Of a stretch of DNA of 64,000 nucleotides, positions 1-64,000 are shown one piece after another. Where the stretch lies: IMG/VR virus record IMGVR_UViG_3300045256_000567; one strand, written 5' to 3'. The DNA comes from a virus. The notes beneath the pieces were generated by a model, which was not told where the DNA came from, ran no database searches, and worked only from the letters and a program-made list of their open reading frames with translations. How positions within the stretch are numbered: the stretch's first letter is position 1; each line of letters starts with the position of its first letter. The position numbers were made by a program, and so were the translations under genes.

Positions 1-288
1 CTCCCTAGTTGACTTCACAACATTTTTGGTAACTTTATCAGTAAAATAATAATCATAAATATAATCAAAAGAAATTGAAAAATCACTTAAAGTCTTTGAT
101 AGATTTATTATAAAGAAAAAAATAGGCTCTATTGAAGTTTTTATATTTATTGGATACGCGCCAAAAAAATTATTTAAACCATATCTATAATATGCATTTA
201 AATAATCTTCGTCTTCCCTGGAAGATATATTTATTTGTACTATAGGGAAATCTTTTTTATAAAGAAAAAAGTCTGTAAATATTTGCAC
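1..288 (-). CDS. Hypothetical protein, 3'-truncated by window edge; GTG start, probably leaderless from the LE-junction promoter
   Basis: Open frame by manual translation from GTG at 288 to the window start (VQIFTDFFLYKKDFP...). TGTAAT -10 at 302-297, 8 nt upstream. Confidence 0.6.
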   Translation of the reverse strand, partial: MQIFTDFFLYKKDFPIVQINISSREDEDYLNAYYRYGLNNFFGAYPINIKTSIEPIFFFIINLSKTLSDFSISFDYIYDYYFTDKVTKNVVKSTRE

Positions 289-301
289 AGAAATATATTA
301 C

Positions 302-1533
302 AACATATGTTTGCAGAAAGCCTACGCTTTTAAGCGTAGGATGAATGCAAACAAACGCTTTGAATATGGTATAATGTTAGCAGGTAGTAATGATAAAGTC
401 TTTCAAATACCGACTGTATCCAACCAAGCCTCAGATAAAGGATTTAGAAAAAACCTTGTTTCTGTGTCGTCAACTGTACAATACTGCTTTGGAACAAAGA
501 AGGGAATTGTACAAAAACTACAAAAAGTCTATCACCTACTATGAACAAGATAAACAACTACCCAAAATAAAAACAGAGCGTCCAGAATACAAGAATGTAA
601 ATGCACAGGTTCTTCAGGATGTGCTGAAAAGGGTAGACAAAGCCTACCAAGGGTTTTTTAGGCGTATTAAAACGGGTGAAACACCTGGTTTTCCAAGGTT
701 CAAAGGTGAAAATAGGTACGATAGTTTCACCTTTCCTCAAGCAAGCTTGACAGGAATCAAGATTCAAGAAGGCAAAAACAGAGTTTTGGTTCATAGAATT
801 GGTTCTATAAAATGCAAGTTTCATAGACCGCTTAAAGGTCAAATAAAGACAGCTTCTATAAAAAGGGATGGTGATGAATGGTATGTCATTTTCACCTGTA
901 TCACAGAACCAAAGAAACTTCCTGAAAACCAAGATGCAGTTGGAATAGACCTTGGCACTAATCCAAACTTCCTAACCACCTCTAACAGTGAAATGGTTCC
1001 TGCTCCTAGGTATTTCAAGAATTCTGAAGATAGGCTTGCCAAAGCACAGAAAATAGTTTCAAAAAGAAAACCTGGTAGCAACAGAAGGAACAAGGCTAAG
1101 AAATTGGTTGCTAAAATCCACAAGAAAATAGCAAACCAAAGAAAGGATTTTCATCACAAGGTAGCAAAAGACTTGGTGAATAAATATGGAACCATAGTAC
1201 ACGAAGACCTAGATATAAAACAACTCGCCCAAACTAGAACAGCTAAAGGTGTCCTAGATGCAGGTTGGGCGCAATTCCTAGCAATACTTGCCTACAAAGC
1301 GGAAGAAGCTGGTAGTCAAGTAATAAAAGTAGATCCAAAATACACAAGCCAAGATTGTCCCGTTTGCGGTAACCGAGAAAAACATCCGCTTTGGGTACGT
1401 ACCTATACCTGCGCTAAATGCAACACAACCCTTCATCGGGATATTGCAGCAGCACAAAATATCTTGGCTAAGGCTCGGACGGAGCCTTCGCTAAATGCGA
1501 GAAGCCCAATTCTTTAGAATTGGGAGTCGTCAC
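302..1533 (+). mobile_element. IS200/IS605-family tnpB-only (IS1341-like) element, copy 1
   Basis: TTAC (298-301), 15 nt, AAAG, then LE hairpin CCTACGCTTTTAAGCGTAGG (321-340). RE is GAAG, hairpin CCCAATTCTTTAGAATTGGG (1505-1524), AGTCG, TCAC (1533). Same architecture as IS608 ends. Confidence 0.92.
390..1517 (+). CDS. tnpB: RNA-guided endonuclease TnpB (copy 1)
   Basis: N-terminal YRLYPT; RuvC motifs GIDLG, VHEDL, HRDIAAAQN; CPVC/CAKC zinc finger. Confidence 0.96.
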   Translation: MIKSFKYRLYPTKPQIKDLEKTLFLCRQLYNTALEQRRELYKNYKKSITYYEQDKQLPKIKTERPEYKNVNAQVLQDVLKRVDKAYQGFFRRIKTGETPGFPRFKGENRYDSFTFPQASLTGIKIQEGKNRVLVHRIGSIKCKFHRPLKGQIKTASIKRDGDEWYVIFTCITEPKKLPENQDAVGIDLGTNPNFLTTSNSEMVPAPRYFKNSEDRLAKAQKIVSKRKPGSNRRNKAKKLVAKIHKKIANQRKDFHHKVAKDLVNKYGTIVHEDLDIKQLAQTRTAKGVLDAGWAQFLAILAYKAEEAGSQVIKVDPKYTSQDCPVCGNREKHPLWVRTYTCAKCNTTLHRDIAAAQNILAKARTEPSLNARSPIL

Positions 1534-1574
1534 AATAGGTTTTTAGAAAGAGCATTTTTTAAGGTTTAAATCGT

Positions 1575-2375
1575 ATGTCAATAATAAAAAACTATTTTAC
1601 AAAAATTACGGAAACAAATTTTAATGAATTAGATTTTTTTAAATATCAACTTTCTCCTGAAAATTTAAAAAATAAAATATTTGAAGAGACAATTAAAAGA
1701 ATTAGCAACGATTCAATAAAATACTTTGATCTCCTAGATTGGAGTTTAGATAATTTTTCTATAGCAAAAGACAGTAATAATTGGACTATTTCTTCATACA
1801 TTAATAAAAACAAGCTTTCACTCCCACTTTTACCAACAAAAAATATTTTTTATTATGAATTGCTTCCTTTAACTACCGATAATGACTATATTTTTAATTT
1901 CATTTTTAATTCAAATGTTATAAACCCAACGTATATTTACGTATTTTTTGAAGAAAACGGTCAATATACAGATCAATTTTATTTAGATTCTAGCAGTTTT
2001 AACGATGCTGGAAATGGTCGTATTTTTATAAACGGACAGGTGTCTATTCCTAATCAAACTGGTAAATTAGGTCTTGTACTTTATAATTCATCTAAAACTA
2101 TGTTCAAAATTTATATTGATAAAATAGATAATAATTATTATTTTGTTCCCGACCTTAGTATAAATGTTTACAGCTATATAAATAATTTAAATCTTTTATA
2201 TAATTTATTTCCTATTTTTTATTATTCTAATTCTAACAATACATATTCGTATTCTTATACTATTCCGATTTCTTCCTCTTATGAAGTTTTATTAGCATCT
2301 ATACATTATAAAGATTCGTATATTCAAAAATATTATAAGACATATCTCCCGCCACAAAAAAATCCAAGTCAATAG
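1575..2375 (+). CDS. Hypothetical (possibly virion) protein
   Basis: 266-aa ORF, N/Y/F-rich, no recognised motif. Confidence 0.7.
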   Translation: MSIIKNYFTKITETNFNELDFFKYQLSPENLKNKIFEETIKRISNDSIKYFDLLDWSLDNFSIAKDSNNWTISSYINKNKLSLPLLPTKNIFYYELLPLTTDNDYIFNFIFNSNVINPTYIYVFFEENGQYTDQFYLDSSSFNDAGNGRIFINGQVSIPNQTGKLGLVLYNSSKTMFKIYIDKIDNNYYFVPDLSINVYSYINNLNLLYNLFPIFYYSNSNNTYSYSYTIPISSSYEVLLASIHYKDSYIQKYYKTYLPPQKNPSQ

Positions 2376-2378
2376 AAA

Positions 2379-2416
2379 GTGACTACTCCCAATTCTAAAG
2401 AAGTGGGAGTCGTCAC
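2379..2416. repeat. 38-bp RE-RE palindrome P1 between convergent genes; probable bidirectional terminator
   Basis: GTGACTACTCCCAATTCTAAAGAAGTGGGAGTCGTCAC; supplies the TGA stop of 2413..3510. Confidence 0.88.
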
Positions 2417-3510
2417 AAAAACCAAAAACTTTCTATGCTATGATTAATAAGATTATATACAAATATATACCAACAAGAAGTTGCAATTGAAGCAAATTCA
2501 TATATACCATAGTTTGTATCTTTTCCTATAGAGTATGGAAAAATATTCTCCTCCAGAAAATAAGATAATTTTTTAGATTCTTCATTAAATTCAATATTTT
2601 GTTTATATATAAAACTTTTTGCATAAAATGCCATGAAATAGCCACGGAACCAAATTTCAGTATTTGTGTTTGGATATCCTAAATTACTATTTAATTTTTT
2701 ATATATTATTGGAGATAGGTGACTTTTAAAGTCCCTTTCTCTAAAATATTCTTCTAAATATTTTATATTTGAATATAAATAATTTTTGTTTACTCCAATT
2801 TTATTCAAAAATATAGAACCCATAGTGTATGTATTTATATTTCCAGAATTAGAGTTTAAAATTTCTACCAATTTTTCTCCATCCCAAAAATTATTTAATA
2901 TAGAAGATTTCAAAGAATTGGCTTTCGAAAGATATGTAGGATTTTGTGTTACTGCATACACACTTTTTAAAGAAAAGTATGTGTATATGCTATCGTCCAA
3001 TAAATAAGAATTATACACATAAGTATTATCAAAAGAATTGTTTACATATACCCCATACCCTCCTCTTACCAAACCATTTTGTTGAATTTCTGAAACTAAG
3101 TAATCTGCTACAGATTTTATAAAATCTTTATTTTCGTTAGTTTGAAGTTCGTTAATAAAATTATAACTAACAGAAAGAGCTTCTAACATCCATGCAACAG
3201 ACCAATTCCTTATATATTCGTCTGAATGAAATCCGTAACAATAATAATAAAAGTTAAATGAATTTTTTGAATTTAAAAGTTTTTTAGACGTATTAAAAAT
3301 ATTAATGATATTATTTTTATAATAATCATTTTGGGTTACACGATATTCTGACACTAAAGAGAGTAATGTTGATGCTAAATTATTTAAATTAGTTTTAACT
3401 TCCTGAATGGAGCTTGTATTTATAGGAGGCGTAGGTATTGAGGGTGGAGGGGGCGGCGGGCTTCCGCAAATACTTGAACATTGTTGATATGTAATTATGT
3501 GAAGACTCAT
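2413..3510 (-). CDS. Hypothetical protein with CSSIC-polyPro N-terminus and possible (alpha/alpha)6 glycosidase-like domain
   Basis: 365 aa. NPTYLSKANSLKSSILNNFWDG and EIWFRG segments are reminiscent of six-hairpin glycosidase-like folds (weak). Confidence 0.6.
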   Translation of the reverse strand: MSLHIITYQQCSSICGSPPPPPPSIPTPPINTSSIQEVKTNLNNLASTLLSLVSEYRVTQNDYYKNNIINIFNTSKKLLNSKNSFNFYYYCYGFHSDEYIRNWSVAWMLEALSVSYNFINELQTNENKDFIKSVADYLVSEIQQNGLVRGGYGVYVNNSFDNTYVYNSYLLDDSIYTYFSLKSVYAVTQNPTYLSKANSLKSSILNNFWDGEKLVEILNSNSGNINTYTMGSIFLNKIGVNKNYLYSNIKYLEEYFRERDFKSHLSPIIYKKLNSNLGYPNTNTEIWFRGYFMAFYAKSFIYKQNIEFNEESKKLSYFLEENIFPYSIGKDTNYGIYEFASIATSCWYIFVYNLINHSIESFWFL

Positions 3511-3748
3511 AATTTTAAAAAAATTAGGCTTCTCGTATTTAGCGAAGACTTTGTCAGCGCCTTAGTCAAAACATTTTGTGCTGCTGCAATATTCCGATGA
3601 GGGGTTGTATTGCATTTGGTGCAGGTATTGGTTGTATACAGACGGTACTTTAAAGACTTGATCATTACTAAACTATATTGTATCATATTCAGAGTGCGCG
3701 TTTTCATTAACACTACACCTAAAGGTGTAAGCTTTCTGCAAACGTGTT
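3499..3748 (-). mobile_element. Internally deleted tnpB mini-element M1 (LE, fused tnpB 5'/3' ends, degenerate RE)
   Basis: TTAT at 3752-3749, LE hairpin, MIKSLKYRLY fused to TCTKCNTTPHRNIAAAQN, RE ending GAGTCTTCAC at 3499. Confidence 0.9.
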
Positions 3749-3794
3749 ATAATTTAGAAGGGAGGATGCAACGTTAAAACGCTGCTAACAACCA

Positions 3795-4259
3795 ATGAAG
3801 GTTACTTTATTAAAATTTTCAGATCCAAAAAAAGAGCAGGAATTCAATGAACAGATAGAAAATTATTCTGGTGCATTAATTGGATATTTTTTATCTTTTT
3901 ATTTAGTTGGTAGACTTTTAGAAAACGATAAATTAAAAGATAAAATTTATGAAAAATTTACATTTTTTAAAAGTAAAGAATTTTCAGAGTTTTTTTTAAA
4001 TTTAGAAGATATGATGCGTAAAGACGGCGAGGAAATTTTATCTACAGAGTCTTTAAAATCTATTAATCTTCTTACAAAAACAATAATCGGTACTTTTATA
4101 AATTTTTACCAAATTTTACTAAAAGAAAACGCGCAGATAAATTATTTAGATATAGATGAAAGTATATTGGAGTTACTTTCAGAGGGTGGAACGGACGGTG
4201 CGGAGGAGATGAAAGGAATTTTAGAAAAAATGACAATCACAAAGGCAATAGTTGCGTAG
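3795..4259 (+). CDS. Hypothetical protein
   Basis: 154-aa ORF downstream of the LE-junction TG-t-TATAAT (3745-3753). Confidence 0.75.
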   Translation: MKVTLLKFSDPKKEQEFNEQIENYSGALIGYFLSFYLVGRLLENDKLKDKIYEKFTFFKSKEFSEFFLNLEDMMRKDGEEILSTESLKSINLLTKTIIGTFINFYQILLKENAQINYLDIDESILELLSEGGTDGAEEMKGILEKMTITKAIVA

Positions 4260-4309
4260 AAAATTGTACCAGGCTTGATTTCACAGGATATAAATGGTAT
4301 ACTTTGGGC

Positions 4310-4579
4310 ATGCCTATTAAATACAACCCCTTCACAATGAAGTATGAGTTTGTTAACGAAGATTTTGAGCTTGTTCAGAACGAGTTTACTGGTCAGTATG
4401 AGTGGGGGCATCAAAAAGATTTATCTTATTCACCAAATCTCATGAAGTATTCTAAGAAAGGAAAAAAATTAGTAGAAAAATGGAATAATTTTACTAATAA
4501 ATATGAGTTTGTACCAGAAGATTGGGTTCTTAGACAGAATCCTTTTACCGGTAAGTATGAGTACGCCCCAAAAGATTAA
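4310..4579 (+). CDS. Small tandem-repeat protein (NPFTGKYE-type repeats)
   Basis: Five imperfect repeats. TTGATT-N17-TATACT promoter ends 6 nt before ATG 4310. Confidence 0.8.
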   Translation: MPIKYNPFTMKYEFVNEDFELVQNEFTGQYEWGHQKDLSYSPNLMKYSKKGKKLVEKWNNFTNKYEFVPEDWVLRQNPFTGKYEYAPKD

Positions 4580-4608
4580 CGAGCACAACAGAAATCCGTA
4601 CTCTCGCC

Positions 4609-4640
4609 GCCGCCTGTGAAGTTGACGCAGGCGGTTTTTT
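4609..4640 (+). terminator. Intrinsic terminator
   Basis: CCGCCTG...CAGGCGG stem followed by TTTTTT. Confidence 0.75.
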
Positions 4641-4701
4641 GTGGTACTGTATGTGGTACAGACACCGTCGCTGTGGCGAGTTAGATATGTGGAGGGGAAA
4701 A

Positions 4702-5286
4702 ATGGAAAAGATAAGTTTCGAATCAGATTTTGTTAAGGATTTAAATAACATAAAAAGTATCTTTAGAAATAAAATAGATGAAATACTAGACAACTATATT
4801 ATTTGTAATAACCATATTTTGTGCGTAGGAGCAGAAGAAATTTCTTTAAAACTAATAACAAATCCAAATATTTTAGCTATTTCTGATGATTCGCCCATAA
4901 TTATAACTAGGGCAAAATTTTATTTTGAAGATGATAACATATTTTTCTTAGATTCAGAGGAAAAATTTCCTCTGGAGAAATTATTTAAAAATACAGTTGT
5001 AAAAGAAATGTTTGAAGAAACAACAAATACTTTTAATTCTAAAGAATTTTATTTACAGAGATCTTTATATACTATATCTGTAAACGTATCTTCAGAAGAT
5101 TATAAAATGAATTTTTTAACTTTAGCCGATAAAGTTTTTTCTGGATCAAAATATGCTATTGAATTAGACTTGGCAGAAAAAAATGAAATTAAAGAAATAT
5201 CTATAGGAAATATATATGAAGAAATAAATCAAAAAAACATTTTTATTGTAAAATATAAAACACATCTAGAAGGTTTTAGTTTTTAG
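4702..5286 (+). CDS. Hypothetical protein
   Basis: Start reassigned to ATG 4702, after a GGAGGGG SD. Confidence 0.7.
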   Translation: MEKISFESDFVKDLNNIKSIFRNKIDEILDNYIICNNHILCVGAEEISLKLITNPNILAISDDSPIIITRAKFYFEDDNIFFLDSEEKFPLEKLFKNTVVKEMFEETTNTFNSKEFYLQRSLYTISVNVSSEDYKMNFLTLADKVFSGSKYAIELDLAEKNEIKEISIGNIYEEINQKNIFIVKYKTHLEGFSF

Positions 5287-5302
5287 AAAACTTAAAGTTC
5301 CT

Positions 5303-5836
5303 CTACAAAATTTTATATGTATAGTTAACAAAGTCATCAACTTTTTTTATTATATTATTCAAATCATCAACCTTTCCTTCAAATAATAAGTTATCATATT
5401 CATATAATTTTTGCAAAGTGTTTATTGAATATGCTATAACTGCAAGTATAAATGGCATATATAGTTTTTTATCTATTTCTAGAAATGAAAACATTTCTTC
5501 AATATCTTGTTCAAAGATAATATTTTCATTAATAGTAAATAGGTTTGCCCCTAAATAAAATAATTCATCTATTTTTATAGATTCTGCAAAAATAGATAAT
5601 TCCACAATTATCGATAATGTTTGTGCTTTTAATGACTCATATACTTTTACAGAGGGCCAATCTTCATAACTATTTTTTAATTTTTCTAAATAGACCTTTG
5701 CAAAATCTACATTTCTTGTATACAGGTTTTGTTTAATAAAAAGATGCATTTCAGAATTAAGGATATTATAATTTGGAGTTTTTGCTTCTATTGCTCCAAA
5801 TTTTTTCACCATATGCTTTAATGTTTCTTTAACCAT
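5303..5836 (-). CDS. Hypothetical protein
   Basis: 177-aa ORF coupled to the upstream gene. Confidence 0.7.
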   Translation of the reverse strand: MVKETLKHMVKKFGAIEAKTPNYNILNSEMHLFIKQNLYTRNVDFAKVYLEKLKNSYEDWPSVKVYESLKAQTLSIIVELSIFAESIKIDELFYLGANLFTINENIIFEQDIEEMFSFLEIDKKLYMPFILAVIAYSINTLQKLYEYDNLLFEGKVDDLNNIIKKVDDFVNYTYKIL

Positions 5837-6489
5837 CAGAAAATTTCCTCAAGAAAATAGTTTTTTTGAGCTAATGTGTTAATTAGCTTGTTATATTTTA
5901 CATCATACATATAAAATCCTCCTACAATATTTATATAATACGAAACTTCTGATAGATCATGTCTTATTGGATCAATGTATATGTGAATTTTTCTTTTTAT
6001 ATCTTTTGACGTTTTCTTTATAACCTCATCTAATGTTTCTTTTAAATTTCTTTTCCTTTGCTGAAACTCATGTTGTTTTATTTCTATATATACTAATAAA
6101 TATCCTTCTGACTCTACAAATATATTTCCTTGTAAACTTTTGAAAAATATTTTTGTATTTTCTCTATTTAAATTTTGAAAAATTTGTTTATCAATTTGTA
6201 TATCTAAAGAGATTAAATCTTTTTTATCATCAATATTTGTATTTTCTGAATCTATATTTTTATTAACATAAACATTTACATATCTTTTTTCTTCTGGTTT
6301 TGTAATCTTTAATTGAAATCTTTCATCTTTTAAAAAAACGTTAGATTCAAAAAATAAATTATTAAAAATTTTTTTTGCCATTAAATTGTATTGTTTGTAA
6401 AACCTTTTTAAACCTCTCTCTACACATTCTTCTTTAAATAAAATAATATCGGAAAAATTTAAAATAAGAGGTTTCTTATTTGATCCCAT
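5836..6489 (-). CDS. Hypothetical protein
   Basis: 217-aa ORF with GGAGG SD, downstream of an LE junction. Confidence 0.75.
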   Translation of the reverse strand: MGSNKKPLILNFSDIILFKEECVERGLKRFYKQYNLMAKKIFNNLFFESNVFLKDERFQLKITKPEEKRYVNVYVNKNIDSENTNIDDKKDLISLDIQIDKQIFQNLNRENTKIFFKSLQGNIFVESEGYLLVYIEIKQHEFQQRKRNLKETLDEVIKKTSKDIKRKIHIYIDPIRHDLSEVSYYINIVGGFYMYDVKYNKLINTLAQKNYFLEEIF

Positions 6490-6513
6490 TTTTTATTCCT
6501 CCAAAATTTTTAT

Positions 6514-6690
6514 AATACACGTTTGCAGAAAGCTTACACCTTTAGGTGTAGTGTTAATGAAAACGCGCACTCTGAATATGATACAATATAGTTTAGTAAT
6601 GATCAAGTCTTTCAAATACCGTCTGTATACAACCAATACCTGTGACAAAGCAGTGACGACTCCCAATTCTTTAGAATCTGGAGCCATCAC
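6514..6690 (+). mobile_element. Mini-element M2 (LE, tnpB stub, RE palindrome P2 at 6653-6690)
   Basis: TTAT at 6510-6513; LE nearly identical to M1; same CTGTATACAACCAATACCTG deletion junction; then GTGACGACTCCCAATTCTTTAGAATCTGGAGCCATCAC. Confidence 0.88.
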
Positions 6691-7057
6691 TTCTTAAAAA
6701 TTTATCTACCCCAAAAGAGTATTCTTTTTGTCTTTCTTCCTCATTTTTTATTTTATGCTGTACATAGGTGTCTACTATTACTGATATTTCATCTGTAAGA
6801 AATTTTAATTCAGATATTAAATCTCTATGCTCGCGAATTGACGTGGCATTATCAATTTTTTTTCTTATAGGATCTATAAAAAATAAATTTATATAATATA
6901 ATAAATCTTCTTCCACCTTCTCACTTCTTTTTTCTACTATATATGTATCAAAATAATATTCACATACATTAATTATTTTTTTCTCACACAAAAACTTGAT
7001 GTGATTAGAAATTGTAAAAATTATAGTTTTTATATCTGAATGATTAATTTCTAACAT
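6671..7057 (-). CDS. Hypothetical protein; C-terminus and stop encoded inside P2
   Basis: 128-aa ORF ending RSDGSRF* within the palindrome. Confidence 0.7.
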   Translation of the reverse strand: MLEINHSDIKTIIFTISNHIKFLCEKKIINVCEYYFDTYIVEKRSEKVEEDLLYYINLFFIDPIRKKIDNATSIREHRDLISELKFLTDEISVIVDTYVQHKIKNEEERQKEYSFGVDKFLRSDGSRF

Positions 7058-7853
7058 TTTTTAACCCCCTGCAAACTATGCTATAATTACATTCTAAACA
7101 ATTTGATCCTATTTTTTTAGGAAAATTGTTTGTTTTTATGGATTTTAATATTTCATTTATTGTTTTATTCAAAATTTTTCTCTCTGGAGAATTTTCATTA
7201 AATTTTCTAAAACTGGCAGAAAAGTTTTTAAAATTAAGCTCATAAAAGGTTGGATAATAATCTAATGAATTTAGTTTCTTTAACATTGAGGAATAAAAAT
7301 AAAATTGCAAAGACATTATAGAGCTATTAGATGTTGCTTTATCTGTATTTTTCAAATCAAAAATCACTAATTTATTGGTTTTTTTATCTAACATCACAAT
7401 ATCTATAAATCCTAAAAGAGTGATATTGTTTTTTAACTTTATTTCTAACTTTTTTTCTATTTCAACCACGTTAAATCTATCATTAATTATGGGTACTTTT
7501 TCTTTTAGTTTATTTAAAAAGTTTTTTATTTCATCTGAATTTTTAGACAATATGTAGTAATCAATATTTTCTTTACCTAAATTTACTTTTTTAGAGTTGA
7601 TAAATTTATTAAACTCATTAAATGAGTTTTCTACATTTGGGTAATCAAACAGAACCCATTTGTCCTCAATAAACTCTGCAAAAACAGAATAAAAAAGGTA
7701 ATGATATATGCTAGAAATACCTTTTGAGTTTATACTAGAATTTGTCTTTTTTATGTTACTGGCTTTCAAATAAGAATTATATGGACAAAATATGTATCCT
7801 TTAACTACAGATGGAGAAATAACAAAACCATTAAACGATATATTCTGAATCAT
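7044..7853 (-). CDS. PD-(D/E)XK RecB/Cas4-like nuclease
   Basis: GFIDIV...IFDLK motif, QFYFY, N-terminal CP and C-terminal CLECNYSIVC. Start uncertain. Confidence 0.8.
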   Translation of the reverse strand: MIQNISFNGFVISPSVVKGYIFCPYNSYLKASNIKKTNSSINSKGISSIYHYLFYSVFAEFIEDKWVLFDYPNVENSFNEFNKFINSKKVNLGKENIDYYILSKNSDEIKNFLNKLKEKVPIINDRFNVVEIEKKLEIKLKNNITLLGFIDIVMLDKKTNKLVIFDLKNTDKATSNSSIMSLQFYFYSSMLKKLNSLDYYPTFYELNFKNFSASFRKFNENSPERKILNKTINEILKSIKTNNFPKKIGSNCLECNYSIVCRGLKNVRN

Positions 7854-9450
7854 CAGCAGTCTCCTCAATAGTTTCTTCATCTTCAGTATTTTCTATAGCT
7901 TTTACTGGTTTTATACCAAGTCTATTGGCAATTATTGAGTTTATATTAGTTTCTCCCGCTAACAATTTCTCTAAATCATATTTTTCTGGTTGTATTTCTA
8001 AAAGCAGGCTATATGATTTTTCGTCTAAGGTATCTGTTTCACCTAATATATATTCTAATATAATTTTAGCCGACTTAGAATTAAATTTATATTCTTTTAT
8101 ATTTTTTATATCTTTTGCATTATTTGGATCATTTTTTAATAAATACACCAACGCTTTCAATAATCTCCTTTCTTTGGGAGATATATAATCTATATCTTTA
8201 AGAATTTCGTATGATGCAACATTTGATTCTTTAGCTAACGACAACTCTACTCTTTTTACAAGATAACCTATTTGATATTTTGATCTTTCACACACCCTAA
8301 TCATTAAATTATACGCATGTGAGTTATTTTTGTACATTTTTAAATATTTAAATACTTTCTTTATCAGTTCTTCTCTAAGAATATCTATTGAGGTATTTTT
8401 AGGAAACTGTTTTTGAATAGATTTTAAATGGTGATTTATATAAAAATCATAAATATTTTTATATTTAATATTGTTCAAAAAATCATCTAAAGACTGAATT
8501 TTTAAAACTTCATCTATATCTTTTTGATACGTATGAAAGCCAAATACAGGATTAAAACTTGCCCTATTTGACGATATTATTGTTTTTGCAAAATCTGCAT
8601 ATGACAACAGTCCAGGTTCATCTTGATCCATCAAAAATCTAACAGAACCAAACTTATTAAGAAGATTTATTTGTTCTATAGACAAATTTGTTCCTAAAAT
8701 AGAAACAGCGGGGATATTCCTGCTAAGTAAAGCAAGCGCATCGTATACGCCTTCTACTACAAATACATAATCTATTTTCTCTTTAAATGCTAAATAGTAT
8801 GCTTCATCATAAAACATTAAATATTCTTTTTTAGGAAATCTATTAAACAAGTATTTTGGTAACCTTTCTCCAGTACTTCTCCCTACAAAACCTACTAATT
8901 TTTTATTAAAAAATATAGGAAAAATTAGTCTACCACCAAAGGAAAACTTATAGTCTCCGTTTGCGTGTCTGTTTATAATACCTAGGTTTGTTAAAAAATT
9001 TTGAAAATCTTCATTTTTTATATTTTCTAGAAGTGCTGAAGTTTTGTCGAAAGGTATATAATGGGCTGGGTAGTCTATATAAACACCTAGTCTCTCAAAA
9101 TTATATTTTTTTGTAAAATCATCGTCTGAATATTGTTTTAAAAGAGAATAAAAATTTTCTAAAGAGTTATTTTCTTTTCTGTATCGTGTGTTGTTTAAAA
9201 GCTCTTTATATCCATACTTTTCTACTAATACATTATTAACTTCTTCTAACGGAATACTTTCTATATATGATACAAACTGATATACATTCCCCCCTCTTTT
9301 ACAACCAAAACAATAAAATACATTTAAATCAGTGTTTATATGAAAAGACGGAGTATCTTCATCATGAAAAGGACAAAGACCATAGTATTGATTTTTACTT
9401 CTGCTTCTCAACAGTGTAAATTTAGAGGCTACCTCATATAAACTCACCAT
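7831..9450 (-). CDS. dnaG: DnaG-type DNA primase
   Basis: CPFHDEDTPS...CFGC zinc domain; TOPRIM VVEGVYDAL and DQDEPG. Confidence 0.95.
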   Translation of the reverse strand: MVSLYEVASKFTLLRSRSKNQYYGLCPFHDEDTPSFHINTDLNVFYCFGCKRGGNVYQFVSYIESIPLEEVNNVLVEKYGYKELLNNTRYRKENNSLENFYSLLKQYSDDDFTKKYNFERLGVYIDYPAHYIPFDKTSALLENIKNEDFQNFLTNLGIINRHANGDYKFSFGGRLIFPIFFNKKLVGFVGRSTGERLPKYLFNRFPKKEYLMFYDEAYYLAFKEKIDYVFVVEGVYDALALLSRNIPAVSILGTNLSIEQINLLNKFGSVRFLMDQDEPGLLSYADFAKTIISSNRASFNPVFGFHTYQKDIDEVLKIQSLDDFLNNIKYKNIYDFYINHHLKSIQKQFPKNTSIDILREELIKKVFKYLKMYKNNSHAYNLMIRVCERSKYQIGYLVKRVELSLAKESNVASYEILKDIDYISPKERRLLKALVYLLKNDPNNAKDIKNIKEYKFNSKSAKIILEYILGETDTLDEKSYSLLLEIQPEKYDLEKLLAGETNINSIIANRLGIKPVKAIENTEDEETIEETADDSEYIV

Positions 9451-9481
9451 ATTAGCATGGTATAACACCCCCGCTCAAAAT

Positions 9482-10126
9482 TCAACTTTGTGTAAAGGAG
9501 AACTCAAATCTATCAAATGCAATCTCTTCAGAAACTTCTTTTGGTGACACATAGCACCGTTCACATCTAGGTTCATATGTTATGTTTACCTCAAACTGTT
9601 TTGGAATGAAAGGCACAGGAATACCGTCTAATAATCCTTGATTAAACATAGCTTCCCTTCCACATATACTACACTCCGATTTAAACCTTTCTTTATAGTC
9701 AGCGATACTAATCAAATACTCAAACTGTGGATATGTTTTTCCAATATAATCTTTCTCTAAACTTAAAAACCCAACAAGCGGATTATCTAATCTGTCCCTT
9801 ACTAAAAAAAATAAATGTTTCAATTCTTCTACAGCAAATAAGTGAGATTTAACTATATGAATAACTCTCAATTTTCTTGCCTCACCTATTTTCAGTTTTA
9901 TAAAATCTTTAAAAGTAAACACTATATCTGTTTTAATTTTTTTATTTTTATAAAAAATTATTCCGTTTTCAAAATCAGGATCGTTTTCTGGAGATATGAT
10001 AATATGGCGCAAATTAAAATCTTTTGGATCTTTTTTTATAGGAAAATATTCAAATGATACAGAATTATAAATTAATTCTCTTTTTCCCGATTCTACTGTT
10101 CCATAAAATACTGAAATTACGGCCAT
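9482..10126 (-). CDS. tdk: Thymidine kinase-like protein (divergent)
   Basis: GTVESGK P-loop, CSIC...YEPRCERC zinc/lasso region; canonical DEAQF absent. Confidence 0.7.
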   Translation of the reverse strand: MAVISVFYGTVESGKRELIYNSVSFEYFPIKKDPKDFNLRHIIISPENDPDFENGIIFYKNKKIKTDIVFTFKDFIKLKIGEARKLRVIHIVKSHLFAVEELKHLFFLVRDRLDNPLVGFLSLEKDYIGKTYPQFEYLISIADYKERFKSECSICGREAMFNQGLLDGIPVPFIPKQFEVNITYEPRCERCYVSPKEVSEEIAFDRFEFSFTQS

Positions 10127-10171
10127 AAGAAAATAATACAATACATTTGCATATTTTTCAACAAAAATATA

Positions 10172-10879
10172 TCAATCTTCTTGGTACATAGATTTAAACA
10201 GACTTTCTTTAACTTTAATTAAATCAATTCCTTTGCTGTTTATATAAAAATAAATTTCCCCTTTGTTCTTAACAACTTTATGCACAAGATTCCTTTCTAC
10301 GGCTTCGTTTAATGATAAATATACATCCGCTGAAAAAGTTTTTCCCGGTTCCCAGGAAAATTTATCAGATATTTGTATATCTTTTAAAATATATGACTCC
10401 AATATTTCTTTTAATTTTTCATAAAGCTGTTGAGTATTAATCATTGCATCTTTAATGTTGGTAAATTCTGGCATGATAATTCTAACATCATGAATCATAA
10501 AATAAGAAAAAGGTGTGGACAGTCTATTTTCCTTCGGAAAGGATAAATAAATATATACACCACTACTTGCAATAAGAGAATCAGCAACTATAAAAATTTT
10601 TCTATCAAACATTCTTACGAAGCTAATAAATCTTAACGCGTCGTCTACATTACCACCTGATGTTGAAAAAAATAAAACTATAGGAATTGAGTAAAACCTT
10701 AAATTCGAAATGTATTCATAATCAAGTAGAGAAGCGTCCAAATTTGATAGTGAATTAATTAAATCATTAATATTTTCCTCGTTTATGTCTGAAGAAAAAT
10801 AAATTTCGTTTGGAAGCTTAATAACAGAGTTTGCATTATTGCCTTGAGATTCAAAAGACCCAATCTTCATTTTCTTCAT
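10172..10879 (-). CDS. clpP: ClpP-like protease
   Basis: STSGGNV, IASSG and FMIHD motifs. Confidence 0.85.
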   Translation of the reverse strand: MKKMKIGSFESQGNNANSVIKLPNEIYFSSDINEENINDLINSLSNLDASLLDYEYISNLRFYSIPIVLFFSTSGGNVDDALRFISFVRMFDRKIFIVADSLIASSGVYIYLSFPKENRLSTPFSYFMIHDVRIIMPEFTNIKDAMINTQQLYEKLKEILESYILKDIQISDKFSWEPGKTFSADVYLSLNEAVERNLVHKVVKNKGEIYFYINSKGIDLIKVKESLFKSMYQED

Positions 10880-11738
10880 AATACTCTTTCTCCTTAAGAA
10901 TAGTTTGTATATATTTAATTTTTCCGTTATTATCTACTGTTTTATTGAAATTGGGCCAACAAAGTTTTGTAAAAGCGCAATATGAACATTGCCAAGGAAG
11001 TGTTCTTTCAATATAAAATTCTGTTTCTACTTCATTATATACGTATGGTCTTTCTGGAAGTTCGCCAGTTTTAAATCCGTGAATTGCGGACTTAAAACGT
11101 TTTATAGATTCGTCTACAACTGATTGGTTGTAAACTACGGGAACTATTTTTCTATGGCTGGTTCCTTTATTATAAACCCAAAGATATGCTTCGCGTAAAC
11201 CAGTAGCATACATATAAACATTAAGCTGCGCGATGTAGTCTTTGGGAATTTCCCTATCAAATTCTTTCCAAGCTCTTTCGTTTACAGTTTTTATATCTAA
11301 TAAAACATCTTTATTTTTTAGTTTTAAAATCCCATCTATATGTCCAAAAATCTTAAACCCGTCTACTTCAATATACACTTCTTTCTCTTGATCCACAAGT
11401 TCGTTTACTTCAGATATTATTAATCTTTCAACATCATGTACGATATGACCTAGCTGAAAAATACTAATTGCTCTTGGGCTTAATGGTTCCTTTTTCTCAG
11501 GAAAAAGCATAGAGTATGATATTGCTCTAGGGCATTTTCCAGAAGAAGAAAATCTCAACATGCTTTTTAAAGAATCTTCTGGATTATACTTTAAGTTTAT
11601 AGGAATGTTTATTTCTCCTCCATTTTTATATATATGAGACAAATACTCTTCTACAGAATTTAAGACATCACTTATGCTGTTTAAATTTGGAGGTTTATTA
11701 TATTTTTTCTTATTAGATAAGATTTCCTCTATTGACAT
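10851..11738 (-). CDS. PD-(D/E)XK RecB/Cas4-like exonuclease
   Basis: CPR, GHIVH, GHIDG...LLDIKT, QLNVYM, CSYCAFTKLC. Confidence 0.88.
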   Translation of the reverse strand: MSIEEILSNKKKYNKPPNLNSISDVLNSVEEYLSHIYKNGGEINIPINLKYNPEDSLKSMLRFSSSGKCPRAISYSMLFPEKKEPLSPRAISIFQLGHIVHDVERLIISEVNELVDQEKEVYIEVDGFKIFGHIDGILKLKNKDVLLDIKTVNERAWKEFDREIPKDYIAQLNVYMYATGLREAYLWVYNKGTSHRKIVPVVYNQSVVDESIKRFKSAIHGFKTGELPERPYVYNEVETEFYIERTLPWQCSYCAFTKLCWPNFNKTVDNNGKIKYIQTILKEKEYYEENEDWVF

Positions 11739-11790
11739 ACATATATAATAACATCAAATAAATGTTTTGGGAAGACCCCCCCTAATTTAC

Positions 11791-12033
11791 AGAACAGTTT
11801 GCAGAAAGCCTACACCTAAAGGTGTAGGATGAATGCAAAAATTGAAATTCTATGGTATAATAAACTTGTGCAAAAGAAGCACACCAAATCCTACAAAGCT
11901 GAAAATGCTGGTAGGTACTTGAATTATAAGATTCAAGGTAATCATCGGGAAAATAAGAAAATACCGATAATGGCTTGGACGGAGCCTTCGTTAATTACGA
12001 GAAGCCCAATTCTTTAGAATTGGGAGTCGTCAC
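11791..12033 (+). mobile_element. Non-coding mini-element M3 (LE, promoter, omegaRNA, RE)
   Basis: TTAC at 11787-11790, LE hairpin CCTACACCTAAAGGTGTAGG, RE ending TCAC at 12033. Confidence 0.9.
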
Positions 12034-12053
12034 AAAATAAAAATAAGTATGCC
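11868..12053 (+). ncRNA. Stand-alone TnpB omegaRNA 1 (scaffold ~11868-12033 plus guide AAAATAAAAATAAGTATGCC)
   Basis: TG-g-TATAAT at 11853-11861; seven successive hairpins; 3' 62 nt identical to the RE of tnpB copy 2; identical copy at 56079-56256. Confidence 0.75.
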
Positions 12054-12612
12054 TACTTATGTTATTTCTTATACAAGTTGTTCAAGCATTTGCACGCCTC
12101 CACCTCCGCCACCACCTGTTCCAGAAAGCTTTGAAATTTTATTAAATAAAGGTACTATTTATCTTAAAAATATCCCTCAGTCTCCACAAAAACAAATAAT
12201 AGAAGTGTTTTTTGAGTACCTAGATAAATATTTAGTAAAAAATATAGATACACAATCTGAAAACAATTATGTTATTTCTACAAAAATTGAAAACGCAAAT
12301 ATTTATTATTATGGTAACGTATCTATTACTTTTTACGAAGATATAAGTGATCTATGTAATTTTTCTATAAATAAACATTATATAAATCAAGATGACATAT
12401 ATCCATCATATATTAGTGTAGAAATACAATCAATAGATAATGATGCTGAACTGGGATATATTTATATATTATATTCAAGTAATACTAAATCTGAAAAATA
12501 TATTATTCATATACAAAATAATATCTCAGAGTTAATTAATAAAAGTATACTTATATATGATGAAGATGCTGATAATATAGATATAAGCGCATTCTGTGTA
12601 AATACAATTTAA
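12049..12612 (+). CDS. Hypothetical protein with CSSIC-polyPro N-terminus
   Basis: MPTYVISYTSCSSICTPPPPPPP, similar to the N-terminus of 2413..3510. Confidence 0.75.
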   Translation: MPTYVISYTSCSSICTPPPPPPPVPESFEILLNKGTIYLKNIPQSPQKQIIEVFFEYLDKYLVKNIDTQSENNYVISTKIENANIYYYGNVSITFYEDISDLCNFSINKHYINQDDIYPSYISVEIQSIDNDAELGYIYILYSSNTKSEKYIIHIQNNISELINKSILIYDEDADNIDISAFCVNTI

Positions 12613-12622
12613 AGGAGCTTTT

Positions 12623-13438
12623 GTGGAAAATATACAAAAATTAAAAAATTTAAAAAATTCTATAAGAAATTTTTATGAAAAAAACGGATTATTACCGCAA
12701 GAAATAATAAATATAACTCAAACAAATGATTTAGAAAAATCTTTAAGTATACTAGAAAATAAAATAAAAACAGACAATTTAATATTAAATATATTTTCTG
12801 GATTGTACGAACAATTATTTAGCACAAATCTTTCATCTAACCAAAACACTACAAAATTTATTCATAGTGATAATAATAAATTTTATAGAATTGATGAAAT
12901 ACAAACTAATAATTTAGACGATTCTATATTTTACAATATTACCATTAATGTTAGTTTTACTAATTTTTCCATTAATGACATAGATTATTTATCATTAGGT
13001 ATAAGTTTTGATGGCAAGAATTTTTACTCAAAATTATTTTTTAACAGCCCTCAAAATTTACTAAACATTTCTGCTGGACCCAAAGAAAATAGATTACAAT
13101 CTATCGTATGTGTAATCAAAGAGAATATTTCAAGTTTACCAATTATTTTTTTAAATAATAATAGATCTTTTACATATTTTTCTAATGAAGTACCATTATT
13201 TTCATATAATGGAAATATAAAAAACAACTACTCCCAAGTACAATTAGATCAAAATAATCAGCCATTAAATATATTAATGGGCGTTTTAGTAAACACAAAT
13301 AAAAATACTAATATTTTGCTTTCTTCTGATCTTAAAAAAACATCCTCTTCAGATTTAGAAAATAGAATTTCAATTAGTGTATATAAAGTTTTTAAATCCT
13401 TCTCTAATAGAATACGTGTCAATTCCGCAATCATTTAA
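12623..13438 (+). CDS. Hypothetical (possibly virion) protein
   Basis: 271-aa ORF, AAGGAG SD. Confidence 0.7.
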   Translation: MENIQKLKNLKNSIRNFYEKNGLLPQEIINITQTNDLEKSLSILENKIKTDNLILNIFSGLYEQLFSTNLSSNQNTTKFIHSDNNKFYRIDEIQTNNLDDSIFYNITINVSFTNFSINDIDYLSLGISFDGKNFYSKLFFNSPQNLLNISAGPKENRLQSIVCVIKENISSLPIIFLNNNRSFTYFSNEVPLFSYNGNIKNNYSQVQLDQNNQPLNILMGVLVNTNKNTNILLSSDLKKTSSSDLENRISISVYKVFKSFSNRIRVNSAII

Positions 13439-14845
13439 ATTTTCTATTCTGTCTATCTTTAGTTTGAAGATATCTACAAAAATTGATAGAGAGTCTTTTA
13501 GAATATTTGTAAAGTCTTTAGGAAGGCTATATCGAAAATAACTTTTAAGATCTGATAATTCAAATACTGTTCCTAAGGAAATCTTTTCTTCTCCATAATT
13601 AATCCATCTTCCTTTAGCTATTAATACTAATACATTTTTAGATTTTAAGTACTTAAATACCTTAGAAATGTCTCTTTTGCTTATACCGCGCTTACTTAGC
13701 GCATTATACCCCATTACAAATCTCTTACCAAAAATAACAGATTTATATACGATATCAGACAAAATTGTTTCAATAGATTTTTTTGATGCATCTATTTCTT
13801 CTTTTTTTATTGATGATATAATTTGTATCGCTTTCTGATAATTTTCGTTGGTAACAAATAAAAATTTAAAAGAATACTCTGGTAAATATTCATAAAGAGA
13901 TGAGAATGAAATTTTTTCTCCTTTTTTTATTCTTGAAAAAGTTCTAGATATAACGTTTACTCTACTTTTAAATTCTTCATCTTCACTTATTAAAATCTTA
14001 ACAATATCCAAAAACTTAGAAAAACTAACTTTCATTGCAGCCGCCAGGCCAGAAAATGAATAAATTATATTATTTCTATTTCCTTTATAGTAGTATTTCT
14101 TAAGATCATTTGCTATTTCAAGTAAAAAATTTTCTCTTTGCTCTTCTGTAACAGGAATTAATTCCAATTTTTCATAGGATTCATTATCTATAGATAAATT
14201 AATTCTAGACAAATACTGAACAGAATGCTGCATTAATGGAATTCTTTTCAAAACATTGTCTAAGGTGCTTTCGTTATTTGCATATCTAAAAAACTTTTGG
14301 GTAAAAAAATTAAGTTTCTTCTTAAATGATACTTTTTCATTTTTATGATAGAAATTGTAATTAACTACCCCACCATATCCATAGTAATCAATGCTATCAC
14401 TAAAAATACATATTTGCTTCCCAGGACTACTTGGAACAAACTCAACCTTACAATTAAAATAATTTTCAGCAAGCTTTGCCATTATATCAGAAAAAGCATG
14501 CATTTTAGAAAATAGAACCCTATCTGTAAATGGAATGTATATATGAGCCCTACCACCAAGCGATCTATTTGAATAAGAATTTATATTAAAAATATCGTGT
14601 AAAGCACGCTGAAACATAACAACACGTTGAGGATCATATGCACAATCAACATCTAAAATAGACAAATAAGAGAACCCGCCTTCACATATAGAAGAAGAGC
14701 TTAAAACAACCGATCCAGAAATATAGGAAAACATAAGCCTACTACTATACTCAGTAGATCTAAAAGATTTAAAGGAAGACGGCGAATACACCGCCCTATC
14801 ACCTTTTTTATACCCTAATCTAGACTCTATAAAAGAAAAAGACAC
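13370..14845 (-). CDS. AEP-superfamily primase/replication initiator-like protein with PriCT-like and probable wHTH domains
   Basis: ILDVD (motif I), SLGGRAHIY (motif II), GNRNNIIY (PriCT-like); GGAGG SD. Confidence 0.7.
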   Translation of the reverse strand: MSFSFIESRLGYKKGDRAVYSPSSFKSFRSTEYSSRLMFSYISGSVVLSSSSICEGGFSYLSILDVDCAYDPQRVVMFQRALHDIFNINSYSNRSLGGRAHIYIPFTDRVLFSKMHAFSDIMAKLAENYFNCKVEFVPSSPGKQICIFSDSIDYYGYGGVVNYNFYHKNEKVSFKKKLNFFTQKFFRYANNESTLDNVLKRIPLMQHSVQYLSRINLSIDNESYEKLELIPVTEEQRENFLLEIANDLKKYYYKGNRNNIIYSFSGLAAAMKVSFSKFLDIVKILISEDEEFKSRVNVISRTFSRIKKGEKISFSSLYEYLPEYSFKFLFVTNENYQKAIQIISSIKKEEIDASKKSIETILSDIVYKSVIFGKRFVMGYNALSKRGISKRDISKVFKYLKSKNVLVLIAKGRWINYGEEKISLGTVFELSDLKSYFRYSLPKDFTNILKDSLSIFVDIFKLKIDRIENLNDCGIDTYSIREGFKNFIYTN

Positions 14846-15007
14846 TACTATCCTCCAAATTTAAATACACCGCACCTATCAACGTACACTGAGCACATAC
14901 TATAGAAATCTCCCAACTACATATGTCACCGCAGACACACTTTCCCCCAGACCGCTTCAGCTATAACACACCCGCGCCAATGTTGGTACACTATATATAC
15001 TGAAAAA
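14846..15007. other. Candidate replication origin region
   Basis: Non-coding, C-rich on + strand, repeated ACCGC/ACCCGC words, local strand-skew switch, flanked by the AEP gene and near polA. Confidence 0.4.
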
Positions 15008-15445
15008 CTAAAGGTACGACTTGCATAACCCCTTTAGTACTTCCTTAGTAAACTGTGTGTACGTAAGACTCAGTAGTTCCCCGTTTTCGTAGAAGTGTAT
15101 CCGCTTGAACCTTAGCTCTTTTAGCACAGTTGCACAGTATATGCATGGCTTTGTGTTTTTTAGCTCCGCCTTTCTGTACCCCACTATGTATATGTCAGAC
15201 GGTATGAATTTTTTCTTTTTGGCTTTGTAGTAAAAGTCTAGTTCCGCGTGTAGGGATAGAAATTCGGGGTAATTGTGCTTTACTTGTACGCTTGTTATGT
15301 ACTTATTGTGGCCTACTATTATTTCTTTTTTATTAATTCCTATGCAGTACATTGTTATTTTACCGTCGCTTCTTTTCGGTTTTAGTTTTTTTACCGTTGG
15401 CGGTAGTTCTTCTTTTTTACTATAAAACGTTTCAGGCTCCTCCAT
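15008..15445 (-). CDS. Cytidine/dCMP deaminase-family protein
   Basis: HAE...PCIYC zinc-deaminase motif. Confidence 0.75.
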   Translation of the reverse strand: MEEPETFYSKKEELPPTVKKLKPKRSDGKITMYCIGINKKEIIVGHNKYITSVQVKHNYPEFLSLHAELDFYYKAKKKKFIPSDIYIVGYRKAELKNTKPCIYCATVLKELRFKRIHFYENGELLSLTYTQFTKEVLKGLCKSYL

Positions 15446-15504
15446 TTCGGCTCCCCCGTTGCATAATATTAGCATTTCTTTTGTTTTTGTGGTACCATTT
15501 GATT

Positions 15505-17607
15505 ATGTTGGGGTATAAAAAGTTAGTTGGTATTGACATAGAAACATCGTCTGATGACGGAAGGGGGAGCTTGGATCCTATAACTGGTAAGATCGCTCTT
15601 GTTCAGATTGCTGAGGAAGTAGATGGAAAAACTGTGGTTAACCTTTACAGGCCGTGGGATGATAACTTTGGCGATGTAGTTAGGTTATTAGAGGATAAGA
15701 GTGTTTTAAAAATAGGCCATAATTTAAAGTTTGACCTATCCTTTTTTTATATGAATAATGTTTTTCCTGAGCCTGTTTTTGATACGATGGTAGCATCGCA
15801 GGTTTTGTATTCTGGTAATGATTCGCCTGATGATATTTCTGAAGTACTAGAGGCTATAAAATCTGATATGCAGTCTACTCAAGATTGGCTTATCGAAGTT
15901 ACTGGAAAGAAAAAAATTAAAACTACTAGATTTTCTCATTCTTTACAGGCGTGTCTAAAGAGAGAAATAAATATTTTTCTTCCAAAAGATGTTCAACATT
16001 TAAATTGGCTTTCTGGACTATCAGAAGCGCAAAAAGAATACGCAATAAATGATGTTAAATATTTAATTCCATTAGCAAGGACTCTTTGGAGAAAGTTGAA
16101 AAGCTTTGAATTGGAAAAAATAATTGACCTAGAAATGAAGTTTCTTAAAGTTATGGTAATGCTTGAGCTTACTGGAGTAAAAATTGATAAAAAAGGATGG
16201 ACCGAAAATATAGAAAAAGAAAAAAAAGAATTAGAAAAAATTGAGAAAGACCTAAAATTAAATATATATAAAAACTTTGTAAAAAAAGAAAATCAATTAT
16301 CATTAAACTTATTTGATGAAGATTCTTTTAATGCTAATAAAATAAATTTAAATTCTTCTTTACAAATGGCAAAAATTTTTGGATTAAATGATGTTTCAAA
16401 GTTAACTTTACAAAAATTAGACAATCCTATAATTAAAAAATATGAAGAATATAAGAAAAAAGCAAAAGTAGTTTCTACTTATGCTAAAGAATATTTAGAA
16501 AAATTAGATTTTAATGAAAGAATACATAGTTCTTATTCGCAAACTAGAACAGCTACCGGAAGAATTTCTTCATCTTCTCCAAATCTTCAAAATGTACCTC
16601 CTTGGTTTAAAAAATATATTAGAGCTGAAGATGGTTATATTTCTGTATTTGTAGACTATTCACAGGTAGAGCTTAGAATTCTCGCATATCTTTCTGGCGA
16701 TGAAAAGATGATAGAAAGTTGCAATTCAACTGATATACACTCTTCCAACGCTAGAAAAATTTTTAATATACCAGAAAATGAACCAGTTCCATCAGATTTG
16801 AGAAAGAAAGCAAAAACTGTATCTTTTGCAATTCCATATGGTTCATCTGCTTCAGGATTGGTTATGCGCGGAATGTTTAATAATTTAGAAGAAGCAGAAG
16901 AAACAATTAAATTGTTTTACGATAAATTTCCTAAAGTTAAAGAATTTCTTGAATCTAGTGCAAATAAAGCCGAAAAAGGACTTACCAGAGATGCTATTGG
17001 GAGAACAAGAAGGTATGATGTTCCTTATATTTCTCATGAAGAAGAAGATGCATACAAAATGATTAGAGAAATAACTATGAATTCATCAATTAGATTTGAT
17101 GATGAAATAAAAGAAATAGGAATAAATGAATTTGCAAAAAAATATTCTTTAAAGAAAAAGTATATAGATTTAGCACTTTCTTATATAGATAAGAGAAGAA
17201 GAATAAACAAAATTAGAAGGGAAGGTCAAAACCATCCGATTCAAGCAACTTCTGCTTCAATTACAAAAACCGCTATGGTAGATCTTTTAAACTTTTTGTC
17301 CCTAACTGGTTATGGTTATATGACGCTTACTGTACATGATTCTGTATTTTTCGAAATAAAAAAAGACTACATTTTTGAAGCGGTTGAAGGTATAAAAACC
17401 ATAATGGAAAATGCTGGACCTAAAGTGTTTCCTGGTATTATAACTCCTGTTGATATAGAAATAGGAGAAAAAATTATTAAAAATTGCTTTAATTGTGGTA
17501 AAGAAATTGAAATTAATAGATTTGAATTAGATTATTTAAATAGAAACATAATTGACTACGACTATGAAAAATATATTTGCGACAATTGTGTTGCGAAAAA
17601 CAATTAA
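15505..17607 (+). CDS. polA: Family A DNA polymerase (3'-5' exo and pol, no 5'-3' exo)
   Basis: DIET, GHNLKFD, YAINDV exo motifs; ATGRISSSSPNLQN, DYSQVELR, KTVSFAIPYG, VHDS. Start set at ATG 15505. Confidence 0.96.
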   Translation: MLGYKKLVGIDIETSSDDGRGSLDPITGKIALVQIAEEVDGKTVVNLYRPWDDNFGDVVRLLEDKSVLKIGHNLKFDLSFFYMNNVFPEPVFDTMVASQVLYSGNDSPDDISEVLEAIKSDMQSTQDWLIEVTGKKKIKTTRFSHSLQACLKREINIFLPKDVQHLNWLSGLSEAQKEYAINDVKYLIPLARTLWRKLKSFELEKIIDLEMKFLKVMVMLELTGVKIDKKGWTENIEKEKKELEKIEKDLKLNIYKNFVKKENQLSLNLFDEDSFNANKINLNSSLQMAKIFGLNDVSKLTLQKLDNPIIKKYEEYKKKAKVVSTYAKEYLEKLDFNERIHSSYSQTRTATGRISSSSPNLQNVPPWFKKYIRAEDGYISVFVDYSQVELRILAYLSGDEKMIESCNSTDIHSSNARKIFNIPENEPVPSDLRKKAKTVSFAIPYGSSASGLVMRGMFNNLEEAEETIKLFYDKFPKVKEFLESSANKAEKGLTRDAIGRTRRYDVPYISHEEEDAYKMIREITMNSSIRFDDEIKEIGINEFAKKYSLKKKYIDLALSYIDKRRRINKIRREGQNHPIQATSASITKTAMVDLLNFLSLTGYGYMTLTVHDSVFFEIKKDYIFEAVEGIKTIMENAGPKVFPGIITPVDIEIGEKIIKNCFNCGKEIEINRFELDYLNRNIIDYDYEKYICDNCVAKNN

Positions 17608-17677
17608 AGAATGCCCTTGACAAAAATTTAAATTTATTTTATACTCTATGTGTAAAGGGTACTATTGGTGATTAATT

Positions 17678-18232
17678 ATGAATAGCAAGTGGAATAGGCA
17701 AGAAATTAAGAGCTTAATAGATTTGAGAAAAAACGGGTACACTTGGTTTGAGATTTCTAAAAAACTTAACAGGACAAAAGATGCTGTTCGAGTTAAGTAC
17801 AAAAGTGTTGTTTCTAAAGAAGATAATAAAGATAATTATTTTAGTGATCATAAGACTAAAAAAATTATTGATAAAAAAGGTAGAGAACTGACATTTTGGA
17901 CAAAAGAAATGGTAGTAGATCTTGTTCAAATGAAGTCTTCTGGATTTTCTTGGAGAGAGATAGCTAAAAAGTTAAAAGTTACACCAAAAGCGGCAGAACA
18001 CAAATATCGTTATTTATTAAGAGCCGATGCAAAATCTTTATTTATTCAAAATGAAACAGAAAAGAAAAATTTAGAAAATTTAATAGATTCGTATAGATAT
18101 GTAGTGAAAAAGTTAATAGGTAAAGGAAATGAATATTTAGAAAGTATTTTAGCAGCCGAGAATTACTTTTTACGTACACAAAATAAAGAAGGTTTTTTTG
18201 AATTGATAAAGACAATAAAAAATTCATCTTAA
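17678..18232 (+). CDS. Tandem HTH (Myb-like) DNA-binding protein
   Basis: Two W-x-x-x-E...G.(T/S)W.EI.KKL repeats. Confidence 0.7.
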   Translation: MNSKWNRQEIKSLIDLRKNGYTWFEISKKLNRTKDAVRVKYKSVVSKEDNKDNYFSDHKTKKIIDKKGRELTFWTKEMVVDLVQMKSSGFSWREIAKKLKVTPKAAEHKYRYLLRADAKSLFIQNETEKKNLENLIDSYRYVVKKLIGKGNEYLESILAAENYFLRTQNKEGFFELIKTIKNSS

Positions 18233-18274
18233 AATTAAGACTCCCCGAAACAAAAAAACGGGGAGTCTTAATTT
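18232..18274. terminator. Bidirectional terminator
   Basis: 16-bp perfect inverted repeat AAATTAAGACTCCCCG/CGGGGAGTCTTAATTT between convergent genes. Confidence 0.85.
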
Positions 18275-18283
18275 CTTTTAAGG

Positions 18284-19516
18284 CTAACGAGTGTAAGCGT
18301 CTGAAATCCAACCAATAATATTACCAGCGTTGTCATATACAGGAATAGCGCCATAAGGACCAGTGATATAAGACTTGCTGTCTGGGTATGCTTTACCAGA
18401 TTCCATTACAGTATAATCAAAAGTGTCTCCGAATTGAACAGGAACACCTATTGCTACACCACCACTATCTATTAAAACTACCCCATCTGAATAATTGCTT
18501 CCCTGGAAAGCTAAATATACTGTTACATTTTGTTTTATTCCAGGAGTACCAGGAACTACTTGCACAGAATAAGTAGAAGGACGGAACCAATCTTTTAGTC
18601 CTTCAGAAAGTATAGTTTTAGCTAATGATTTAAATGAATTTTTGGCAGTAGCATTTGTTATATTATTTGCAGCAGTATCTACTGCGTTAGAAACCAAAAC
18701 ATTAAAATCAATTAATCTTTCAGGTCTTCCAATAATAGTATAATTTCCGTTTAATGGTTTTTCTAAAGTTGCTGTATAAGGGAAAAATTCTAATCCGCAA
18801 ATATCAAGAACCACATCTTTTACATTACCTTTTGCTAGGGTATCAGAAAAAGAAAATAATCTTTCGTCGTCTAATAGTGGCCTATTATCATGACTGAATT
18901 TTTGATTTAAATCAAATCTCAGCCAAATATCACCATTATCAAGTTGTTCTAAAGTAATAGATGTGCAAGTAGAAAGTTTTTTAGTAAACCAATAAGTAAA
19001 TAAAGATTTTGGGTTACTTAAATAATCGACAAACATGTTATCATTGTAAGTACTAGGAGAAGCTGAAACATCTGATTTTAGTAGGTCAAAGAAGTCATTA
19101 AAAGCTACTGCATAGTAATCGTGGCTAGCTAATCTATAGTCACCTACACGGAATAGAAGAATTGGCACGACCTTTGCATCTTCATAAGCTTTGAGTAGTT
19201 CAAAAGCGCTTAAATCAACATTAGTGTCAAAAACTGGAGATGAAGTAGAAGCACCGAAAACTAATCGTAAAGATTTTCCTACTGTGTATCTATCATCTAA
19301 CTCCGATGGTGAAACAGCTTGAAATTTTATAGAACTAGTAGATGTATCCCAAACAGGGACAACCTCAGCACTCACACCTCCATAAATTGCAGGGTTTAAG
19401 AATATATTTATTTCTTTGTTATCTGAAGACCTCACAAAATATGAATATCTACCACTATAAGACGCAACTGCCCATTTTGCACCCAAGTATTTTACACTGT
19501 ACCCGCTTCCTGTCAT
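18284..19516 (-). CDS. Hypothetical, probably virion structural protein
   Basis: 410 aa, S/V/G-rich, strong AAGGAGG SD. Confidence 0.7.
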   Translation of the reverse strand: MTGSGYSVKYLGAKWAVASYSGRYSYFVRSSDNKEINIFLNPAIYGGVSAEVVPVWDTSTSSIKFQAVSPSELDDRYTVGKSLRLVFGASTSSPVFDTNVDLSAFELLKAYEDAKVVPILLFRVGDYRLASHDYYAVAFNDFFDLLKSDVSASPSTYNDNMFVDYLSNPKSLFTYWFTKKLSTCTSITLEQLDNGDIWLRFDLNQKFSHDNRPLLDDERLFSFSDTLAKGNVKDVVLDICGLEFFPYTATLEKPLNGNYTIIGRPERLIDFNVLVSNAVDTAANNITNATAKNSFKSLAKTILSEGLKDWFRPSTYSVQVVPGTPGIKQNVTVYLAFQGSNYSDGVVLIDSGGVAIGVPVQFGDTFDYTVMESGKAYPDSKSYITGPYGAIPVYDNAGNIIGWISDAYTR

Positions 19517-19567
19517 AAATTTATAATACCTCCTTTAAGTATTATACTTTTATATTTGTAATATTTT

Positions 19568-19861
19568 TTACTGGAATTTTTCTTTTTTTATCGCCTCTAT
19601 AAAATTTCCTAAAAATACTAAAGAAATTCCTAAAATTTCAATTGAAAGATATAAAAAATCATTAGTAAAGGAATTACTATTATCAAAAGAAACTCCTATC
19701 AAAAATATTATACTTCCAATAAATTTTAACCATACAGATTCCCTATTGTCATGGACAACACTGTAATATCTCATTAAAAAAAGAAAAATTATATTATATA
19801 CTGAATAAGCCACAATTATAGTTTTAAAAAATTCCTTTGTAACCTCTATAAAAGCATCCAT
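19568..19861 (-). CDS. Small membrane protein
   Basis: Three hydrophobic segments; GAGGAG SD. Confidence 0.7.
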   Translation of the reverse strand: MDAFIEVTKEFFKTIIVAYSVYNIIFLFLMRYYSVVHDNRESVWLKFIGSIIFLIGVSFDNSNSFTNDFLYLSIEILGISLVFLGNFIEAIKKEKFQ

Positions 19862-19886
19862 ATGCTCCTCTATCTGTATTTTACTA

Positions 19887-20132
19887 CTAGTTTTTGTTTT
19901 CTTTATTTATTTTATCATCTTTTAATGTTTTATATTCTTTATACATTTTTTCGTCTTTTATCATTTTGCTTGTAAATTCTTGTACACCTAATAATGCACC
20001 CCAAGCTGCTCCAAGGAAGACAGCCCAACCATTTGGAATATCCGAATTAGTAATAATGGTTTTTATAAAAAAAGAAAAAGATGCTATAAATGTAAAAAAT
20101 AGTAGAAATTTTTTTTCTAAATTGCTGTCCAT
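19887..20132 (-). CDS. Small membrane protein (possible holin-like)
   Basis: Two hydrophobic segments and a charged C-terminal tail. Confidence 0.6.
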   Translation of the reverse strand: MDSNLEKKFLLFFTFIASFSFFIKTIITNSDIPNGWAVFLGAAWGALLGVQEFTSKMIKDEKMYKEYKTLKDDKINKENKN

Positions 20133-20235
20133 AAATGCTATACCTTTTATATTTTATAGAGTGTTTTTTGTTTTTTCTGTTTGCTGTACGACTCTTGACA
20201 TAGAAGAAATGCATGTGTATCATGTTGATGTGCAT

Positions 20236-20311
20236 GGGACGTTAGCTCAGAGGTGAGAGCAGTCGGCTCATAACCGATTGGTCGCAGGTTCAAATCCTGC
20301 ACGTCCCACCA
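20236..20311 (+). tRNA. tRNA with CAT anticodon, probably tRNA-Ile2 (lysidine) rather than Met
   Basis: Full cloverleaf GGGACGT/ACGTCCC, GTCGG-CTCATAA-CCGAT, TTCAAAT, encoded CCA; TTGACA-N17-TATCAT promoter upstream. Confidence 0.92.
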
Positions 20312-20333
20312 AATTTTTTTAATATTTGTTAAA

Positions 20334-20440
20334 GTGACGACTCCCAATTCTTTAGAATTGGGAGTTGTCACTTCATATACAAGAAATTTAGTTGCATTCA
20401 TCCTACGCATAAAGGCGTAGGTTTTCTGCAAATCAATGTT
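20334..20440 (-). mobile_element. Minimal 107-bp LE+RE element M4 (RE palindrome P3 at 20334-20371)
   Basis: TTAT at 20444-20441, LE hairpin CCTACGCCTTTATGCGTAGG, palindromic RE ending GTCGTCAC at 20334. Confidence 0.88.
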
Positions 20441-20454
20441 ATAATAAAAACAAG

Positions 20455-21489
20455 TTGAAACGCATAGAAGATATCTATAAAAAGAAAATAAATGATATTG
20501 TAAAAAAGAAATTACCGTATATTGTTGCTAATGAAAATATACTTGAAAATCCTGATAAAAAAATAAAAGTAAAAATTCCTATTTTAGAAGAACCATATTT
20601 TAAACCCCATTACTCATCTGACAGTAAAGGATCAGGTGGGTTAGATTCTGGTAATGGAAAAGGGCAACCAGGAGAAAGTAGCGCTGATTATGTTGTTGAA
20701 GCAGAATTTTCTGTAGATGAGATTGCAGAACTAATTTTTGAGCAATTAGGATTACCAAAGTTAAAACCCAAAAAATCTGGAGAAGAAATAGATGAAATAA
20801 AAGTAAATGGAATTTCAAAAACTGGTCCAATGTCTAGAATTCACAGAAGAAAAACTCTACAAGAAATTATAAAAAAGAGTAGAGTTACAAAAGATGATTT
20901 AAGGTATAGAGATTTAAGAGTATTAAAAAATCCAATATTAAAAGCAGTTATTTATTTAGCAAGAGATTTTTCTGGTTCAATGACTGAAGAAAAAAAATAT
21001 AAAGTAAGATCTGCATCATTCTGGATTTTAAAATTTTTGGAAAAAAACTATCCTTTTGTAAAATTAAAATTTGTACTTCATGATACAGAGGCGTTTTTTT
21101 CTGACGAAGATACATTTTTTAAAGCTAATACTGGAGGAGGAACAAGAATATCTTCAGCATTTAAATTGATTTATAAAGATATAAAAGAAATAGATGATGG
21201 AGAAACTAATTTTTATGTTTTTTACTTTTCTGATGGAGAAAATGAGCATCATGATAATTTACCTGCTGTTGAATTTATTGAAAAACTTAACACGAGTGTA
21301 AATATGCTTGGTTATACGCAAGTAACATATTCATCCAATTACTTATATACAGGAATGTACGACTATTTATTTGATAAAATTTTAGAAATAGAAAAGAAAA
21401 AAAGAAATTTAGAAAACGTAAAGATATCAATTTTTTCTAGTGTAAAACAAACTCTACTTACTTTTTTTGGAGACGCTATAGATGGATAA
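20455..21489 (+). CDS. yeaH: YeaH/YhbH (DUF444) vWA-like protein
   Basis: IPILEEPYF...GQPG, DFSGSM MIDAS, GGGT, YFSDGEN. Confidence 0.88.
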   Translation: MKRIEDIYKKKINDIVKKKLPYIVANENILENPDKKIKVKIPILEEPYFKPHYSSDSKGSGGLDSGNGKGQPGESSADYVVEAEFSVDEIAELIFEQLGLPKLKPKKSGEEIDEIKVNGISKTGPMSRIHRRKTLQEIIKKSRVTKDDLRYRDLRVLKNPILKAVIYLARDFSGSMTEEKKYKVRSASFWILKFLEKNYPFVKLKFVLHDTEAFFSDEDTFFKANTGGGTRISSAFKLIYKDIKEIDDGETNFYVFYFSDGENEHHDNLPAVEFIEKLNTSVNMLGYTQVTYSSNYLYTGMYDYLFDKILEIEKKKRNLENVKISIFSSVKQTLLTFFGDAIDG

Positions 21490-22813
21490 TTTTACAAAAT
21501 ATAGACAATCTTTTGATAATAATTATCAAAAGGATGCTAGAGATATATATGATTTTGTAGTAAATGATCTTGGATTAAAACCTAAAGATACAGATTTTAT
21601 AAAAGCTGATCAAAGTAGAATTTTGATGCTTGTGGCTTATCTATTTCCATTAGCTCTTCCTCATTGGAGTAGAGGTAGGGACTATATAATTGCCAAGAAA
21701 GAAAGTAAGAATTCTAAAATATACGAAATTGTATTTAATACAACACCATCATTAGCATATATACTAGATACTGCTAAACATGGAGAAATTAAATTTATAA
21801 TTGCACACGTTTACGGTCATACACATATTTATGGAAATTCTATATACGAAAATTCCGATAGTGATATTTTACAAAAATTAAGATATGCTTTGGACTTATA
21901 TCATGAAAAAGAAAGTATATATGGAATGGAGCATATAGACAAATTTATAGAATTTGTGCATTCGCTAAGATATATTTTTTCTTCAAAAAAATTTGTAAAA
22001 AACTATGGATTTAATTTTAAAAAAGAAGAAAAAGATCCAATATTAAGTAAATCCATATTAAAAAATGTATATAAAAATAATTTAGATAATAGGCAAAATA
22101 TAGAAGACAAAGATGATGACTTGTTTAATTATATAATTAACAACTCTCCTCTAGAGGATTGGGAAAAATACTTAGCTTATGTAGAAAAAGAATTTTCTGA
22201 TCATGTATATGAAAGAGCAAAGTTAAAATATGTACATGAAGGTTTTGCAACATGGACTCACAGAAAAACATTTTTGAAACTATTCAATGAAAAAGATTTT
22301 TTTGAAAGCTTATTTCTTGATATAGGTATTTATCCTGATATAAAAAACCCGTATTGGTTTGGTTCAAAAATTTTAGAAGCTTTAGAAGATGAGGGGTATA
22401 ATATACCTGAATTAGTAAAAACAATTTCCGATGGGGAATTATTTTACGGATATTTTTCTAAAGATATATGGAAAAGAATAGTATTTGAATTTAAAAATGA
22501 GGTTAGCAAAGAAGAGCTTAATGAACTTTATGAAAAGTATGAAGAAATAAAAAACATGTTTGTTAAAGGATATGCTTATCAACAGCTTCCAAAAATTTAT
22601 ATAGACAATTACCCATCTTTATATCAATCTAAAGAAAGCTGGATAGTTGTAAATAAAATACTTGACGATAAAGATAATAAAAATTTTGAATTAAAACTCA
22701 CTTCCGATACTCCGCTAGACGAAGCATACGCAAAAGGAACAGTAGAACATATAGCTAATGTTTGGAAAGGTAATGTTACTTTAAGATACCCGAACCCACA
22801 AAACAAAAAATAG
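21482..22813 (+). CDS. spoVR: SpoVR-family protein
   Basis: HWSRG, IYEIVFN, AHVYGH, EGFATWTH, NPYWFG. Confidence 0.9.
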   Translation: MDNFTKYRQSFDNNYQKDARDIYDFVVNDLGLKPKDTDFIKADQSRILMLVAYLFPLALPHWSRGRDYIIAKKESKNSKIYEIVFNTTPSLAYILDTAKHGEIKFIIAHVYGHTHIYGNSIYENSDSDILQKLRYALDLYHEKESIYGMEHIDKFIEFVHSLRYIFSSKKFVKNYGFNFKKEEKDPILSKSILKNVYKNNLDNRQNIEDKDDDLFNYIINNSPLEDWEKYLAYVEKEFSDHVYERAKLKYVHEGFATWTHRKTFLKLFNEKDFFESLFLDIGIYPDIKNPYWFGSKILEALEDEGYNIPELVKTISDGELFYGYFSKDIWKRIVFEFKNEVSKEELNELYEKYEEIKNMFVKGYAYQQLPKIYIDNYPSLYQSKESWIVVNKILDDKDNKNFELKLTSDTPLDEAYAKGTVEHIANVWKGNVTLRYPNPQNKK

Positions 22814-22838
22814 ATTTTTGTGTTAAAATTAGAATAAC

Positions 22839-24710
22839 ATGTTAAACTTTAATTCCTTAAAATCTCCGAGTTGGAAAGGAAATTTTAAACAGTGGTTTGA
22901 AGAAATTTTTTTAAAAAATCCAGAAAAATATTCAAGAAGTTCTCACAAATATTTGTATGATGCCCTTTATTATTTTGGAGAAACAAAAGGAATCCCTAAA
23001 AAACTAAAAGATGAAATCTACGGAGTAGACGAATCTCTTAATGAATTTTTAAAAATTCTTAAAGCAGCTTCTGAAAATCATGATGTACGAAGAAGGATTC
23101 TATTGCTTGTAGGTCCAGTAGGTACAGCTAAAAGTACTTTAGTATATATAATTAAAAGAATACTGGAAGAGTATTCTTATACAGAAGATGGGGAAATTTT
23201 TGCAATTTCTGATTGCCCAATGCAAGAAGATCCACTTCATCTTATTCCACAACATTTGCGAAAACATATTTATGATGAATATGGAGTAGAAATAGAAGGA
23301 GAACTATGTCCGGTATGTCAATATAACTTGGAAAACAAATATAATGGGAATATAGAGAATGTAGAAATTGAAAGATTTGTTTTTTCTGAAGCTAAAAGAA
23401 GAGGTATTGCTACTTTTGTTCCAGGTGATTATAACTCCCAAGATATTTCAGTATTGGTTGGGACAGAAAACTTTTTACAATATCAGAAATATGGTGACTT
23501 TTCACATCCATTATCCTGGAATTTTAATGGTTCTCTTTTCAATGCTAATAGGGGGCTTCATGAATTTGTAGAAATTCATAAAGCTAAACCCGATTTATTA
23601 TTTCCATTGTTAGTTTTAGCTCAAGAAAGACAAATTAAGGTTGATAGGTTTGGTTTAATTTCTGCTGATGAAGTATTAATTGCTCATACAAACTATACAG
23701 AATATCAAAAATTTATTAGCAAAAAAGAAAATGAGGCTTTTAAAGATAGAACTAGAGAAATTGAATGGAAATATAATCTTTCATTAGATAATGAAGAAAA
23801 GATTTACCAAAAAATGCTGAAACAGAAAAAATCAAAAACTCATATTGCTCCTTTTACTCTAAGATTCGTTGCTGCTATATCCATTTTGAGTAGACTAGAA
23901 GAGGAAAGGACAAAAGAAGATTCTAAAGGGAAGGGATATACTATGCTTGATTTATTGAAATTATATAATCATGAATTTGATGATAGACTTAGAGAAGAGG
24001 ATTTAGAATCTGCAATGCATAAAAATGATGGGAAAAAAGGAATTTCCCCAAGAATAGCTGTTGATTCCATTTCTTTTGCAATGTCAAAAAATTCTTCTGT
24101 AATGCCATATGATGCTATAAATGAACTTTATGAATTATCAAATAAACAATCATCAGATATAAATCCAGATAAATTAGAAAAACTTATTGAAATTTACAAA
24201 CCAGAATATCATAAATGGATAAAATCTGTAGTCTTTGAAGCATTTATAGGGTCTTCATTTGCTAAAGAATGTAAGGTATATTTTGATAAATATATAGAAC
24301 ATGCATTTTCGTCTGTGGAAAATGGTAAAGTAAAAGATCCATTTACCGGTAAATATGTAGATTTTGACGAAAAATATTTAAGATCAATAGAAGATGTTAT
24401 TGGTATTACAAAAGAACAAGCTAGAGATTTTAGGTCTAAACTTCTAATAAAAATATCAGCATTAATGAGAGAGAAAAAAGAATTTGGTTATGATGTAAAC
24501 CCAAAATTAAAAGAAGCTATCGAAAAGAAAGTAATGGAAGATAAGGCAAATTTCATTAGAGGTACTATTACATCTTATGTGCATAACGATGAACAACTTC
24601 AAGCTTTAAATGAGGCTAGAAAGTTTTTAGTTGATAAGTATGGATTTAATGATGAAAGTGCTTCCGATGCAATAAAATTGGTAGCTAGCTTACTAGACAA
24701 CACGGCTTAA
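22839..24710 (+). CDS. prkA: PrkA-family AAA+ serine kinase/ATPase
   Basis: GPVGTAKST Walker A, CPMQEDPL, ANRGLHEFVE, AHTN. Confidence 0.93.
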   Translation: MLNFNSLKSPSWKGNFKQWFEEIFLKNPEKYSRSSHKYLYDALYYFGETKGIPKKLKDEIYGVDESLNEFLKILKAASENHDVRRRILLLVGPVGTAKSTLVYIIKRILEEYSYTEDGEIFAISDCPMQEDPLHLIPQHLRKHIYDEYGVEIEGELCPVCQYNLENKYNGNIENVEIERFVFSEAKRRGIATFVPGDYNSQDISVLVGTENFLQYQKYGDFSHPLSWNFNGSLFNANRGLHEFVEIHKAKPDLLFPLLVLAQERQIKVDRFGLISADEVLIAHTNYTEYQKFISKKENEAFKDRTREIEWKYNLSLDNEEKIYQKMLKQKKSKTHIAPFTLRFVAAISILSRLEEERTKEDSKGKGYTMLDLLKLYNHEFDDRLREEDLESAMHKNDGKKGISPRIAVDSISFAMSKNSSVMPYDAINELYELSNKQSSDINPDKLEKLIEIYKPEYHKWIKSVVFEAFIGSSFAKECKVYFDKYIEHAFSSVENGKVKDPFTGKYVDFDEKYLRSIEDVIGITKEQARDFRSKLLIKISALMREKKEFGYDVNPKLKEAIEKKVMEDKANFIRGTITSYVHNDEQLQALNEARKFLVDKYGFNDESASDAIKLVASLLDNTA

Positions 24711-24737
24711 TTTTGTAAAATAAATAAATACACTTAG

Positions 24738-24814
24738 GGGGGATTAGCTCAGCGGACAAGAGCAAGCGCCTTCTAAGCGTTAGGTCGCAGGTTCGATTCC
24801 TGCATCCCCCGCCA
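24738..24814 (+). tRNA. tRNA-Arg(TCT)
   Basis: GGGGGAT/ATCCCCC acceptor stem, AGCGC-CTTCTAA-GCGTT, TTCGATT, encoded CCA. Confidence 0.93.
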
Positions 24815-24830
24815 TATTTTTTGGAGGATT

Positions 24831-25382
24831 ATGGAGTATAATCTTGTAGGTATAATAGGAAAAGCTGGTTCAGGTAAAGATAAATTTTTTAGTACAGTTT
24901 TAGCTAAATATAACTATACTAGATTGGCATTAGCGGATCCTGTAAAAGTTATTACCTGTTTCTATCTTTTAAATTCTATACCTATAAAAGATGAAAAAGA
25001 TAGGCTTAGACTTTTTTCTTCCGTATATAAAGAAGTATTTTCAATGGATAAATCTTCTTTAATTAGAATATTGCTTCAGCAAGTAGGTACAGAAGTTGCT
25101 AGAGAACAAATTTCTCCAGATTTTTGGATAGATATAGCAACTCCACTTGTATTAGAAAGACTAGAAAAGAAAATAAAAGTTGCCATTACAGATATAAGGT
25201 TTATAAATGAAGCAAAATGGATTAAGAGCTTAGGCGGATATATTATAAAGATAGAAAACAAAGGAAAATACAGTGATAAAAGCAATGAAGCTAACCATGC
25301 TTCCGAAAAAGAATTGGAAGATATCAAATATGATTTTACATCAGATGAGTTTGAAAAAGTTTTGAACCAATACTATGAGTAG
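24831..25382 (+). CDS. Deoxynucleoside monophosphate kinase
   Basis: GKAGSGKD, LADPVK, LQQVGTE, TDIRFINE, HASE. Confidence 0.9.
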   Translation: MEYNLVGIIGKAGSGKDKFFSTVLAKYNYTRLALADPVKVITCFYLLNSIPIKDEKDRLRLFSSVYKEVFSMDKSSLIRILLQQVGTEVAREQISPDFWIDIATPLVLERLEKKIKVAITDIRFINEAKWIKSLGGYIIKIENKGKYSDKSNEANHASEKELEDIKYDFTSDEFEKVLNQYYE

Positions 25383-25905
25383 AAAAATTTACTTAGATAT
25401 AGATGGTGTAGTTGCTGATATAGTAGGACGTATAGTACAGCTAGGATTTCCCATACCGAAAACTTATACTTTTCAAGAGTACAATAAAACCGATAGATTG
25501 TATTTGAAAAATTTGTTTGATACACCAAATTTTAATTTAAGTTTGAATGTATTACCAAGTGCAAAAGATGCTGTAGATTTGCTGGAAAAACTTGATCTTT
25601 TTGGTGGATTTTTAACTAGTAGAACCTCCTCTAAAGAAGTTATAACCTCAACAAAAAAATGGTTAACTAATCACGGTTTTAGCGATAATGTAATTTTTAG
25701 AAAAGATAAACATGAATATTTAAAAGAAGTTAATGCATTAGGTATTGTAGAGGATAATCCATTAATTGTACCTTTATTAAAGAAGTATAACATAGTTTAT
25801 GTTATTGTTTCCTGCCCATATAATGAAGGCGTTTTACCAAGGGCAAATAATACATTAGATGCAGTTAAAAAGTTAATTAAAATACTGCAAAAAGGAATAT
25901 TTTGA
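25375..25905 (+). CDS. HAD-family 5'(3')-deoxyribonucleotidase
   Basis: DIDGVVAD, LTSR, VEDNP, PYN. Confidence 0.85.
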   Translation: MSRKIYLDIDGVVADIVGRIVQLGFPIPKTYTFQEYNKTDRLYLKNLFDTPNFNLSLNVLPSAKDAVDLLEKLDLFGGFLTSRTSSKEVITSTKKWLTNHGFSDNVIFRKDKHEYLKEVNALGIVEDNPLIVPLLKKYNIVYVIVSCPYNEGVLPRANNTLDAVKKLIKILQKGIF

Positions 25906-25931
25906 TATATAGTTAAAAAATAGAGGATTTT

Positions 25932-27053
25932 ATGTTCGAAAAGCTAAACATCATAGAAAAGTTTTTAAACGACCATCATAAAAAAATTTCTAATTACCAA
26001 CAAAGTTACATATTAAATAATCAACATTTAATTTACAGTTTTAAAGATTATTTATTAATTCAAGGAGTTTTTACAGGAAATAGCAGAAAAAATATAGATA
26101 CTTCAACTAAAGTAACAGATGTTTATGGGAATAAAGTTACTTTATCAATACCTTTTGTATCTTCTGCAATGAAATTTTTCGGAAATGAATTTATTAATTC
26201 TTTAAAGAAAATAAAAGAAGAAAAAAATCTATTTATTCTTCATTTTTATCCCAGAGTAGGAGTAAACTTATTAGAAATAAAAGATATCTTAAAAGATTTT
26301 AAATTTTCAGTATCTATAGGAGTTAATACTGATTTAAGAATAATTGAAGAATTGATGAGTACAAACAACGTAGTTTTTATTTCTTTAGATATTGCGCATG
26401 GAGCTATTAGACCGGCTGCTAAAAAAATTTTGGAACTTTCGCAGCTTACAAAAACCGGTATTGTTTGGGGTAATTTCGGTTCTATAGAATCTATACTTTA
26501 TGCTTTGTTGATTTTTAAAGAAGCAAATATTGAAGATGGTTATATTAAACTTGGTATAGGAAGTGGAAGTGCGTGTACAACTAGAATGAATGCTGGTGTT
26601 GGTATGTCTAATATGTTATTGATTAATATGTATAAAGAATTTTTTGAAGGATACGATTTTTACGAATTAAGAAAAGATTTAGAATTACATGATCTAGATT
26701 ACGTTAAAACAATTCTCGATGGAGGCTTTAGAAGTTATGGAGATTTAAATAAAGCCGCTGTTTTTTCTGATTTGGTTATGACTGGACAATTGTTTATAAG
26801 CGAAGAAATGGAAGGTAATATTTATTACGGCATGGCTTCTGAAGAAGCTAAAAAATTAGAAAATAAAAGCGGGTATGTAGAAGGAAATAAATATTTAGTT
26901 AGAGAAAAGAAATCCCTTATAGAAATTGTTGAAAGTATGCAGCAAAACCTTAGATCTGCTATTAGTTATGTAGGTGCGGAAAATTTAGAGCAATTTCGTA
27001 ACAAAGCTAGTGTAGTTTTGTCTAGGACTAGCGAGGAAGGTTTTTGGAAATAG
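25932..27053 (+). CDS. IMP dehydrogenase/GMP reductase-family protein
   Basis: DIAHG, GIGSGSACTTR, DGG, YYGMAS, LRSAISYVGA. Confidence 0.88.
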   Translation: MFEKLNIIEKFLNDHHKKISNYQQSYILNNQHLIYSFKDYLLIQGVFTGNSRKNIDTSTKVTDVYGNKVTLSIPFVSSAMKFFGNEFINSLKKIKEEKNLFILHFYPRVGVNLLEIKDILKDFKFSVSIGVNTDLRIIEELMSTNNVVFISLDIAHGAIRPAAKKILELSQLTKTGIVWGNFGSIESILYALLIFKEANIEDGYIKLGIGSGSACTTRMNAGVGMSNMLLINMYKEFFEGYDFYELRKDLELHDLDYVKTILDGGFRSYGDLNKAAVFSDLVMTGQLFISEEMEGNIYYGMASEEAKKLENKSGYVEGNKYLVREKKSLIEIVESMQQNLRSAISYVGAENLEQFRNKASVVLSRTSEEGFWK

Positions 27054-27100
27054 GTATATAGACTATATGGTTTTTGTATGGTAGCATATGTATTGTGGAT

Positions 27101-28450
27101 ATGGTTAAGAGCTCTTTAAACGCTGGCGATGTAAAAGATCAGGACAGATATTTTATAGAACTTGAAATATTATTTGCTTCAATAAAACATAAAAATAAAT
27201 TTCTCGGTCACGTAAATTTTTTAAATAAAGAATATTTTATTTATTTTTCAGAAGCTTTTGAATATGTAAAAGATCATCATATAGAACCTGTATCTGCTAT
27301 TCTTTCTGATTTAATATCAAGAAAGTTAATTTCAAAGGAAGATTTAGATCTTTTTGATCAAATTGTTCCCGATGAAAGCGATTTAAAAATCACACGACAA
27401 TACGCAGATTGGCTACAAAAATCTTATAAAAGAGAAAAAGCATTAAACGCTTTACAAAAAATTTCTCTTTCTAAGAATTATGACCTTGAAAGTATTTATA
27501 AAAGTCTTAAAAATATAATTGATGAAATTTCGATAAGTACATCATCTTCATCTATTTTAGGTATAGAAGATATGTACAATGAATTTACTAATGATCAAAA
27601 AAAGCCCGAAACATATAGATTTGGGTTTAGATTTACTGGACGATCTTTAGATGATTATGTATATGACATGATACCTGGCAATACTATAGTTATTGGTGCT
27701 AGACCTGGTATCGGTAAAACTTTATTATCAATACATGTTGCTTTGAGTCATGCAATTGAAGATACTCCTGTGCACATGATTTCTTTTGAAATGACAAAAG
27801 CACAGATTTTTGGTAGATTGATTTCTATGGTTTCAAAAATACCCGCACATAAAATTTTTAAAAAACAATTAGATGAAGATGATTTAGAAACAATTAGATT
27901 AACCACAGAGTCTATGAAAACTTGGCCTTTATACTTTACTTCCACAAGTGACGGAAACATAGAATCTATAGAATCTTTAATAAGAAGGAGTGTGTATGAA
28001 AATGGAACTAAGATGTTCATCATTGATTATCTGCAATTGATGAGTAATCCTAGATTTTTTGGAAATAGACATCTTGAAATTGGTTCAATAGCTCAAAAAT
28101 TAAAAACTCTAGCTATTGAATTAGACACATGCATAATAGAAATATCTCAATTATCCAGAAAACTTAATGAAGAACCTGAAATTGATGATCTTAAAGAAAG
28201 TGGCGATATTGAACAAGCCGCATCAATGATTGCATTGTTGTCAAATATAAAAGATGAAAAAATAGATGATAATGGAGTTGTAAAGAGATATATAAAACTA
28301 GCAGTAAAAAAGCAAAGAAATGGTCCTTTATTTTCTTCTGTTGTTTCTTACGATACAAGAAGTTTTGATTTTACCGCAGAAGAACTTACTTTAGGTATAT
28401 CTAGTAAAAAACGTTCAAACGAAAAATCTAAGAATAGAGAAGAGGAATAG
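27101..28450 (+). CDS. dnaB: DnaB-like replicative helicase
   Basis: GARPGIGKT, SFEM, IDYLQL, SQLSR, LKESGDIEQ, KQRNGP. Confidence 0.95.
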   Translation: MVKSSLNAGDVKDQDRYFIELEILFASIKHKNKFLGHVNFLNKEYFIYFSEAFEYVKDHHIEPVSAILSDLISRKLISKEDLDLFDQIVPDESDLKITRQYADWLQKSYKREKALNALQKISLSKNYDLESIYKSLKNIIDEISISTSSSSILGIEDMYNEFTNDQKKPETYRFGFRFTGRSLDDYVYDMIPGNTIVIGARPGIGKTLLSIHVALSHAIEDTPVHMISFEMTKAQIFGRLISMVSKIPAHKIFKKQLDEDDLETIRLTTESMKTWPLYFTSTSDGNIESIESLIRRSVYENGTKMFIIDYLQLMSNPRFFGNRHLEIGSIAQKLKTLAIELDTCIIEISQLSRKLNEEPEIDDLKESGDIEQAASMIALLSNIKDEKIDDNGVVKRYIKLAVKKQRNGPLFSSVVSYDTRSFDFTAEELTLGISSKKRSNEKSKNREEE

Positions 28451-28475
28451 ATCTTAAATCGCAAAATTTTGAGGT

Positions 28476-29703
28476 GTGACGACTCCCAATTCTAAAGAAT
28501 TGGGCTTCTCGTAATTAACGAAGGCTCCGTCCAAGCCTTAGCCAAGATATTTTGTGCCGCTGCAATATCCCGATGAAGGGTTGTATTGCATTTTGCACAG
28601 GTATAGGTACGTATCCAAAGAGGATGCTTTTCTCGATTACCGCAAACAGGACAGTCTTGGCTTGTGTATTTTGGGTCTACTTTTATTACTTGCCTACCAG
28701 CTTCTTCCGCTTTGTAGGCAAGTATTGCTAGGAATTGCGCCCAACCTGCATCTAGGACACCTTTAGCTGTTCTAGTTTGGGCGAGTTGTTTTATATCTAG
28801 GTCTTCGTGTACTATGGTTCCATATTTATTCACCAAGTCTTTTGCTACCTTGTGATGAAAATCCTTTCTTTGGTTTGCTATTTTCTTGTGGATTTTAGCA
28901 ACCAGTCTTTTAGCTTTGTTCCTTCTGTTGCTACCAGGTTTTCTTTTTGAAACTATTTTCTGTGCTTTGGAGAGTGTTTTTTCATACTTCTTGAAATACC
29001 TAGGAGCAGGAACCATTTCACTGTCAGAGGTGGTTAGGAAGTTTGGGTTAGTACCAAGGTCTATTCCAACTGCATCTTGGTTTACAGGAAGTTTTTTTGG
29101 TTCTGTGATACAGGTGAAAATTATATACCATTCATCATTCTCCCTTTTTATAGAAGCTGTCTTTATTTGACCTTCAAGCGGTCTGTGAAACTTGCATTTG
29201 ATAGAACCAATCTTATGCACCAAAACTCTGTTTTTACCTTCTTGAATCTTGATTCCTGTTACGTTTGCTTGAGGAAAAGTAAAGCTGTCATATCTTCCTT
29301 CGCCTTTGAACCTTGGATATCCTGGTGTTTCACCTTTTTTGATACGCCTAAAAAACCCTTGGTAGGCTTTGTCTACCCTTTTCAATACATCCTGAAGAAC
29401 CTGTGCATTTACATTCTTGTATTCTGGACGCTCTTCCTTCAAACTAGGTAGTTGGTTAGCTTGTTCATAGTAACCAATGCTTTTCTTGTGGGTTTTGTAT
29501 AATTCCTTTCTTTTTTCCAAAGCAGTATTGTACAGTTGACGACACAGAAACAAGGTTTTCTCTAAATCCTTGATCTGAGGCTTGGTTGGATACAGACGGT
29601 ATTTGAAGGACTTGATCATTACTAAACTATATTGTATCATATTAATAGTACGCGTTTGCATTCATCCTACACCTAAAGGTGTGGGTTTTCTGCAAACTGT
29701 TCT
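28476..29703 (-). mobile_element. IS200/IS605-family tnpB-only element, copy 2
   Basis: TTAT at 29707-29704, LE hairpin, tnpB, RE ending TCAC at 28476. Confidence 0.92.
28492..29619 (-). CDS. tnpB: TnpB (copy 2)
   Basis: Same motifs as copy 1; start set to MIKSF. Confidence 0.96.
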   Translation of the reverse strand: MIKSFKYRLYPTKPQIKDLEKTLFLCRQLYNTALEKRKELYKTHKKSIGYYEQANQLPSLKEERPEYKNVNAQVLQDVLKRVDKAYQGFFRRIKKGETPGYPRFKGEGRYDSFTFPQANVTGIKIQEGKNRVLVHKIGSIKCKFHRPLEGQIKTASIKRENDEWYIIFTCITEPKKLPVNQDAVGIDLGTNPNFLTTSDSEMVPAPRYFKKYEKTLSKAQKIVSKRKPGSNRRNKAKRLVAKIHKKIANQRKDFHHKVAKDLVNKYGTIVHEDLDIKQLAQTRTAKGVLDAGWAQFLAILAYKAEEAGRQVIKVDPKYTSQDCPVCGNREKHPLWIRTYTCAKCNTTLHRDIAAAQNILAKAWTEPSLITRSPIL

Positions 29704-29732
29704 ATAATGTTAATGTTAATAGGAGCCAAAAA

Positions 29733-30329
29733 ATGACTGAAGTAGAAAAAGCAAAAATAAGAATAGAACTTACAAAGCCATTTCCTGATGATGCAATATC
29801 ATTAAGGTTAGATAGAAAGTTATCTAGTGGATCATTTCTTGCTGTACCATATTTAGATGTAAGATACATTGTTTATAGATTAAATAGTTTAATACCTGGT
29901 CTTTGGACTTTAAAAACAGAAATACATCCTTTACAAATTTCTTTTGGTTCTGATCATGTTGCTGCCGGTCATACTGCAATTGTAACATTGACTATTATGG
30001 ATGTTTCAATGACTGGAACTGGATCTTCATATTTGGTATATGATGAACAGGTAGACAAACTAAGAAAACAAGATGTAAAGCTAGATCCAAAATCCTCAGA
30101 AACCGATGCAATAAGAAGAGCAGCCGCTAATCACGGAATTGGGCTTTATTTATGGTTTGTAAGAGATCCAATTTTTGTTAAAGATCAGGAAGAAATTAGA
30201 TCGCGTAATTCTCCCAACATCAAAAAAGCCTTAGAAAATATCAGACTTCAAGGAAAAAAGATGTACGAAGATACAAAATCATACTTTGAAAAAGAAGGAA
30301 AGTTGATGTTTGGGGGTATAAATGGTTGA
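29733..30329 (+). CDS. Rad52/Rad22-family single-strand annealing protein
   Basis: LTKPF, YLDVRYIVYRLN, KSSETDAIRRAAANHGIGLYLW. Confidence 0.88.
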   Translation: MTEVEKAKIRIELTKPFPDDAISLRLDRKLSSGSFLAVPYLDVRYIVYRLNSLIPGLWTLKTEIHPLQISFGSDHVAAGHTAIVTLTIMDVSMTGTGSSYLVYDEQVDKLRKQDVKLDPKSSETDAIRRAAANHGIGLYLWFVRDPIFVKDQEEIRSRNSPNIKKALENIRLQGKKMYEDTKSYFEKEGKLMFGGING

Positions 30330-31308
30330 GGATATTTTAAAGAAGTTTAGAAAAAAGTTTAGTGAAGATGATATAAAAATAGCCAAAGAAGTAAGGAATG
30401 ATAAAGAAGAAGTAGTGTCTACTGGCATCCTCACAGTTGACTATGCTTTAGGGATTGGTGGTCTTCCTTTAGGAAAAATATATGAGCTTTATGGTCAAGA
30501 ATCGTCTGGTAAAACATCTTTGTCTCTTATAATTGCATCTCAAATGCAGAAAAAGGGAAAAACATGCGCGTTTATAGATGCAGAAAATTCTTTTGATCCT
30601 GATTGGGCGGCAACTTTAGGCGTAGATATTGATAATCTTATAATTGTAAATCCTATGTCTTTGGAAGATTCTCTTGATAAAGTTGAATTTTTAATATCAA
30701 ACGGTGTAGGATTCATAGTTTATGATTCTGTTGTTGCTGCACCTACTGTATCTCAAAATTCCGGTGAATATGGAGACACACATGTAGGAGTAAGAGCACG
30801 AGTTCTTAGCAATGCACTTTCAAAAATGATTCCTGTATTGAGAAAAAATTTAGCTTCTATTCTCTTTATTAATCAAGTTAGAGAAAAGATAGGTGTATAT
30901 GGAAATCCTGAAACAACTCCTGGAGGTAGGGCATTAAAGTTTTTTTCATCTATAAGAATGAATACAAGAAAAAGATCAATTAAAGGTGAAGAATTTCCTG
31001 TAGGAGATGAAATATTTATAACTATAGAAAAAAATAAGTTTGCTCCACCACAAAGGAAAGCAAAATTTTTGCTGTTTTACGATGGAAAATATTCTATAGA
31101 TTATGTGGAGTTATTGCAAAAATTAGAAATAGTAGAAAAAACGGGTGCTTGGTATAATGAAAAAGTTACTGGTAAAAGATTTCATGGCGCATCTGCAATG
31201 CTTGAAGAAATAATGAATAACCAAGACTATAAAAATATAATGGAACAAAAAATAAAAGAAAAAATTTCTTCTGTTGATGTTTTATCTGAAAACGACCATG
31301 ACGAATAA
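30322..31308 (+). CDS. recA: RecA recombinase
   Basis: GQESSGKT, FIDAE, NQVREKIGVYGNPETTPGGRALKF. Confidence 0.96.
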   Translation: MVEDILKKFRKKFSEDDIKIAKEVRNDKEEVVSTGILTVDYALGIGGLPLGKIYELYGQESSGKTSLSLIIASQMQKKGKTCAFIDAENSFDPDWAATLGVDIDNLIIVNPMSLEDSLDKVEFLISNGVGFIVYDSVVAAPTVSQNSGEYGDTHVGVRARVLSNALSKMIPVLRKNLASILFINQVREKIGVYGNPETTPGGRALKFFSSIRMNTRKRSIKGEEFPVGDEIFITIEKNKFAPPQRKAKFLLFYDGKYSIDYVELLQKLEIVEKTGAWYNEKVTGKRFHGASAMLEEIMNNQDYKNIMEQKIKEKISSVDVLSENDHDE

Positions 31309-31795
31309 TAATTGCGAAGATTTAAAAAATTTATTAAGAGAGAAAAAATTTAAAGAATTAGGAAAAGAATATTTAAAATTTATTCATGAATTAGAATGTA
31401 TAGTATGTTACTCTAATATAGACTTACAAATAAAAAATGAGCTAAAGAATACTTTAATTGCTCATCATGAAAATTTATCTTTTTGCTTTTCTGGGTACAA
31501 AAGAATAACTGATTTTACAGCAATACCTTTATGTGAATTTCATCATAAAAACAGACACAAAGAAGGTTTTTCTATTTATAAAAAGTGGTTTGGAGATGAA
31601 AAATATGTTTTTTTGTGGGTGTTTACAATATTGGAAATATTTTTTTCTAGAAAAAATTATGTAAACATAAATCTTGTGCTACATACTTTAATGAAATCTA
31701 TGAAACATGAAAAAATTGATCTGTTGACTTTAAAACAGAAGTTTGATAGTGTATTATTGGGAATAAAAGATGGCGAACAAGATACAGATATTTGA
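31298..31795 (+). CDS. DUF968/HNH-like zinc-binding protein
   Basis: CIVC...AHH...AIPLCEFHH...H. Confidence 0.65.
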   Translation: MTNNNCEDLKNLLREKKFKELGKEYLKFIHELECIVCYSNIDLQIKNELKNTLIAHHENLSFCFSGYKRITDFTAIPLCEFHHKNRHKEGFSIYKKWFGDEKYVFLWVFTILEIFFSRKNYVNINLVLHTLMKSMKHEKIDLLTLKQKFDSVLLGIKDGEQDTDI

Positions 31796-32282
31796 AAAAT
31801 TGTTCGAAGAAATAAATGAAGCATATAGAATAAATTTTAATGATATAGCTTCATCTCTTTACCTTCCTGTAGAAGGTAATGGATTTATTGATTTTTCGGT
31901 TGTTGATTCTTTCACTCCAGAGGAATTATCAAAAGCACTTTTTACTACAATATCTTGGTTAGATCATATAAATTATAAGAAAAGTCTTATTGAGGCTATT
32001 GTTCATTCTAAACAAATTGAATTGAACACTAAATCAGCGGCGCTTTCTATAGAAATAAGAGCTAATATACAAAATGAAACTGGAAAAAAAGTTACGAATA
32101 GCGAGGTAGAAAGCATCATTTCTATAAACGAAGAAATAATGGGAATGAATAGAAAAATAGAGATTTATAAATCTTATTTACATTACTTAGAAGGTTTATA
32201 TAAAGTAATGGAAATACTACATTATTCCGTAAAATTTAGGCTAGATCAACTAAACACAAATCTAAGAAAGAATAGTTTTTGA
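31770..32282 (+). CDS. Hypothetical coiled-coil protein (possible recombination mediator)
   Basis: 170 aa, helical, in the recA cluster. Confidence 0.6.
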   Translation: MANKIQIFEKLFEEINEAYRINFNDIASSLYLPVEGNGFIDFSVVDSFTPEELSKALFTTISWLDHINYKKSLIEAIVHSKQIELNTKSAALSIEIRANIQNETGKKVTNSEVESIISINEEIMGMNRKIEIYKSYLHYLEGLYKVMEILHYSVKFRLDQLNTNLRKNSF

Positions 32283-32285
32283 AAT

Positions 32286-33101
32286 ATGCGCGGAGAAATA
32301 ATAAATCTATCTTATGGTGGCTTTGTTCAATTGGTAGATTATATGGGATCAGATGAAACAATTGCAAATTCTGCAAGAGTTTCTTATGGCGGTAAAAAGA
32401 AAAGATCAGATGAAGATTTAATAAAATATTTACTTAGAAATGAACATATGTCTCCATTCGAAATGGTAGAATTTATGTTCATTATTAAAGTACCAATTTT
32501 TGTTGCTAGGCAAATGTTTAGACATAGAACGGCATCATTTAACGAAATTAGCGGAAGATATACTCAATATGAAGAAGAATTTTTTGTACCCAATGAATAT
32601 AGAATAGATTCTCAAACTAACAAACAAGAGTCAGAATTAATAGAAAATGAAAACTATTTAGAAGAAGTGAAAGTATTGGTAGACGATATAAACAAAAAGT
32701 CTTTTGAAGTATATAACAAACTTCTACACGAAAAAAAATTAACAAAAGAGTTGTCTAGAACAGTGCTTCCTTTAGGAACATTTACTAAGTATTATTATAA
32801 ACAGGATTTAAGAAATCTTATGAATTTTTTGAGGTTACGATTAGATAATCATGCACAGAAAGAAATAAGAGAAGTCGCCAATGCAATAGAGTATTTTGTC
32901 AAAAATATAACACCAATCACATACAGCGCTTTCAAGAGCTATATTATGGAGTCTATGAGGATAAGCAGAGAAGACCTACACTGCTTACCCAAAGAGGAGA
33001 GGATAAAAATATTAGAGGCTTTTAAAAACATGATACAATATCAAACTTCAAAAACTCGAAAAAAAGAGCTAGAAAGAATGCTTGAGGTATTGTTTGCATA
33101 G
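32286..33101 (+). CDS. thyX: Flavin-dependent thymidylate synthase
   Basis: ARVSY, HMSPFE, RHRTASFNEISGRY, HAQKEIR. Confidence 0.96.
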   Translation: MRGEIINLSYGGFVQLVDYMGSDETIANSARVSYGGKKKRSDEDLIKYLLRNEHMSPFEMVEFMFIIKVPIFVARQMFRHRTASFNEISGRYTQYEEEFFVPNEYRIDSQTNKQESELIENENYLEEVKVLVDDINKKSFEVYNKLLHEKKLTKELSRTVLPLGTFTKYYYKQDLRNLMNFLRLRLDNHAQKEIREVANAIEYFVKNITPITYSAFKSYIMESMRISREDLHCLPKEERIKILEAFKNMIQYQTSKTRKKELERMLEVLFA

Positions 33102-33112
33102 GGAGGGGAAAC

Positions 33113-33298
33113 GTGAAAATGTATATCGTGATGAAAATTTATAGTATAGAAGACGCTATTGATGCAGGGCCATTTAAGTTAAAATGGGCAGAAGATGAAG
33201 AAGAATGTAAAATTCTGTTTGCTTTTAAATCCAAAGAAAAAGCTCTAGAAATGGCCGGAGATCCTTCCCTTGTATTAGAAATTGAAACTATAGAATAA
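33113..33298 (+). CDS. Hypothetical protein
   Basis: 61 aa with GGAGG SD. Confidence 0.6.
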   Translation: MKMYIVMKIYSIEDAIDAGPFKLKWAEDEEECKILFAFKSKEKALEMAGDPSLVLEIETIE

Positions 33299-33306
33299 AA
33301 GTGATT

Positions 33307-33849
33307 ATGGAAAAAATTTTTTACACAAAAACAATTGAAACAGCTAAAGACCTTAAGCTTGATTATTCTAATAATGCAGGAATTGATTTATATCCAGATG
33401 TTAATAGCTGTCTAAAAAATTCTTCTGATTTTTATGAAAATTTTTCCAATTATTACGATTTTTACAGTAGCGAAGAGGGGACTTTAAAAGTTCTAATTAA
33501 AAAAGAGCCATCTGTAGTTATTGTAGACACACCATACGTATTTGCATTTCCAAAAAGCGTACACGGGATTGTACACGGACGTAGTGGAAATTTCTTTAAA
33601 AGTGGAATAAATGTGTTTAATGGAGTTATTGATTCCTCTTATAGAGGAAGTATAAAAATTGGACTGATTTTTAATAAAAAAGGTATATACAACATAGACA
33701 ATGAAAAAGCGGTAGCACAACTTGTACTTGTTGGAGTTTTAGGGGGTGGATTTAGCCTTGAGTACGTAGATAAAGATCAGTTCTATAGTGAGTTTTTTAA
33801 TACAGAGAGAAAAGATAAAGGGTTTGGATCTTCAGGGTACATCTCGTAA
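33307..33849 (+). CDS. dut: dUTPase
   Basis: AGIDL, GRSG, GVIDSSYRG, AQLV, RKDKGFGSSG. Confidence 0.93.
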   Translation: MEKIFYTKTIETAKDLKLDYSNNAGIDLYPDVNSCLKNSSDFYENFSNYYDFYSSEEGTLKVLIKKEPSVVIVDTPYVFAFPKSVHGIVHGRSGNFFKSGINVFNGVIDSSYRGSIKIGLIFNKKGIYNIDNEKAVAQLVLVGVLGGGFSLEYVDKDQFYSEFFNTERKDKGFGSSGYIS

Positions 33850-33904
33850 AATGTTGTAAATTTTGAGGTTTTGTGGTACAATATCATATAGGAGGAAGTC
33901 TGTC

Positions 33905-34507
33905 ATGATTACTGACAAAAACACGGCAATTTTAGTTGGTAAGTTGGGAAAGGTAAATCATAAAAACTTTGAAGTTGTTATTGACGATAAAAGGTTTGTA
34001 GTTGAGTTTACTAAAGAGTTTAATTCGGAGAAGTTTGCTAATTTAGATGGAAAAGATTTGTATGTACTAGTTGTAGGTATGCTTTCTAATGGTATGTCTA
34101 GAGATTTTGTGTATCCTACACACGTAATGTTCTCTAAGACTCCTCAAAAGGAAAGGAGAATTGTCTCTCTAACCGGAACAGTTTTTGGTGTATATGAATA
34201 CGATAAGCGATATCGTGTAATGTTGGATTCAAAAAATGTAAAAGTTACTAGAACCTTTCTTACCGTTTTCAAAAATCGCGGTTACGATTTAAACAAAGAT
34301 TTGGTAGGTAAGAAAATTATGGTTGATGGAATTTTAGATGTATATGAAGGTAAGTTTTCTGTTATAGCAGATTTCCTTTATACAGATCTAAAAGATGAGG
34401 AACTAGTCGCTCAATATAAAGAAGTAGATAATAACAGCGTAAATAGTGAAGAAAATAATAAATTTACAGAATCTGTACCAGACCATGAAGAGGACTTTGT
34501 TTTGTGA
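33905..34507 (+). CDS. ssb: Single-stranded DNA-binding protein (two OB-like folds, acidic tail)
   Basis: NTAILVGKL start, second OB-like repeat, C-terminal DHEEDFVL; TTGTAA-N17-TACAAT promoter. Confidence 0.7.
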   Translation: MITDKNTAILVGKLGKVNHKNFEVVIDDKRFVVEFTKEFNSEKFANLDGKDLYVLVVGMLSNGMSRDFVYPTHVMFSKTPQKERRIVSLTGTVFGVYEYDKRYRVMLDSKNVKVTRTFLTVFKNRGYDLNKDLVGKKIMVDGILDVYEGKFSVIADFLYTDLKDEELVAQYKEVDNNSVNSEENNKFTESVPDHEEDFVL

Positions 34508-34515
34508 GGTGAATC

Positions 34516-34731
34516 ATGAAGTATAAACTAAACGATGTAAGCGCAAAGGAACTAGAAGACTTTACCGTAAATCTAGAAGAAGAGTATAGACTTTTGTTGA
34601 TGTCTCTACAAAAAATTTCCAATGGAAAGAAAGTTGGACTTAGTGCTACTAGAAAACATTCTCTAGAACTACAGAATCTATTGAAGAATTTGAGAAAAGC
34701 GTTGAGAAATTTTGAATTTGAGCAGGTTTAA
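34516..34731 (+). CDS. Small protein resembling the Hc1/histone H1-like N-terminal domain
   Basis: GKKVGLSATRKHSLELQNLLKNLRK. Confidence 0.5.
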   Translation: MKYKLNDVSAKELEDFTVNLEEEYRLLLMSLQKISNGKKVGLSATRKHSLELQNLLKNLRKALRNFEFEQV

Positions 34732-34752
34732 TCATTTTTAATTTTTCTAATA

Positions 34753-34789
34753 AAAGCCTAGCAAAAACTTATGCTAGGCTTTGTTTTTT
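34753..34789 (+). terminator. Intrinsic terminator
   Basis: AAAGCCTAGCA...TGCTAGGCTTT followed by a T-rich tract. Confidence 0.75.
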
Positions 34790-34824
34790 CAAAATGGCGG
34801 TATTTGTATTTAAAATTGTATGTC

Positions 34825-34845
34825 TTCTGCAAATTTTGCTATAAT
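34825..34845 (+). promoter_or_regulatory. LE-remnant extended -10 promoter upstream of the portal operon
   Basis: TTCTGCAAATTTTGCTATAAT matches the LE-junction promoter pattern but has no hairpin. Confidence 0.6.
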
Positions 34846-34867
34846 ATAATAGAAAATTTATCGTAAA

Positions 34868-35518
34868 ATGGATAATAGAATTGAAATAAATTTTGACAAT
34901 TATAACACTTCCGTTTATCAAAACGTAAAAAACGGAAAAAATAATATTTTAAAAATACTTTTTCCAATATTAGTAGCTATATATGTTGCTTACGTTTATA
35001 TTTATAAATTTTTAAAATCTAGAGTTCCATTTGTAAAAGATGAACATTATGCAGTATTAAAAAATGAAGCCTTTAATAATTATTTAGCTGATAAAAATAA
35101 TTATTTTTCAACTACAAGATATAAAGATGTTTCCAACTCATTTAACTTAAAAAATGAAATTCCAGAAACTATAAGTGAATATTATGAAAACTCTACTACG
35201 AAAGAAGGTATAATAAATTTTATATTTTACGAAGCTTTTCTTCCTTCATGTCTTAATATTTATTATGATCCAGATATCTGTACTAGCTTAAAATACAAAT
35301 ATAATGTGTTTTTGTTTTATTATGGAAATAATTATGACAATAATACTTTGGTGTTTTCAAATTTAAGCTTGCCTTATACTTTAGGTATAAGTGTAGATTC
35401 TCAAAATAATGAAATTATAAAAAGAGTTGTTTATTCAGATTACTTTGTTAAAAGTATAAATAATCTTTTTTCTTCTCATCTTGTATTCTATAAATTAGAG
35501 TTTTTAACTATAACTTAA
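34868..35518 (+). CDS. Hypothetical protein
   Basis: 216-aa ORF. Confidence 0.7.
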   Translation: MDNRIEINFDNYNTSVYQNVKNGKNNILKILFPILVAIYVAYVYIYKFLKSRVPFVKDEHYAVLKNEAFNNYLADKNNYFSTTRYKDVSNSFNLKNEIPETISEYYENSTTKEGIINFIFYEAFLPSCLNIYYDPDICTSLKYKYNVFLFYYGNNYDNNTLVFSNLSLPYTLGISVDSQNNEIIKRVVYSDYFVKSINNLFSSHLVFYKLEFLTIT

Positions 35519-35527
35519 AGGAGCGCT

Positions 35528-38515
35528 ATGCTAGAAGATGTTATCAAATCAATAATTAATGTAACTCCAGATAAGCAAAAAAAACCTGTATTATATTTAA
35601 ATTCTAGAGTAAATCAAGCGTTATCTTTGGGAAGAGGAAAAGATTATCCAGGTTTTAAACCTTTACTTACCTATAGAGCGTTGGCCTGGAACTCTACAAT
35701 AGTATATTCAATTATTATTTTTAGAAGAAACCAGGTATTGAAAAAAGAAAAAATTGTAGTTCCATATAATAATCAAGAACCTACATTCAGATTTTCTATA
35801 CTTGAATATTCTCCTGAATCTCTTTTATATTTACCTTCTATAGATGAAGCTGATGCTATCGCAATATTAAAGCTTTATAGAAAATATAAAAATTCTGATA
35901 TAAAAGAACCGTTCACAATTCAAAACTTTAAAAATAAATTAAATGAATCGGAAAAAACAATATTAAATCACATAGAAGAAAAACATATAGAATATTATTT
36001 AAATAGAATAAGAGACACAAAAAAAATAATAAACTTTTTAAACAAACCAGACCCATATTTTTCAGAAGTTAATAATTGGGAACATTTGCTTTCAATGGTG
36101 CTTGATGATATATTGACAATAGATAGAGGAACAATTCTTAAAGTTAGAGATGATCGTGGAAAATTAATTTCTTTAGTACCAGTTGACGGTACAACAATAA
36201 AACCTGTTGTAAATGAAAATAATGGAGTAGTTGAAAACTATGTTCAAGAAGTTGATGGAGCCATTGTTAATGAATATATTGATAAAAAAGATATTATTTT
36301 ATTTAGACAAAATATAACTCCAGATGTTTATATGTATGGATATTCAATAGCACCAATAGAAATACTTTATAAAGCTATACTTTCTGATATTTTTATTGAT
36401 AAAGGAAACTTAGATTATTATAGAAAAGGTGGGTCTATACCAGAAGGTGTAATTACTATAGAACCACCTTCTGTAAAAGATGGAGATGTATATCCACAAT
36501 TAAGCAGAGAACAGCTTGAATCAATACAAAGACAACTTCAAGCTATAATGATGGGTGATTATACGCAAGTTCCAATTTTATCTGGAGGAAAATTTACTTG
36601 GATTGATTTTAAAGGAAAAAGGAGAGATATGCAATTCAAAGAACTTGCTGAATATGTGTCAAGAAAGATATGCGCTGTTTATCAAGTTTCACCTCAAGAT
36701 GTAGGAATAACTTCTGATGTAAATAGAGCTACAGCAGAAGTAATGGCTTCGATGACTAAAGCTAAAGGATTAGAGCCATTATTAGCAAATATATCAAGAG
36801 GATTTGATTCTGTTATAGATGAATTTAGACCGCAAAGAGATATTAAATTATGGTTTAAAGAAGATGACCTTGAAAAAGAAAAAGAATGGTGGTCAAGTGT
36901 TCAAGGAATGTTAAATTCTGGTTTTAGAACAATTAATGAACTTAGAATGGAAAAAGGTTTAGATCCAGTACCTTGGGGTGATGCTCCATTTTCTGGATTA
37001 CGTAATTGGGAGCCGCCTAAACCAGAAGAAAATAAAGAATCTCCTGGTAGCGGTATTCCTGGGGGAGCGCTTGGGGGTATGCCTGGAATGGATATGGGTG
37101 GTATGCAAGGTATTTTAGGAGGTGCACCTAATGCTTCTTCAGGTCCAGGTGGTGGTGCTGGAGCATCGGGAGGTTTAGGTGGTTTAGAAAGCCTTTTAAA
37201 TACTCCAGATGTAGGACAAGATCAAGGTGCACAAGGCTTAGATGCATTGAAACAGATGCTTCAAAAGTCTTTTGATGTTAAAGATACAGTTGAATTAATA
37301 AATGACAACAACTATCTTAATGACGAAGAGTTACTTAAGAGAGTTTTAAAAACAATAGGATCTGAATCTATAGTAGAATTCATATCTAACGACTTAGAAA
37401 ATGATTTAGAAGTCACACCAGAAGAACTTATTCAACACAATTTTAATAGTAAGATTTCTAATGGAAAATTAGTTATAGGGGAAGGTGGGTTGTTAGAAGT
37501 ACATCTTTTAGCAAATAGTAATTTTGATTTTGATTATAAAAAAATATTAGAATTAATGTCATTACATTACGATTGCTCTTCTTTACCAAAAATTTCTATA
37601 GAAAGTAATGAAATAGATAAATTCTCAAAAATAAATTTACATATATGCACTCCAATGCAAGGAAATATTGTAACGCTTTTAGATAAGCTAAATAGAGATT
37701 TTTATAAAAAACCAGATGTACTATATATACATTCAGACCAAAAAATTTTTGAAGAAATTTTACCAGTAAAAGAAAAAAATAATTTAATTTTGTATTCTCT
37801 ACTACCAGAAGACTATAAAGAAAATAATTTCAATAAACTTGTCGAGATATATGGGTATGATGAATATGCGTTCCTGTTTTCACCCAATAAATATATAGAT
37901 TTAATTAAAGAAGAAATGTTCTCAAATGAAGAGTTAAAAAATAGGCTTTCATGTGTTTACGGCCCACTATCTCTGTTTGCTATCGCTAAAGCAACAAATA
38001 AATATGGGGAAAATTTTATAATGCATTTATTAAATTCAAAAAATAAACAAGTGAGCACTATAACTAAGTATGTATTACTAGTAAATTCATATGATTTTGA
38101 AAAAGAATATAATGAAGAAGATATAAAACTAGATTTATTAGAAAATGAAAATAACTTTAATTTAAATAAACTATACGCTAATATATATATTGAAAATTTA
38201 GAAGAAGCTATAGAGTACTTAATTAATTATCTACACTCTATCAACGAAGATTCAGATTATGAATTTTCTAGATTTTTAAATATTATAAATTATGTTATTT
38301 TTGAGCAAGGCAATCAAGAGATTGCAACTAGTTTTATTAGTAAATTAATGAATGTTGATCAGACTGTAGATTCACTAGATTTTTTTGAATTGGTAGAAAA
38401 ATGTATTAATAATATAAAAAATCCTATAACAAAGTCATTGGTAAGAAAACACATGTTGGGAGAGAAATTAGAAAAAGAAGAGTATAAATTGATAGAAGAT
38501 TATGTTACAATCTAA
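35528..38515 (+). CDS. Portal protein with Gly-rich linker and long C-terminal extension
   Basis: LVPVDGTTI, YGYSIAPIE, DMQFKE...ICAVYQVSPQDVG, TINELRMEKGLDPVPWGD (HK97-type portal motifs). Confidence 0.9.
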   Translation: MLEDVIKSIINVTPDKQKKPVLYLNSRVNQALSLGRGKDYPGFKPLLTYRALAWNSTIVYSIIIFRRNQVLKKEKIVVPYNNQEPTFRFSILEYSPESLLYLPSIDEADAIAILKLYRKYKNSDIKEPFTIQNFKNKLNESEKTILNHIEEKHIEYYLNRIRDTKKIINFLNKPDPYFSEVNNWEHLLSMVLDDILTIDRGTILKVRDDRGKLISLVPVDGTTIKPVVNENNGVVENYVQEVDGAIVNEYIDKKDIILFRQNITPDVYMYGYSIAPIEILYKAILSDIFIDKGNLDYYRKGGSIPEGVITIEPPSVKDGDVYPQLSREQLESIQRQLQAIMMGDYTQVPILSGGKFTWIDFKGKRRDMQFKELAEYVSRKICAVYQVSPQDVGITSDVNRATAEVMASMTKAKGLEPLLANISRGFDSVIDEFRPQRDIKLWFKEDDLEKEKEWWSSVQGMLNSGFRTINELRMEKGLDPVPWGDAPFSGLRNWEPPKPEENKESPGSGIPGGALGGMPGMDMGGMQGILGGAPNASSGPGGGAGASGGLGGLESLLNTPDVGQDQGAQGLDALKQMLQKSFDVKDTVELINDNNYLNDEELLKRVLKTIGSESIVEFISNDLENDLEVTPEELIQHNFNSKISNGKLVIGEGGLLEVHLLANSNFDFDYKKILELMSLHYDCSSLPKISIESNEIDKFSKINLHICTPMQGNIVTLLDKLNRDFYKKPDVLYIHSDQKIFEEILPVKEKNNLILYSLLPEDYKENNFNKLVEIYGYDEYAFLFSPNKYIDLIKEEMFSNEELKNRLSCVYGPLSLFAIAKATNKYGENFIMHLLNSKNKQVSTITKYVLLVNSYDFEKEYNEEDIKLDLLENENNFNLNKLYANIYIENLEEAIEYLINYLHSINEDSDYEFSRFLNIINYVIFEQGNQEIATSFISKLMNVDQTVDSLDFFELVEKCINNIKNPITKSLVRKHMLGEKLEKEEYKLIEDYVTI

Positions 38516-40493
38516 ATTAGATAAAACATACCCAAATATAAAAGACATTTTCACGTCAAGTGAAACTTGGCTGGAGTTTTTAGTTGATGAAATATACAAA
38601 ATATCTAAAAACTTAATAAATTTTTTTGGGGAAAAATCTGATAACTCTAATATTTTTATCAATTTTGTAAACCATGTAAAAAATGAAAAAGATTTAGACA
38701 AATTTTACCTTATAAAACAATTAAATTTATATAAAAGTAAACTAATAGAGCTAACAAATAGTTTATTAATAGAAAATAAAGAAAGGGATACAGAATATTT
38801 TTACTTAAGCGAACAATTTTCCAGGTTGATTTTTTCTTTAAAATCATTTGGTTTGCTGGAAAATTTAATAGAATTAATGAATTTATCTTATAACTCAAAG
38901 AAGAATGATATAAATTTATTTGTTACAAAACAATACGTATCAGATATATTGTCTTCTGAAGCGGCAAAAATTCAATATCTATTAGAAAATTCATTGTTTT
39001 TTATTTTTACAAATAGAAGAGAAAAGAAAAATTTGAAAATTTTGCTAGAAAGCCCATATTTTTATAAAACGCTGGCTTTATTGTATACAAAACAAGATTT
39101 AAAATTTGAGTCCTTAACAAAAATTTCAAAAATATACCAAGTTGATTTATCGAATGAAAAAGATTTGGTGAAAATTTTTTTAGATACATCTAATTGGTCT
39201 AAAAGTGATGCACTTAATTTAGTTAATTTAGGATATAAAAGTTTTCCAACATTTTTAAAATTTTCTATAGAAGAGTTTGGTGATGAGAAAAAAATAAATG
39301 AATATTTAGAGATTTTTTATTTTTTAAGAGTTCCAGTAGACGAAAATTTTGAAATACTAACTGTATTTATTGAAAAAGAGGATGATAAAAAAATTTTAGT
39401 AGATCAAGAAAATATATTAATGAAAGATTCTTTTTTATCAAATAAAGATTTTTCTTCCTTTTACCCAATATATGAATCAAGCGTATTGGTAGATTTATAT
39501 AAAAATAATATCTTTGAAAAAATAACTTATCTATCCCACAATGCTGTAAATAGGAAATTGTTTGCTGAATATAGTTCGTCTAAAGAATTTGGAGTAAAAA
39601 ATGATCTTGGTATTTATTATTATCCAATTAGAGTTCTTTCTGGACTAGAAATAAATTATGAGTTATATTTGCTGCGGCAGAAAGAAAAAATAAATAAATT
39701 TAATTTAATTTTAGATACTAATGAATCCAAAGAAGAAGTTATTTTTGCTGATACTTATAAAGATTTTATAAAAGAAGACTCTTTTTTTAAAATTTTTTCA
39801 AATTTTTCTGATTTTTCAATAAAGTTTCATAACTCATATGGTGACAAAAAACGACAAAAACAACTAATAAAAGATCTTTTATTTGTTAATAAATTTGATA
39901 ACTTTGATATAAATAAATTGTATTCATTATTTTTAAGAATATATACACAAAAAAATTCTTTATATACAGACGTTTCTTATTATAGGATGATCTTTTCTGA
40001 TCTTATTAAAATATTGTTTGAAAATAGTTTTTTTATGTATACAAACACTGAAAACTTTTTAGAAAAAACAAATTATTTTATTTTGCACCAAGAAAATTTA
40101 AAAGATTTTTATTGGACTCACTCAATAACTTTAGTAGAAAGAAAAAACAGGAATGTTTTACCAATAATGATAGGAATATCATATTCAGATAATTTTGATA
40201 CTTTTTCTTCATACCCATTTTTAAACTTTCTTGATTATTCAAAATTTATAACTTCAAACATAAATAGATTTCAAAAAGATAAAACTTATAATTTATACCT
40301 ACCAAAATTATATACAATACTACTATCAAATGATAAAATATCAATAATAAATTATAATAAAATTCAAGATTTTTACACAGAAAAAGAGTATGAAGTAAAA
40401 ACTAGTTATACTGATTTTAATGATCCTATGAAAGTTGAACATGTAAATATTTCTTATATGCCCGTGATTCCGGCGCTAAATATTGTAAAATAG
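38502..40493 (+). CDS. Hypothetical protein
   Basis: 663-aa ORF in the structural operon. Confidence 0.75.
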   Translation: MLQSKLDKTYPNIKDIFTSSETWLEFLVDEIYKISKNLINFFGEKSDNSNIFINFVNHVKNEKDLDKFYLIKQLNLYKSKLIELTNSLLIENKERDTEYFYLSEQFSRLIFSLKSFGLLENLIELMNLSYNSKKNDINLFVTKQYVSDILSSEAAKIQYLLENSLFFIFTNRREKKNLKILLESPYFYKTLALLYTKQDLKFESLTKISKIYQVDLSNEKDLVKIFLDTSNWSKSDALNLVNLGYKSFPTFLKFSIEEFGDEKKINEYLEIFYFLRVPVDENFEILTVFIEKEDDKKILVDQENILMKDSFLSNKDFSSFYPIYESSVLVDLYKNNIFEKITYLSHNAVNRKLFAEYSSSKEFGVKNDLGIYYYPIRVLSGLEINYELYLLRQKEKINKFNLILDTNESKEEVIFADTYKDFIKEDSFFKIFSNFSDFSIKFHNSYGDKKRQKQLIKDLLFVNKFDNFDINKLYSLFLRIYTQKNSLYTDVSYYRMIFSDLIKILFENSFFMYTNTENFLEKTNYFILHQENLKDFYWTHSITLVERKNRNVLPIMIGISYSDNFDTFSSYPFLNFLDYSKFITSNINRFQKDKTYNLYLPKLYTILLSNDKISIINYNKIQDFYTEKEYEVKTSYTDFNDPMKVEHVNISYMPVIPALNIVK

Positions 40494-40499
40494 ATATAT

Positions 40500-42275
40500 A
40501 TGCTATTTGATTTTATAAAAGAAACGCTTTCTTTGTATGATAACGAAGCAGAGTATTTTCCAGTAAGGGTTACTTATATAAATGATCCTTTAGATGCAGA
40601 CCCTGGAAAATCAGATTTTTATGCTACAGGACATAGAGTAGACACGCCTAGGCAAGAAACTATTACTATTTATGTTCCTAGTAAAAATTTTGTTTTAAAT
40701 GTTGGAGACTATATTTTAGTAAAACATTTAGGAAATGGATTTTCTGTTTATATATCTCACCTTTATACAAAACAACTAACGAAAATAAATGCGGGAAATA
40801 AAGAGGAAGCAATTTCTCATGAAGAACTTTCTTTAGCAAGACCGATACTACCTCAACTTACATATAGATATTCGGTTGGAGAAGTTTATAATAATTCTGT
40901 TGTTTATTTATCTGCAATAGATTCATATAGAGCAAAAGAACCTAATTTTAAATATAAATTTTTTGTTGAATTTCCTTCTTTAGTTTTATATAAAAGATTT
41001 TATGACGTTTTTGATTATGATAATAAATTTGCCGATATAGTAGATGATAAAAACGAAGACTTAGAATCCAGAAAGAAAATTTTTTATTTTTCTCATAATC
41101 CAAAAGAAAAAGATTTTTTAATAAACCTTAATAAAGATAATTTATTTCCTTTTAGGCCAGATCCAGTTTTTGATTCTTTACATTCTAAGTCGGCGACTAA
41201 TGAAAAAAAACTTTTACTAGAAGAAGAAAATAAATTTGATTTAACTGCTATAGATGAATACAAAACCGATAAATATCCATTATTAGATTTTAGGCAAAAA
41301 ATAGGTGATGATAAATTTTTATTTACTGCTTATGACGAAATTATAAATAAAGATACACCTTACGAATCACTAAAGTTAAAAGAAGATATTTTTGATATTT
41401 TTTATGCACAAGAGTTTTATGAAGTAAAAATAGGAAGAAATAAATTTGGATTATATAAAATATCAAAAGAAGATACCTTTGTAACACTAAAAAGCGCTTA
41501 TGACCAGCAGTTTTCCGCACTAAAACAAAAAGATCTCGGACAAGTAAGAATTAGAAACCTAGATGGATCGTCTATATTATTAGAAAGCAACTCATCTTAT
41601 AAGCGATCTTTTATAGGTACAAATCCTTCATTGATTTTTGAACAGTTTTATAAAGATCAATATCAACATATACTTTTATTAAATGCAGAGAAAAACAATT
41701 TTTACTCATTGCAAACCAGTGGGGGAAGTCTAAGTGATTACTCCTTCCTTCTTTTACTTAAAGGAAATAAAGATTCTTCCTTAAATAGAACAAATTTTGA
41801 TTATTTCTCCTTAAACTCTTCACAAACTATAGCATACGGAGCAAAACAAAATGGAAATATAGGGTATGCTTCGCTATCTGTTGGTTCTAACTCAATTTTT
41901 AAATTAAGATTAGAATCTACCCGTAAAATTGAACTTACTTTAGATGCCAATACAAATGAACTTATTTTTATGAATTCTTTGTCTGGTCAACCAAATACAA
42001 TGTATTTTAAAGATAAACAATTTATGCTTACCAACAATGATAGAGATATAGATATACACATTGACGGGATGGTGTATATTGATAAAAATTTAATAGTTAA
42101 TAGTAATACAAATTTAAATGATACTTTAACTGTTCAAGGAATATCTACTTTCAACGGTCCCGCTACTTTTAACAGTTTAGTAACAATGGGTTCTGGATTT
42201 TCTGCTAGCGGAGCAGCTACTGTTAATGGAAAACAATTAGCTTGTTTTTCTGGTTCTAATGTTGTGCCTTGTTAA
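40500..42275 (+). CDS. Probable baseplate spike/tail-associated protein
   Basis: OB-like N-terminus (LNVGDYILV) and beta-repeat C-terminus. Confidence 0.5.
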   Translation: MLFDFIKETLSLYDNEAEYFPVRVTYINDPLDADPGKSDFYATGHRVDTPRQETITIYVPSKNFVLNVGDYILVKHLGNGFSVYISHLYTKQLTKINAGNKEEAISHEELSLARPILPQLTYRYSVGEVYNNSVVYLSAIDSYRAKEPNFKYKFFVEFPSLVLYKRFYDVFDYDNKFADIVDDKNEDLESRKKIFYFSHNPKEKDFLINLNKDNLFPFRPDPVFDSLHSKSATNEKKLLLEEENKFDLTAIDEYKTDKYPLLDFRQKIGDDKFLFTAYDEIINKDTPYESLKLKEDIFDIFYAQEFYEVKIGRNKFGLYKISKEDTFVTLKSAYDQQFSALKQKDLGQVRIRNLDGSSILLESNSSYKRSFIGTNPSLIFEQFYKDQYQHILLLNAEKNNFYSLQTSGGSLSDYSFLLLLKGNKDSSLNRTNFDYFSLNSSQTIAYGAKQNGNIGYASLSVGSNSIFKLRLESTRKIELTLDANTNELIFMNSLSGQPNTMYFKDKQFMLTNNDRDIDIHIDGMVYIDKNLIVNSNTNLNDTLTVQGISTFNGPATFNSLVTMGSGFSASGAATVNGKQLACFSGSNVVPC

Positions 42276-42540
42276 AAAAGTTTTTCATATTTAGAACAGA
42301 AACTACCATATCAATTAAACCTGATATAAAATTAATTATATCCTTTTGTTTTTCTTCAGGTAAATTTGTAAAATTTAATACCTCATCTAAAAGATCTAAA
42401 GCTTTTTGCTTCTTTTCCAAAGAAGTCATAGTTTTATTTTTAGCAATCTCTTCTACTGTTTTCACTACATTTATTACGGTTGGTAGATACTTTGTTACAT
42501 ATGAAATTAAAGCGATTAGTGTTGGTATATAGTTTAGCAT
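42256..42540 (-). CDS. Small protein, holin-like
   Basis: N-terminal hydrophobic helix, VEE...EKKQKA, LIDMVV pattern. Confidence 0.5.
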   Translation of the reverse strand: MLNYIPTLIALISYVTKYLPTVINVVKTVEEIAKNKTMTSLEKKQKALDLLDEVLNFTNLPEEKQKDIINFISGLIDMVVSVLNMKNFFNKAQH

Positions 42541-42669
42541 AATTATTTCTCCTATTTATATTTTAATATAAATTTTTTAAAAATTTTTTGTAGGTATATT
42601 TTAATTTTGAAGGACTCCATGTTCAAAAGTTTATTGACATCGTGAGGGGTTTGCGTTAAAATATTTTTT

Positions 42670-44043
42670 GTGCTGCCTGAAAGTCAATCTACAAACCATA
42701 AGTCACAAATAAGTGCTAAAAAATATATAAATTGCTTTAGAATAAATTATTCTAATTTTGATAAAGAAAAGTTATATTTTCCTTTGCTTGAAAACAATTT
42801 TTTTCCAGAATCTGTAATTCTTCACAGCGAAGAAGAAGAAAATTCTGGAAGCATAATATTACCTACAAGAATTGCAGAAATGTCTGGTTTGACAAATTTA
42901 ATTACAGACAAAAAAGAAATATCTCCTAAATCTACACTATATTTTAATAATCCATTAAAAGAACTTTTTACTCCTACGGAATGGCAGAATAAAGCTATAG
43001 ATTATATAGTGTCTAAAAACGAAAGAAATGGAATTGTTAAAGCACCTACAGGGTCAGGAAAAACTATTTTCGCCTATTTTCTTTTAAATAGACTTAAAGT
43101 TCCTGCAATTATTGTTGTTGATAGAGATGTTCTAGTTGAACAATGGATTGATAGAGCTAAAGAAATATTTGAAAAAGTAAATATAGAAAAATTAAATTCA
43201 AAAAATATAGATCAACTAGAAAAAAATACCTCTGATTTTTTAGTAACAACTGTACAATTTCTTATTTCATTAATAAAAAAAGATTATCAAAAATATCTTA
43301 ATTTATTTGATAAATCAATTTATAATGCAATAATTTATGACGAGGCACATACAACTTCCGCTGCTAAGGCTTTTGCAAAAAGTGTATCACTGTTTCCTAA
43401 TTTTTATTATTTATTTGGACTTACCGCAACTCCAGAAATAAATAATTTTCCTATGCACAAATTTACTGTTGGTCCAGTGATTATAGACGCAGAGAGATTT
43501 GGTTATAGAAATGCTTTAAAAAATCTTCTACAAGTTAAAACCATAAAGAAAAATTATAACTTAAAATTTAGGACTTGGCCTGGAATACAGCAGTATGCTC
43601 TAGTTTCTAACTATCAAACAGTACTTGAAAAAAATGAAGATTTTAGAAGAGATTTAATTTCTCAAATTAAATTAAATTTAGATCAAAACAGAACAATATT
43701 AGTAGTGGTGTCTAGAATAGAGACAGTTAATTTTTTATCTAAAGTTTTTTCTTTTGCAAAAGTATTAACGTCAAAACAAAAATCTAGTATAGATAATACT
43801 ACCAAACTTATATTTGCGACCTATGGTACTGTTTCCAAAGGATTTGATTATAAAGCTTTAGATACTATCATATCAACATTGTTTGTTTACGGTAAGGTTT
43901 CTAGTATACAGCTTATAGGAAGAATTTTAAGACAAACGTCTAATAAAAAACTTCCTATGGCTATATTTATGTATGATGAGAAGATTGAAAAGATGTTAAA
44001 TATAAACCTTCAAAAAGAACTAGAAACAAAGCTAAAAAAGTGA
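42670..44043 (+). CDS. SF2 DExH helicase
   Basis: APTGSGKT, DEAH, LTAT, QLIGRILR; TTGACA-N17-TAAAAT promoter. Confidence 0.93.
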   Translation: MLPESQSTNHKSQISAKKYINCFRINYSNFDKEKLYFPLLENNFFPESVILHSEEEENSGSIILPTRIAEMSGLTNLITDKKEISPKSTLYFNNPLKELFTPTEWQNKAIDYIVSKNERNGIVKAPTGSGKTIFAYFLLNRLKVPAIIVVDRDVLVEQWIDRAKEIFEKVNIEKLNSKNIDQLEKNTSDFLVTTVQFLISLIKKDYQKYLNLFDKSIYNAIIYDEAHTTSAAKAFAKSVSLFPNFYYLFGLTATPEINNFPMHKFTVGPVIIDAERFGYRNALKNLLQVKTIKKNYNLKFRTWPGIQQYALVSNYQTVLEKNEDFRRDLISQIKLNLDQNRTILVVVSRIETVNFLSKVFSFAKVLTSKQKSSIDNTTKLIFATYGTVSKGFDYKALDTIISTLFVYGKVSSIQLIGRILRQTSNKKLPMAIFMYDEKIEKMLNINLQKELETKLKK

Positions 44044-44087
44044 TAAACCCTACGATTTATTATACTTAAATGTGCTATCTATTTTAT

Positions 44088-45560
44088 ATGGTAAGAACAC
44101 TAATAAGCTTTTTGGTGTTGGTTGGAGTATCGTTTGCGCAGAATTTTGCAAATTTTGATCCTCCACATTACATAAAAGAATTGGGATTAGAGAAGTGCGC
44201 CCCTACTAAAGATTTAATTGAATTAAGAAAATTAGAAAAATTTTATTTATCACAAACTAGGCAAATTTGGAACGAAACTTTTAGTACTTGGCCTAATGAT
44301 GTTGGCGAAGGAATGTGGAATAGCAGGATTTTATATGGAAAGCAATTTAAAATATATTTTAGAGACTATCAAAAAATAAATAACAAAATTTATTATAAAA
44401 CTGCACGAGGAGTAAAAGAGGTTTCAGAAAAAGATTTAGAAGATTTTTCGGATTTTATAGTTCAGTATTTAAAAGATGGAGTTGATAACCTTTATAAGGT
44501 TTATTCTAATTTCGTTCCAATTAAAGATTTTGAAAAATACAACAAAGAAATAAATGATTCACAATTAGGTACAGTAACTTTAAGAGATTTAATGTTTTTG
44601 CCATATATTCTTGACAAGTCTGATTTTGTACCAAATGAAATTTATATTACTCCAATGGAACCTTGGGGTATGGTATATCTATCTTTTTATAGAGGAGGAG
44701 TTTCTAGGGTTTTCTTAAACCCAGAGGCTATGTTTTATGATTGCCTATATGGAAAACCCACAGTAGTACAACATGAGTTGTCGCATAATCAAAATTCTCT
44801 GCAATGGTTGCCTTTAGGAAGTTACGTAGATTTCGAAATTATGGCTGAACTAGCTTCTGGAGTTTGGAACAGTGATTATTATTGGGAACTTTTACACCCT
44901 TATTTGCTTCCTTTAAATGATTTAATTCATGCGTTTTTTGGGTTTGATTATATGAATTCTGGAACAGTATTTGATTTTAAAGCAGAGCCAGCTGGTATTA
45001 GATGGACTAATGAAGCAAGAATTAAAGAATACCAGGAGCAGTGGGAAAAAATGAAAGAATATTTAACTGATTGGGTCAGAAAGTTCTTTACAGACTTTTA
45101 TGAAGACCCTCTTTTTGCTGTATCTACTAACATGAATTTATGTTGGGATAATGCATTTCTTTCTTTGAGCTTTTCAAGTCAGTTTGAGCTTGCGGGGTTA
45201 AGTGGTTTTGAGAATACACAAAAATGGTTGAGTGCAAACGAAAAACTAATTGAAGACACTTGGGAAAGAGCTAAACAGGACGTAGGTAATTCTATAGAGT
45301 CAGATAAAAAGCCCTCAGACAACTCCTTTCAATCGTTTAGAAATAGAAGAGATTTTTGTCCTCAACCATATACATTTACAGCTAATAAATCAAAAACATT
45401 ACAAGAATTAAACAAAGTTGTACAAGAAGATTATAAAACCTACGGCAAAGAAGTTGTTTTTAATAATATACTAAATGGAAAGTACGATGGTTTTTTGAAA
45501 AAAATAAAAGAAGAGGTTTTCAACGGACTAAAAGTTGATTCATATAAGGAGAGAAAGTAG
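44088..45560 (+). CDS. Secreted protein with HExxH motif
   Basis: Signal peptide ending SFA; HELSH. Confidence 0.65.
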   Translation: MVRTLISFLVLVGVSFAQNFANFDPPHYIKELGLEKCAPTKDLIELRKLEKFYLSQTRQIWNETFSTWPNDVGEGMWNSRILYGKQFKIYFRDYQKINNKIYYKTARGVKEVSEKDLEDFSDFIVQYLKDGVDNLYKVYSNFVPIKDFEKYNKEINDSQLGTVTLRDLMFLPYILDKSDFVPNEIYITPMEPWGMVYLSFYRGGVSRVFLNPEAMFYDCLYGKPTVVQHELSHNQNSLQWLPLGSYVDFEIMAELASGVWNSDYYWELLHPYLLPLNDLIHAFFGFDYMNSGTVFDFKAEPAGIRWTNEARIKEYQEQWEKMKEYLTDWVRKFFTDFYEDPLFAVSTNMNLCWDNAFLSLSFSSQFELAGLSGFENTQKWLSANEKLIEDTWERAKQDVGNSIESDKKPSDNSFQSFRNRRDFCPQPYTFTANKSKTLQELNKVVQEDYKTYGKEVVFNNILNGKYDGFLKKIKEEVFNGLKVDSYKERK

Positions 45561-45562
45561 AA

Positions 45563-46897
45563 ATGTTAAAGAATATTTTTATAATCATTGGTTTGTTTTT
45601 GTTAACCAGTTGTGCCGTAACAATGCCCGGAGCTTTTTACTCTAATGCTCCATCTGATTGGACAGATGAACAAAAAATGGTAGCTTTTTACTATGCTTTA
45701 CAAAAATGGGGAACCAAAGAAACCGCAGATGGAAGAGTTATTAATAGAGAAGTACTTTCTGTTTATGATGTTTATGACACGATATTGAGACTAAATGAAG
45801 ATTTAAGTTTTGCATTAAAAGATAAGGGTTTTCTTAATTATGTAACATGGAAAGGGGCCTCCCCAGCGGTTCAAAGACTTAATGCTTCTCTGACGATACT
45901 TTCTAAATGTTTTACTGCCTATAAAATTCAATCTGATTTAATAAAAATATTTTCTATAGATAGAAAAACTACTACAGTAGAAAAAGAAGGGTATTCTACA
46001 AGATTGATTACTTTGTGCGACGGACTAAAAGATAAATTAAAATTAGATGAACCTTCTATAGAAAAAGCAAAAGAAGAAGGCCGCTTAATGCTTTCTAGAC
46101 TTTACAAAATTTCTTTAGCTACAGAATACGGAGAAAAAGAAATTGAAGTTAGAAATTACAAAGTACTTAATGATGTGTCCTTTGAAAGTGAAGAACAAAA
46201 ATTTAATTATTACTTTACTCCCAGTGATTATATAGAAATAGCATACGCCGAAGAACCAAATACTCCAATTGTTAGAGTGTATAAAACCAATAAAGAAACA
46301 AATCAAAGTTATGTAATTTCAAGTACAGATGAACCAGGAAGCTATGGGTTTGGGTTGCCTAGTAAATTAGAAAGTATTATAGTTGTTGACGGAATGGATT
46401 GGATCGCTGCAAACTTAAAAAACTTATTTAATACAAAAGTTGCGCAAATAGATGTATATAAAGATAAAAAGCCAATAGAAACACATATTGTAAGAGCTGG
46501 TGAAAAAATTCAAACATGGGAAGATGGAGAATTCACAGTTCCTTATGGTTATTCCTCTTCTAATTTCTTCGCCGATATAGAATCCGATAAAAACGCAACG
46601 GAACAAAGAAAAGATAATTTAACAGTAATGAAATTTTACAAAAAGATATATACGGACGTAAATGTACAAGAAATATTTGTACCAAAACCAGAATTTAAAG
46701 TTATTAAATCAGCCACATTGATTTCTGATAGGATACAGGTTGATTTGCCTTTAAAGCCATCAGTAACCGCAGATCCTGCTTATTTTGGAACTTTAACATA
46801 TGTAATATATAAAGAAGGTGCTGTTTCTTGGATGCTTTGGGATTCTAATGGAGACGGAAAGTTTGATAAAAGAAGAAAGGTAAATTGGGTTTGGTAG
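45563..46897 (+). CDS. Lipoprotein
   Basis: Lipobox LLTSC; C-terminal DSNGDGKFD. Confidence 0.75.
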   Translation: MLKNIFIIIGLFLLTSCAVTMPGAFYSNAPSDWTDEQKMVAFYYALQKWGTKETADGRVINREVLSVYDVYDTILRLNEDLSFALKDKGFLNYVTWKGASPAVQRLNASLTILSKCFTAYKIQSDLIKIFSIDRKTTTVEKEGYSTRLITLCDGLKDKLKLDEPSIEKAKEEGRLMLSRLYKISLATEYGEKEIEVRNYKVLNDVSFESEEQKFNYYFTPSDYIEIAYAEEPNTPIVRVYKTNKETNQSYVISSTDEPGSYGFGLPSKLESIIVVDGMDWIAANLKNLFNTKVAQIDVYKDKKPIETHIVRAGEKIQTWEDGEFTVPYGYSSSNFFADIESDKNATEQRKDNLTVMKFYKKIYTDVNVQEIFVPKPEFKVIKSATLISDRIQVDLPLKPSVTADPAYFGTLTYVIYKEGAVSWMLWDSNGDGKFDKRRKVNWVW

Positions 46898-46909
46898 ATA
46901 CAAAAAAAG

Positions 46910-46940
46910 AAAAAGGAGAGATATTTTCTCTCCTTTTTTT
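46910..46940. terminator. Bidirectional terminator
   Basis: AAAAAGGAGAG...CTCTCCTTTTT between convergent genes. Confidence 0.8.
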
Positions 46941-46951
46941 GTTTTTTTCAA

Positions 46952-48127
46952 CTACTCAAATTCTACAAAAAACTTAGCTTTATTACCAAACTTTCTTTTC
47001 TGCTCTACTGATGTAGATTTTACAACAGCTTTTTTTCCTACTCTATCAGAGTATTTAAGGTTAAATTGACGGGCAAACTTTTGAGCTTCTTGTCTAATTT
47101 CAAAAATAGGCTCATTTTTAGAAACAGAATTATGAGCAGAAAGCATAGATTTTGTTAGTGCCATTGGGTTTTCCATATCTTCATGTTCCATAGATTCAGA
47201 AGTTGAAGTAGTTGCGGTTAAGGCTTTTTCTTCTTCAGGATTATTTTCTTCAGAAGTCATGGTTTCTGTTTCCATAGGTTCCATTCCCATATTTTCTTTT
47301 TCATTTTTATCATTATCTTGCATTTCGATGATAACAGCACCTTCTTCGACTGGTTCATTTTGAACCTTACCTTCTATTTTTTCTAAAAGACTTTTGTCCA
47401 TTTCTTCATCTTTATCAAGCATATCAACTATCGAATCCATTTCTTCTTTTGTTAAAGCTCCTAAGCTCATTTTAGCTTCCAGGTAACCATGAAGCATTGC
47501 TTTTTCATCTTTCATCAATTTCTTACCTTCACGAAGCTTTTCAAAAACTGAATTCATACCTTCAGAAGAATTTACAGATTTTTGTGTCATTATTGGGGTG
47601 TGTTTTATTTCTTCTTGAAGTTCGCCAGACTTGTAATCACAAGATTCTTTATTTGTAAGCTTACCATCCTTAACTGCTGAATAAGCACCTTCTGTATGCG
47701 CAACATTTTCTTTATTTTGTTCAGAAGTTTGGTTTTCTTTTGTTTCTTTTATTATTTTCTCTATAGAAAGTATTACGTTTCCATCTGTAGATACATCTAC
47801 AGCAGATTTACTAATTGCCACATAATTATATTCAGTATTTTGAAGCTTTGGGAAAAGAGATTTTAAAGTAGTGTGATCCCTCATTTGTTTTGGAACTCTA
47901 ACTATAACAAAATCATTTACGTTTCCGAATTCTAAAGTTAGATATGTTTTTAGTGCTTCTTTTGTACGAGAAAAATATAGCATACTTTTTAACCCCCGTT
48001 TATGAGCTTCTTTCACTGTTACTCCGTTTCTATTATAATACATTCCAGAGCAAATTGCTTTTGCTTTTTTTTCTGAAACTCCTTTTTTTAAGTAAGACTC
48101 TTTACAATGTTCATATTCCTTTGGCAT
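46952..48127 (-). CDS. Hypothetical acidic protein (possible head/scaffold-associated)
   Basis: 391 aa, E/M-rich low-complexity middle. Confidence 0.65.
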   Translation of the reverse strand: MPKEYEHCKESYLKKGVSEKKAKAICSGMYYNRNGVTVKEAHKRGLKSMLYFSRTKEALKTYLTLEFGNVNDFVIVRVPKQMRDHTTLKSLFPKLQNTEYNYVAISKSAVDVSTDGNVILSIEKIIKETKENQTSEQNKENVAHTEGAYSAVKDGKLTNKESCDYKSGELQEEIKHTPIMTQKSVNSSEGMNSVFEKLREGKKLMKDEKAMLHGYLEAKMSLGALTKEEMDSIVDMLDKDEEMDKSLLEKIEGKVQNEPVEEGAVIIEMQDNDKNEKENMGMEPMETETMTSEENNPEEEKALTATTSTSESMEHEDMENPMALTKSMLSAHNSVSKNEPIFEIRQEAQKFARQFNLKYSDRVGKKAVVKSTSVEQKRKFGNKAKFFVEFE

Positions 48128-48164
48128 ATTTAATATTTTAAATTAAATTAATGAAGATTTTAAT

Positions 48165-49652
48165 TTAATTCCAAGTTCCAGCGTTGTTCCCTAAATATAT
48201 TTCCATTAAATATTTATCAAAAAACTCTTTTTTAGCTTGCTTTCTTTGTGTTCCAGCGGGATAAACAGAGAAATCATTTCCTAAAACCGTAATAATGTTA
48301 TCATTATTTATTATATTTTCTACATTTTTTGGTTTTCCATATTCTCCTAAAACAGCATAGTTCTCATCCCAAACTCTAGCGATAATTTTATCTTCTATAT
48401 TTGAGTACATGTAAAAAGCTGGTAAATATATTTGTAAAGAATTATATGGTAATGGTAGATTTTGTGGAACATATTTTATTTCCCAATAATCTGCATCCCA
48501 TACTTCTCTAGTTTCAGGTACATGTTGAACCCATTTATATTTAAATACCCTTCCTGTAAATCTAGCGTTAGTTAAATTATTTTCAAATTCTGTTAGATAA
48601 TTTTGAAAAAGAGTAAACGCATCATTTGGAATTCCACTAGATTCACTAAAGCCAATTGGATAGAAAATATTTATTATTGGAGCGAAGTCAATCATTTTTA
48701 CAACATTTCCGGTAAACTCTAATTTTATATCACCAGAAACCACTTCAAAAGCTACTGCTTCTTGCAAAGAAGCAACATAAATATCAGATGCGTTTATATT
48801 TATTGTAGTAAATGTGATGCTATCTTTGTATATTTTTACAGTTGCGGTGTTTGTTGAAGATAAATTGGTAATATTATATCCTAATATTGTAAAAGGAAAT
48901 CCTAATTTATCTCCCGATGAAAGATTAAAAGAAAGTAAACTAATCTTCCTATTAAATTCACTTATCTGTGCCCATCCACCTACATATTCATCATTTAGCG
49001 GTCTATCTAAAGATTCCCAAAAATTTTTAATCCTTGCTTGTATTTCAGATATTTGACCTCCTGGAAGTGGTTTTAATACATCATTTTCATCTGAAGTAGG
49101 AAATATAGATGTTATAAAACTAGAAATTAGTGTATTGAATAAATCTGTTGAAAAATTACCATCAGTTGACGCTAATTTAGTTCCATTAAACCAGTAATCA
49201 ACTTCCAATAAAGACTCTGAATTATAGGGTCTGTTTACTGCAAGTGAATCCCCATATGCATACGTTTCGGTAAAAAATCCATCTGTGTTTAATGGATTGT
49301 ATAATACATAGTTATTATTTATATCTTGTATATAAAGGTTTGGAAATCTAGGAGCTAATAAATCATCGGAAGCAAAAGTAAATGTTTCAAATATAACATC
49401 ATATGTACCAGTACCAACATACTCAAATCTTATATAATTTGTGGATACAGAAAATTCTCCATAAGAAGAAGGATTAACAATTACCCAAGAATCTACAGTA
49501 CTTTCACTAAAATATACCTTTACTGGAACAGTACCTTTATTCATTACTCCAATGAAAAAAGATATATAATTTAATCTTAAAATATCAGATTTAGTAGTAA
49601 ATTCAAAAGTATGCAACTCCTCCACATAGTTTGGTAAATTTGAAGAATTCAT
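48165..49652 (-). CDS. Probable virion structural protein
   Basis: 495 aa, beta-rich, AAGGAGG SD. Confidence 0.65.
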   Translation of the reverse strand: MNSSNLPNYVEELHTFEFTTKSDILRLNYISFFIGVMNKGTVPVKVYFSESTVDSWVIVNPSSYGEFSVSTNYIRFEYVGTGTYDVIFETFTFASDDLLAPRFPNLYIQDINNNYVLYNPLNTDGFFTETYAYGDSLAVNRPYNSESLLEVDYWFNGTKLASTDGNFSTDLFNTLISSFITSIFPTSDENDVLKPLPGGQISEIQARIKNFWESLDRPLNDEYVGGWAQISEFNRKISLLSFNLSSGDKLGFPFTILGYNITNLSSTNTATVKIYKDSITFTTININASDIYVASLQEAVAFEVVSGDIKLEFTGNVVKMIDFAPIINIFYPIGFSESSGIPNDAFTLFQNYLTEFENNLTNARFTGRVFKYKWVQHVPETREVWDADYWEIKYVPQNLPLPYNSLQIYLPAFYMYSNIEDKIIARVWDENYAVLGEYGKPKNVENIINNDNIITVLGNDFSVYPAGTQRKQAKKEFFDKYLMEIYLGNNAGTWN

Positions 49653-49704
49653 TATTTATTAACCTCCTTTAAATATTGTATATTTTTCTTCGGAAAAATA
49701 CACT

Positions 49705-50103
49705 TCAAATAAAAACATCTTCTCCTAATATTTTTACGCCATTTGGAGAAATAGAGCAATCTGAAATTTTATTTGGGTCTGGATATATAAGAATATTCTT
49801 AAGATAAATTATATCGTCCATATCAGATGTTATTTTTGCGGCGAAATAATATTTTTTAAGATTGAAGAATAAAACAAAAACATAAAAGTTTGGTTTTGGT
49901 GTTAATACATCATTTGCTATTAATTGAACTTCTGCGTTACCATAATTGTTTGTATGAACGGTCTGTACTGTAGTAGGCAAATAAATTCTTCTATTATCTT
50001 GCACAAAATATACATTTTGTGGGTATGGATATACTTCTACCCTAGCATTTTCAATAGGTCTTGGAAATAGACTAGATGTTTCTATTTTTACAATTTTTAA
50101 CAT
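49705..50103 (-). CDS. Probable tail/baseplate-associated protein
   Basis: TNNYGNAEVQL prealbumin-like pattern. Confidence 0.55.
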   Translation of the reverse strand: MLKIVKIETSSLFPRPIENARVEVYPYPQNVYFVQDNRRIYLPTTVQTVHTNNYGNAEVQLIANDVLTPKPNFYVFVLFFNLKKYYFAAKITSDMDDIIYLKNILIYPDPNKISDCSISPNGVKILGEDVFI

Positions 50104-50744
50104 AGCCTATCTGTACTAGAGAATATTAATTCTGCTGCGTTTGTATTTGCAGGTATGTTAGAAACTTTTACTAATTTACTAAAATTTAATTCGGGAACAG
50201 AAGCTATATAATCGTAGGATCTATTTAAGTTTATTTCAAAATATCCACTAGAGTCGGTTATTGTTGAAGTAGTCATAGAACTATATGGAGAATTATCTGT
50301 ATAAGTAAGAGTATTTGCTACAGTAAAAGATAAAACTTTATCACTTAGCGGATTTCCTAAAGCATCATAAATATTTCCATAAATTTTTACTAACGAAGGA
50401 TTGACGAAATAATTTCCATAATGAATAAATTTGCTATCTTCTGAAATACCATCAGATATTTTTATATCTAATATAGATGGTTTTGGTAAAACAGACGAGG
50501 GAATTTCTACTATATAATAAAATTTTCCAACTTCAAAATCATTTAAAAATACACTATGTTGATATGTTGTGGAGTTTGGTGAAGAAGATGTACTCCATTT
50601 GTTTTGTATCAAATTAAAGTACACATATAAATTGTTTGTATAAATAAAAATAGTTAAAGTCAAATCATTAGTATTGTTTTTTCTAGCTAGAAAAGTTAAT
50701 TTTTCTCCAAATTTAAAATATTCTTTTATATATAGGTTGACCAT
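50097..50744 (-). CDS. Probable tail/baseplate-associated protein
   Basis: IYGNIYDALGNPL...TDSSGYFEI pattern; ATG 7 nt after an LE-junction TATAAT. Confidence 0.6.
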   Translation of the reverse strand: MVNLYIKEYFKFGEKLTFLARKNNTNDLTLTIFIYTNNLYVYFNLIQNKWSTSSSPNSTTYQHSVFLNDFEVGKFYYIVEIPSSVLPKPSILDIKISDGISEDSKFIHYGNYFVNPSLVKIYGNIYDALGNPLSDKVLSFTVANTLTYTDNSPYSSMTTSTITDSSGYFEINLNRSYDYIASVPELNFSKLVKVSNIPANTNAAELIFSSTDRLC

Positions 50745-50751
50745 TTAATTT

Positions 50752-50780
50752 ATTATAGCACGTTTGCAGAAAACCTACGA
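50752..50780 (-). promoter_or_regulatory. Half LE forming a TG-c-TATAAT promoter; also the guide region of tnpB copy 3
   Basis: TTAT-AGCACGTTTGCAGAAAACCTACGA directly abutting the RE at 50781. Confidence 0.75.
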
Positions 50781-51950
50781 GTGACGACTCCCAATTCTAA
50801 AGAATTGGGCTTCTCGCAAGAAGCGAAGGCTCCGTCCGAGCCTTAGCCAAGATATTTTGTGCCGCTGCAATATCCCGATGAAGGGTTGTATTGCATTTGG
50901 CGCAGGTATAGGTACGTATCCAAAGTGGGTGTTTTTCTCTGTTACCACAAACAGGACAATCTTGGCTTGTGTATTTTGGGTCTACTTTTATTACTTGCCT
51001 ACCAGCTTCCTCCGCTTTGTAGGCAAGTATTGCTAGGAACTGTGCCCAACCTGCATCTAGGATACCTTTAGCTGTTCTAGTTTGAGCAAGTTGTTTTATA
51101 TCTAGGTCTTCGTGTACTATGGTTCCATATTTATTCACCAAGTCCTTTGCTACCTTGTGATGAAAATCCTTTCTTTGGTTTGCTATTTTTCGATGTACCT
51201 TGGCAACTAGTTTCTTAGCCTTGGTTCTTCTGTTGCTACCAGGTTTTCTTTTTGAAACTATTTGTTGTGCTTTGGCAAGCCTATCTTCAGACTTCTTGAA
51301 ATACCTAGGAGCAGGAACCATTTCACTGTCAGAGGTGGTTAGGAAGTTTGGGTTAGTACCAAGGTCTATTCCAACTGCATCTTGGTTTACAGGAAGTTTT
51401 TTTGGTTCTGTGATACAGGTGAAAATGACATACCATTCATCATTCTCCCTTTTTATAGAAGCTGTCTTTATTTGACCTTCAAGCGGTCTGTGAAACTTGC
51501 ATTTGATAGAACCAATCTTATGAACCAAAACTCTGTTTTTACCTTCTTGAATCTTGATTCCTGTTTTGCTTACTTGAGTAAAGGTGAAGCTGTCATACCT
51601 ATTTTCACCCTTGAATCTTGGGAAACCAGGTGTTTCACCTTTCTTTATACGCCTAAAAAAGCCTTGGTAGGCTTTATCTAACCTTTGTAGCACATCCTGA
51701 AGAACTTGACTATGTATATTCTTGTATTCTGGAAACTCTTCCTTTAGTTTAGGAAGTTGACTATTTTGCTCGTAACGGCTAATGGTCTTTTTGGAACTTT
51801 TGTACACGTCACGTCTTTTTTCCAAAGCAGTATTGTACAATTGACGACACAGAAACAAGGTTTTCTCTAAATCCTTGATCTGAGGCTTGGTTGGATACAG
51901 TCGGTACTTGAAAGACTTGATCATTGCTGACCTTTATTATACCATATTCA
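50781..51950 (-). mobile_element. tnpB element copy 3: intact RE, no canonical LE
   Basis: RE ends at 50781; upstream TGAATATGGTATAAT promoter as in copy 1; only an LE hairpin arm remains, at 52081-52093. Confidence 0.8.
50797..51924 (-). CDS. tnpB: TnpB (copy 3)
   Basis: All RuvC and zinc-finger motifs intact. Confidence 0.96.
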   Translation of the reverse strand: MIKSFKYRLYPTKPQIKDLEKTLFLCRQLYNTALEKRRDVYKSSKKTISRYEQNSQLPKLKEEFPEYKNIHSQVLQDVLQRLDKAYQGFFRRIKKGETPGFPRFKGENRYDSFTFTQVSKTGIKIQEGKNRVLVHKIGSIKCKFHRPLEGQIKTASIKRENDEWYVIFTCITEPKKLPVNQDAVGIDLGTNPNFLTTSDSEMVPAPRYFKKSEDRLAKAQQIVSKRKPGSNRRTKAKKLVAKVHRKIANQRKDFHHKVAKDLVNKYGTIVHEDLDIKQLAQTRTAKGILDAGWAQFLAILAYKAEEAGRQVIKVDPKYTSQDCPVCGNREKHPLWIRTYTCAKCNTTLHRDIAAAQNILAKARTEPSLLARSPIL

Positions 51951-52093
51951 GGAATGTCACACTATTCAATCGCTTGTACATTATACCAAAAATTTATTAC
52001 CATTGTATTATGTGAGGGAGTCCATGTATCCCCGCTTTGAAAAGCGGGGAATTATAGCTCCCCCACACCCCCTCAATTTTTTAAAGGTGTAGG

Positions 52094-52131
52094 GTTACAA
52101 TTCCCAGTTCTTTAGAACTGGGAATCGTCAC
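52094..52131. repeat. RE palindrome P4 with compensatory substitutions
   Basis: GTTACAATTCCCAGTTCTTTAGAACTGGGAATCGTCAC; supplies the TGA of 52128..55253. Confidence 0.85.
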
Positions 52132-55100
52132 GGGTTTGGATGCAAAACAAGCACATAAATTTCATTGCTTATTGAATAGGGAAGGTTTAGCATTCTATAA
52201 CTTTGCGATGGCGTGTCAATTATAAGTTGATAAGGAATATATAAATTTTGTATAGAAGTATCTAAAATTCTTAGATTATAACAATAAGAGGTAGAAGTTA
52301 GAAAAACAGGGCGTATAAATTCATATGTACTTGAATCCAAAGGATCGTTTCTAGTATCAAAACCAGAGGATTTATTAATAATTAAGTTTGCGTCGCCATC
52401 TGCATTTAAAGCTATTATGTAATAAGTTTTTCCAGATTCAAATTTATATCCATGCGGGAAAAGTTTTTTATCACTAATAAATAGTGAATTATCGCTATTT
52501 ATATTATAGTTATTAATATCTAAAAGCAATTCATTAATTACGGCATTTTTATTACTTATTAAGTAATTAGTAACATTTAGACTAAAACTTGAAAATTTAT
52601 TTATATAATATTGATCATTAGAAATGACTTCTTCATTGTAAAGAAAATTCTCTATACATATATCTAAATGTTGAGATAAAAAAGAAAAGTAGCAAGGCAA
52701 ATAATAATTAAAATCAAAACTACTGTTTAACAAGTTTTTAAACGAAAAATTGTATGTATATATGAACGTTGCCGGAATTAAATCCTGTAAATCTTGGTTT
52801 TCAGGGTTGATAACATCAATATTAAAAACATATGGTCTAAAAACATGTACGGTACTTCTTGGAGATTTATCGGGGCTAGAAGAAAATTCGGCTAGAGATA
52901 CCCGTCCATTAAAATAGTTTAATATTTGACTAGTTGAGAGGTAATCGTTATTATTTAATTTAATATTTAAATTTAAATTTTTATCTTTAAAAACAATTGG
53001 TAAATACTCAACAAAAATAAAATCAAATACGGGGTAGGATAAAGAGGCATCATTTGTTGCCTGTGTTTTTGAAAAACTTTCACCTTTGAATTTTATTCTT
53101 ACAGAAAGCGGATCGTAAACATATGTGTCCTCGCTTAAGTATGTAGTGTATCCTCCTACGTCAATAAATGAAAAATATTCACTGTTTAATATATAAGGTT
53201 TAATATTGTTATTAACGTAATTAGACAATGGTAAATCTAAAGGAGGTATAAAATCAACTATATTATTATTTATTGATATAATATCAGTTTTTGAAGTAAA
53301 CTCATTATCAGAATTAATATTTGATGGTCCAAAATATGAGAATAATGAAAAAAATCTTGTAGGTGAATATTTGTTGCCATAATTAAATATATCAGAAAGA
53401 AATTGTAAAAACTCATTTAAGGCATTTGAGTTATTTTTTAAGGACACCAATGGAACGTGTGTAAAAACATTACGTACTATTGACAAATCCTGGTGAGATG
53501 GTAGCTGAGTTAAAAACATCATATCTTCAGATTGCCATGATGAGGAAGATACATCAACGCCTGGGTACGTTTGTGTTAAATAATTTAATGTTAAAGAATT
53601 TAAACTAGATATGAAATCATTAAAATTATTAAAATCTGGAATATCCAAAGTAAACTCTCTGGGAGTTTGATCATACGCGGGAACATACGAATATAAAATA
53701 AATCTGTTTGGGTTGTTTTTGTCGTTATTATTCTTATACAATACCACAACCGGTTTGTTGTTACTTGATAGACTTGTCAGATCAGAAAAATAAAAATTGT
53801 TTAAAACCCAAGCCTTTAAATTGCTGTAGGTATTTTTATTAAAATAATATTTTTTATCATTTTGAGCAAACTCATCCTCAACGAAAAGCTTTAGTGCTTT
53901 ATATACAAACAATCTCCCAAAATTTATAGATGGAAGACTTATAGAACCGGAATAAGATCCTAAGCTACTAGAATATGTACCTAAAGAAAGTATACTATTT
54001 ATAGTACTTGTAGAAAAATTACTTATTACATTATATATTGCGGGATAAAAATTATCTAAAAAATTTTTTGCAGTTAGGAAAATTCCCGAGTCTATTTGTG
54101 GATTTAAAAATTCAAATATACCCAATTTATTTAATGGATTTTGGTTATTTATTGTATTAAAAGAATATGTAAAATTTCCCGAAAAAGATAAATAATCTTT
54201 ATCAAAATGAAAGCAAACCTTTACTGGAACATTAGAAGTTTTTACATCAATTGTGCAATAAGTATCATTATTATTAGAAAATACAGCGCCATTATCAGTA
54301 TAAAAATCCTTAAATCCATTTTGTCCGCCTGTATTAAACCCAAAATTATTTACTTCTGGGGAGTATCCGAAAAATTTATTAGTTCCTATTGGTACAGATT
54401 CCATATTTTCAGCCGCAGTAATATTCTTAGAAAAGTTTAATGATGTTAGCGGACCTTCTGGATTTATTTTGTAAAATATTTCTTTCCCCGGAATTAATGA
54501 TAAAAAATAAAAATCATTTAAGTTATTACTATATTTACTATTCTCGTAATAAAAATTACTTATAGAAAAATTATTAATAGTAGTTTCATAAATATTATCT
54601 GAATTTGCTTTATAATTGCCGTCGTAGGTAAAAGGTAAGTATAAACTATATATGTAATATTTTGGATATATATTTTGTCCTATGCTTGGAGATACAAAAT
54701 TATAAGTTGGATCAATAGAATCATTTCCATATACAACAACAAAAATATCTATAGTAAGTATTCCTGCAAAAGAAAAACCCACATTAAACAAGTTTGTATT
54801 GTAAGTACTATCAAAAGAGCTTTCTGCCACGCCTATGGATTTATTTATATCTTGAATATTATAATTAATAGAAAAGCCGTTGTAGTAATTGTCTACAGGA
54901 TGATTATCCGGCAATTTGTCAAGTATTAAATTAACTAAACTTAAATCTACACCGGTATTACTGGGATCAATAAAAATGTACTTATTATTAATTTCATCAA
55001 AAATGGCAAATTTAGGAAGAACTTTTTCTTTAGTTAAATTGTTTAATAAAAAAGAAGAAACAACTTGCTTTAAAGTACTTTTTGTAGTTATATCAACAAA

Positions 55101-55253
55101 ACCCTTTCTTTTCCATGTCGGGGATTTTATATAATAAACATCTGGATAGGTATGTATTTTTATTGCTTCCCTATCAGGAAAAACAAAAGAAGAATTACCT
55201 ATGATATCTGGTGATGTGTATTCATTAATATCTGAACAACCTAAAGTTCTCAT
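52128..55253 (-). CDS. Large probable virion structural protein
   Basis: ~1041 aa, N/S/F-rich; true start MRTLG lies 7 nt after an LE-junction TATAAT. Confidence 0.75.
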   Translation of the reverse strand: MRTLGCSDINEYTSPDIIGNSSFVFPDREAIKIHTYPDVYYIKSPTWKRKGFVDITTKSTLKQVVSSFLLNNLTKEKVLPKFAIFDEINNKYIFIDPSNTGVDLSLVNLILDKLPDNHPVDNYYNGFSINYNIQDINKSIGVAESSFDSTYNTNLFNVGFSFAGILTIDIFVVVYGNDSIDPTYNFVSPSIGQNIYPKYYIYSLYLPFTYDGNYKANSDNIYETTINNFSISNFYYENSKYSNNLNDFYFLSLIPGKEIFYKINPEGPLTSLNFSKNITAAENMESVPIGTNKFFGYSPEVNNFGFNTGGQNGFKDFYTDNGAVFSNNNDTYCTIDVKTSNVPVKVCFHFDKDYLSFSGNFTYSFNTINNQNPLNKLGIFEFLNPQIDSGIFLTAKNFLDNFYPAIYNVISNFSTSTINSILSLGTYSSSLGSYSGSISLPSINFGRLFVYKALKLFVEDEFAQNDKKYYFNKNTYSNLKAWVLNNFYFSDLTSLSSNNKPVVVLYKNNNDKNNPNRFILYSYVPAYDQTPREFTLDIPDFNNFNDFISSLNSLTLNYLTQTYPGVDVSSSSWQSEDMMFLTQLPSHQDLSIVRNVFTHVPLVSLKNNSNALNEFLQFLSDIFNYGNKYSPTRFFSLFSYFGPSNINSDNEFTSKTDIISINNNIVDFIPPLDLPLSNYVNNNIKPYILNSEYFSFIDVGGYTTYLSEDTYVYDPLSVRIKFKGESFSKTQATNDASLSYPVFDFIFVEYLPIVFKDKNLNLNIKLNNNDYLSTSQILNYFNGRVSLAEFSSSPDKSPRSTVHVFRPYVFNIDVINPENQDLQDLIPATFIYTYNFSFKNLLNSSFDFNYYLPCYFSFLSQHLDICIENFLYNEEVISNDQYYINKFSSFSLNVTNYLISNKNAVINELLLDINNYNINSDNSLFISDKKLFPHGYKFESGKTYYIIALNADGDANLIINKSSGFDTRNDPLDSSTYEFIRPVFLTSTSYCYNLRILDTSIQNLYIPYQLIIDTPSQSYRMLNLPYSISNEIYVLVLHPNP

Positions 55254-55260
55254 AAAAGAA

Positions 55261-55353
55261 ATTATAGCAAAGTTTGCAGAAAACTTACAAAATATGTTTG
55301 CATTCATCCTACGCTTAAAAGCGTAGGCTTTCTGCAAACATATTTTGTAAAAT
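55261..55353. promoter_or_regulatory. Nested LE cluster acting as a divergent promoter
   Basis: LE head (+) at 55266, full LE (-) from 55346, 18-bp inverted repeat at 55285-55302/55333-55350. Confidence 0.75.
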
Positions 55354-55359
55354 ATTTCT

Positions 55360-56067
55360 ATGGAAAAGAAAATTAAATTAGAACTTAAAAAGAAACTTAT
55401 AGATCTAGTATCTCAATTTGAAGTTTCACGAGATTGGGGTAGGGTTGCTGGAAATTTTGATGGACAAATTTTGTCTTACGGTCCTTTACAGTGGAATATT
55501 GGACAAAGCACTCTTTTTTACGTTTTAAAAAGGATTCCTCAAGAAGTTTTGGAAAAATATCTTGGTTCTGATTTTGTTAAAAGTTTGTCCTCAAATTCTT
55601 CATTGAGGTATTTTGTTTTACACAATATCTTAGGCAAAAATGGAAATGTTCTTCCTGGTTGGTCTAAAAAATTTTCTGATCTAGCTAAAGAGCCTTCTGT
55701 TATATCCGCATTTGTAGTTTCTGCGGAGCCTTACTTTATAAAATCTAACGATTGTTTAAATGAACTTGGTTTTACTACAGAAAGAGGAGCAGCTTTATGT
55801 TTTGACATAACTGTACAAAATGGTGGTCTAAGAAAAGATCATAAAATTTTATATACTAGGTATATAAGCACTAAAAATCCGCAAAATGAGTGGGAAAAAT
55901 ATAAAATACTAGCAAATGTAATTGCTGAATTAGCTAACCCACAGTGGAAAAATGATGTATTAAATAGAAAACTTACCATTGCACTTGGTAAGGGTTCTGT
56001 GCATGGAGTAAATATAGATTTAGAAAAAGATTTTGATATTTCTTATAATCGAACCTGGTACATGTGA
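55360..56067 (+). CDS. Probable endolysin (lysozyme-like)
   Basis: GNFDGQILSYGPLQWNIGQSTL, FDITVQNGG, DVLNRK, G.VHG motifs typical of putative phage/bacterial peptidoglycan hydrolases. Confidence 0.7.
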   Translation: MEKKIKLELKKKLIDLVSQFEVSRDWGRVAGNFDGQILSYGPLQWNIGQSTLFYVLKRIPQEVLEKYLGSDFVKSLSSNSSLRYFVLHNILGKNGNVLPGWSKKFSDLAKEPSVISAFVVSAEPYFIKSNDCLNELGFTTERGAALCFDITVQNGGLRKDHKILYTRYISTKNPQNEWEKYKILANVIAELANPQWKNDVLNRKLTIALGKGSVHGVNIDLEKDFDISYNRTWYM

Positions 56068-56244
56068 CGACACCGCACGTGACGACTCCCAATTCTAAAG
56101 AATTGGGCTTCTCGTAATTAACGAAGGCTCCGTCCAAGCCATTATCGGTATTTTCTTATTTTCCCGATGATTACCTTGAATCTTATAATTCAAGTACCTA
56201 CCAGCATTTTCAGCTTTGTAGGATTTGGTGTGCTTCTTTTGCAC
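56059..56244 (-). ncRNA. Stand-alone TnpB omegaRNA 2 (scaffold to 56079 plus guide GTGCGGTGTCGTCACATGTA)
   Basis: 56079-56256 is the reverse complement of 11856-12033; driven by TG-c-TATAAT. Confidence 0.75.
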
Positions 56245-56250
56245 AAGTTT

Positions 56251-56334
56251 ATTATAGCACAGTTTGCAGAAAGCCTACTCCTAAAATCACAGGCTTTCTG
56301 CAAACTTGTATTGTAAGAACATATAGTGTATACT
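56251..56334. promoter_or_regulatory. Back-to-back LE pair forming a divergent promoter
   Basis: TTAT-AGCACAGTTTGCAGAAAGCCT...AGGCTTTCTGCAAACTTGTATT-GTAA; rightward TTGTAT-N17-TATACT. Confidence 0.72.
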
Positions 56335-56341
56335 AAACACA

Positions 56342-56914
56342 ATGGGCTTCTCACTATTTTTAGACGTTGCCTTAAGAAATACAGGTCTCGCATTAATTGA
56401 GGATTTGAACATCATAAATTTAGATATTATTAAATATAAAAACAGTTTTGACGGAATAGATTTTGTATCTATAGACGGGCACAGAAAGTTTTTAGTTAAA
56501 AACTTTAAAGAATTAAAGGAAAATTATAAAATAAAAAAACTAGATAGAATTTTTTTAGAAGCAGATGTTTTTGGATTTAGGAAGGGGGGGTTTAAAATAA
56601 AAGAACTAATGACTATAGTAAGAATTAATTATGCATTTTCATTACAGCAAGTTTTTAATTTAAATGCTAAGTATATAAAATTTATACCAGCACATATTTG
56701 GAAAAAAGAACTTTTCGGGTCTTCCAATATAAAAAAGCCTTTATATAAAGACTTTGTTATTAGTAAAGTTGAAGAAATAACATGCAGCACATTAAATAAA
56801 AAAATTTCTCACGATATAGTTGATTCTTTAGGAATCTTTTTATATGATTACAAAATGTCTTGCGGGAATTGTAATGATAATCTCGTTTTTTCTCCTCCTG
56901 ATGGACAATACTGA
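56342..56914 (+). CDS. RuvC-like Holliday junction resolvase
   Basis: FLDVALRNTG, IFLE, WKK, HDIVDSLGI. Confidence 0.75.
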   Translation: MGFSLFLDVALRNTGLALIEDLNIINLDIIKYKNSFDGIDFVSIDGHRKFLVKNFKELKENYKIKKLDRIFLEADVFGFRKGGFKIKELMTIVRINYAFSLQQVFNLNAKYIKFIPAHIWKKELFGSSNIKKPLYKDFVISKVEEITCSTLNKKISHDIVDSLGIFLYDYKMSCGNCNDNLVFSPPDGQY

Positions 56915-57001
56915 TACATATGTAGGTTAAAAACCACTTAAAAACTTTCCTCAATTAACCATCTAAAAAATGTGCTAACATAGAAAATCCAAGGAGAATA
57001 T

Positions 57002-59398
57002 ATGGATATATTAGATCGTTATTTATTAGTTGACGAAGGTAAATACAACTATGAGGAAATTGATAACTTTTTGATTGATATTTTTAACAAATTTTCAAAC
57101 AACAGATCAAAGTTTATAAGTAGCTTTGAAGAAGCATTAAATTATGGAGAACCAGAAAATTATCTTGATAAAGAAACTATTGATAACGCATTTAATGCTT
57201 TAAATAAAAGCGGATTAATTGATCAAATTAAAAACTCTCTAAAAAGTTTTTACAAAACAGAAGATTTAATAGAAGATTTCTTTTTACAAAATATTTCATA
57301 TGAGGTTTATTCTCAAAAATATCAATTAAAGTACAAAGACATTGACAACGAAATGTATCCCGTTGATAAAACTCCATTTCATACTATAGCTAGGGTAGCC
57401 CTAGCAGTATCTTTGGTTAGTACTAGGTACAGTACTAAAATTGATTACAAGACATTTAGAAATTTGTTTGTTAACTTTTTTTACATGCTCGCTATGGGAT
57501 ATAGCGCTGGTGGTGGAAGGATTATGGCAAATGCTGGTTCTTCAGTTTATAAAACTGCTACTTCTCTCATTAATTGTACTGTTATGAGTCAAATCCCTGA
57601 TTCTATGGAAGGAATTATGGATGTTTTAAAAGATGCCGCGCTTTCTTTGAAAAGCGGAGCTGGCGTTGGTTATGATTTTTCAACTATTAGACCTAAAGGT
57701 TCATTTGTGCAAGGTGCAGGTGCAGATACCTCGGGCGTTACATCTTTTGTAGAAATTTATGACAAGATGTGCTCTACTATTATGTCTGCTGGAGGCAGAC
57801 GAGGAGCACAAATGGCTGTTATTGATATACAGCATCCTGAATCTATAGAATTTTTTCAAGCAAAAAGAAAAGATGGAACTTTACGTTACTTTAACATTTC
57901 CTTGGCTCTAACGGATAAATTTATTAATGCAGTGAAAAATGATTTAGATTTTGAGCAATGGTTTTGGGAGTTTGATTCTTTTATTCCAAAAGATGAGTTG
58001 ATAAGAGATATGACGTTTAAGAATGAAAAAGTGGCAATTGTAAAAAAAGAAAGAACACCATTTGATTATTCTGATTTTAATTATTTTGTTTTTGAAGATT
58101 CTCATATGCTAATGAAATATGAAAAAGTGACTGAAGGGTTTGTAAAAGTTTATAAAAAGAAAGTATACAATAACACAAAGGCATCAGAACTATATGATGT
58201 AATAATGAATTCTACATATGATTATGCAGAACCCGGAATCATCTTTATAGATAGAATTAACGAAAACAACATTTTAAATGAAAAAGAATATATAAGAACA
58301 ACCAATCCATGCGGTGAGCAGCCTTTACCACCATATGGTTCGTGTAATCTTGGATCTATTTTTGTTCACCGATTCGTAAAATCTCCTTTTTCCAAAGAAG
58401 AACATAATAATAATTTTGATTTTGAAAACCTGGAAAAAACAGCATTTTTAATGAACATTTTCCTTGATTTTGTCAATGATATTACTAATTTGCCCTTGGT
58501 AGATTTAAAAAGAAACGCATACGTAAAGCGTAGACATGGACTTGGAATTTCTGGAATTGCAGATTTGTTTATTATGAGCGGATTAATTTATGGAGAAAAA
58601 GAATCTATTGATTTTACTGAAAATATTATGAAAACAATACAAAAAAGCTCGCTTATTGCAAATATATATATGTCCAACCTTATTTCTCCTGCACAGATTG
58701 ATATTAGCGTAAAAGATTGGTTTAGAGTTTTTCCACATTTAAAAAACCACGTTAATGAAATATCTTCCATATTTTCTGAGGATAAAGATAGTATAGAAAA
58801 TCTTCCTCTAAGATTTTCTCACGGAACTTCTATTGCCCCTACCGGAACTATGTCATTAACTTGGGGAAACAATGTAGCTAATGGTATCGAACCAGTATTT
58901 TCTATATCGTATCTAAGAAACATAAGAGTACCAGGAAAGAAAACTAAGGTTCAGGAAGAAGTATTTGATTTTGCAGCAATTCTTTATAAAAATATGTTTG
59001 GTAATTTTAAGAAAGAAGATTATTTTGTAACAACAGATGAGATTACAGTACAACAACACGTTAATGTGCAAGCTGCGGCACAAAAATATGTAGATTCTGC
59101 TATTTCAAAAACCTGCAATATTCCAACTGATTATCCTTTTGAAGATTTTAAAAAGGCTTACCTATCAGCACATGAAATGAGGTTAAAAGGATTTACAACA
59201 TTTAGATTTAATCCAAAGTTTTCTGTAGGAGTTCTTGTTAAAGAAAAAGATTTAGAAAATATGTCTATTGAGTTTGAGTTAGATAATGGAGAAAAAATTG
59301 TAGTAAAAGGTTCTGAAAAGGTGTTTTATGATGGGGAAGAGCATGTAGCTGCAAACCTTTATGAAGCAATAAAAGAAAACATCTATGGAAAAATGTGA
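57002..59398 (+). CDS. nrdJ: Class II (adenosylcobalamin-dependent) ribonucleotide reductase, large part
   Basis: GGRIMANAG, INC, RRGAQM, TNPCGEQPL, APTGT, AISKTCN. Confidence 0.9.
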   Translation: MDILDRYLLVDEGKYNYEEIDNFLIDIFNKFSNNRSKFISSFEEALNYGEPENYLDKETIDNAFNALNKSGLIDQIKNSLKSFYKTEDLIEDFFLQNISYEVYSQKYQLKYKDIDNEMYPVDKTPFHTIARVALAVSLVSTRYSTKIDYKTFRNLFVNFFYMLAMGYSAGGGRIMANAGSSVYKTATSLINCTVMSQIPDSMEGIMDVLKDAALSLKSGAGVGYDFSTIRPKGSFVQGAGADTSGVTSFVEIYDKMCSTIMSAGGRRGAQMAVIDIQHPESIEFFQAKRKDGTLRYFNISLALTDKFINAVKNDLDFEQWFWEFDSFIPKDELIRDMTFKNEKVAIVKKERTPFDYSDFNYFVFEDSHMLMKYEKVTEGFVKVYKKKVYNNTKASELYDVIMNSTYDYAEPGIIFIDRINENNILNEKEYIRTTNPCGEQPLPPYGSCNLGSIFVHRFVKSPFSKEEHNNNFDFENLEKTAFLMNIFLDFVNDITNLPLVDLKRNAYVKRRHGLGISGIADLFIMSGLIYGEKESIDFTENIMKTIQKSSLIANIYMSNLISPAQIDISVKDWFRVFPHLKNHVNEISSIFSEDKDSIENLPLRFSHGTSIAPTGTMSLTWGNNVANGIEPVFSISYLRNIRVPGKKTKVQEEVFDFAAILYKNMFGNFKKEDYFVTTDEITVQQHVNVQAAAQKYVDSAISKTCNIPTDYPFEDFKKAYLSAHEMRLKGFTTFRFNPKFSVGVLVKEKDLENMSIEFELDNGEKIVVKGSEKVFYDGEEHVAANLYEAIKENIYGKM

Positions 59399-59407
59399 AA
59401 GGTGTAT

Positions 59408-60067
59408 ATGGTTGATATATCAAGTAAAATTTTAAATGTAAAGCTCTTAGAGAGCAGCAAAACAAATGAAAAAATCGAAAATCTTTCAACAACAGACAAT
59501 ACATCCTGCAATGAAACTCAAAAAGATACTTTAACAAGAGAAGACATAGTAAAAGGATTCACAATTAGAATTAAATACAATGAAGCTTCATATTATTTTG
59601 TTCTGAATTTTAATTCAAATAAAGAACTAGTAGAACTTTTTGTAAATTCTTCTACAACTTCTCCAGAAATTAATGCATTTATTCAAACGGTGGCAAGATT
59701 GGTTTCAAACTTATTAAAGTATAAGGTTCCAATAGATAAGATAATTAAGCACCTTGATGGAGTTGATTCCGGTCAAGTTTACATATGTCGTTTTCCTGGT
59801 AAGGATAAAGGTAAATTTATAAAAAGTATCCCTGATCTAATATCTAAAGTTCTTACTTATTATTCCGATTACGATTTTGTTCAATCTCTTATTTCAAATA
59901 ATAACTTTGAATCAGAACAAAATAATAATTCAGATATAAAAGAAGAGAAAAAAGAAATTAATAAAAAGAAAAATTCTTTTACTTGCCCATCTTGTGGTGA
60001 AAATAATGTTAAGATAGAGGAGGGCTGTCTTACTTGTTTGGATTGCGGGTGGAGTAAGTGTAGTTAA
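59408..60067 (+). CDS. NrdJb-like (TSCPD) RNR C-terminal subunit with zinc ribbon
   Basis: ELFVN...ARLVS, SIPD, CPSCG...EEGCLTCLDCGWSKCS. Confidence 0.85.
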   Translation: MVDISSKILNVKLLESSKTNEKIENLSTTDNTSCNETQKDTLTREDIVKGFTIRIKYNEASYYFVLNFNSNKELVELFVNSSTTSPEINAFIQTVARLVSNLLKYKVPIDKIIKHLDGVDSGQVYICRFPGKDKGKFIKSIPDLISKVLTYYSDYDFVQSLISNNNFESEQNNNSDIKEEKKEINKKKNSFTCPSCGENNVKIEEGCLTCLDCGWSKCS

Positions 60068-60105
60068 AAATTTAAATTTATGATATAGTATTAGTGAGGA
60101 GGTTT

Positions 60106-60567
60106 ATGCGCGAGTTTGAAGTAATTGATAATTGGACTAAAGAAGTAGAAGAACAGTATAATAGATTACACAAAAGGTATATTGAATTGGAAAAAAATAT
60201 AGAAGAGTTGAGTGCAGAGGAAAAGAAACTTGAAGATAAATGGAGGCATTTAAATCAAAACATTAGATTTTGTGAAATTTTAGAAAAATCACTAGATTTA
60301 GACAGATCTTTTGATAATAACCACACTTACTATAATGTTGAAAATAACAATAGAAGAGACGCGATTAAATTTTTAAAGAACGAACTTCAAAGCAAATCTC
60401 AAATAAAATATAACGAACTAAAAGCAGTTGAAGAAAAACTAGAATATTTAAAAAAAGAATATGAAGTCGTTAAAGCAAAAATGAGTAGTTATAGTAGTTT
60501 GCTTAATTACTTAAATCCAGTAAACAACACATTAAATAAAATAATGCTTAATCAAGAGGATTTTTAG
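60106..60567 (+). CDS. Coiled-coil hypothetical protein
   Basis: E/K-rich heptads; GAGGAGG SD. Confidence 0.7.
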   Translation: MREFEVIDNWTKEVEEQYNRLHKRYIELEKNIEELSAEEKKLEDKWRHLNQNIRFCEILEKSLDLDRSFDNNHTYYNVENNNRRDAIKFLKNELQSKSQIKYNELKAVEEKLEYLKKEYEVVKAKMSSYSSLLNYLNPVNNTLNKIMLNQEDF

Positions 60568-60605
60568 GCGCTAAGCAAATAAAAAAATTAATCTAGGAGA
60601 ACGAA

Positions 60606-60806
60606 ATGGACATAAATAAGCTAAACGAAGAAAGAGAACAGCTTTTAAACGAGCTAGCTAGAGTTGAAAAAATGCTAAAAGACCTAGAAACTAGAAAAAA
60701 GCTAGTAAGCGAAAGATTAATTTATCTAGAAGGTGCATTAGATGCAATAAGAACTATACAAATTCAACAACAATCCGCACCAAACGAAGAAATTGTTAAT
60801 ATTTAA
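60606..60806 (+). CDS. Small coiled-coil protein
   Basis: 66 aa, AGGAG SD. Confidence 0.7.
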   Translation: MDINKLNEEREQLLNELARVEKMLKDLETRKKLVSERLIYLEGALDAIRTIQIQQQSAPNEEIVNI

Positions 60807-60817
60807 AGGAGACAAAA

Positions 60818-61261
60818 ATGCTTTTAGATCAAAATGGAAACCCAATTATTACCGAATCGGAAAAAAAGAACATGTACGTCCCATCTTTTTTAGGTGTGTA
60901 TACTGCTGTTTATGAAAATAAACAAGTCGTAACGGAAAATCAACAACCAGCTTTTATTCTAATGTTTATTGTTCCTACAAAAAAATTTGAACTATATTCT
61001 CAAAATACAGAAGTTTTAGTAAATATAATCAGGAGTCAATTAGTAAATTACTATGTTTCAGATTTTCTAAAAAAAGATTTAAAAAATATTTCTCAAGAAG
61101 AACTTGAAAAACTAGCTTTGGATTTTATGTCAAATTACAAAGTAGAAATTTCTCCACAAGGAATTCCAATGGATTACGTAACTGTAGATAACATTGATGA
61201 AAAAGAAATTCTTAAGGAACTAGAAGCAATCAAAACTGAAGAAAAAGATAACCAAAATTAA
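60818..61261 (+). CDS. Hypothetical protein
   Basis: 147 aa, AAGGAG SD. Confidence 0.7.
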   Translation: MLLDQNGNPIITESEKKNMYVPSFLGVYTAVYENKQVVTENQQPAFILMFIVPTKKFELYSQNTEVLVNIIRSQLVNYYVSDFLKKDLKNISQEELEKLALDFMSNYKVEISPQGIPMDYVTVDNIDEKEILKELEAIKTEEKDNQN

Positions 61262-61276
61262 AAATAAGGAAAAAAT

Positions 61277-61618
61277 ATGCTAAAAGAAGTTTTTTCTTCA
61301 GTACAATTAATAAATTCTGTTTTAATAAGAATATCAAAAAGTGAGGAAAGATACACCCAAAGTGGCTTATTTATTCCAGTGGACGATAAACCTACAAATT
61401 ATGGACTTCTTTTAAAAAAATCGTCTTTTGTAACAAAGGAGTTTGAGAATTTTAATGAAGTACTAAATTCAATGGACGAAGGATGCACAGTTTTTTTTAA
61501 CGCAAAAGCTACATATAATGTGATTGAATTAGATGTAGGTATAAATGATAACAATTCAAAGTATTTAATAGTTCCGCTAGATCAGATACAGGCGTTTTCG
61601 GTCACACCGAAAGGCTGA
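61277..61618 (+). CDS. groES: GroES-like co-chaperonin
   Basis: VLIR...EERYTQSGLFIP mobile loop; G.TVFF; YLIV...I.A. Confidence 0.75.
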   Translation: MLKEVFSSVQLINSVLIRISKSEERYTQSGLFIPVDDKPTNYGLLLKKSSFVTKEFENFNEVLNSMDEGCTVFFNAKATYNVIELDVGINDNNSKYLIVPLDQIQAFSVTPKG

Positions 61619-61632
61619 AAATAGGAGGTGTT

Positions 61633-61842
61633 GTGGACATAGTAGTTAAAACTAAGGAATCATGTTCGTGTAAATTTGTTGATACATTTCGGGTTATTAA
61701 TAATGAAGGGGTTTTTAAACTATATGTTAATGGAGTATTAATTGGGGATGGTATAGAAAAAATAAAAAATTTTTTCGAGAATATAAAAGAAAACTTAGAT
61801 TTAGAGGATTACAATAAAGTAATTAAATTTTTGGAGTTCTGA
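61633..61842 (+). CDS. Hypothetical protein
   Basis: 69 aa, AGGAGG SD. Confidence 0.65.
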   Translation: MDIVVKTKESCSCKFVDTFRVINNEGVFKLYVNGVLIGDGIEKIKNFFENIKENLDLEDYNKVIKFLEF

Positions 61843-61844
61843 AA

Positions 61845-62324
61845 ATGTTATTGTCTCCACTAGAAGTACTAATCCTTGTTTCTTCTATAAGTTTCTTTAT
61901 TGTATATGTATATATAGTATATATAAAACATGCCTTTAAAATATTTAGCTCGCATTTTTCTGAATTAAATCATTGTTTTATATGTTTGGGGTTTTGGATC
62001 TCTTTATTTTATTTTGTTTTTTTGAATTATAGAATAGATTATTCAATTGATATATTGAGTAATTTTTTTGCATTTCTTTTTATTATATTAGGTTCTTTGT
62101 ATTCTTATAAAGAAAGCTCTTTGTTTAATTTTGTAAAAGAAAGAAAAATTTTTCCTTTTAATTTAGGTAAATTTGGTTTATTTTTGTCATTATCTTTTCC
62201 TATTTGGATGATTTTAATTTTAATGTTAATAATTAAAACTCCACTTTATATTATTTCTTATTCCGTAGCATCTTCATTTTTTATACTTATATACAAAAAA
62301 ACTTTGGAGGCTCTTGATGGTTAA
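61845..62324 (+). CDS. Membrane protein (DUF1360-like CxxCxxxW motif)
   Basis: Multiple TM segments; CFICLGFWIS. Confidence 0.6.
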   Translation: MLLSPLEVLILVSSISFFIVYVYIVYIKHAFKIFSSHFSELNHCFICLGFWISLFYFVFLNYRIDYSIDILSNFFAFLFIILGSLYSYKESSLFNFVKERKIFPFNLGKFGLFLSLSFPIWMILILMLIIKTPLYIISYSVASSFFILIYKKTLEALDG

Positions 62325-62622
62325 TGTAAAAACTGATGAAATAATAAAAACCATAGTACCTTCGCTAAATAAATCAAATACAAATAAAATATTTTTTAAA
62401 AAGTCTTTAACTAGCTTTAATAAATTAAAGAAAATATTAGCAAAAGAGTTAAATTTAGAAGGAGATTATAATTTTTCTTCTATAGGATTTCCTATAAATG
62501 AACTTATTTCAATTCTGTATAATAAGGAAGAGTGGGGAAAAAATGAAGTTAAATTGTTAGATACACAATTTTCAGATTATGTTGTAAAATATCTATTGAA
62601 AAGGGTAGCAGAACTTTTTTAG
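62317..62622 (+). CDS. Hypothetical protein
   Basis: ~101 aa, GGAGG SD. Confidence 0.65.
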   Translation: MVNVKTDEIIKTIVPSLNKSNTNKIFFKKSLTSFNKLKKILAKELNLEGDYNFSSIGFPINELISILYNKEEWGKNEVKLLDTQFSDYVVKYLLKRVAELF

Positions 62623-62630
62623 GTGCAAAA

Positions 62631-62969
62631 ATGGAAACTAAAAAAGAAAATATAAAAGAAGTAAAATTAGTATTGTTTTTATCTAGATCATGCGCTCATT
62701 GTAAAAAACTTATTTCTGAAAATGCAGAATTTATTTTTGATTCAGGAATTGAACAAATATTTTCAGAAGAAGAAAATTTTAAAAATAAATATAAAAAAAT
62801 TCATGACTTTTTTTTAAAAACAAATCCAGAGCTTGCTAAGTATGAATATATAACTCCTGTATTGGGTATTTTTGATAAAAATGATAATGTTGTTCAAGTT
62901 ATACCAGGATATAATTTAGTAAAAGAACAGTTTGATTCCATAAAAAACAAGGTGAAGGTTAGTGAATAA
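62631..62969 (+). CDS. Thioredoxin/glutaredoxin-like protein
   Basis: CAHC active site and cis-Pro motif ITP. Confidence 0.75.
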   Translation: METKKENIKEVKLVLFLSRSCAHCKKLISENAEFIFDSGIEQIFSEEENFKNKYKKIHDFFLKTNPELAKYEYITPVLGIFDKNDNVVQVIPGYNLVKEQFDSIKNKVKVSE

Positions 62970-63411
62970 ATTATTAGAACTTTATTATAAAAATAATTCT
63001 CAAAAAGATCAAAGTTTAATAATTGATCTTACTAAGTTATCGCGCATAAGCAATGTATCAGAGTATTTTACAATACAAACATATGTAGATGATTATTTAA
63101 TTTCAACTATAACCAATAACGCAGTTTTATCATCTTTAAATTCTTTTGTTTATACAATTGAAAACAAAATTCCCAGCAATTCAGAACTGATTTTAGAGAT
63201 AAACACAATATCAAATGAATATATAGTACATATGTTTGACTTTGGTAATTTCAATATTGTAGAATTTTCAAAAAATTATGAAATCAATATAAAAAATATG
63301 TTAAACTTAGATAAGTTTGTAGTAAATTATATTAGACCGCAAAGTTTAGTTGTAAATGTCTCTGATTTAATTTTAATAAATTATTTATCAAAATCATTAG
63401 ACATACAATAG
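62962..63411 (+). CDS. Hypothetical protein
   Basis: 149-aa ORF. Confidence 0.65.
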   Translation: MNKLLELYYKNNSQKDQSLIIDLTKLSRISNVSEYFTIQTYVDDYLISTITNNAVLSSLNSFVYTIENKIPSNSELILEINTISNEYIVHMFDFGNFNIVEFSKNYEINIKNMLNLDKFVVNYIRPQSLVVNVSDLILINYLSKSLDIQ

Positions 63412-63417
63412 GTATAT

Positions 63418-64000
63418 ATGCCATATTACTTTACAATAGCGCAAAAAACGGGATCTTCTAACAGATTTTTATGTGTTTCAGATACACCTATAACGGGAAA
63501 TAATTTACCATCTACAGCTACATGCGTTAAATTGCAATCTCAAGGTACAGATGAGGGGTATTGTCCGCCTTCCGGTACCGATTTGCCTAAGAAAAACTAT
63601 ATTACATACGATGCAAGCAATAATTCAATTACCTTATATAAAGCTAATGCTGGGCAAAATTGCTCTGTAAATTATAGTCCTGTTACTATACAGTTAGGTA
63701 AACAGTCTAATTATTTGTATTTTAGAGCTATGATTTTGTACTCATTTTCAATGAAAAATTATAGTGTGGCTCCTTGGGATACATCTACAGCTCCTTCTTC
63801 TGATAGAGCAAAATTAAGCCCGTTTTCTATAGAAGCTTGGTATTTTCAATTTGACTCTTTAGAAGACGCAATTAATTGGAATAATCCTAAAAATTATTAT
63901 TTAACTCCTTTAGCTCCAAATGCAGTAACATCTATTTATTCAAATGGTAGTGAAACACTAGCAAGAGGAGTTGGTTGGGCTAGAGAGCCCTGGTATATTA
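63418..64000 (+). CDS. Probable virion protein, truncated by window edge
   Basis: Frame starting MPYYFTIAQKTGSS that appears open to the window end. Confidence 0.6.
   Translation, partial: MPYYFTIAQKTGSSNRFLCVSDTPITGNNLPSTATCVKLQSQGTDEGYCPPSGTDLPKKNYITYDASNNSITLYKANAGQNCSVNYSPVTIQLGKQSNYLYFRAMILYSFSMKNYSVAPWDTSTAPSSDRAKLSPFSIEAWYFQFDSLEDAINWNNPKNYYLTPLAPNAVTSIYSNGSETLARGVGWAREPWYI

Follow-up and report, generated by a model that had tools for sequence, protein, structure and literature searches.

The repeated elements scattered through this Thermus-type phage, a distant relative of phiYS40, are by their sequence anatomy a non-autonomous IS200/IS605 family with IS608 architecture, accompanied by PATE/MITE-like deletion derivatives. 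The phage offers an unusually rich instance of an element type already known and does not amount to a new system. As an explanation of the whole, we consider it likely that non-autonomous IS200/IS605 elements invaded the genome, with miniatures at promoters and a role in element retention. The window (the whole stretch of 64,000 nt that was analysed) belongs to a roughly 150-kb Thermaceae phage, and its repeats have lengths of 40-300 nt, far above chance expectation (Table 1). The comparison genome was relative G001, a 55 kb contig with ~75% DNA identity to this phage.

Table 1. Elements, element ends and associated features in the window, including the eight complete LE hairpins, four LE fragments and four two-sided RE palindromes
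Feature	Position	Strand	Details
IS copy 1	302..1533	+	TTAC 298-301, then complete LE-A hairpin 310-351; inward promoter TGGTATAAT 367-375; tnpB 390-1517 (full length, Pfam domains); RE hairpin with TCAC 1499-1533
Split gene, N-terminal half	1575..2375	+	aa 4-263 of the relative's 599-aa protein (tblastn E 9e-37)
Two-sided RE palindrome	2379..2416	.	GTGAC...GTCAC on both strands; between the convergent halves; holds stop codon of 2413-3510
Split gene, C-terminal half	2413..3510	-	aa 272-599 of the relative's 599-aa protein; phrog_37493 positions 256-585
Mini-element	3499..3748	-	LE-A, complete hairpin 3701-3742; inward promoter TGATACAAT; first ~45 nt of tnpB; 115 nt of tnpB 3'/guide-RNA region; decayed RE; third RNA cassette, decayed, 3499-3632
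Outward junction promoter TGTTATAAT of 3499..3748	3745-3753	+	Faces gene 3795
Mini-element	6514..6690	+	Complete LE hairpin 6522-6563; ends in two-sided RE palindrome 6653-6690
LE outer-end fragment CTGCAAA-CTA-TGCTATAAT	7069..7087	+	Where homology with G001 stops
Mini-element	11791..12033	+	LE-A, complete hairpin 11798-11839; promoter TGGTATAAT 11853-11861; 172-nt structured non-coding RNA; RNA cassette 11853-12033
LE+RE-only mini-element	20334..20440	-	Two-sided RE palindrome 20334-20371; complete LE hairpin 20391-20432; between tRNA-Met and gene 20455
Outward junction promoter TGTTATAAT of 20334..20440	20437-20445	+	9 nt 5' of TTG start
IS copy 2	28476..29703	-	tnpB 28492-29619 (full length, Pfam domains); complete LE hairpin 29655-29696
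LE junction CTGCAAACTGTTCTATAAT of IS copy 2	29690-29708	+	5' of Erf-like gene at 29733
Decayed LE outer half (fragment) + TGCTATAAT	34816..34845	+	22 nt before gene 34868 and portal operon
Left half of LE-A (fragment), cut by copy 3	50753..50780	+	Probable right arm 52132-52147
Outward TGCTATAAT of 50753..50780	50752-50760	-	7 nt 5' of ATG, gene 50097-50744
IS copy 3	50781..52081	-	RE 50781-50815; tnpB 50797-51924 (full length, Pfam domains); LE-B at about 52020-52081
Two-sided RE palindrome	52094..52131	.	Holds stop codon of gene 52128-55253
Solo LE-A	55262..55350	-	Complete hairpin 55297-55338; TTAC 55347-55350 (- strand); LE fragment 55262-55290
Second LE outer half + TGCTATAAT in 55262..55350	55261-55269		7 nt 5' of ATG of 1041-aa gene
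Mini-element	56079..56312	-	Symmetrised LE, complete hairpin 56263-56304; TGCTATAAT 56251-56259; RNA cassette 56079-56259, its RNA identical to 11862-12033; RE

A first-pass annotation of this DNA had listed three intact tnpB genes, about a dozen left-end (LE) heads, four right-end (RE) palindromes, two non-coding omega RNA cassettes and no tnpA, and this inventory was borne out. Pfam domains and RuvC residues confirm the tnpB genes; the LEs comprise eight complete hairpins and four fragments; four two-sided RE palindromes were located, alongside five one-sided REs; and both cassettes are present, 100% identical from TATAAT to TCAC. Four TnpA queries (tblastn) gave no Y1 tnpA with E <= 1 in 73.4 kb (the window plus a 9.4 kb extension) of the roughly 150-kb genome.

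The IS608-type character claimed for the ends also stood. In all 11 LE-A copies, a TTAY lies 17-19 nt 5' of an AAAG- or AAAA-footed hairpin, with homology ending at the TTAY, and GAAG-hairpin-AGTCG-TCAC is present in all one-sided REs, its stem covarying among 30 family members. As in IS608 and ISDra2, the hairpins are subterminal, the cleavage tetranucleotide (TTAC/TTAT, TCAC) is matched by AAAG/AAAA and GAAG, no target duplication is visible, the protein has the RuvC D/E/D residues and zinc-finger/TNB, and the RNA scaffold overlaps the tnpB 3' end and the RE. The LE pairing rule (TTAC/AAAG, TTAT/AAAA) is kept in 8 of the 11 LE-A copies here and is breached in three LEs in which AAAG follows TTAT; among the 7-8 independent metagenomic LE-A families it holds without exception (Fisher p ~0.002). 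What the earlier account of the ends overlooked is the separate left end of copy 3, LE-B, which is the type used by Thermus-phage and host copies.

The LE-A stem CCTACGC/GCGTAGG and the RE stem CCCAATTC/GAATTGGG are unlike each other, and therefore one TnpA may not handle both ends; L215, a canonical LE-A element, has identical hairpins at LE and RE. The LE-A type adjoins Y1 tnpA and tnpB in metagenomic (environmental) bacteria and borders tnpA+tnpB elements of low-GC bacteria. It is similar to the LE of an autonomous IS in phage YS40_Isch; that IS sits upstream of the portal operon and is missing from TMA. As far as their sequences indicate, the elements are chimeric, with LE-A and the tnpB/guide RNA/RE portion coming from different sub-families. 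They differ from IS608 and ISDra2 in the dissimilar hairpins, the lack of tnpA in 73 kb and the insertions at −10 boxes of a lytic-type phage, and we infer that they may be mobilised by TnpA supplied in trans. It is extremely improbable that LE is instead an ancestral phage promoter or operator motif captured by tnpB genes: although LE-B is the left end of copy 3 and of every Thermus-phage and host copy, and half motifs precede many operons, the close relative lacks the motif, the same hairpin and TTAY spacing flank Y1 tnpA in unrelated bacteria, and homology ends exactly at TTAY, which brings this reading close to refutation.

Across Thermus, Meiothermus and Calidithermus, 80+ loci contain the RE/guide-RNA module, most of them as ~340-nt non-coding LE-B+RE elements, and phage phiLo carries three full copies, three minis and solo ends in intergenic DNA. 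These LE-B/RE MITEs and the elements of phiLo, TSP4 and T72 have the same RE and 3' RNA module (GGCYYGGACGGRGCCTTCG...GAGAAGCCC-hairpin-GGGAGTCGTCAC) as those described here. Copy 3 also shares LE-B, whereas copies 1 and 2 and all minis use LE-A, and the elements here are AT-rich and target TTAY rather than a TTAG-like site. LE precedes RE, the native order, in each of the five mini-elements, and two pairs share internal junctions. They resemble PATEs and IS605-derived MITEs (Dyall-Smith 2011, PMC3119063) as protein-less LE...RE elements, some with a guide-RNA gene needing TnpB from elsewhere, as in the guide-RNA-bearing PATEs described by Meers et al. (2023, PMC10055086); the shared deletion junctions, too, point to amplification after deletion. 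Unlike those, they lie in a phage genome, and identity between the two RNA copies is restricted to the stretch from the −10 box to TCAC. At gene 3' ends, the two-sided RE palindromes are similar to the REP/REPIN doublets known to derive from IS200/IS605-type ends, except that no RAYT or tnpA was seen here. The earlier proposal of a new system, in which the phage had broken an IS into reusable parts, was not supported by these comparisons, as LE+RE and LE+RNA+RE minis are ordinary PATEs/MITEs in Thermaceae and phiLo.

All three TnpB copies contain the OrfB_IS605 (PF01385), Cas12f1-like TNB (PF07282) and HTH (PF12323) domains, and RuvC residues D187, E272 and D351 are invariant and intact; this distinguishes them from the TldR repressors (PMC10705468). 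The closest solved structure is ISDra2 TnpB (8exa, E 2e-55), and TnpB proteins of Thermus phages phiLo, TSP4 and T72 show 64-66% identity to those here. With a nucleotide divergence of 8-10% among them, the tnpB copies are not products of recent transposition, and by their dN/dS of 0.17-0.19 (at dS 0.26-0.34) they are under purifying selection.

The stand-alone cassettes are putative guide-RNA (omega RNA) genes for TnpB, as suggested by a conserved 3' RNA module that ends at TCAC and has covarying stems; the 5' part of the RNA is rebuilt relative to the tnpB-embedded version. The 172-nt RNA of 11791..12033 ends in the family 3' guide-RNA module and TCAC, and gene 12049 begins 15 nt on. Over a distance of 44 kb, the identity of the two cassettes is confined to the stretch between the −10 box and TCAC, and the LE parts have diverged; this pattern is a better fit to gene conversion or selection than to LE-to-RE transposition. 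The guides matched only their own flanks, with no second target in the window, G001 or IMG/VR, and the idea that TnpB is programmed by several guides for phage-phage competition or regulation is still speculation.

Long-maintained purifying selection on tnpB, the conserved cassettes and the lack of tnpA in 73 kb would also fit full domestication, in which the elements would be immobile, the LEs promoters, the REs 3'-end signals, and TnpB with its stand-alone guides a multi-guide nuclease acting in regulation or in competition between phages, akin to a proto-CRISPR. There is a precedent in Thermus phages of the Lalka group, which evolved a TnpB-derived Cas12r-CRISPR (bioRxiv 10.64898/2026.04.20.719267); there, as here, a Thermus phage pairs a TnpB-like protein with multiple sources of guides. 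Here, however, there is no repeat-spacer array, the guides are flanking DNA, and the protein has 375 aa rather than 564 aa. With guides that match only their own flanks, and the same mini-elements occurring as ordinary MITEs in hosts and phiLo, we regard full domestication as unlikely. The most likely role of TnpB would be element retention or homing. The TAM expected for the TnpB family is TTAG-like (seen beside LE-B in hosts and other phages) and differs from the TTAY found here, which leaves it uncertain whether homing takes place at LE-A sites.

LE ends lie directly against the upstream side of −10 boxes, giving a junction sequence of TGnTATAAT at 7-27 nt 5' of start codons. Eight of the ten outward junction motifs lie at this distance before a start codon on the correct strand (binomial p ~8e-5, with a null of 0.2 that is an assumed value). 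The other side of the solo LE-A 55262..55350 has TAAAAT 8 nt before the ATG at 55360. At 20455 and 55360, G001 carries a −10 of its own at an equal distance, and at 29733 it has a −35/−10 promoter with no counterpart in this phage. The observation that LEs point outward at gene 5' ends was thereby upheld: the junctions read as extended −10 elements and sit where the relative has promoters. LE junctions probably act as promoters, and several operons have no other visible promoter, which would suit domestication. In other IS families, it is well established that outward promoter elements at the ends can drive adjacent genes; the papers searched contained no case of an IS200/IS605 left end that rebuilds the −10 box at operon after operon of a single phage.

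The three AAAG LEs on TTAT form perfect −10 boxes at which re-excision should be blocked, another point in favour of domestication. TTAT lies within the reverse complement of TATAAT, and this, together with selection against harmful insertions, explains position and orientation without domestication of the ends as expression signals. The junctions also bear on the reading that the elements are passive wreckage of an old, decaying IS invasion, with −10 boxes left over from the original phage promoters and no contribution from the elements. Where the site is TTAC, flanking DNA contains the whole −10 or a promoter belonging to the gene itself lies close by, many copies are fragments, and intergenic space is nearly all promoter or terminator. 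In the TTAT cases, however, the T at −12 and the TG at −15/−14 are supplied by the element, and the tnpB dN/dS of 0.18, the intact catalytic residues and the RNA cassettes identical across 44 kb likewise argue against wreckage, which we consider very unlikely.

RE palindromes had also been proposed as terminators. Their tails (AAAAACC, TGCTTTG, TTCTTAA) contain no T-runs, none was called as a terminator in 1-20000, and canonical terminators occur elsewhere in the phage. Without a T-run they do not fit intrinsic terminators, and this counts against a role of REs as 3'-end signals under domestication.

tnpB, RE and the CTGCAAA..TATAAT motif are all missing from G001, and the elements are therefore lineage-specific insertions. 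IS copy 2 is a simple insertion relative to G001, and the 20334-20440 element is absent from G001 in a colinear context; intergenic DNA is too diverged between the two to display a scarless empty site. Copy 3, with its Thermus-phage-type left end, is nested within an LE-A hairpin. Elements coincide with ~6-7 of the 10-11 synteny breaks (rough Fisher p 0.001). The mini-elements at 3499-3748 and 6514-6690 share an LE variant and a deletion junction and are inverted with respect to each other, and the segment between them is inverted relative to G001. In the relative, a 1063-aa gene occupies the place of 34816..34845; in this phage that gene lies at 52128-55253. Four breakpoints have no element, a point for the wreckage reading, in which the coincidence would only reflect module boundaries that tolerate insertions and rearrangements alike.

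Contrary to the earlier statement that no element interrupts a gene, the 599-aa gene of the close relative is present as two convergent halves. The ATG of the C-terminal half, 2413-3510, lies inside a decayed RE, and an element supplies both this start codon and the only visible promoter, which argues against wreckage. RE or LE remnants overlap the 3' ends of ORFs 7044-7880 (the LE fragment 7069-7087), 6671-7057 and 52128-55253, and a second partial RE end lies 15 nt beyond the 56079..56312 element, in the stop codon of gene 55360-56067. Such splitting and truncation of genes speaks against domestication.

Comparison of the sequences establishes the anatomy, lineage-specificity and family relations of the elements, their position relative to gene starts and their coincidence with breakpoints. 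Our data are consistent with a model in which the phage was colonised by a non-autonomous IS608-type family after its split from the ~75%-identical relative. The miniatures would retain the parts that work in cis, namely the LE and RE hairpins for a Y1 transposase and, in two or three of them, a promoter and omega RNA gene. Insertion would follow TTAY on single-stranded DNA, with the survivors lying antisense at the upstream edge of −10 boxes, where the LE outer end (A-N-C-A...) may rebuild TGnTATAAT and so allow the downstream, mostly leaderless genes to keep their expression; several operons may now rely on an LE-junction promoter. Inversion, translocation and gene splitting would in turn have used the repeats as substrates. 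With cis-encoded and PATE-borne guide RNAs, TnpB would most likely promote retention or homing of the elements through cleavage of alleles that lack them, among them alleles of co-infecting relatives.

A bolder reading, which we consider quite unlikely, is that LE evolved to target and rebuild −10 boxes, that operons (portal, Erf, the 1041-aa gene and others) run on transposon-derived promoters, and that the conserved TnpB paralogues and the stand-alone guide-RNA genes, equipped with promoters, form a dispersed multi-guide nuclease directed against element-free competitor phages. If true, such a dispersed TnpB system would represent a step between selfish TnpB and phage type V CRISPR such as Cas12r.

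The 64 kb examined here, from a phage of the Thermaceae, carry a known kind of element family in unusual richness: chimeric, non-autonomous members of IS200/IS605, among them PATEs that bear guide RNAs. The sequence has 29 % G+C, and because its portal protein is 50 % identical to those of the Thermus phages phiYS40, TMA and YS40_Isch, we regard it as a distant phiYS40-like phage; megablast of 20 kb of the window against the phage collection gave no matches. Its three tnpB genes encode proteins that share 90-91 % identity and an invariant RuvC triad (D187/E272/D351), and that align to the ISDra2 TnpB structures (E 2e-55). Pairwise dN/dS of 0.17-0.19 at dS 0.26-0.34 marks them out as long-standing paralogues under selection or as independent acquisitions rather than recent copies. 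Identity among the paralogues is mosaic, from 70 % to 100 % per 125-nt window, which suggests possible recombination or gene conversion between them. The nearest relatives, at 64-66 %, are in the Thermus phages TSP4, phiLo and T72. No Y1 transposase was detected in the window and a 9.4 kb extension with four different TnpA queries. Together with repeat finding and motif scans, these searches bear out the inventory of the first-pass annotation, namely tnpB genes, left ends (LE) and right ends (RE) with tnpA absent.

Coordinates of tnpB genes, left-end junction motifs, split-gene parts and elements of phage phiLo
Sequence	Feature	Position	Strand	Remark
Window	tnpB ORF, copy 1	390-1517	+	Full TnpB domain set
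Window	tnpB ORF, copy 2	28492-29619	-	Full TnpB domain set
Window	tnpB ORF, copy 3	50797-51924	-	Full TnpB domain set
Window	Split gene, N part	1575-2375	+	Matches aa 4-263 of 599-aa G001 protein
Window	Split gene, C part	2413-3510	-	Matches aa 272-599 of 599-aa G001 protein
Window and extension	Outward LE junction motif	3736, 7069, 20426, 29690, 34827, 50752, 55261, 56251, 67692		Motif scan
Window	Outward LE junction motif, weak version	297		Motif scan
phiLo (MH673673)	LE-B/RE mini-elements	45561-45674, 84096-84252, 150419-150630		Unannotated, beside three full tnpB copies
phiLo (MH673673)	Solo RE	31387, 72073, 80544		
phiLo (MH673673)	Solo LE	122932		

The main left end of the window, LE-A, is a 42-nt hairpin (TTTGCA-GAAAG-CCTACGC-loop-GCGTAGG-ATGAA-TGCAAA) present in eight complete copies and four fragments. 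TTAC or TTAT stands 17-19 nt 5′ of the hairpin foot in all 11 of 11 LE-A copies, AAAG or AAAA precedes the foot, and similarity between copies ends exactly at TTAY. There are five normal right ends (GAGAAG-CCCAATTC-TTTA-GAATTGGG-AGTCGTCAC), in which GAAG precedes the hairpin on its 5′ side and TCAC marks the boundary, and four 38-nt RE palindromes in which the RE tail GAGTCGTCAC occurs on both strands. None of the window's right ends bears the LE-A hairpin. A pattern scan of metagenomes recovered genuine LE-A hairpins from bacteria of approximately 35-45 % GC; they fall into seven or eight independent families, several of which (L163, L174, L186, L215, L225, L191 and L216) have a Y1 tnpA and tnpB directly after LE-A. 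The pairing of TTAC with AAAG and of TTAT with AAAA is kept in every metagenomic LE-A family (Fisher p about 0.002 for these families and the window combined). In L215 the RE hairpin is the same as the LE hairpin and is accompanied by GAAT...TCAA, an exact likeness to IS608. Phage YS40_Isch (MK257744) carries an autonomous IS200/IS605 element at 3650-5330 (tnpA of 140 aa, tnpB of 392 aa), directly upstream of YS40_004 and the portal operon, with an LE resembling LE-A and an RE ending GAAG...TTCAC; it is missing from that place in TMA and phiYS40. Since LE-A flanks tnpA and tnpB in bacteria and YS40_Isch has a similar LE, LE-A is a transposon end and not a phage invention, and the proposal that these ends are of the IS608 type holds. 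A scan of IMG/VR with the full LE-A pattern gave no match, and exact scans with RE and LE 16-17-mers gave chance matches only.

The other half of the chimera is of Thermaceae type. The elements of TSP4, phiLo and T72 share the RE of the window and differ in their left end, LE-B (GGGGGTGTGGGGGAGCTATAAT-hairpin-ATACATGGACTCCCCC), which within the window is found in copy 3 only; copies 1 and 2 and all miniatures have LE-A. With one genome scanned per species, the RE motif occurred at more than 80 loci, chiefly in Thermus scotoductus, T. altitudinis, Meiothermus and Calidithermus. The majority are protein-less LE-B...RE units of approximately 340 nt; they have a promoter and a highly conserved non-coding RNA, at whose end stands the 3′ module also found in the window elements. 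Compensatory changes among 30 family members affect the RE stem and one pair of a GGCYY...RRGCC stem. As this RE and 3′ RNA module recurs in Thermus, Meiothermus and Calidithermus, tnpB, guide RNA and RE derive from a Thermaceae element family, an origin that points to the host of the phage; LE-A is from another IS605 lineage. LE-A 13-mer matches in host genomes were chance, with none upstream of an RE in the correct order. The dissimilarity of the LE-A and RE hairpins is atypical, and one TnpA may be unable to move units that combine them. The approximately 340-nt MITE (LE-B, promoter, RNA of approximately 200 nt, RE; L078, L086, L096, L097, L113 and others) differs very little between species of Thermus and Meiothermus, and dozens of its copies are present in T. 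scotoductus DSM 8553 and T. altitudinis. In phage phiLo, three full copies are accompanied by three miniatures and by solo ends; all of these lie between genes and none is annotated. One mini-element overlaps the annotated small ORF phiLo_140.

Five mini-elements of the window keep the native LE/RE order. Those at 3499-3748 (-) and 6514-6690 (+) have in common an LE variant and the internal deletion junction caaccaa|tacctg, and the recurrence of the same junctions at different loci shows that mini-elements were amplified after deletion. Two others, 11791-12033 (+) and 56079-56312 (-), carry the same 172-nt RNA gene, with 100 % identity between the two copies over the stretch TATAAT to TCAC; their LE parts differ. 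Identity confined to promoter and RNA suggests conversion or selection on the RNA, which folds strongly (z = -4.85) and bears the conserved 3′ module of the family. Rfam returned nothing meaningful for the RNA cassettes (11853-12033 and 56079-56259) or for a host MITE, and at gathering threshold only two tRNAs in the window. A second partial RE end (GTGACGAC) at 56055-56079 lies 15 nt from the true RE and provides gene 55360-56067 with its TGA stop codon; it may record that this site was hit twice in succession. The ‘free omegaRNA genes’ noticed at first are indeed non-coding RNA genes, but they belong to a known class, because RNA-bearing PATEs reliant on TnpB in trans have been described (Meers et al. 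2023, PMC10055086) and phiLo has miniatures of its own.

Taking the 16 nt after each TCAC as the guide, we found further matches in the window only for the copy 3 guide, to LE-A halves; this guide is the sequence of the LE-A half that copy 3 interrupted. Self-targeting of promoters by it is unlikely: the other LE-A sites have seed (TAM-proximal) mismatches and no TTAG/TTAY-like TAM. The copy 2 guide had no IMG/VR match, and the one match to the 56079 guide, on an unrelated contig of 65 % GC, was chance. With guide targets found in neither G001, an element-free relative (IMG/VR contig 3300020567_000299), nor IMG/VR, multi-guide targeting of competitors is unsupported. Since a homing role of TnpB is established (PMC10055086), we infer instead the cutting of element-free alleles of related phages.

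G001 (55 kb, 28.5 % GC) is 70-80 % identical to the window in DNA over most shared genes. Neither tnpB nor RE nor the CTGCAAA...TATAAT motif occurs in this contig, and against its colinear background copy 2 and the mini-element at 20334-20440 stand out as plain additional DNA. The elements were therefore acquired after the lineages of the window and G001 had separated, and the LE-derived motif is not an ancestral promoter of the phage group. The tRNA-Met regions (20236-20311 in the window, 30877-31040 in G001) differ in that G001 has a second tRNA gene directly behind tRNA-Met, in whose place the window carries the LE+RE mini-element.

Outward LE junctions read CTGCAAA-N3-6-TG(Y)TATAAT, and eight of the ten motifs are followed, on the correct strand, by a start codon at a distance of 7-27 nt. 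Such spacing agrees with expression from leaderless or short-leader transcripts, which is common in Deinococcus-Thermus (PMC12340547). TTAT targets place the element boundary within the -10 hexamer (T|ATAAT), TTAC targets one base upstream of it. Because TTAT lies in the complement of TATAAT, the elements are antisense to the genes they precede. The G001 orthologue of gene 20455 has its own extended -10 at the same 9-nt distance, that of gene 55360 its own -10 about 7 nt upstream, and that of the Erf-like gene 29733 a -35/-10 promoter without counterpart in the window. In G001, an early-type promoter (TTGACA-N13-TGTGATAAGCTTA) recurs in front of two genes (about 19290-19320 and 41140-41180), whose window orthologues, 10851-11738 and 29733-30329, lack it. 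Three AAAG-type LEs on TTAT have perfect -10 boxes but break the cleavage-site rule, the pattern expected of ends that were optimised and immobilised after insertion, although n = 3. The notion of LE promoters thus fits in sequence, spacing and strand, but the activity itself is a prediction. New as a variant, it seems, are repeated insertions at -10 boxes that rebuild an extended -10, with several operons apparently dependent on a transposon end. The companion idea, that RE palindromes are terminators, fails: their 17-bp stems have no T-run and none of those within 1-20000 was called terminator-like, while canonical terminators do occur elsewhere in the phage.

Ordered homologous blocks revealed about ten or eleven synteny breaks with G001 inside the window, six or seven of them at IS-derived elements (rough Fisher p about 0.001). 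The segment between the inverted pair 3499-3748 and 6514-6690 is inverted relative to G001. The portal operon of G001 is preceded by a 1063-aa gene that here occupies 52128-55253, flanked by LE copies and an RE palindrome; before the window portal operon, half an LE is all that is left. Gene 55360-56067, close behind another gene in G001, stands alone between LE and RE. Insertions and breaks may both be simply tolerated at module borders, a reading favoured by four breaks that lack any element. Blocks 13557-15373, 18294-19567 and 19973-20178 (within 13557-20235) are inverted or translocated relative to G001, with borders free of IS-derived elements. It had been stated that no element interrupts a gene; this is wrong, because a 599-aa G001 gene is split into two convergent ORFs with an RE palindrome between their ends. 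The C-terminal half has an ATG created inside a decayed RE, downstream of the inward promoter of the 3499-3748 element. Copy 3 and an RE palindrome are nested inside an older LE-A hairpin, which gives the order of events. Logan assemblies of SRR35386017 and SRR35364766 carry the phage, and their contigs break exactly at IS-derived repeats; one 2146-nt contig appears to span approximately 1506-3651. The tight association of elements with rearrangement and gene splitting also looks new as a variant.

Overall, single-strand DNA transposons have colonised at least 13 loci in 64 kb of the compact genome of an apparently virulent phage. Informative for the role of TnpB in phages are the chimeric LE-A/RE-B structure, the long-lasting purifying selection on tnpB and stand-alone guide-RNA genes that are perfectly conserved; they may also show how dispersed guides could come before CRISPR arrays. 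The unannotated miniatures of phiLo, YS40_Isch and Thermaceae genomes make up an RNA-bearing family of MITEs with a wide distribution. The window elements, which coincide with synteny breakpoints and with one split gene, are for that reason candidates for driving the shuffling of modules in phiYS40-like phages. With its TTAT target inside the complement of the -10 box and an LE that restores the extended -10, the family has a candidate way of being tolerated; should transcript mapping bear this out, the phage would clearly exemplify in nature how a transposon end turns into a promoter for essential viral operons.

Follow-up and report, generated by a model that had tools for sequence, protein, structure and literature searches.

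TnpB is the RNA-guided nuclease of the IS200/IS605 family and the ancestor of Cas12, and its TAM corresponds to the site targeted by its transposase. The template for the present comparison is TnpB from ISDra2 of Deinococcus radiodurans, for which we used the TAM contacts listed by Nakagawa et al. 2023 (PMC10097598). In the ISDra2 TAM TTGAT, Y52 and S56 touch the T at position -1, Q80 reads the A at -2, K76 reads the G at -3, F77 and T123 contact the T at -4, and N124 reads the T at -5 (PMC10097598). The -1 base is held by van der Waals contacts only, and the exchange S56A merely lowers the activity (PMC10097598). For SisTnpB7, which has the TAM TTTAA, mutation of position -1 caused the second-largest effect on cleavage among the TAM positions (PMC11043419). 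On the transposase side, the rule established for IS608 from Helicobacter pylori is that a guide in the left end pairs with the cleavage site; in IS608 the site is TTAC and the guide AAAG lies 5' of the hairpin (PMC5934647).

The DNA analysed here is a stretch of 64 kb (the window) with a G+C content of 24-35%. Gene content and the match of the portal gene identify it as a phiYS40-like Thermus phage: it encodes a portal protein, a family A DNA polymerase, a DnaG-type primase, a ribonucleotide reductase and a PrkA kinase, and the portal gene is at the DNA level 74% identical to that of the Thermus phages phiYS40/TMA. Three intact tnpB genes, each encoding 375 amino acids, are present, c1 (390-1517, plus strand; tblastn match 390-1514), c2 (28492-29619, minus strand; tblastn match 28495-29619) and c3 (50797-51924, minus strand; tblastn match 50800-51924). 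The proteins share 90-91% pairwise identity, and the Pfam domains HTH_OrfB_IS605, OrfB_IS605 (RuvC) and Cas12f1-like_TNB were found far above the cut-offs in all three copies. The genes belong to the IS200/IS605 family, in its tnpB-only (IS1341-type) form.

Two further full copies, P0123 and P0124, are located outside the window on the same 153-kb metagenome contig and were read from the loci L022 and L023, respectively; P0124 is annotated short and has a complete frame of 375 amino acids. The phage genome thus harbors at least five full tnpB copies in addition to many short derivatives. A sixth copy (P0125, locus L024) is found on a 2.4-kb contig from another sample, and the 90%-identity cluster of the TnpB protein comprises six members. 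These close copies were obtained solely via exact-protein look-ups and all of them are known from metagenome assemblies. Scans of viral_contigs and metagenome_contigs revealed no close copy above 65% identity, and a scan of genome_contigs with narrow patterns yielded one distant locus only. The nearest relatives are IS605-family elements of Thermus and Meiothermus and those of the Thermus phages T72, TSP4 and phiLo, with 61-68% amino acid identity.

Comparison with ISDra2 TnpB (PDB 8H1J, 8EXA, 8BF8; 34% identity in the Foldseek alignment) showed the same order of domains, WED-REC-RuvC-TNB, with the D-E-D triad and the CCCC zinc finger. The catalytic residues D187, E272 and D351 are unchanged across c1, c2 and c3 and align with D191, E278 and D361 of ISDra2; likewise, the zinc-finger cysteines C323, C326, C341 and C344 are unchanged and align with C331, C334, C351 and C354. 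An AF2 model had a mean pLDDT of 76, with about 90 in the REC/WED lobe, and its top matches in Foldseek were 8h1j_A (E = 4e-24) and 8ex9_A. In contrast to ISDra2, the elements are phage-borne, have no adjacent tnpA, and encode a protein of 375 amino acids without a long C-terminal tail.

Hairpins are located subterminally at both ends of the elements and the right ends all terminate in GAGTCGTCAC. The left and right flanking sequences of each element show no relationship to one another, and therefore no direct repeat is seen. Two types of left end could be distinguished. Type I is common to c1, c2, L022 and L023 and consists of TTAY, 5-8 variable nucleotides, GTTTGCAG, AAAG or AAAA, and the hairpin CCTACNCN-TTTA-NGNGTAGG. 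Element c1 (302-1533, plus strand) starts with such an end at 302-389, followed by tnpB and a right-end hairpin ending with GAGTCGTCAC at 1533. It is preceded by the flank TTAC at 298-301 (plus strand), the predicted TAM and left cleavage site; 19 nt ending in the guide AAAG are followed by the hairpin CCTACGCT-TTTA-AGCGTAGG. A TTAC flank, 19 nt and AAAG directly 5' of the hairpin foot are also the arrangement of IS608 (PMC5934647), and the right end resembles IS608 as well, with a hairpin and then about 10 nt to the cleavage point. Unlike IS608, the phage elements encode no TnpA, include AAAA/TTAT variants, have a spacer of 17-20 nt between TTAY and the hairpin, and finish with GTCAC at the right end. 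Element c2 (28476-29703, minus strand) contains a type I left end with the guide AAAA, tnpB and the right end, and is flanked by TTAT at 29704-29707 (minus strand). TTAT is also the TAM of ISDge10 TnpB from Deinococcus geothermalis (PMC11589281), which is likened to c2 and several of the derivatives by its TAM only.

Element c3 (50781-52080, minus strand) differs in its left end, which reads AAAATT GAGGGGGTGTGGGGGAGCTATAAT-T-hairpin CCCCGCTT..AAGCGGGG ATACATGGACTCCC and is followed by tnpB and the right end; the flank is TTAA at 52081-52084 (minus strand). This boundary is based on the alignment with 16 other type II left ends and on the reconstruction of a nested insertion: c3 sits in the loop of the hairpin of a type I left end, whose 5' half (TTAT, AGCACGTTTGCAGAAAA and CCTACGA; plus strand) is found at 50753-50780 and whose other half is found at 52081-52094. 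Type II left ends are about 155 nt long and occur in c3, in L024 and in the Thermus/Meiothermus relatives, for which they are the usual form. When aligned, they show TTAN, 6 nt, GAGGGGG(T/C)GTGGGGGAGCTATAAT, one nucleotide, the hairpin and ATACATGGACTCCCCC. With these relatives c3 shares the type II left end, the 3' terminus GAGTCGTCAC of the right end and a guide that pairs with the last TAM base.

Six short derivatives were mapped in addition. The internal-deletion derivative m1 (3498-3753, minus strand; flank TTAT, guide AAAG) retains the left end, the first ~15 and last ~40 codons and a degenerate right end, and m2 (6510-6690, plus strand; TTAT, AAAG) consists of the left end, the first codons and the right-end palindrome. 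The non-coding m3 (11787-12035, plus strand; about 250 bp; TTAC, AAAG) combines the left end, TGGTATAAT, the final ~65 nt at the 3' end of tnpB and the right end. Directly after a tRNA gene, m4 (20325-20446, minus strand; TTAT, AAAA) comprises a left end and the right-end palindrome. At m5 (55274-55353, both strands) two left-end heads are arranged back to back, TTAC/AAAG on the minus and TTAT/AAAA on the plus strand, and the m3-like, non-coding m6 (56079-56316, minus strand) has a palindromic double left-end head with TTAC/AAAG and TTAT/AAAG.

A tblastn search of the window and of L022-L024 with TnpA of one Thermus relative (L087) gave no match, and the copies are therefore a non-autonomous, tnpB-only form. 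Because this match is absent from the window while the Thermus relatives L087, L088 and L025 carry tnpA, the elements would need a transposase provided in trans to be mobile. The last 231 nt up to the right end, the predicted omega-RNA scaffold region, are 93% identical among the copies, which is consistent with the scaffold that the original prediction took to be shared. No Rfam family matched the right end or omega-RNA region.

The three proteins vary mainly within codons 36-121, which encode the REC helices and the start of the WED domain: 27 of the 50 variable positions fall into this block, which makes up 23% of the length (Fisher p = 2e-7). The block corresponds to positions 495-752 (plus strand) in c1, 29257-29514 (minus strand) in c2 and 51562-51819 (minus strand) in c3. 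Residues 122-375 with RuvC and zinc finger are 93-94% identical among the copies. The original prediction had located the variation at 490-750, equivalent to codons 34-121 of c1, and had contrasted three varying segments with nearly identical RuvC and zinc-finger halves; the peptides it quoted are exact. For c1, c2 and c3, respectively, residues 48-57 are ITYYEQDKQL, IGYYEQANQL and ISRYEQNSQL, residues 70-73 are VNAQ, VNAQ and IHSQ, and residues 115-121 are FPQASLT, FPQANVT and FTQVSKT.

To locate these residues relative to the TAM contacts we used a HMMER alignment to ISDra2 TnpB (8bf8_A/8h1j_A), which covers residues 3-363 with E = 2e-55. Within the first 130 residues it is interrupted only twice, by a gap of two residues after position 62 and by an insertion of three residues at 115-117. 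Y52 corresponds to position 50 (Y/Y/R in c1/c2/c3), S56 to position 54 (D/A/N) and K76 to position 72 (A/A/S). The equivalents of F77 (Q73), Q80 (Q76), T123 (T121) and N124 (G122) are constant in the three copies. All of them lie within the block (in c1 Y50, D54, A72, Q73, Q76 and T121) except G122, which is one codon beyond. Thus three of the seven contact equivalents are variable (hypergeometric p = 0.053), and these are the residues which touch positions -1 and -3 in ISDra2. Q76 and T121, the counterparts of the residues contacting -2 A and -4 T, are unchanged, as is TTA. Of the ISDra2 contact residues, all three copies retain Q80 and T123, and c1 and c2 also retain Y52. The other contacts are replaced (K76 by S or A, F77 by Q, N124 by G), as would be expected given the different predicted TAM, with the four nucleotides TTAN instead of TTGAT. 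The variable residues 116-120 directly precede T121 beside the 3-residue insertion, and the mapping is approximate there. The REC/WED lobe of the predicted structure can be superimposed on that of ISDra2 (8ex9_A) with a target-normalised TM-score of 0.85 and an rmsd of 2.5 A, and the block covers the surface that in ISDra2 reads the TAM. Because of the alignment and of this superposition, the assignment of the segments to the ISDra2 regions Y52-S56, K76-Q80 and T123-N124 is essentially right, with the approximate part at 116-120.

Segment-wise Nei-Gojobori analysis of c1, c2 and c3 revealed no sign of diversifying selection in codons 36-121. The dN/dS values are 0.15-0.21 in the block and 0.13-0.20 in codons 122-375, so that the check proposed for diversification turned out negative, with comparable values inside and outside the block. 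What is raised is dS, with 0.67-1.24 in the block versus 0.17-0.22 outside (3-6 times higher); the greater divergence of the block thus concerns silent and replacement sites equally. In comparisons with c3, the mini-segments 48-57, 69-73 and 115-121 have a pN of 0.27-0.29 versus 0.10-0.12 in the rest of the block, an excess of 2.3-2.7 times at similar pS which is not significant (p = 0.12-0.17). Replacement changes outnumbered silent ones in codons 115-121 only, where the comparisons with c3 gave nd 4-5 versus sd 0-0.7, but seven codons are too short for a test.

Recombination signals were strong. Half of the informative site pairs (50%) fail the four-gamete test, and the PHI statistic is 0.215 compared with 0.499 +/- 0.012 in 2000 permutations (p<0.0005). 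The six members of the cluster are mosaics in which blocks are recombined in differing combinations. L022 and L023 contain a c1-type block at 36-94 with residues identical to c1; L022 is c3-type at 118-120 and c2-type at 214-217, and L023 is c3-type at 220-245 and c2-type at the C-terminus. In L024 a c3-like part ends at codon 165; the remainder is c2-like and is followed by the downstream flank of c2. Within codons 36-121 we distinguish three alleles: A in c1 and the L022 and L023 copies, B in c2 (Y50, A54, A72) and C in c3 (R50, N54, S72). In this block the identity among the phage alleles is 73-83%, compared with at most 70% to any outgroup. An import of block C from a Thermus element was considered and rejected on the basis of these identities. 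Since the alleles are closer to each other than to outside relatives, the block diverged inside the phage lineage; and since dS is raised, dN/dS is flat and the genes are recombination mosaics, it looks older, not faster evolving. In the simplest reading, gene conversion homogenises most of the gene and the block persists as three old alleles.

The flanks were compared with the guide nucleotides. That copy 1 lies beside TTAC and copy 2 beside TTAT, as originally noted, was confirmed at 298-301 and 29704-29707; together with TTAA at c3 the three flanks differ, so the copies do not all share one flanking motif, and the left-end guide fits the flank in each of the three. Fourteen type I heads could be read in the window and two loci, all with TTAY 5-8 nt before GTTTGCAG. 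The guide AAAA was combined with TTAT in six of six cases, and AAAG with TTAC in four and with TTAT in four; the latter distribution fits a G that pairs with C or wobbles with T. A strict rule connecting AAAG with TTAC and AAAA with TTAT was therefore rejected, as AAAG occurs with both flanks and only AAAA is exclusive (to TTAT). Among the 17 type II ends read, TTAG with guide C was found nine times, TTAC with G four times and TTAT with A once (phage T72); TTAA with guide T is present in c3 and the hybrid contig L024. In 15 of the 17 type II ends, counted without full phylogenetic correction, guide nucleotide and last TAM base thus form a Watson-Crick pair. The exceptions are L086 of phiLo (TTAG with A) and L084 of TSP4 (TTAG with an ambiguous guide/foot).

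Due to this covariation of guide and flank, the target sites of the phage lineages are TTAY and TTAA, and the difference is encoded in the element. As shown by the covariation, the target site of a lineage, and hence its predicted TAM, is TTAN with a lineage-specific last base, which on the transposase side is determined by the guide nucleotide in the left end. The alleles A and B occur with type I left ends and C with type II, an association seen in only three lineages. L022 and L023 carry the A block beside TTAT. As a type A protein is thus found beside TTAC in c1 and beside TTAT in L022 and L023, the TTAC/TTAT contrast is not tied to the protein. The proposal that TAM specificity is diversifying among the paralogues is consequently supported in part, in that the left end and the flank TTAA of c3 differ from those of c1 and c2. 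The contrast between TTAC and TTAT is unlinked to the protein, and selection for diversification was not detected.

A survey of 119 relatives allowed us to compare protein residues with the TAM across the family. Positions 50/54/72 are F/K/S in 77 and L/K/S in 20 of them, and H71-S72-Q73 is almost invariant. H71/S72 and P116/A118 are kept at 98-100% and are altered in the phage alleles, A and B carrying N71-A72 and C carrying T116 and V118. Sites variable among the paralogues are also somewhat more variable family-wide (entropy 0.79 versus 0.60, p = 0.03). The members with K54 and a readable left end have TTAG in eight of eight cases (without full phylogenetic correction), and every non-G TAM is accompanied by a non-Lys residue at position 54: E, N, H, T or D with TTAC, N, D or A with TTAT, and N with TTAA. 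Three members have TTAG despite a non-Lys residue (N, Q, D). It was also considered whether residue 54 alone encodes the last base; this was rejected, because D54 occurs with C, T and G and N54 with C, T, A and G, so that the association of K54 with G is the only one that holds. The loss of Lys54 thus accompanies the departure from G, but residue 54 alone does not specify the base. Most relatives combine TTAG with F/L/Y50-K54-H71-S72. K54 is absent from all phage copies, and the window copies, unlike the relatives, are AT-rich and form one clade of their own on a long branch; two of their three alleles have N71-A72 and the type I left end. A separate clade in the tree contains T72 (TTAT) with A/N, L089 (TTAC) with S/H and the second phiLo copy (TTAG) with F/D at positions 50/54.

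We consider it somewhat probable that these observations reflect mosaic tnpB lineages with old block alleles, a lineage-specific last TAM base and adapted residues 50 and 54. According to this model, homologous recombination or gene conversion would transfer sequence between the copies. In this way codons 1-35, the two thirds of the gene with RuvC and zinc finger, and the right end including the omega-RNA region would remain nearly uniform, and codons 36-121 would stay apart as the old alleles A, B and C on the TAM-reading surface of the REC/WED lobe. The alleles A and B would travel with an IS608-like left end (guide AAAG or AAAA, flank TTAC or TTAT) and allele C with a Thermus-type left end (guide T, flank TTAA). 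Positions 50 and 54 are occupied by F/L/Y and K in the TTAG relatives and by Y and D, Y and A, or R and N in the phage copies; these exchanges may have arisen to accommodate the new last base, for which TnpB may have gained specificity, or they may just make it tolerant at -1. The TnpB alleles would accordingly either differ in their reading of the last TAM base or have relaxed it. A stronger version, which we regard as doubtful, is that two or three TnpB lineages are maintained in the phage whose TAMs are orthogonal (TTAY versus TTAA) and which share an interchangeable RuvC/omega-RNA chassis through ongoing recombination; TAM cassette and guide would then be held together by selection, and residues 50 and 54 would be a swappable determinant with Lys54 for G.

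Several other explanations were weighed against the model of adapted old alleles. The TnpBs might need only TTA or TTAN, with the last base being of importance only for the transposase and its guide, and the block might differ simply where conversion tracts left it uncovered on a tolerant REC surface. The low dN/dS of about 0.2 together with the high dS, the pervasive recombination, the somewhat higher family-wide variability of the same sites and the occurrence of D54 and N54 with several last bases and of block type A with TTAC and TTAT are all compatible with such neutrality, as are the van der Waals contacts at -1 in ISDra2 and the mere reduction of activity by S56A (PMC10097598). However, K54 occurs strictly with TTAG (8/8) and never with a non-G TAM, the substitutions at 71, 72, 116 and 118 affect residues that are 98-100% conserved in the 119 relatives and lie beside TAM contacts, and in SisTnpB7 the -1 mutation had the second-largest effect (PMC11043419). 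Moreover, homogenised sequence flanks the block on both sides, and yet the link between block and left end is found in all seven copies. We therefore regard a purely neutral origin as possible but rather improbable. Positive selection towards a different TAM in each of the three paralogues, with TTAC in c1 and TTAT in c2 among them, could account for the clustering of variable residues in the TAM-reading region, for the nd excess in codons 115-121 against c3 and for the guides, since AAAA of c2 pairs only with TTAT and c1 combines AAAG with TTAC. We judge it unlikely, because the block-wide dN/dS of 0.15-0.21 is not above that of the rest of the gene, the nd excess comes from a 7-codon stretch too short for a test, residues 36-94 of c1 recur beside TTAT in L022 and L023, and AAAG left ends are found with both TTAC and TTAT.

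The mosaic pattern could also have been generated by assembly, through switching between 1.2-kb repeats. In favor of this, the contig is a metagenome assembly in which at least five copies have long identical stretches in common, and in the hybrid of L024, on a contig of 2.4 kb, the 5' half is c3-like and is joined to a 3' half and a downstream flank of the c2 type. On the other hand, P0121 (the c3 protein), P0123 and P0124 each occur without any difference on two contigs; the contig of 68.9 kb with P0123 and P0124 originates from JGI sample 3300045107. Each shared block must furthermore occur in at least one real copy, and each copy has its own flanks with a matching pair of guide and TAM. 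An artefact of this kind thus seems very improbable.

The new aspect is a compact natural series in which close relatives, including paralogues within one phage genome, differ in the last base of their predicted TAM, with a compensating guide nucleotide in the left end and with changes at the two residues that touch -1 in the solved structure. If the proteins discriminate this base, the series would point to a simple rule by which small TnpB editors could be given another TAM, such as Lys54 for G, and it would demonstrate how a nuclease co-evolves with the transposon end in a gene that is otherwise kept uniform by recombination. Without such discrimination, the series would show that TnpB tolerates drift at position -1.

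An extended -10 box with the sequence TGGTATAAT is located ahead of tnpB in the full elements of the window, once each in c1 (370-389) and c2 and as two tandem copies in c3 (51925-52000). Type I left ends (c1 and c2) and the type II left end of c3 are homologous precisely from the proximal box onwards. In a relative outside the window (L025:940-975), a tnpA-tnpB element has upstream of it the diverged remnant of another type II left end, TTATAAAAGTGAGGGGGTGTGGGGAGC, which is flanked by TTAT. The element c3 has inserted, in opposite orientation, into a type I left-end hairpin and splits its loop; the pieces of this hairpin are at 50753-50780 and 52081-52094. Because of this insertion, the sequence directly past the right end of c3, the presumed guide, is the left-end sequence TCGTAGGTTTTCTGCAAAC.

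The loci of two further full copies on the phage contig, L022 (1385-1420) and L023 (1286-1321), have about 29 nt upstream of the TTAT flank in common. This stretch covers the start codon and initial four codons (MANN) of two divergently transcribed genes that are unrelated in other respects, and a conversion tract or a duplication seems to have run beyond the element end. A hybrid tnpB copy is present on L024, a 2356-nt contig from another sample. Its 5' part consists of a type II left end and c3-type codons 1-165, followed by c2-type sequence and the downstream flank of c2. A search of the window for the 97-nt upstream flank of L024 gave no match. The hybrid copy stems either from recombination in a related phage or from a join made during assembly.

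Many short non-coding derivatives of the tnpB element are scattered through the phage, in the window at 3498-3753 and 20325-20446 (both minus strand), 6510-6690 and 11787-12035 (both plus strand), 55274-55353 and 56079-56316. Among them are left-end heads and right-end palindromes, as well as cassettes of about 250 bp that retain a TGGTATAAT box, the right end and, from the tnpB 3' end, the final ~65 nt. These may be omega-RNA genes that stand alone. Two tRNA genes were located at 20236-20308 and 24738-24811, and the derivative m4 starts 17 nt past the former. An ORF of 365 aa (2413-3510, minus strand) starts within the degenerate right end of the derivative m1 and is followed by a well-preserved right-end palindrome, GTGACGACTCCCACTTC-TTTA-GAATTGGGAGTAGTCAC; the stretches concerned are 2379-2418 and 3498-3632. 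Left end, ORF and right end together might form one element, with the ORF as its passenger gene.

Three closely related, mostly phage-borne copies outside the window, L083 (phage T72), L089/L090 and L100 (phage phiLo copy 2), differ in the last TAM base (TTAT, TTAC and TTAG, respectively), and the guide nucleotide, the left-end base pairing with it, is A, G and C in the same order. The residues at positions 50/54, equivalent to Y52/S56 of ISDra2 TnpB, differ among them as well. These copies are a second natural series resembling that of the window.

Follow-up and report, generated by a model that had tools for sequence, protein, structure and literature searches.

IS608-like left ends and their target sites spell candidate extended -10 promoters in a phiYS40-group phage

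The window, which is the whole 64-kb stretch of DNA analysed here (64,000 nt, G+C content 28.8%), belongs to an AT-rich, 153-kb phage of the phiYS40 group (153,046-bp JGI contig), and matches to phage families identify in it genes for a portal protein, a DNA polymerase, a primase, a ribonucleotide reductase, and a tail fibre. With its counterparts in the Thermus phages phiYS40, TMA, and YS40_Isch, the portal protein shares about 50% identity, with synteny, and most genes of the window have phiYS40 homologues in a partly rearranged order. A search of IMG/VR for a closer relative of the 48165–49652 region returned phiYS40-type phages only. A 1041-aa gene was likewise compared with IMG/VR and has no relative there. 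Eight sequencing runs contain the phage, all of them DNA runs from hot-spring and microbial-mat metagenomes, and among the runs listed there was no RNA run with window sequence. The closest TnpB proteins outside the phage are those of Thermus, Meiothermus, and Calidithermus (63–68% identity), from which we infer that the host is Thermus or a relative. Two further pieces of the same phage were used, a second JGI contig (contig A; 46 kb read), whose only DNA in common with the window is that of the IS, and a Logan contig (L127), which holds part of the structural region and is the sole sample of the 64–120 kb region; the junction statistics cover the window and these two contigs, 123 kb of phage in all. 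The comparison was made with 43 kb of an IS-free relative (loci L128, L129, and L130 of JGI sample 3300020567), which has 70–87% amino-acid identity to the window phage and in which neither the LE nor the RE motif was found over the 43 kb searched.

The repeats of the window are recognisable by their sequence as tnpB-only IS200/IS605 elements with IS608-like ends, together with gene-less mini-elements and short stubs of the left end (LE). Three tnpB-only copies of ~1.2 kb lie in the window and are 90–92% identical in DNA, and their TnpB has OrfB_IS605, Cas12f1-like TNB, and HTH_OrfB_IS605 domains (Pfam E-values 5e-26, 9e-25, and 7e-14). The LE consists of TTAY, a tip of 6–8 nt, TTTGCAGAAA(G/A), the hairpin CCTACRC...GYGTAGG, and ATGAATGCAAA, and the right end (RE) consists of GAAG, the hairpin CCCAATTC...GAATTGGG, and then AGTCGTCAC; the two ends are unrelated to each other in sequence and lack terminal inverted repeats, and both fold as subterminal hairpins (-9.6 to -15.7 kcal/mol, z -3.2 to -6.5 against shuffled controls). 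Insertion is 3' of TTAT or TTAC without target-site duplication, with TTAY followed by A at all 22 junctions of the window and contig A (25 LE junctions with the three from L127), and the right boundary is sharp, the copies diverging directly after ...GTCGTCAC. The 4 nt on the 5' side of the LE hairpin would act as a guide that pairs with the target, AAAG with TTAC and AAAA with TTAT. This guide is AAAG at 5/5 TTAC junctions and AAAA at 9 of the 13 readable TTAT junctions, the other four of which would be T.G wobbles, and no TTAC is combined with AAAA (Fisher p = 0.015, independent insertions); since the guide covaries with the target, the left boundary is set between TTAY and the next A. The RE cleavage word and its guide are read here as TCAC and GAAG. 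A tblastn search with host-type TnpA sequences over the window, contig A, and L127 (123 kb) found no HUH TnpA, its sole matches being to a translated host-type LE, and the elements would therefore be non-autonomous, with a transposase that must act in trans. An LE 17-mer gave 35 chance matches in IMG/VR, none with the hairpin, the LE hairpin pattern had no match among 185,579 species genomes, and a TnpB scan of JGI metagenome contigs returned host-type copies only, with at most 66% identity. Rfam on the window reported two tRNAs only and no intron. Over window positions 1–20000, the read depth of the IS in four runs is 5–10x that of unique DNA and further junction ends are seen; the contigs of these runs break at the repeats, and no empty-site joint was found among them.

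The outer tip of the LE and the target word together can spell an extended -10 box. As the initial annotation pointed out, TTAT is contained in the reverse complement of TATAAT, where it is the complement of bases 2–5, and an LE tip of the form A-R-C-A, read outward, gives TGyT, which with TTAT and a flanking A becomes TGyTATAAT. The resulting 9-mer is thus composed of 4 nt of LE tip, 4 nt of target, and 1 nt of flank. The tip had at first been described as A-N-C-A, which can be narrowed to A-R-C-A, and the form that supplies TG is confined to about two thirds of the LE copies, the exceptions being single-base variants (for example, AGAACAG instead of AGCACAG). TTAC junctions place G|TAA beside the flank, and the boxes TAATAT and TAAAAT described below for the starts at 288 and 55360 consist wholly of target and flank.

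The first tnpB-only copy occupies 298..1533 on the + strand (target TTAC 298–301, LE from 302, tnpB 390–1517, RE ending at 1533), and its outward junction on the - strand (305–297) reads TGTTGTAAT and is followed, after an 8-nt spacer, by GTG 288 of an ORF that is open to the window edge; an alternative box at the same junction, TAATAT, has a 6-nt spacer to this GTG. The second copy (28476..29703, - strand) lies between DnaB and Erf homologues, and its junction contains TATAAT at 29703–29708 without TG, with the Erf gene starting at ATG 29733 after an AGGAG site. The third copy (50781..~52078, - strand; tnpB 50797–51924) has a different, host-type left end, and its RE abuts a 24-nt LE stub (50752..50780, + strand) that ends in CCTACGA, an arrangement in which the third copy appears to be nested in an older LE. 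The stub carries TGCTATAAT at 50760–50752 on the - strand, with a 7-nt spacer to ATG 50744.

Several copies are mini-elements. The gene-less element at 3499..3748 (- strand), which has a degenerate RE, an internal TGATACAAT promoter, and an LE hairpin, is 96% complementary to 6517–6649 and forms the junction 9-mer TGTTATAAT at 3745..3753 on the + strand (LE tip 3745–3748, complement of TTAT 3749–3752, flank T 3753), after which the next ATG, at 3795, is 41 nt downstream and has no convincing ribosome-binding site. The mini-element at 6510..6690 (+ strand; target TTAT 6510–6513, element 6514–6690) has the junction hexamer TATAAA; its LE faces a Shine-Dalgarno-led gene (ATG 6489), and its RE provides the last codons and the stop of a 124-aa gene (6671–7057). 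A minimal mini-element that combines an RE palindrome with an LE hairpin (20334..20440, - strand) forms the junction TGTTATAAT at 20437–20445 on the + strand, with a 9-nt spacer to TTG 20455 of a DUF444 gene. Two cassettes are of guide-RNA type. The non-coding cassette at 11787..12033 (+ strand; target TTAC, element 11791–12033) has an internal promoter TGGTATAAT at 11853–11861 and a junction TGTAAA without TG, and the second cassette at 56079..56316 is on the - strand (element 56079–56312, LE junction with TTAC 56313–56316). Positions 56079–56262 and 11850–12033 are 99% complementary over 184 nt, and TGCTATAAT at 56259–56251, which had been taken for a junction of element and flank, proves to occupy the internal promoter position of the sister cassette, fused to an LE-like half hairpin.

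Bare LE stubs form the remainder. The stub at 7069..7087 (- strand; 14 nt of LE, followed by TTAT and A) gives TGCTATAAT at 7079–7087 on the + strand, forms the C-terminus of the ORF 7044–7880, and is a counter-example in that its 9-mer points antisense. The stub at 34823..34845 (- strand; with TTAT and A) gives TGCTATAAT at 34837–34845 on the + strand, 22 nt before ATG 34868 of the first gene of the portal operon, which has no clear ribosome-binding site. A composite on both strands (55261..55350) fills a divergent intergenic region, where its LE stub (55261–55285) gives TGCTATAAT at 55269–55261 on the - strand with a 7-nt spacer to ATG 55253, and an inverted LE on the other side, with target TTAC 55347–55350, adjoins TAAAAT with a 6-nt spacer to ATG 55360. 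The sites at 50752 and 55261 had been read as LE junctions; the motif is present at both, but they are stubs of 19–24 nt that abut other IS parts and not whole elements. Such stubs may have arisen from insertions nested in the loop of the LE hairpin or from cleavage at an internal CYTAC word. All five 9-mers of the initial annotation, as well as its TATAAT at 29703–29708 and TGTTGTAAT at 305–297, are present in the sequence.

The 9-mer is more frequent in the window than its base composition would give. There are 17 occurrences of TGNTATAAT, where 8.17 ± 2.76 would be expected and none of 100 shuffles reaches 17, and 11 of the 17 are in IS-derived DNA (the five noted sites, the stubs at 7079 and 34837, and the four internal promoters of elements, at 367, 11853, 51936, and 51980), the remaining six being close to the chance number. 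Exact TGNTATAAT is found at 3745, 20437, 50752, 55261, 7079, and 34837, as well as at junctions of contig A and L127. The flanking A is the only free base of TATAAT, so its enrichment tests the junction against chance, a check that had been proposed for TATAAT at LE junctions and that came out in favour of it: A is present at 15 of the 19 independent TTAT junctions in the 123 kb, against a background of 0.30 genome-wide (p = 1.5e-5) and 0.36 in intergenic DNA (p = 1.5e-4). The extra A at these 15 junctions might also be due to a longer target, with the transposase or TnpB-guided homing recognising ATTAT or more and TATAAT reflecting insertion chemistry, and targets of 5 nt do exist in some IS200/IS605 members (ISDra2 TTGAT). 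We hold this to be very improbable, as A is found at that position in only 1/5 TTAC junctions, two of the four TTAT junctions without A face no gene start, the other two lie 18–19 nt before Shine-Dalgarno-led genes, and a longer target leaves the 6–11 nt spacing to start codons unexplained.

This spacing was found at 9/19 TTAT junctions of the 123 kb, each of them followed at 6–11 nt by the start of an ORF of 60 aa or longer, compared with 2/109 native intergenic TTAT sites in the window (p ~2e-11), the null for native sites being based on a crude gene map that takes the longest ORF at each locus. The start codons initially placed 7–9 nt after the junction were confirmed, with spacers of 7 nt at ATG 50744 and ATG 55253, 9 nt at TTG 20455, and 8 nt at GTG 288, and the sites in contig A and L127 have 6–11 nt. 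Junctions without leaderless spacing are those before 3795 (41 nt), 34868 (22 nt), and 29733 (Shine-Dalgarno-led). A scan for TANNNT at a fixed distance from the starts of the longest ORFs showed no sharp peak, so that no claim of leaderless starts is made for the majority of the genes.

The TG of the extended box is no commoner where the LE faces a gene (10/16 gene-facing junctions, 3/5 others) and is missing at the gene-facing junctions at 29703, 11787, 6510, and 55350; its distribution suggests a trait of the subfamily more than a feature selected at the site. The equal frequency of TG and the several junctions without it would be expected if the 9-mer were a functionless by-product, in which the TGyT tip serves transposition, insertions into genes are purged, the elements end up in -10 boxes only because most TTAT/TTAC sites of the tiny intergenic regions are found there, and the neighbouring genes are transcribed by read-through from upstream or from the internal promoter of the element on its other side. 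Some copies, moreover, face no gene, and many sites are within strings of co-directional genes where read-through is conceivable. A by-product is nevertheless unlikely in our view, because it does not account for the strong enrichment of the A that completes TATAAT (15/19 against 0.30), for the leaderless spacing at nearly half of the TTAT junctions, or for LE stubs of 13–24 nt surviving exactly at the -10 position before the protease-capsid and portal operons, and because a read-through transcript would need to pass through a pair of strong hairpins as well as 0.1–1.2 kb of antisense element.

Comparison with the IS-free relative gives the state of some sites before insertion. For example, the DUF444 gene of the relative is preceded by TTTTGCTAAAAT (box TGCTAAAAT), a 9-nt spacer, and GTG, and precise excision of the mini-element 20334–20440 from the window in silico leaves TTTGTTAAA|ATAAT, which restores TGTTAAAAT and agrees with the box of the relative at 13/14 positions across the joint; over the whole window, 0.55 14-mer matches this good (one mismatch or none) would be expected. 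According to the excised site, the mini-element thus interrupts a native extended -10 box (TGyTAAAAT). At the LE junction, a new TGTTATAAT has arisen 3 bp downstream of this native box and 9 nt before the start, which is conserved in both phages (MKRIEDIYKKKIN...). Similarly, the 306-aa MPDK... gene on L127 has TATAAT, 11 nt, and ATG in the relative and ...CTGTGCT|ATAAT, 11 nt, and the same ATG in this phage, the alignable sequence beginning at the hexamer. As judged from these alignments, the elements sit in native -10 boxes at the two sites and likely do so at more.

The proposal that the insertion replaces the promoter that it splits is supported in part, by the native -10 positions at the DUF444 and MPDK... 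genes. In roughly half of the sites that can be reconstructed, however, the old hexamer was xATAAT and not TATAAT, and there the LE would improve or create a box instead of restoring one. Excision of the IS at 28476–29703 leaves GAGGT|ATAAT, a native TATAAT ~24 nt before the Shine-Dalgarno-led Erf gene, and excision of the mini-element 3499–3748 leaves AATTAT|ATAAT, for which TTAAGAA|ATAAT is another candidate reconstruction; the other reconstructed hexamers are AATAAT, GATAAT, and CATAAT. TG at -15/-14 is missing from every site reconstructed in this way, whereas after insertion the T at -12 always comes from the LE and in most copies so does TG. The 154-aa gene that starts at ATG 3795 has upstream DNA that is not alignable with the relative, and the mini-elements on either side of the 3745 region, which are 96% identical inverted repeats, seem to have flipped the DNA that they enclose when its gene order is compared with that of the relative, which makes the pre-insertion state at 3745 ambiguous. 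Short -10-type boxes precede the protease gene, the portal-operon gene, the 154-aa gene, and Erf in the relative, with spacers too diverged for base-by-base reconstruction. In phiYS40, the DUF444 orthologue has TGTGATAAT, 12 nt, and ATG, the homologue of the 55360 gene has TAAACT, 8 nt, and ATG, the homologue of the 50744 gene has TAAAAT, 9 nt, and ATG, and Erf has a TTGACA / -10 promoter upstream. All comparable starts in the relative and in phiYS40 have either a -10-like hexamer nearby or a Shine-Dalgarno sequence with a promoter just upstream.

These comparisons also bear on whether CTGCAAA, 5–8 nt, and TGYTATAAT could be a promoter class of the phage itself, perhaps late and read by a phage factor, which the transposon end resembles or has captured; the stubs would then be ordinary promoters and no remnants of transposons. 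The motif does stand before structural operons without any other IS part (window 34822–34845 and the protease gene on L127), and nearly all stubs keep CTGCAAA. It is, however, absent from phiYS40, where no LE-tip motif was found, and from the IS-free relative over the 43 kb covered, in which the orthologous genes have different -10 boxes; the same bases carry an IS608-type guide that covaries with the target, the stubs tend to end at the foot of the hairpin (CCTA/CCTAC) or to abut inverted REs, as broken LEs would, and the distance from CTGCAAA to the hexamer varies from 5 to 8 nt. A native class of this kind is quite improbable.

Not all copies fit a placement at promoters, and the initial suggestion that LE inserts into -10 boxes is not borne out as an exclusive rule, given copies inside genes, at the 3' ends of genes, and antisense in a coding region. 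Among the copies, four or five have no gene start ahead of their LE (30499, 37702, and 41664 in contig A; 7086 in the window; and 56252). In contig A, one mini-element with a TTAC target is inserted after the tenth codon of a small gene, and two copies lie in the sense direction within a string of genes, their LE pointing at the 3' end of a gene and their junctions being TATAAA and TATAAG. Such misfits are to be expected of insertion at any TTAY with selective retention of the harmless copies alone. They would argue against exclusive homing to promoters, but the case for junction promoters at LEs that border a gene start is not affected by them.

TATAAT itself contains no TTAY, but its complement does, so an element can enter a -10 box only in antisense orientation with its LE towards the gene. 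The intergenic regions of the phage would consist of little more than -10-only promoters 6–12 nt before start codons, and the insertions that are tolerated would thus land in -10 boxes, between -12 and -11, antisense and with the LE towards the gene. Each insertion would displace everything upstream of -11, and the LE would supply T(-12) and TG(-15/-14), forming a consensus extended -10 box with no need for a -35 element. RNA polymerase of the host with sigma-A would then start at the junction, and the downstream gene would be expressed, often as a leaderless mRNA. In this way, the rebuilt box probably keeps the neighbouring gene switched on, and LE stubs may persist as working promoters once the rest of the element has been lost. 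Promoters of this type are known in related systems. Most middle and late mRNAs of phiYS40 are reported to be leaderless (PMC3594737, citing Sevostyanova et al. 2007), leaderless genes of Deinococcus-Thermus can be transcribed without a -35 element from a TANNNT box that lies a few bp upstream of the ORF (PMC12340547), and some promoters of the Thermus phage Lalka27a are TGx-extended -10 boxes without a -35 element, with 5' ends 6 nt downstream (bioRxiv 10.64898/2026.04.20.719267). The anatomy of the elements, their target rule, their position in native boxes, and the non-random junction are read directly from the sequence, and transcription from the junction and selection for it are what we infer from them; taken as a whole, the account of IS608-like elements in -10 boxes, with the junction TGyT|ATAAT acting as a -35-independent promoter, is in our judgement reasonably likely. 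A stronger version, in which the element has adapted to parasitise promoters, is a tentative suggestion. The guide would have changed by one base, from AAAG to AAAA, and so have been redirected from TTAC to TTAT, the complement of the -10 core; the tip would have evolved to TGyT, with each insertion exchanging the host promoter for a -35-independent one; stubs would have been kept as promoters of the portal, protease-capsid, and other operons; and the occasional use of an upstream TTAT could carry a cassette of promoter plus start codon to new genes. Two unrelated genes of contig A share 30 nt, from TATAAT through ATGGCAAATAATG.

If the junctions fire, the element would be a transposon with a target word inside the -10 box and an end that regenerates this box in a stronger, -35-independent form. 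The tolerance of a compact phage genome for some two dozen insertions, and their antisense orientation with the left end towards the gene, would thereby be explained. The change from AAAG/TTAC to AAAA/TTAT would then be a natural example of IS608-type guide retargeting, which to our knowledge has so far been shown mainly by engineering, and the junctions could provide simple portable promoters for thermophile genetics. For annotation, promoter motifs that recur before many operons in such phages may be transposon ends and should be treated with caution.

Of the known systems, IS608 is the closest in anatomy. In IS608, the left cleavage site TTAC is paired with the guide AAAG and the right cleavage site TCAA with the guide GAAT, the guides lying directly 5' of the hairpin foot (PMC5934647). 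The phage elements share with IS608 and IS200/IS605 the subterminal hairpins, insertion 3' of TTAC, the lack of target duplication, and the guide AAAG, and their RE word and guide follow the same pattern (TCAC/GAAG, as against TCAA/GAAT in IS608); a TnpB with OrfB_IS605 and TNB domains is shared with IS200/IS605 including the IS1341-type. They differ from IS608 in being phage-borne, in having no tnpA in 123 kb, and in the natural guide variant AAAA with TTAT. A limited literature search found no description, for IS200/IS605, of an outward extended -10 box spelt by LE tip and target. Hybrid or outward promoters formed by an IS end and adjacent target DNA are known to drive neighbouring genes in other families (IS1, IS2, IS257, and ISAba1), and here, too, the element end and the target together form a composite promoter sequence, seen in this case as sequence. 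In the classical cases, a silent gene is activated by chance through a -35 element or an entire promoter that the IS brings in, whereas in the phage the target word is part of the -10 box and the end gives TG and T(-12), which would replace the promoter that has just been split.

Gene-less derivatives that keep only the ends and lie between genes, where they may carry parts of outward promoters, are known as PATEs and MITEs of IS200/IS605 and as the Correia elements of Neisseria. The mini-elements of the phage resemble them in retaining only their ends between genes, but some have a guide-RNA-type body with a promoter of its own, and bare stubs of 13–24 nt persist. The likeness to IStrons (a group I intron combined with IS200/IS605) is conceptual, in that the element bears a device that lessens the damage of its own insertion; IStrons splice RNA, whereas a transcriptional rescue at the DNA junction is proposed here. 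With the promoters of phiYS40 and Deinococcus-Thermus, the junctions share a TANNNT/TATAAT box 6–11 nt before the start, no -35 element, and sometimes TG, but many of the boxes here are chimeric, made of transposon end and target. Promoters composed of IS end and target in other families, as well as promoter-bearing MITEs, are thus already known, and the new combination would be a target word within the -10 box, an LE tip that rebuilds the extended box, a guide variant for TTAT, and stubs before phage operons.

When the whole window was compared with phage phiYS40 (loci L120-L122), breaks in gene order were found to match the positions of most of the insertion sequences (IS; tnpB-only elements of the IS200/IS605 type), their gene-less mini-element derivatives and the stubs, which are short remnants of the left end (LE). 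In the same comparison, the DnaB and Erf homologues are separated by a simple insertion, the IS at 28476-29703. The mini-elements at 3499-3748 and 6514-6690 are inverted repeats of 96% identity that flank a 2.8-kb segment. Genes of 124 and 154 aa are co-directional neighbours in a closer relative that lacks LE and right end (RE) motifs over the 43 kb covered (the IS-free relative), and the segment between the two mini-elements therefore looks to have been inverted through recombination between them.

Element ends also lie within coding sequence. The 124-aa gene owes its final codons and its stop to the RE of a mini-element (6671-6690), and roughly the last 12 codons of the PDDEXK-family gene (7044-7087) come from an LE stub, at the position of which the IS-free relative carries an additional 519-aa gene. 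In the IS-free relative, the DUF444 gene is preceded by a pair of tRNA genes along with a TTGACA/TGCTATGCT promoter (L130 8614-8970), and at this place the window has a single tRNA (20236-20308) followed by a mini-element (20334-20440).

Two IS copies in contig A, a second contig of the same phage, have in common 30 nt past the LE boundary, consisting of TATAAT, 11 nt and then ATGGCAAATAATG (contig A 8790-8830 and 15460-15500; about 3120-3160 and 9790-9830 in piece L037). Consequently, two unrelated genes, encoding 1116 and 238 aa, start out with identical promoters and identical first residues, MANN. The limit of the common stretch is a TTAT lying upstream, and cleavage at that site may thus have carried the flank along.

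In a recurring layout, an inverted RE is joined at its outer end directly to an LE stub of 12-24 nt (window 50752-50792; contig A 43917-43975, about 18330-18390 in L125; L036 16279-16349), and wherever this occurs the predicted TnpB guide, the sequence just past the RE, is LE sequence. Two non-coding cassettes (11850-12033 and 56079-56262), 99% identical from a TATAAT box through the RE end and with different flanks past TCAC, look like stand-alone TnpB guide-RNA genes, each with its own promoter.

A different left end (GAGGGGGTGTGGGGGAGCTATAAT-TCCCCGC...hairpin) is present on IS copy 3 (50781-52078, minus strand; left end within 51950-52140) and on a copy in a 2.4-kb contig (L038 1-254); the phage elements thus have one body and two kinds of left end. 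The same left end also precedes tnpB in contigs of Thermus-type hosts.

Across the junctions of the window (LEs at 302-356, 11791-11840, 20392-20440 and 29650-29703) and contig A (L036, L037, L123 and L125), the target word 5' of the LE covaries with the guide, the 4 nt directly 5' of the LE hairpin: the guide is AAAG at all five TTAC junctions and AAAA at 9 of the 13 TTAT junctions. This covariation in phage elements is a natural counterpart of the engineered retargeting of IS608.

What the first reader, a model, noticed from the sequence alone, without database searches (positions are those of the whole stretch)
11856..12053. Stand-alone, non-coding omegaRNA gene with its own promoter (copy 1)
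Seen: TG-g-TATAAT followed by about 166 nt with stacked helices (11868-82, 11890-915, 11918-37, 11941-71, 11972-86, 11988-12000, 12005-24) ending in TCAC. Two helices contain tnpB-like words (CCTACAAAGC..GCTGGTAGG, CATCGGGA) but the rest is rebuilt, so it is not a simple deletion. The TCGT/ACGA stem covaries with TCGC/GCGA in tnpB copies 1 and 3. Inference: a scaffold freed from the tnpB reading frame that supplies guides in trans, and a natural compact guide RNA of possible biotechnological use.
Basis: partly seen in the sequence, partly recalled or inferred. Interest (0 to 1): 0.88.

Follow-up and report, generated by a model that had tools for sequence, protein, structure and literature searches.

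The report
Protein-less TnpB guide-RNA mini-transposon in phage
The flagged stretch is a roughly 245-base, gene-less miniature of the phage's own TnpB "jumping gene" that keeps a promoter and the complete guide-RNA scaffold. It most likely borrows the TnpB nuclease made elsewhere on the phage, and elements of this kind are already described.

Summary
A TGGTATAAT promoter (11853-11861) is followed by about 166 nt of stacked hairpins that end in TCAC (12030-12033). The fold is far better than shuffled sequence (z -4.6).

It is the inside of a non-autonomous IS200/IS605 element spanning 11791-12033. From left to right it has a TTAC target, a left-end hairpin, the tnpB promoter, a remodelled leader, the omegaRNA core and the right end.

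- The last 62-64 nt are 100% identical to the 3' end of tnpB copy 2. They hold every helix of the family's core, including a pseudoknot that covaries across relatives.
- The leader keeps hairpin H1, which also covaries.
- A second copy (56079-56256, minus strand) is 100% identical from the -10 box to TCAC.

The window is a relative of Thermus phage phiYS40. The closest TnpBs are in Thermus and Meiothermus. The same promoter-plus-core minis occur in Thermus phage phiLo, in Thermaceae chromosomes and in IMG/VR viral contigs.

Protein-less IS605 elements (PATEs) that encode omegaRNAs for TnpB in trans were described by Meers et al. 2023. This scan has also met them on other DNA. So this is a clear new member of a known kind.

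The parts
11787..11790 (+). TTAC target/TAM-like motif abutting the left end
   Evidence: TTAC or TTAT sits 6-7 nt before GTTTGCAG in all left-end copies aligned.
11791..11849 (+). Left end (LE) with subterminal hairpin CCTACACC-TAAA-GGTGTAGG (11809-11828)
   Evidence: Repeat family D2 has 8 LE copies. This LE is 91% identical to the LE of tnpB2 (I16).
11853..11861 (+). Extended -10 promoter TGGTATAAT, the same as the tnpB1/tnpB3 promoter; predicted transcript start near 11868
   Evidence: This is a consensus match only; no RNA data.
11868..11882 (+). Small 5' hairpin GTGC-loop-GCAC, not found in tnpB
   Evidence: Predicted to melt at 70 C.
11890..11915 (+). Hairpin H1 (CCTAC AA AGC, 7-nt loop, GCT G GTAGG), homologous to tnpB 1291-1316
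   Evidence: Nucleotide identity between phage and Thermus copies is 93%, against 62% for neighbouring coding sequence. The basal stem covaries in 19 sequences, with 0 of 500 shuffles as high.
11918..11968 (+). Two leader hairpins (CTTGAAT/ATTCAAG; ATCGG/CCGAT) that replace about 125 nt of zinc-finger coding sequence
   Evidence: Only two identical copies exist, so there is no covariation test.
11972..12033 (+). omegaRNA core: stem 1 (11972-86, loop GGACG), stem 3 (11988-12000), stem 4 = right-end hairpin with TTTA loop (12001-28), pseudoknot tail CGTC (12028-31), end TCAC
   Evidence: 100% identical to the tnpB2 3' end (I8). Model R1 scores it 65.2 bits against 67-69 for the tnpB copies. The helices and the pseudoknot covary.
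12034..12053 (+). Predicted guide (flank after TCAC); it overlaps the start of ORF 12049-12612
   Evidence: Position follows the TnpB rule. No TAM-flanked match elsewhere in the window.
56079..56312 (-). Second copy. 56079-56256 is 100% identical to 11856-12033. Its left end is a chimera with a second, opposed LE that begins at TTAT inside the complement of the -10 box.
   Evidence: (I3).
28492..29661 (-). tnpB copy 2, the likely trans partner (its omegaRNA core is identical to the mini's); the other copies are 390-1517 (+) and 50797-51924 (-)
   Evidence: Pfam OrfB_IS605, Cas12f1-like_TNB and HTH. The D/E/D residues and the zinc finger are intact in all three. E about 1e-56 to ISDra2 TnpB.
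3499..3747 (-). Third, decayed mini: LE, promoter and tnpB codons 1-16 fused to the last ~130 nt, with a degenerate core
   Evidence: R1 scores it 30 bits; alignment.

Best explanation
The region 11791-12033 is a non-autonomous, protein-less derivative of the phage's IS605-type tnpB element (a PATE-like mini-transposon). It arose by in-frame internal deletions. These left the left end, the tnpB promoter, hairpin H1, a remodelled leader and the complete omegaRNA core with the right end. Inferred mechanism, in four steps. (1) The extended -10 promoter starts an RNA near 11868 that runs through the scaffold into the flank. (2) A TnpB made by one of the three resident genes binds the core and trims the 5' part; TnpB2 is the best candidate because its own core is identical. 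(3) The complex uses the 16-20 nt after TCAC as its guide. (4) It cuts any copy of the phage genome (sister or co-infecting relative) in which TTAC is directly joined to that flank, meaning a genome without the element. Recombinational repair then restores or spreads the mini. Shown here: the anatomy, the identity of the core, the covariation of the core and of H1, and the recurrence of such minis. Inferred: transcription, TnpB loading and cleavage.
For: Anatomy: LE hairpin plus TTAC, the tnpB-type promoter, and an RE ending in TCAC. The core is 100% identical to the tnpB2 core and scores like the tnpB copies with model R1. The core structure is real. All nested helices and a pseudoknot covary over 44 sequences, and the pseudoknot was not part of the model. 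The pseudoknot pairs loop GACG with tail CGUC, with variants GACA/UGUC, GAUU/AAUC, GACU/AGUC and GAAG/CUUC. Cells paired are 95.6% against 71% shuffled, 0 of 500 shuffles. The layout matches the solved ISDra2 omegaRNA: a stem-1 loop pseudoknotted to nt -5..-3 and a UUUA tetraloop in stem 4 (PMC10097598). TnpB2 is an ISDra2 TnpB relative. All three TnpBs keep their catalytic residues. Two copies are 100% identical from the -10 box to TCAC, while the tnpB genes differ by 8-10%. Independent minis of the same family keep promoter plus core. There are four in Thermus phage phiLo, including one with the promoter 7 nt from stem 1. There are 13 of 23 cores in five Thermaceae genomes, and several in IMG/VR contigs. 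H1 is kept and covaries in minis. PATEs encoding omegaRNAs for trans-acting TnpB are described (PMC10055086).
Against: No empty-site allele was found, because ORF187 next to it is an orphan. There is no tnpA in the window, so present-day mobility depends on a host TnpA. The left end of mini2 is broken, and a third mini has decayed, so relics do occur. The leader hairpins are marginal at 65-70 C. With only two identical copies, the hairpins specific to this leader cannot be tested by covariation.
Confidence: 0.62

Rival explanations
1. Promoter and 5'-leader module. The mini mainly serves, or has been co-opted, to drive the two orphan genes downstream (12049-12612 and 12623-13438). In this reading the scaffold is only a structured leader.
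For: The RE ends 15 nt before the ATG at 12049, and no terminator follows. The decayed mini at 3499-3747 has the start codon of ORF 2413-3510 inside its RE, and that protein shares an N-terminal Cys-Ser-Ser-Ile-Cys/poly-Pro module with ORF187. Mini1 lies at a synteny break next to the conserved PDDEXK-ClpP-TK-primase block.
Against: Mini2 points at the 3' end of a convergent gene, so it drives nothing obvious. The core is kept letter-perfect, which a mere leader does not need. The two roles are not exclusive.
Confidence: 0.2
2. Inert relic. It is a recent deletion product of a tnpB element with no present function, kept identical only because the duplication is young.
For: No tnpA in the window. 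Mini2 has lost its proper LE. Another mini and several solo ends are decaying. 100% identity can simply mean recency.
Against: The same design (promoter plus H1 and/or core) recurs independently in phiLo, in Thermaceae genomes and in IMG/VR contigs. These copies have covarying stems in non-coding context, which shows selection on the RNA in this class of element.
Confidence: 0.13
3. Small protein gene. The 62-codon frame 11829-12017, or a 49-codon leaderless frame from GTG 11868, encodes a TnpB C-terminal remnant peptide.
For: The frame is open and keeps the tnpB frame (SYKAENAGR ... AWTEPSLITRSPIL). GTG 11868 coincides with the predicted transcript start.
Against: No family match. ATG 11829 lies upstream of the -10 box and is absent from mini2. 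Related minis have no such frame. The open frame is explained by descent from tnpB.
Confidence: 0.03

Closest known systems
PATE-like minimal IS200/IS605 elements encoding omegaRNAs (Geobacillus stearothermophilus; Meers et al. 2023, PMC10055086)
   Same: No protein gene; LE and RE like the full-length elements; carries an omegaRNA that must use TnpB from another element.
   Different: Here it is on a phiYS40-like Thermus-type phage. It has a remodelled leader that keeps hairpin H1 and a very short (62-nt) core. One of the two copies has a chimeric left end.
ISDra2 TnpB omegaRNA (Deinococcus radiodurans; Nakagawa et al. 2023, PMC10097598)
   Same: Related TnpB (E about 1e-56). Same order of parts: hairpin whose loop pseudoknots with nt -6..-3, stem 3, and a right-end stem 4 with a UUUA-type tetraloop. 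The upstream part overlaps tnpB.
   Different: The core is 62 nt against 116 nt. Stem 3 is cut to 4-5 bp in all phage copies, like the engineered Trim2 deletion. No clear stem 2 or triple helix. The RNA here is not inside a tnpB gene.
Stand-alone promoter-plus-core minis of the same IS family in Thermus phage phiLo (MH673673) and Thermaceae chromosomes (found here)
   Same: LE, TGnTATAAT-type promoter, omegaRNA core and TCAC end, with no tnpB.
   Different: GC-rich versions with other leaders: promoter fused 7 nt from stem 1, a ~60-nt leader hairpin, or a ~200-nt leader. I found no description of these in the papers searched.

Membership tests
IS200/IS605 non-autonomous element (PATE-like) | Left end with subterminal hairpin next to a short conserved target motif | tested here: met
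   CCTACACC-TAAA-GGTGTAGG at 11809-11828. TTAC at 11787-11790. The same layout appears in the other LE copies.
IS200/IS605 non-autonomous element (PATE-like) | Right end with subterminal hairpin and conserved terminal motif | tested here: met
   CCCAATTC-TTTA-GAATTGGG followed by GAGTCGTCAC, identical to the tnpB copies and conserved in Thermus relatives.
IS200/IS605 non-autonomous element (PATE-like) | No transposase or other protein gene inside | tested here: met
   The only frame is a 62-codon tnpB remnant with no family match. There is no tnpA-like sequence in the window.
IS200/IS605 non-autonomous element (PATE-like) | No terminal inverted repeats and no target duplication | tested here: met
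   The flanks ...TAATTTAC and AAAATAAAAATA... share no repeat. LE and RE differ in sequence.
IS200/IS605 non-autonomous element (PATE-like) | Mobility: several copies, and insertion polymorphism with a scarless empty site | tested here: inconclusive
   Two 100% identical copies lie at unrelated sites. No empty-site allele could be found: ORF187 is an orphan, and relatives differ at this junction.
IS200/IS605 non-autonomous element (PATE-like) | A cognate Y1 transposase (TnpA) available in trans | tested here: inconclusive
   None in the window. The same IS family has tnpA (Pfam Y1_Tnp) next to tnpB in Calidithermus (L112). The host of this phage is not known.
TnpB omegaRNA | Scaffold ending in the right-end stem-loop within 10 nt of the guide | tested here: met
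   Stem 4 ends 5 nt before TCAC. This is the feature named as general by Nety et al. (PMC10278001).
TnpB omegaRNA | Pseudoknot between an upstream loop and the nucleotides just before the guide | tested here: met
   Loop GACG (11978-81) pairs with CGTC (12028-31). Three of the four pairs show double changes across the family.
TnpB omegaRNA | Cognate TnpB with intact RuvC in the same genome | tested here: met
   Three tnpB genes keep D, E, D and the zinc finger. The mini's core is 100% identical to that of tnpB2.
TnpB omegaRNA | Transcribed and processed to a discrete RNA | not testable with these tools
   Only a promoter consensus is available.
TnpB omegaRNA | Bound by TnpB and guides TAM-dependent DNA cleavage | not testable with these tools
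   No tool here models a protein-RNA complex or an assay.
Rfam RNA families | Match to a curated covariance model | tested here: not met
   No family reaches its threshold on the window or on related minis.

The most novel reading that the evidence does not exclude
Hairpin H1 may be an unrecognised functional 5' module of the omegaRNA in this TnpB clade, for example for loading, 5' processing, stability, or control of TnpB activity. Its apex is AAAGC-N7-GCUGG, which inside tnpB encodes YKAE(E/N)AG. That would explain why independent protein-less minis in different phages keep it directly behind their promoters, with freely covarying basal stems. In the phage, such minis could also act as homing cassettes that drag neighbouring orphan genes into co-infecting relatives.
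Probability: 0.3. Interest if true: 0.6.

Novelty: new member of a known kind. Interest (0 to 1): 0.38.

Why it matters
It adds a well-documented case of guide RNA and nuclease being unlinked in a TnpB system, on a large phage of thermophiles. In that setting, cutting of insert-free genomes could work like phage homing.

It also gives natural evidence for the minimal functional omegaRNA unit in an ISDra2-related clade. The core is 62-93 nt, and in some relatives the promoter is fused directly to it.

It points to a conserved upstream hairpin (H1) whose role is unknown. Both points could be useful for thermostable compact editors, but only after biochemical tests.

Tried and rejected
- **No whole genome.** None is held for the window, and the records behind metagenome loci cannot be searched.
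- **DNA searches that found nothing.** Searches with the mini found nothing in plasmids or known phages. Exact-pattern scans found nothing in IMG/VR or in species genomes.
- **Metagenome scan.** The single scan gave six hits that are chance matches in GC-rich coding DNA.
- **Empty site.** ORF187 has no relatives, so no empty site could be recovered that way.
- **Synteny.** I first assumed that ORF 13370-14734 is the helicase that precedes the PDDEXK gene in relatives. It is not. I therefore claim only that the mini lies at a variable junction.
- **Long-range helix.** The helix GCCAAGAT/ATCTTGGC predicted in full-length copies shows double changes. All of them are AT-to-GC shifts between phage and Thermus at synonymous sites, so I do not count it as support.
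- **Motif scan.** The IMG/VR scan for the H1 apex alone returned mostly unrelated AT-rich hits. Only hits with a core nearby were used.
- **Rfam.** No family matches.

Full report
**What is at the coordinates**

The sequence has TGGTATAAT at 11853-11861. About 166 nt of stacked hairpins follow and end in TCAC at 12030-12033.

Its energy is -49.6 kcal/mol, with z -4.63 and 0 of 200 shuffles as good. The 104-nt leader alone (z -4.9) and the 62-nt 3' part alone (z -3.5) also fold better than shuffles. TGnTATAAT occurs 17 times in the window against 8.2 expected.

**Context**

The window is AT-rich (28.8% GC). It encodes a portal, a tail fibre, a ribonucleotide reductase and other phage proteins. 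ORF 55360-56067 is 58% identical to a protein of Thermus phage phiYS40/TMA. The same locus lies on a JGI metagenome contig and is identical there.

Three intact tnpB genes are present, at 390-1517 (+), 28492-29661 (-) and 50797-51924 (-).
- They carry the Pfam domains OrfB_IS605, Cas12f1-like_TNB and HTH.
- They are 90-91% identical to each other and keep the RuvC D/E/D residues and the zinc finger.
- They are related to the solved ISDra2 TnpB (E about 1e-56).
- Their closest relatives (60-67% identity) are in Thermus, Meiothermus and Calidithermus and in Thermus phages TSP4, phiLo and T72.

**Anatomy of the flagged element**

Repeat analysis and alignments show that the stretch sits between transposon ends, in this order:
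- TTAC at 11787-11790.
- A left end with the hairpin CCTACACC-TAAA-GGTGTAGG, 91% identical to the left end of tnpB2.
- The promoter also used by tnpB.
- A leader.
- The last 62-64 nt, which are 100% identical to the 3' end of tnpB2 (I8) and include the right-end hairpin and GAGTCGTCAC.

The leader keeps two pieces of tnpB in the original reading frame: SYKAENAGR, then HRE, then AWTEPSLITRSPIL.

The junction before H1 (ACCAAATCCTACAAAGC) resembles both the tnpB start (ATCAAGTCCTTCAAATAC) and the H1 arm of tnpB. This suggests an in-frame microhomology deletion.

About 125 nt that encode the zinc finger are replaced by two short hairpins. So 'not a simple deletion' is fair, but descent from tnpB is clear.

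The 62-codon frame has no family match. Its ATG lies upstream of the -10 box and is missing from the second copy.

**The 3' part is a complete omegaRNA core**

I aligned the 3' ends of the window's tnpB genes with Thermus-group relatives, built a covariance model (R1) and searched all loci. The core has four parts:
- Stem 1: GGCUY-GGACG-GAGCC.
- Stem 3: UUCG..CGAG. It is about 20 bp in Thermus and cut to 4-5 bp in every phage copy.
- Stem 4: the right-end hairpin with a UUUA loop.
- A pseudoknot between the stem-1 loop (GACG) and the four nucleotides at -6..-3 (CGUC).

The pseudoknot was not in the model, yet it covaries. Variants are GACA/UGUC (L016, L047, L059), GAUU/AAUC (L019), GACU/AGUC (L046), GAAG/CUUC (L029) and GGCUU/AAGUC (L022, L023).

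Over 44 distinct sequences, 95.6% of cells pair against 71.4% after shuffling. The covariation score is 0.447 against 0.116, with 0 of 500 shuffles as high and slid controls at 0.04-0.07.

This is the layout of the solved ISDra2 omegaRNA. There the stem-1 loop pairs with nt -5..-3, stem 4 has a UUUA tetraloop, stem 3b is deletable and the 5' region is dispensable (PMC10097598).

The mini scores 65.2 bits with R1 and the tnpB copies score 67-69.

**Hairpin H1**

The CCTAC..GTAGG helix is not a chance leftover. Between the AT-rich phage copies and the GC-rich Thermus copies it is 93% identical at the nucleotide level. The coding stretch between it and stem 1 is only 62% identical.

Scans of IMG/VR found two groups:
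- Protein-less minis with promoter, then H1, then a linker, then the core: L130, L191, L239, L244, L198/L209 and L212.
- Full-length tnpB genes with the same apex, which there encodes KAENAG.

In an ungapped alignment of 19 sequences anchored on the apex, the basal stem covaries. Pairs include CCUAC/GUAGG, GUAGC/GCUGC, CUCAUC/GAUGAG, GGCGGU/AUCGCC and AUUGAC/GUCAAU. Cells paired are 83% against 67%. The covariation score is 0.433 against 0.155, with 0 of 500 shuffles as high and slid controls at 0.06-0.15.

The role of H1 is unknown. Nety et al. report 5' processing by TnpB and an inhibitory mRNA region in another TnpB. That is a lead, not a match.

**Second and third copies**

The stretch 56079-56256 (minus strand) is 100% identical to 11856-12033. 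Identity stops exactly at TTAT, the complement of the -10 box. There an oppositely oriented left-end 5' half begins (TTAT, AGCACA, GTTTGCAG...).

The result is a palindromic chimera of two left-end halves. This copy has probably lost the ability to be mobilised, but it still has a TGCTATAAT promoter.

A third mini at 3499-3747 (minus strand) is a cleaner deletion: tnpB codons 1-16 joined to the last ~130 nt. Its core is degenerate (R1 30 bits).

**The same design elsewhere**

- Model R1 finds seven cores in Thermus phage phiLo, but only three lie behind tnpB. One of the other four has the promoter 7 nt from stem 1, and another has a 60-nt leader hairpin.
- In five Thermaceae genomes, 13 of 23 cores have no TnpB upstream, and the same two designs appear plus a ~200-nt-leader type.
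- Some host elements carry tnpA (Y1_Tnp) beside tnpB. The window has none.

Promoter-to-core fusions suggest that the core alone is a sufficient unit. That is an inference.

**Function**

The guides (20 nt after TCAC) of both minis have no TAM-flanked match elsewhere in the window. This fits the standard model, in which the guide matches the element's own flank and TnpB cuts the insert-free allele (Meers et al.).

Mini1 ends 15 nt before the ATG of an orphan gene, with no terminator in between. Read-through expression of ORF187/ORF271 is therefore a real second role. Mini2 faces the end of a convergent gene, so that role is not general.

At 65-70 C the small leader hairpins are predicted to melt, while stems 1 and 4 persist.

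**Comparison and verdict**

Protein-less IS605 elements that encode omegaRNAs needing TnpB in trans are described (PMC10055086). Earlier notes of this scan report the same kind on other DNA and further copies in this genome; I did not verify those. No Rfam family covers it.

This is a clear, well-supported new member of a known kind. Two modest additions are the very short pseudoknotted core and the conserved hairpin H1.

Noticed in passing
window 2378-2422, 6652-6696, 20333-20377, 52093-52137: Solo, symmetrised right-end hairpins (GTGACGACTCCCAATTC-TTTA-GAATTGGGAGTCGTCAC and variants). Both arms carry the terminal motif. No scaffold or left end is attached. They score weakly with model R1.
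   Followed up: partly
window 50761-50780 (minus strand) and 51945-51990: The predicted guide of tnpB copy 3 is the half of a left-end hairpin. It matches other left ends with 1-3 mismatches, none preceded by TTAC or TTAT. This copy has no left-end hairpin upstream of its promoter, so it looks immobile.
   Followed up: partly
window 12049-12125 and 3440-3510 (minus strand): Two otherwise unrelated ORFs start at or just after a right end. They share an N-terminal Tyr..Cys-Ser-Ser-Ile-Cys..poly-Pro module. One start codon lies inside the decayed right end.
   Followed up: partly
L015 2429-2746, L017 2427-2708, L037 2426-2718, L126: A recurrent ~25-nt hairpin insert (GGTCAGCCC..GGGCTA..CTTG type) sits in loops of the omegaRNA of Thermus/Meiothermus copies: the H1 loop, the stem-1 loop, and between stems 3 and 4. 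It occurs even where this is tnpB coding sequence.
   Followed up: no
L113, L114, L117, L119, L120, L122, L123, L125; also L128, L136: Thermaceae and viral minis in which a conserved ~200-nt structured leader precedes the omegaRNA core. No Rfam match and no TnpB upstream.
   Followed up: no
L097, L100, L103, L104 (Thermus phage phiLo MH673673): Four omegaRNA cores without tnpB in a cultured Thermus phage, none annotated. L100 has the promoter 7 nt from stem 1.
   Followed up: partly
window 56262-56305: A 14-bp perfect inverted repeat (GTTTGCAGAAAGCC ... GGCTTTCTGCAAAC) made of two left-end 5' halves joined head to head. Both halves have a TTAC or TTAT 6-7 nt outside.
   Followed up: partly
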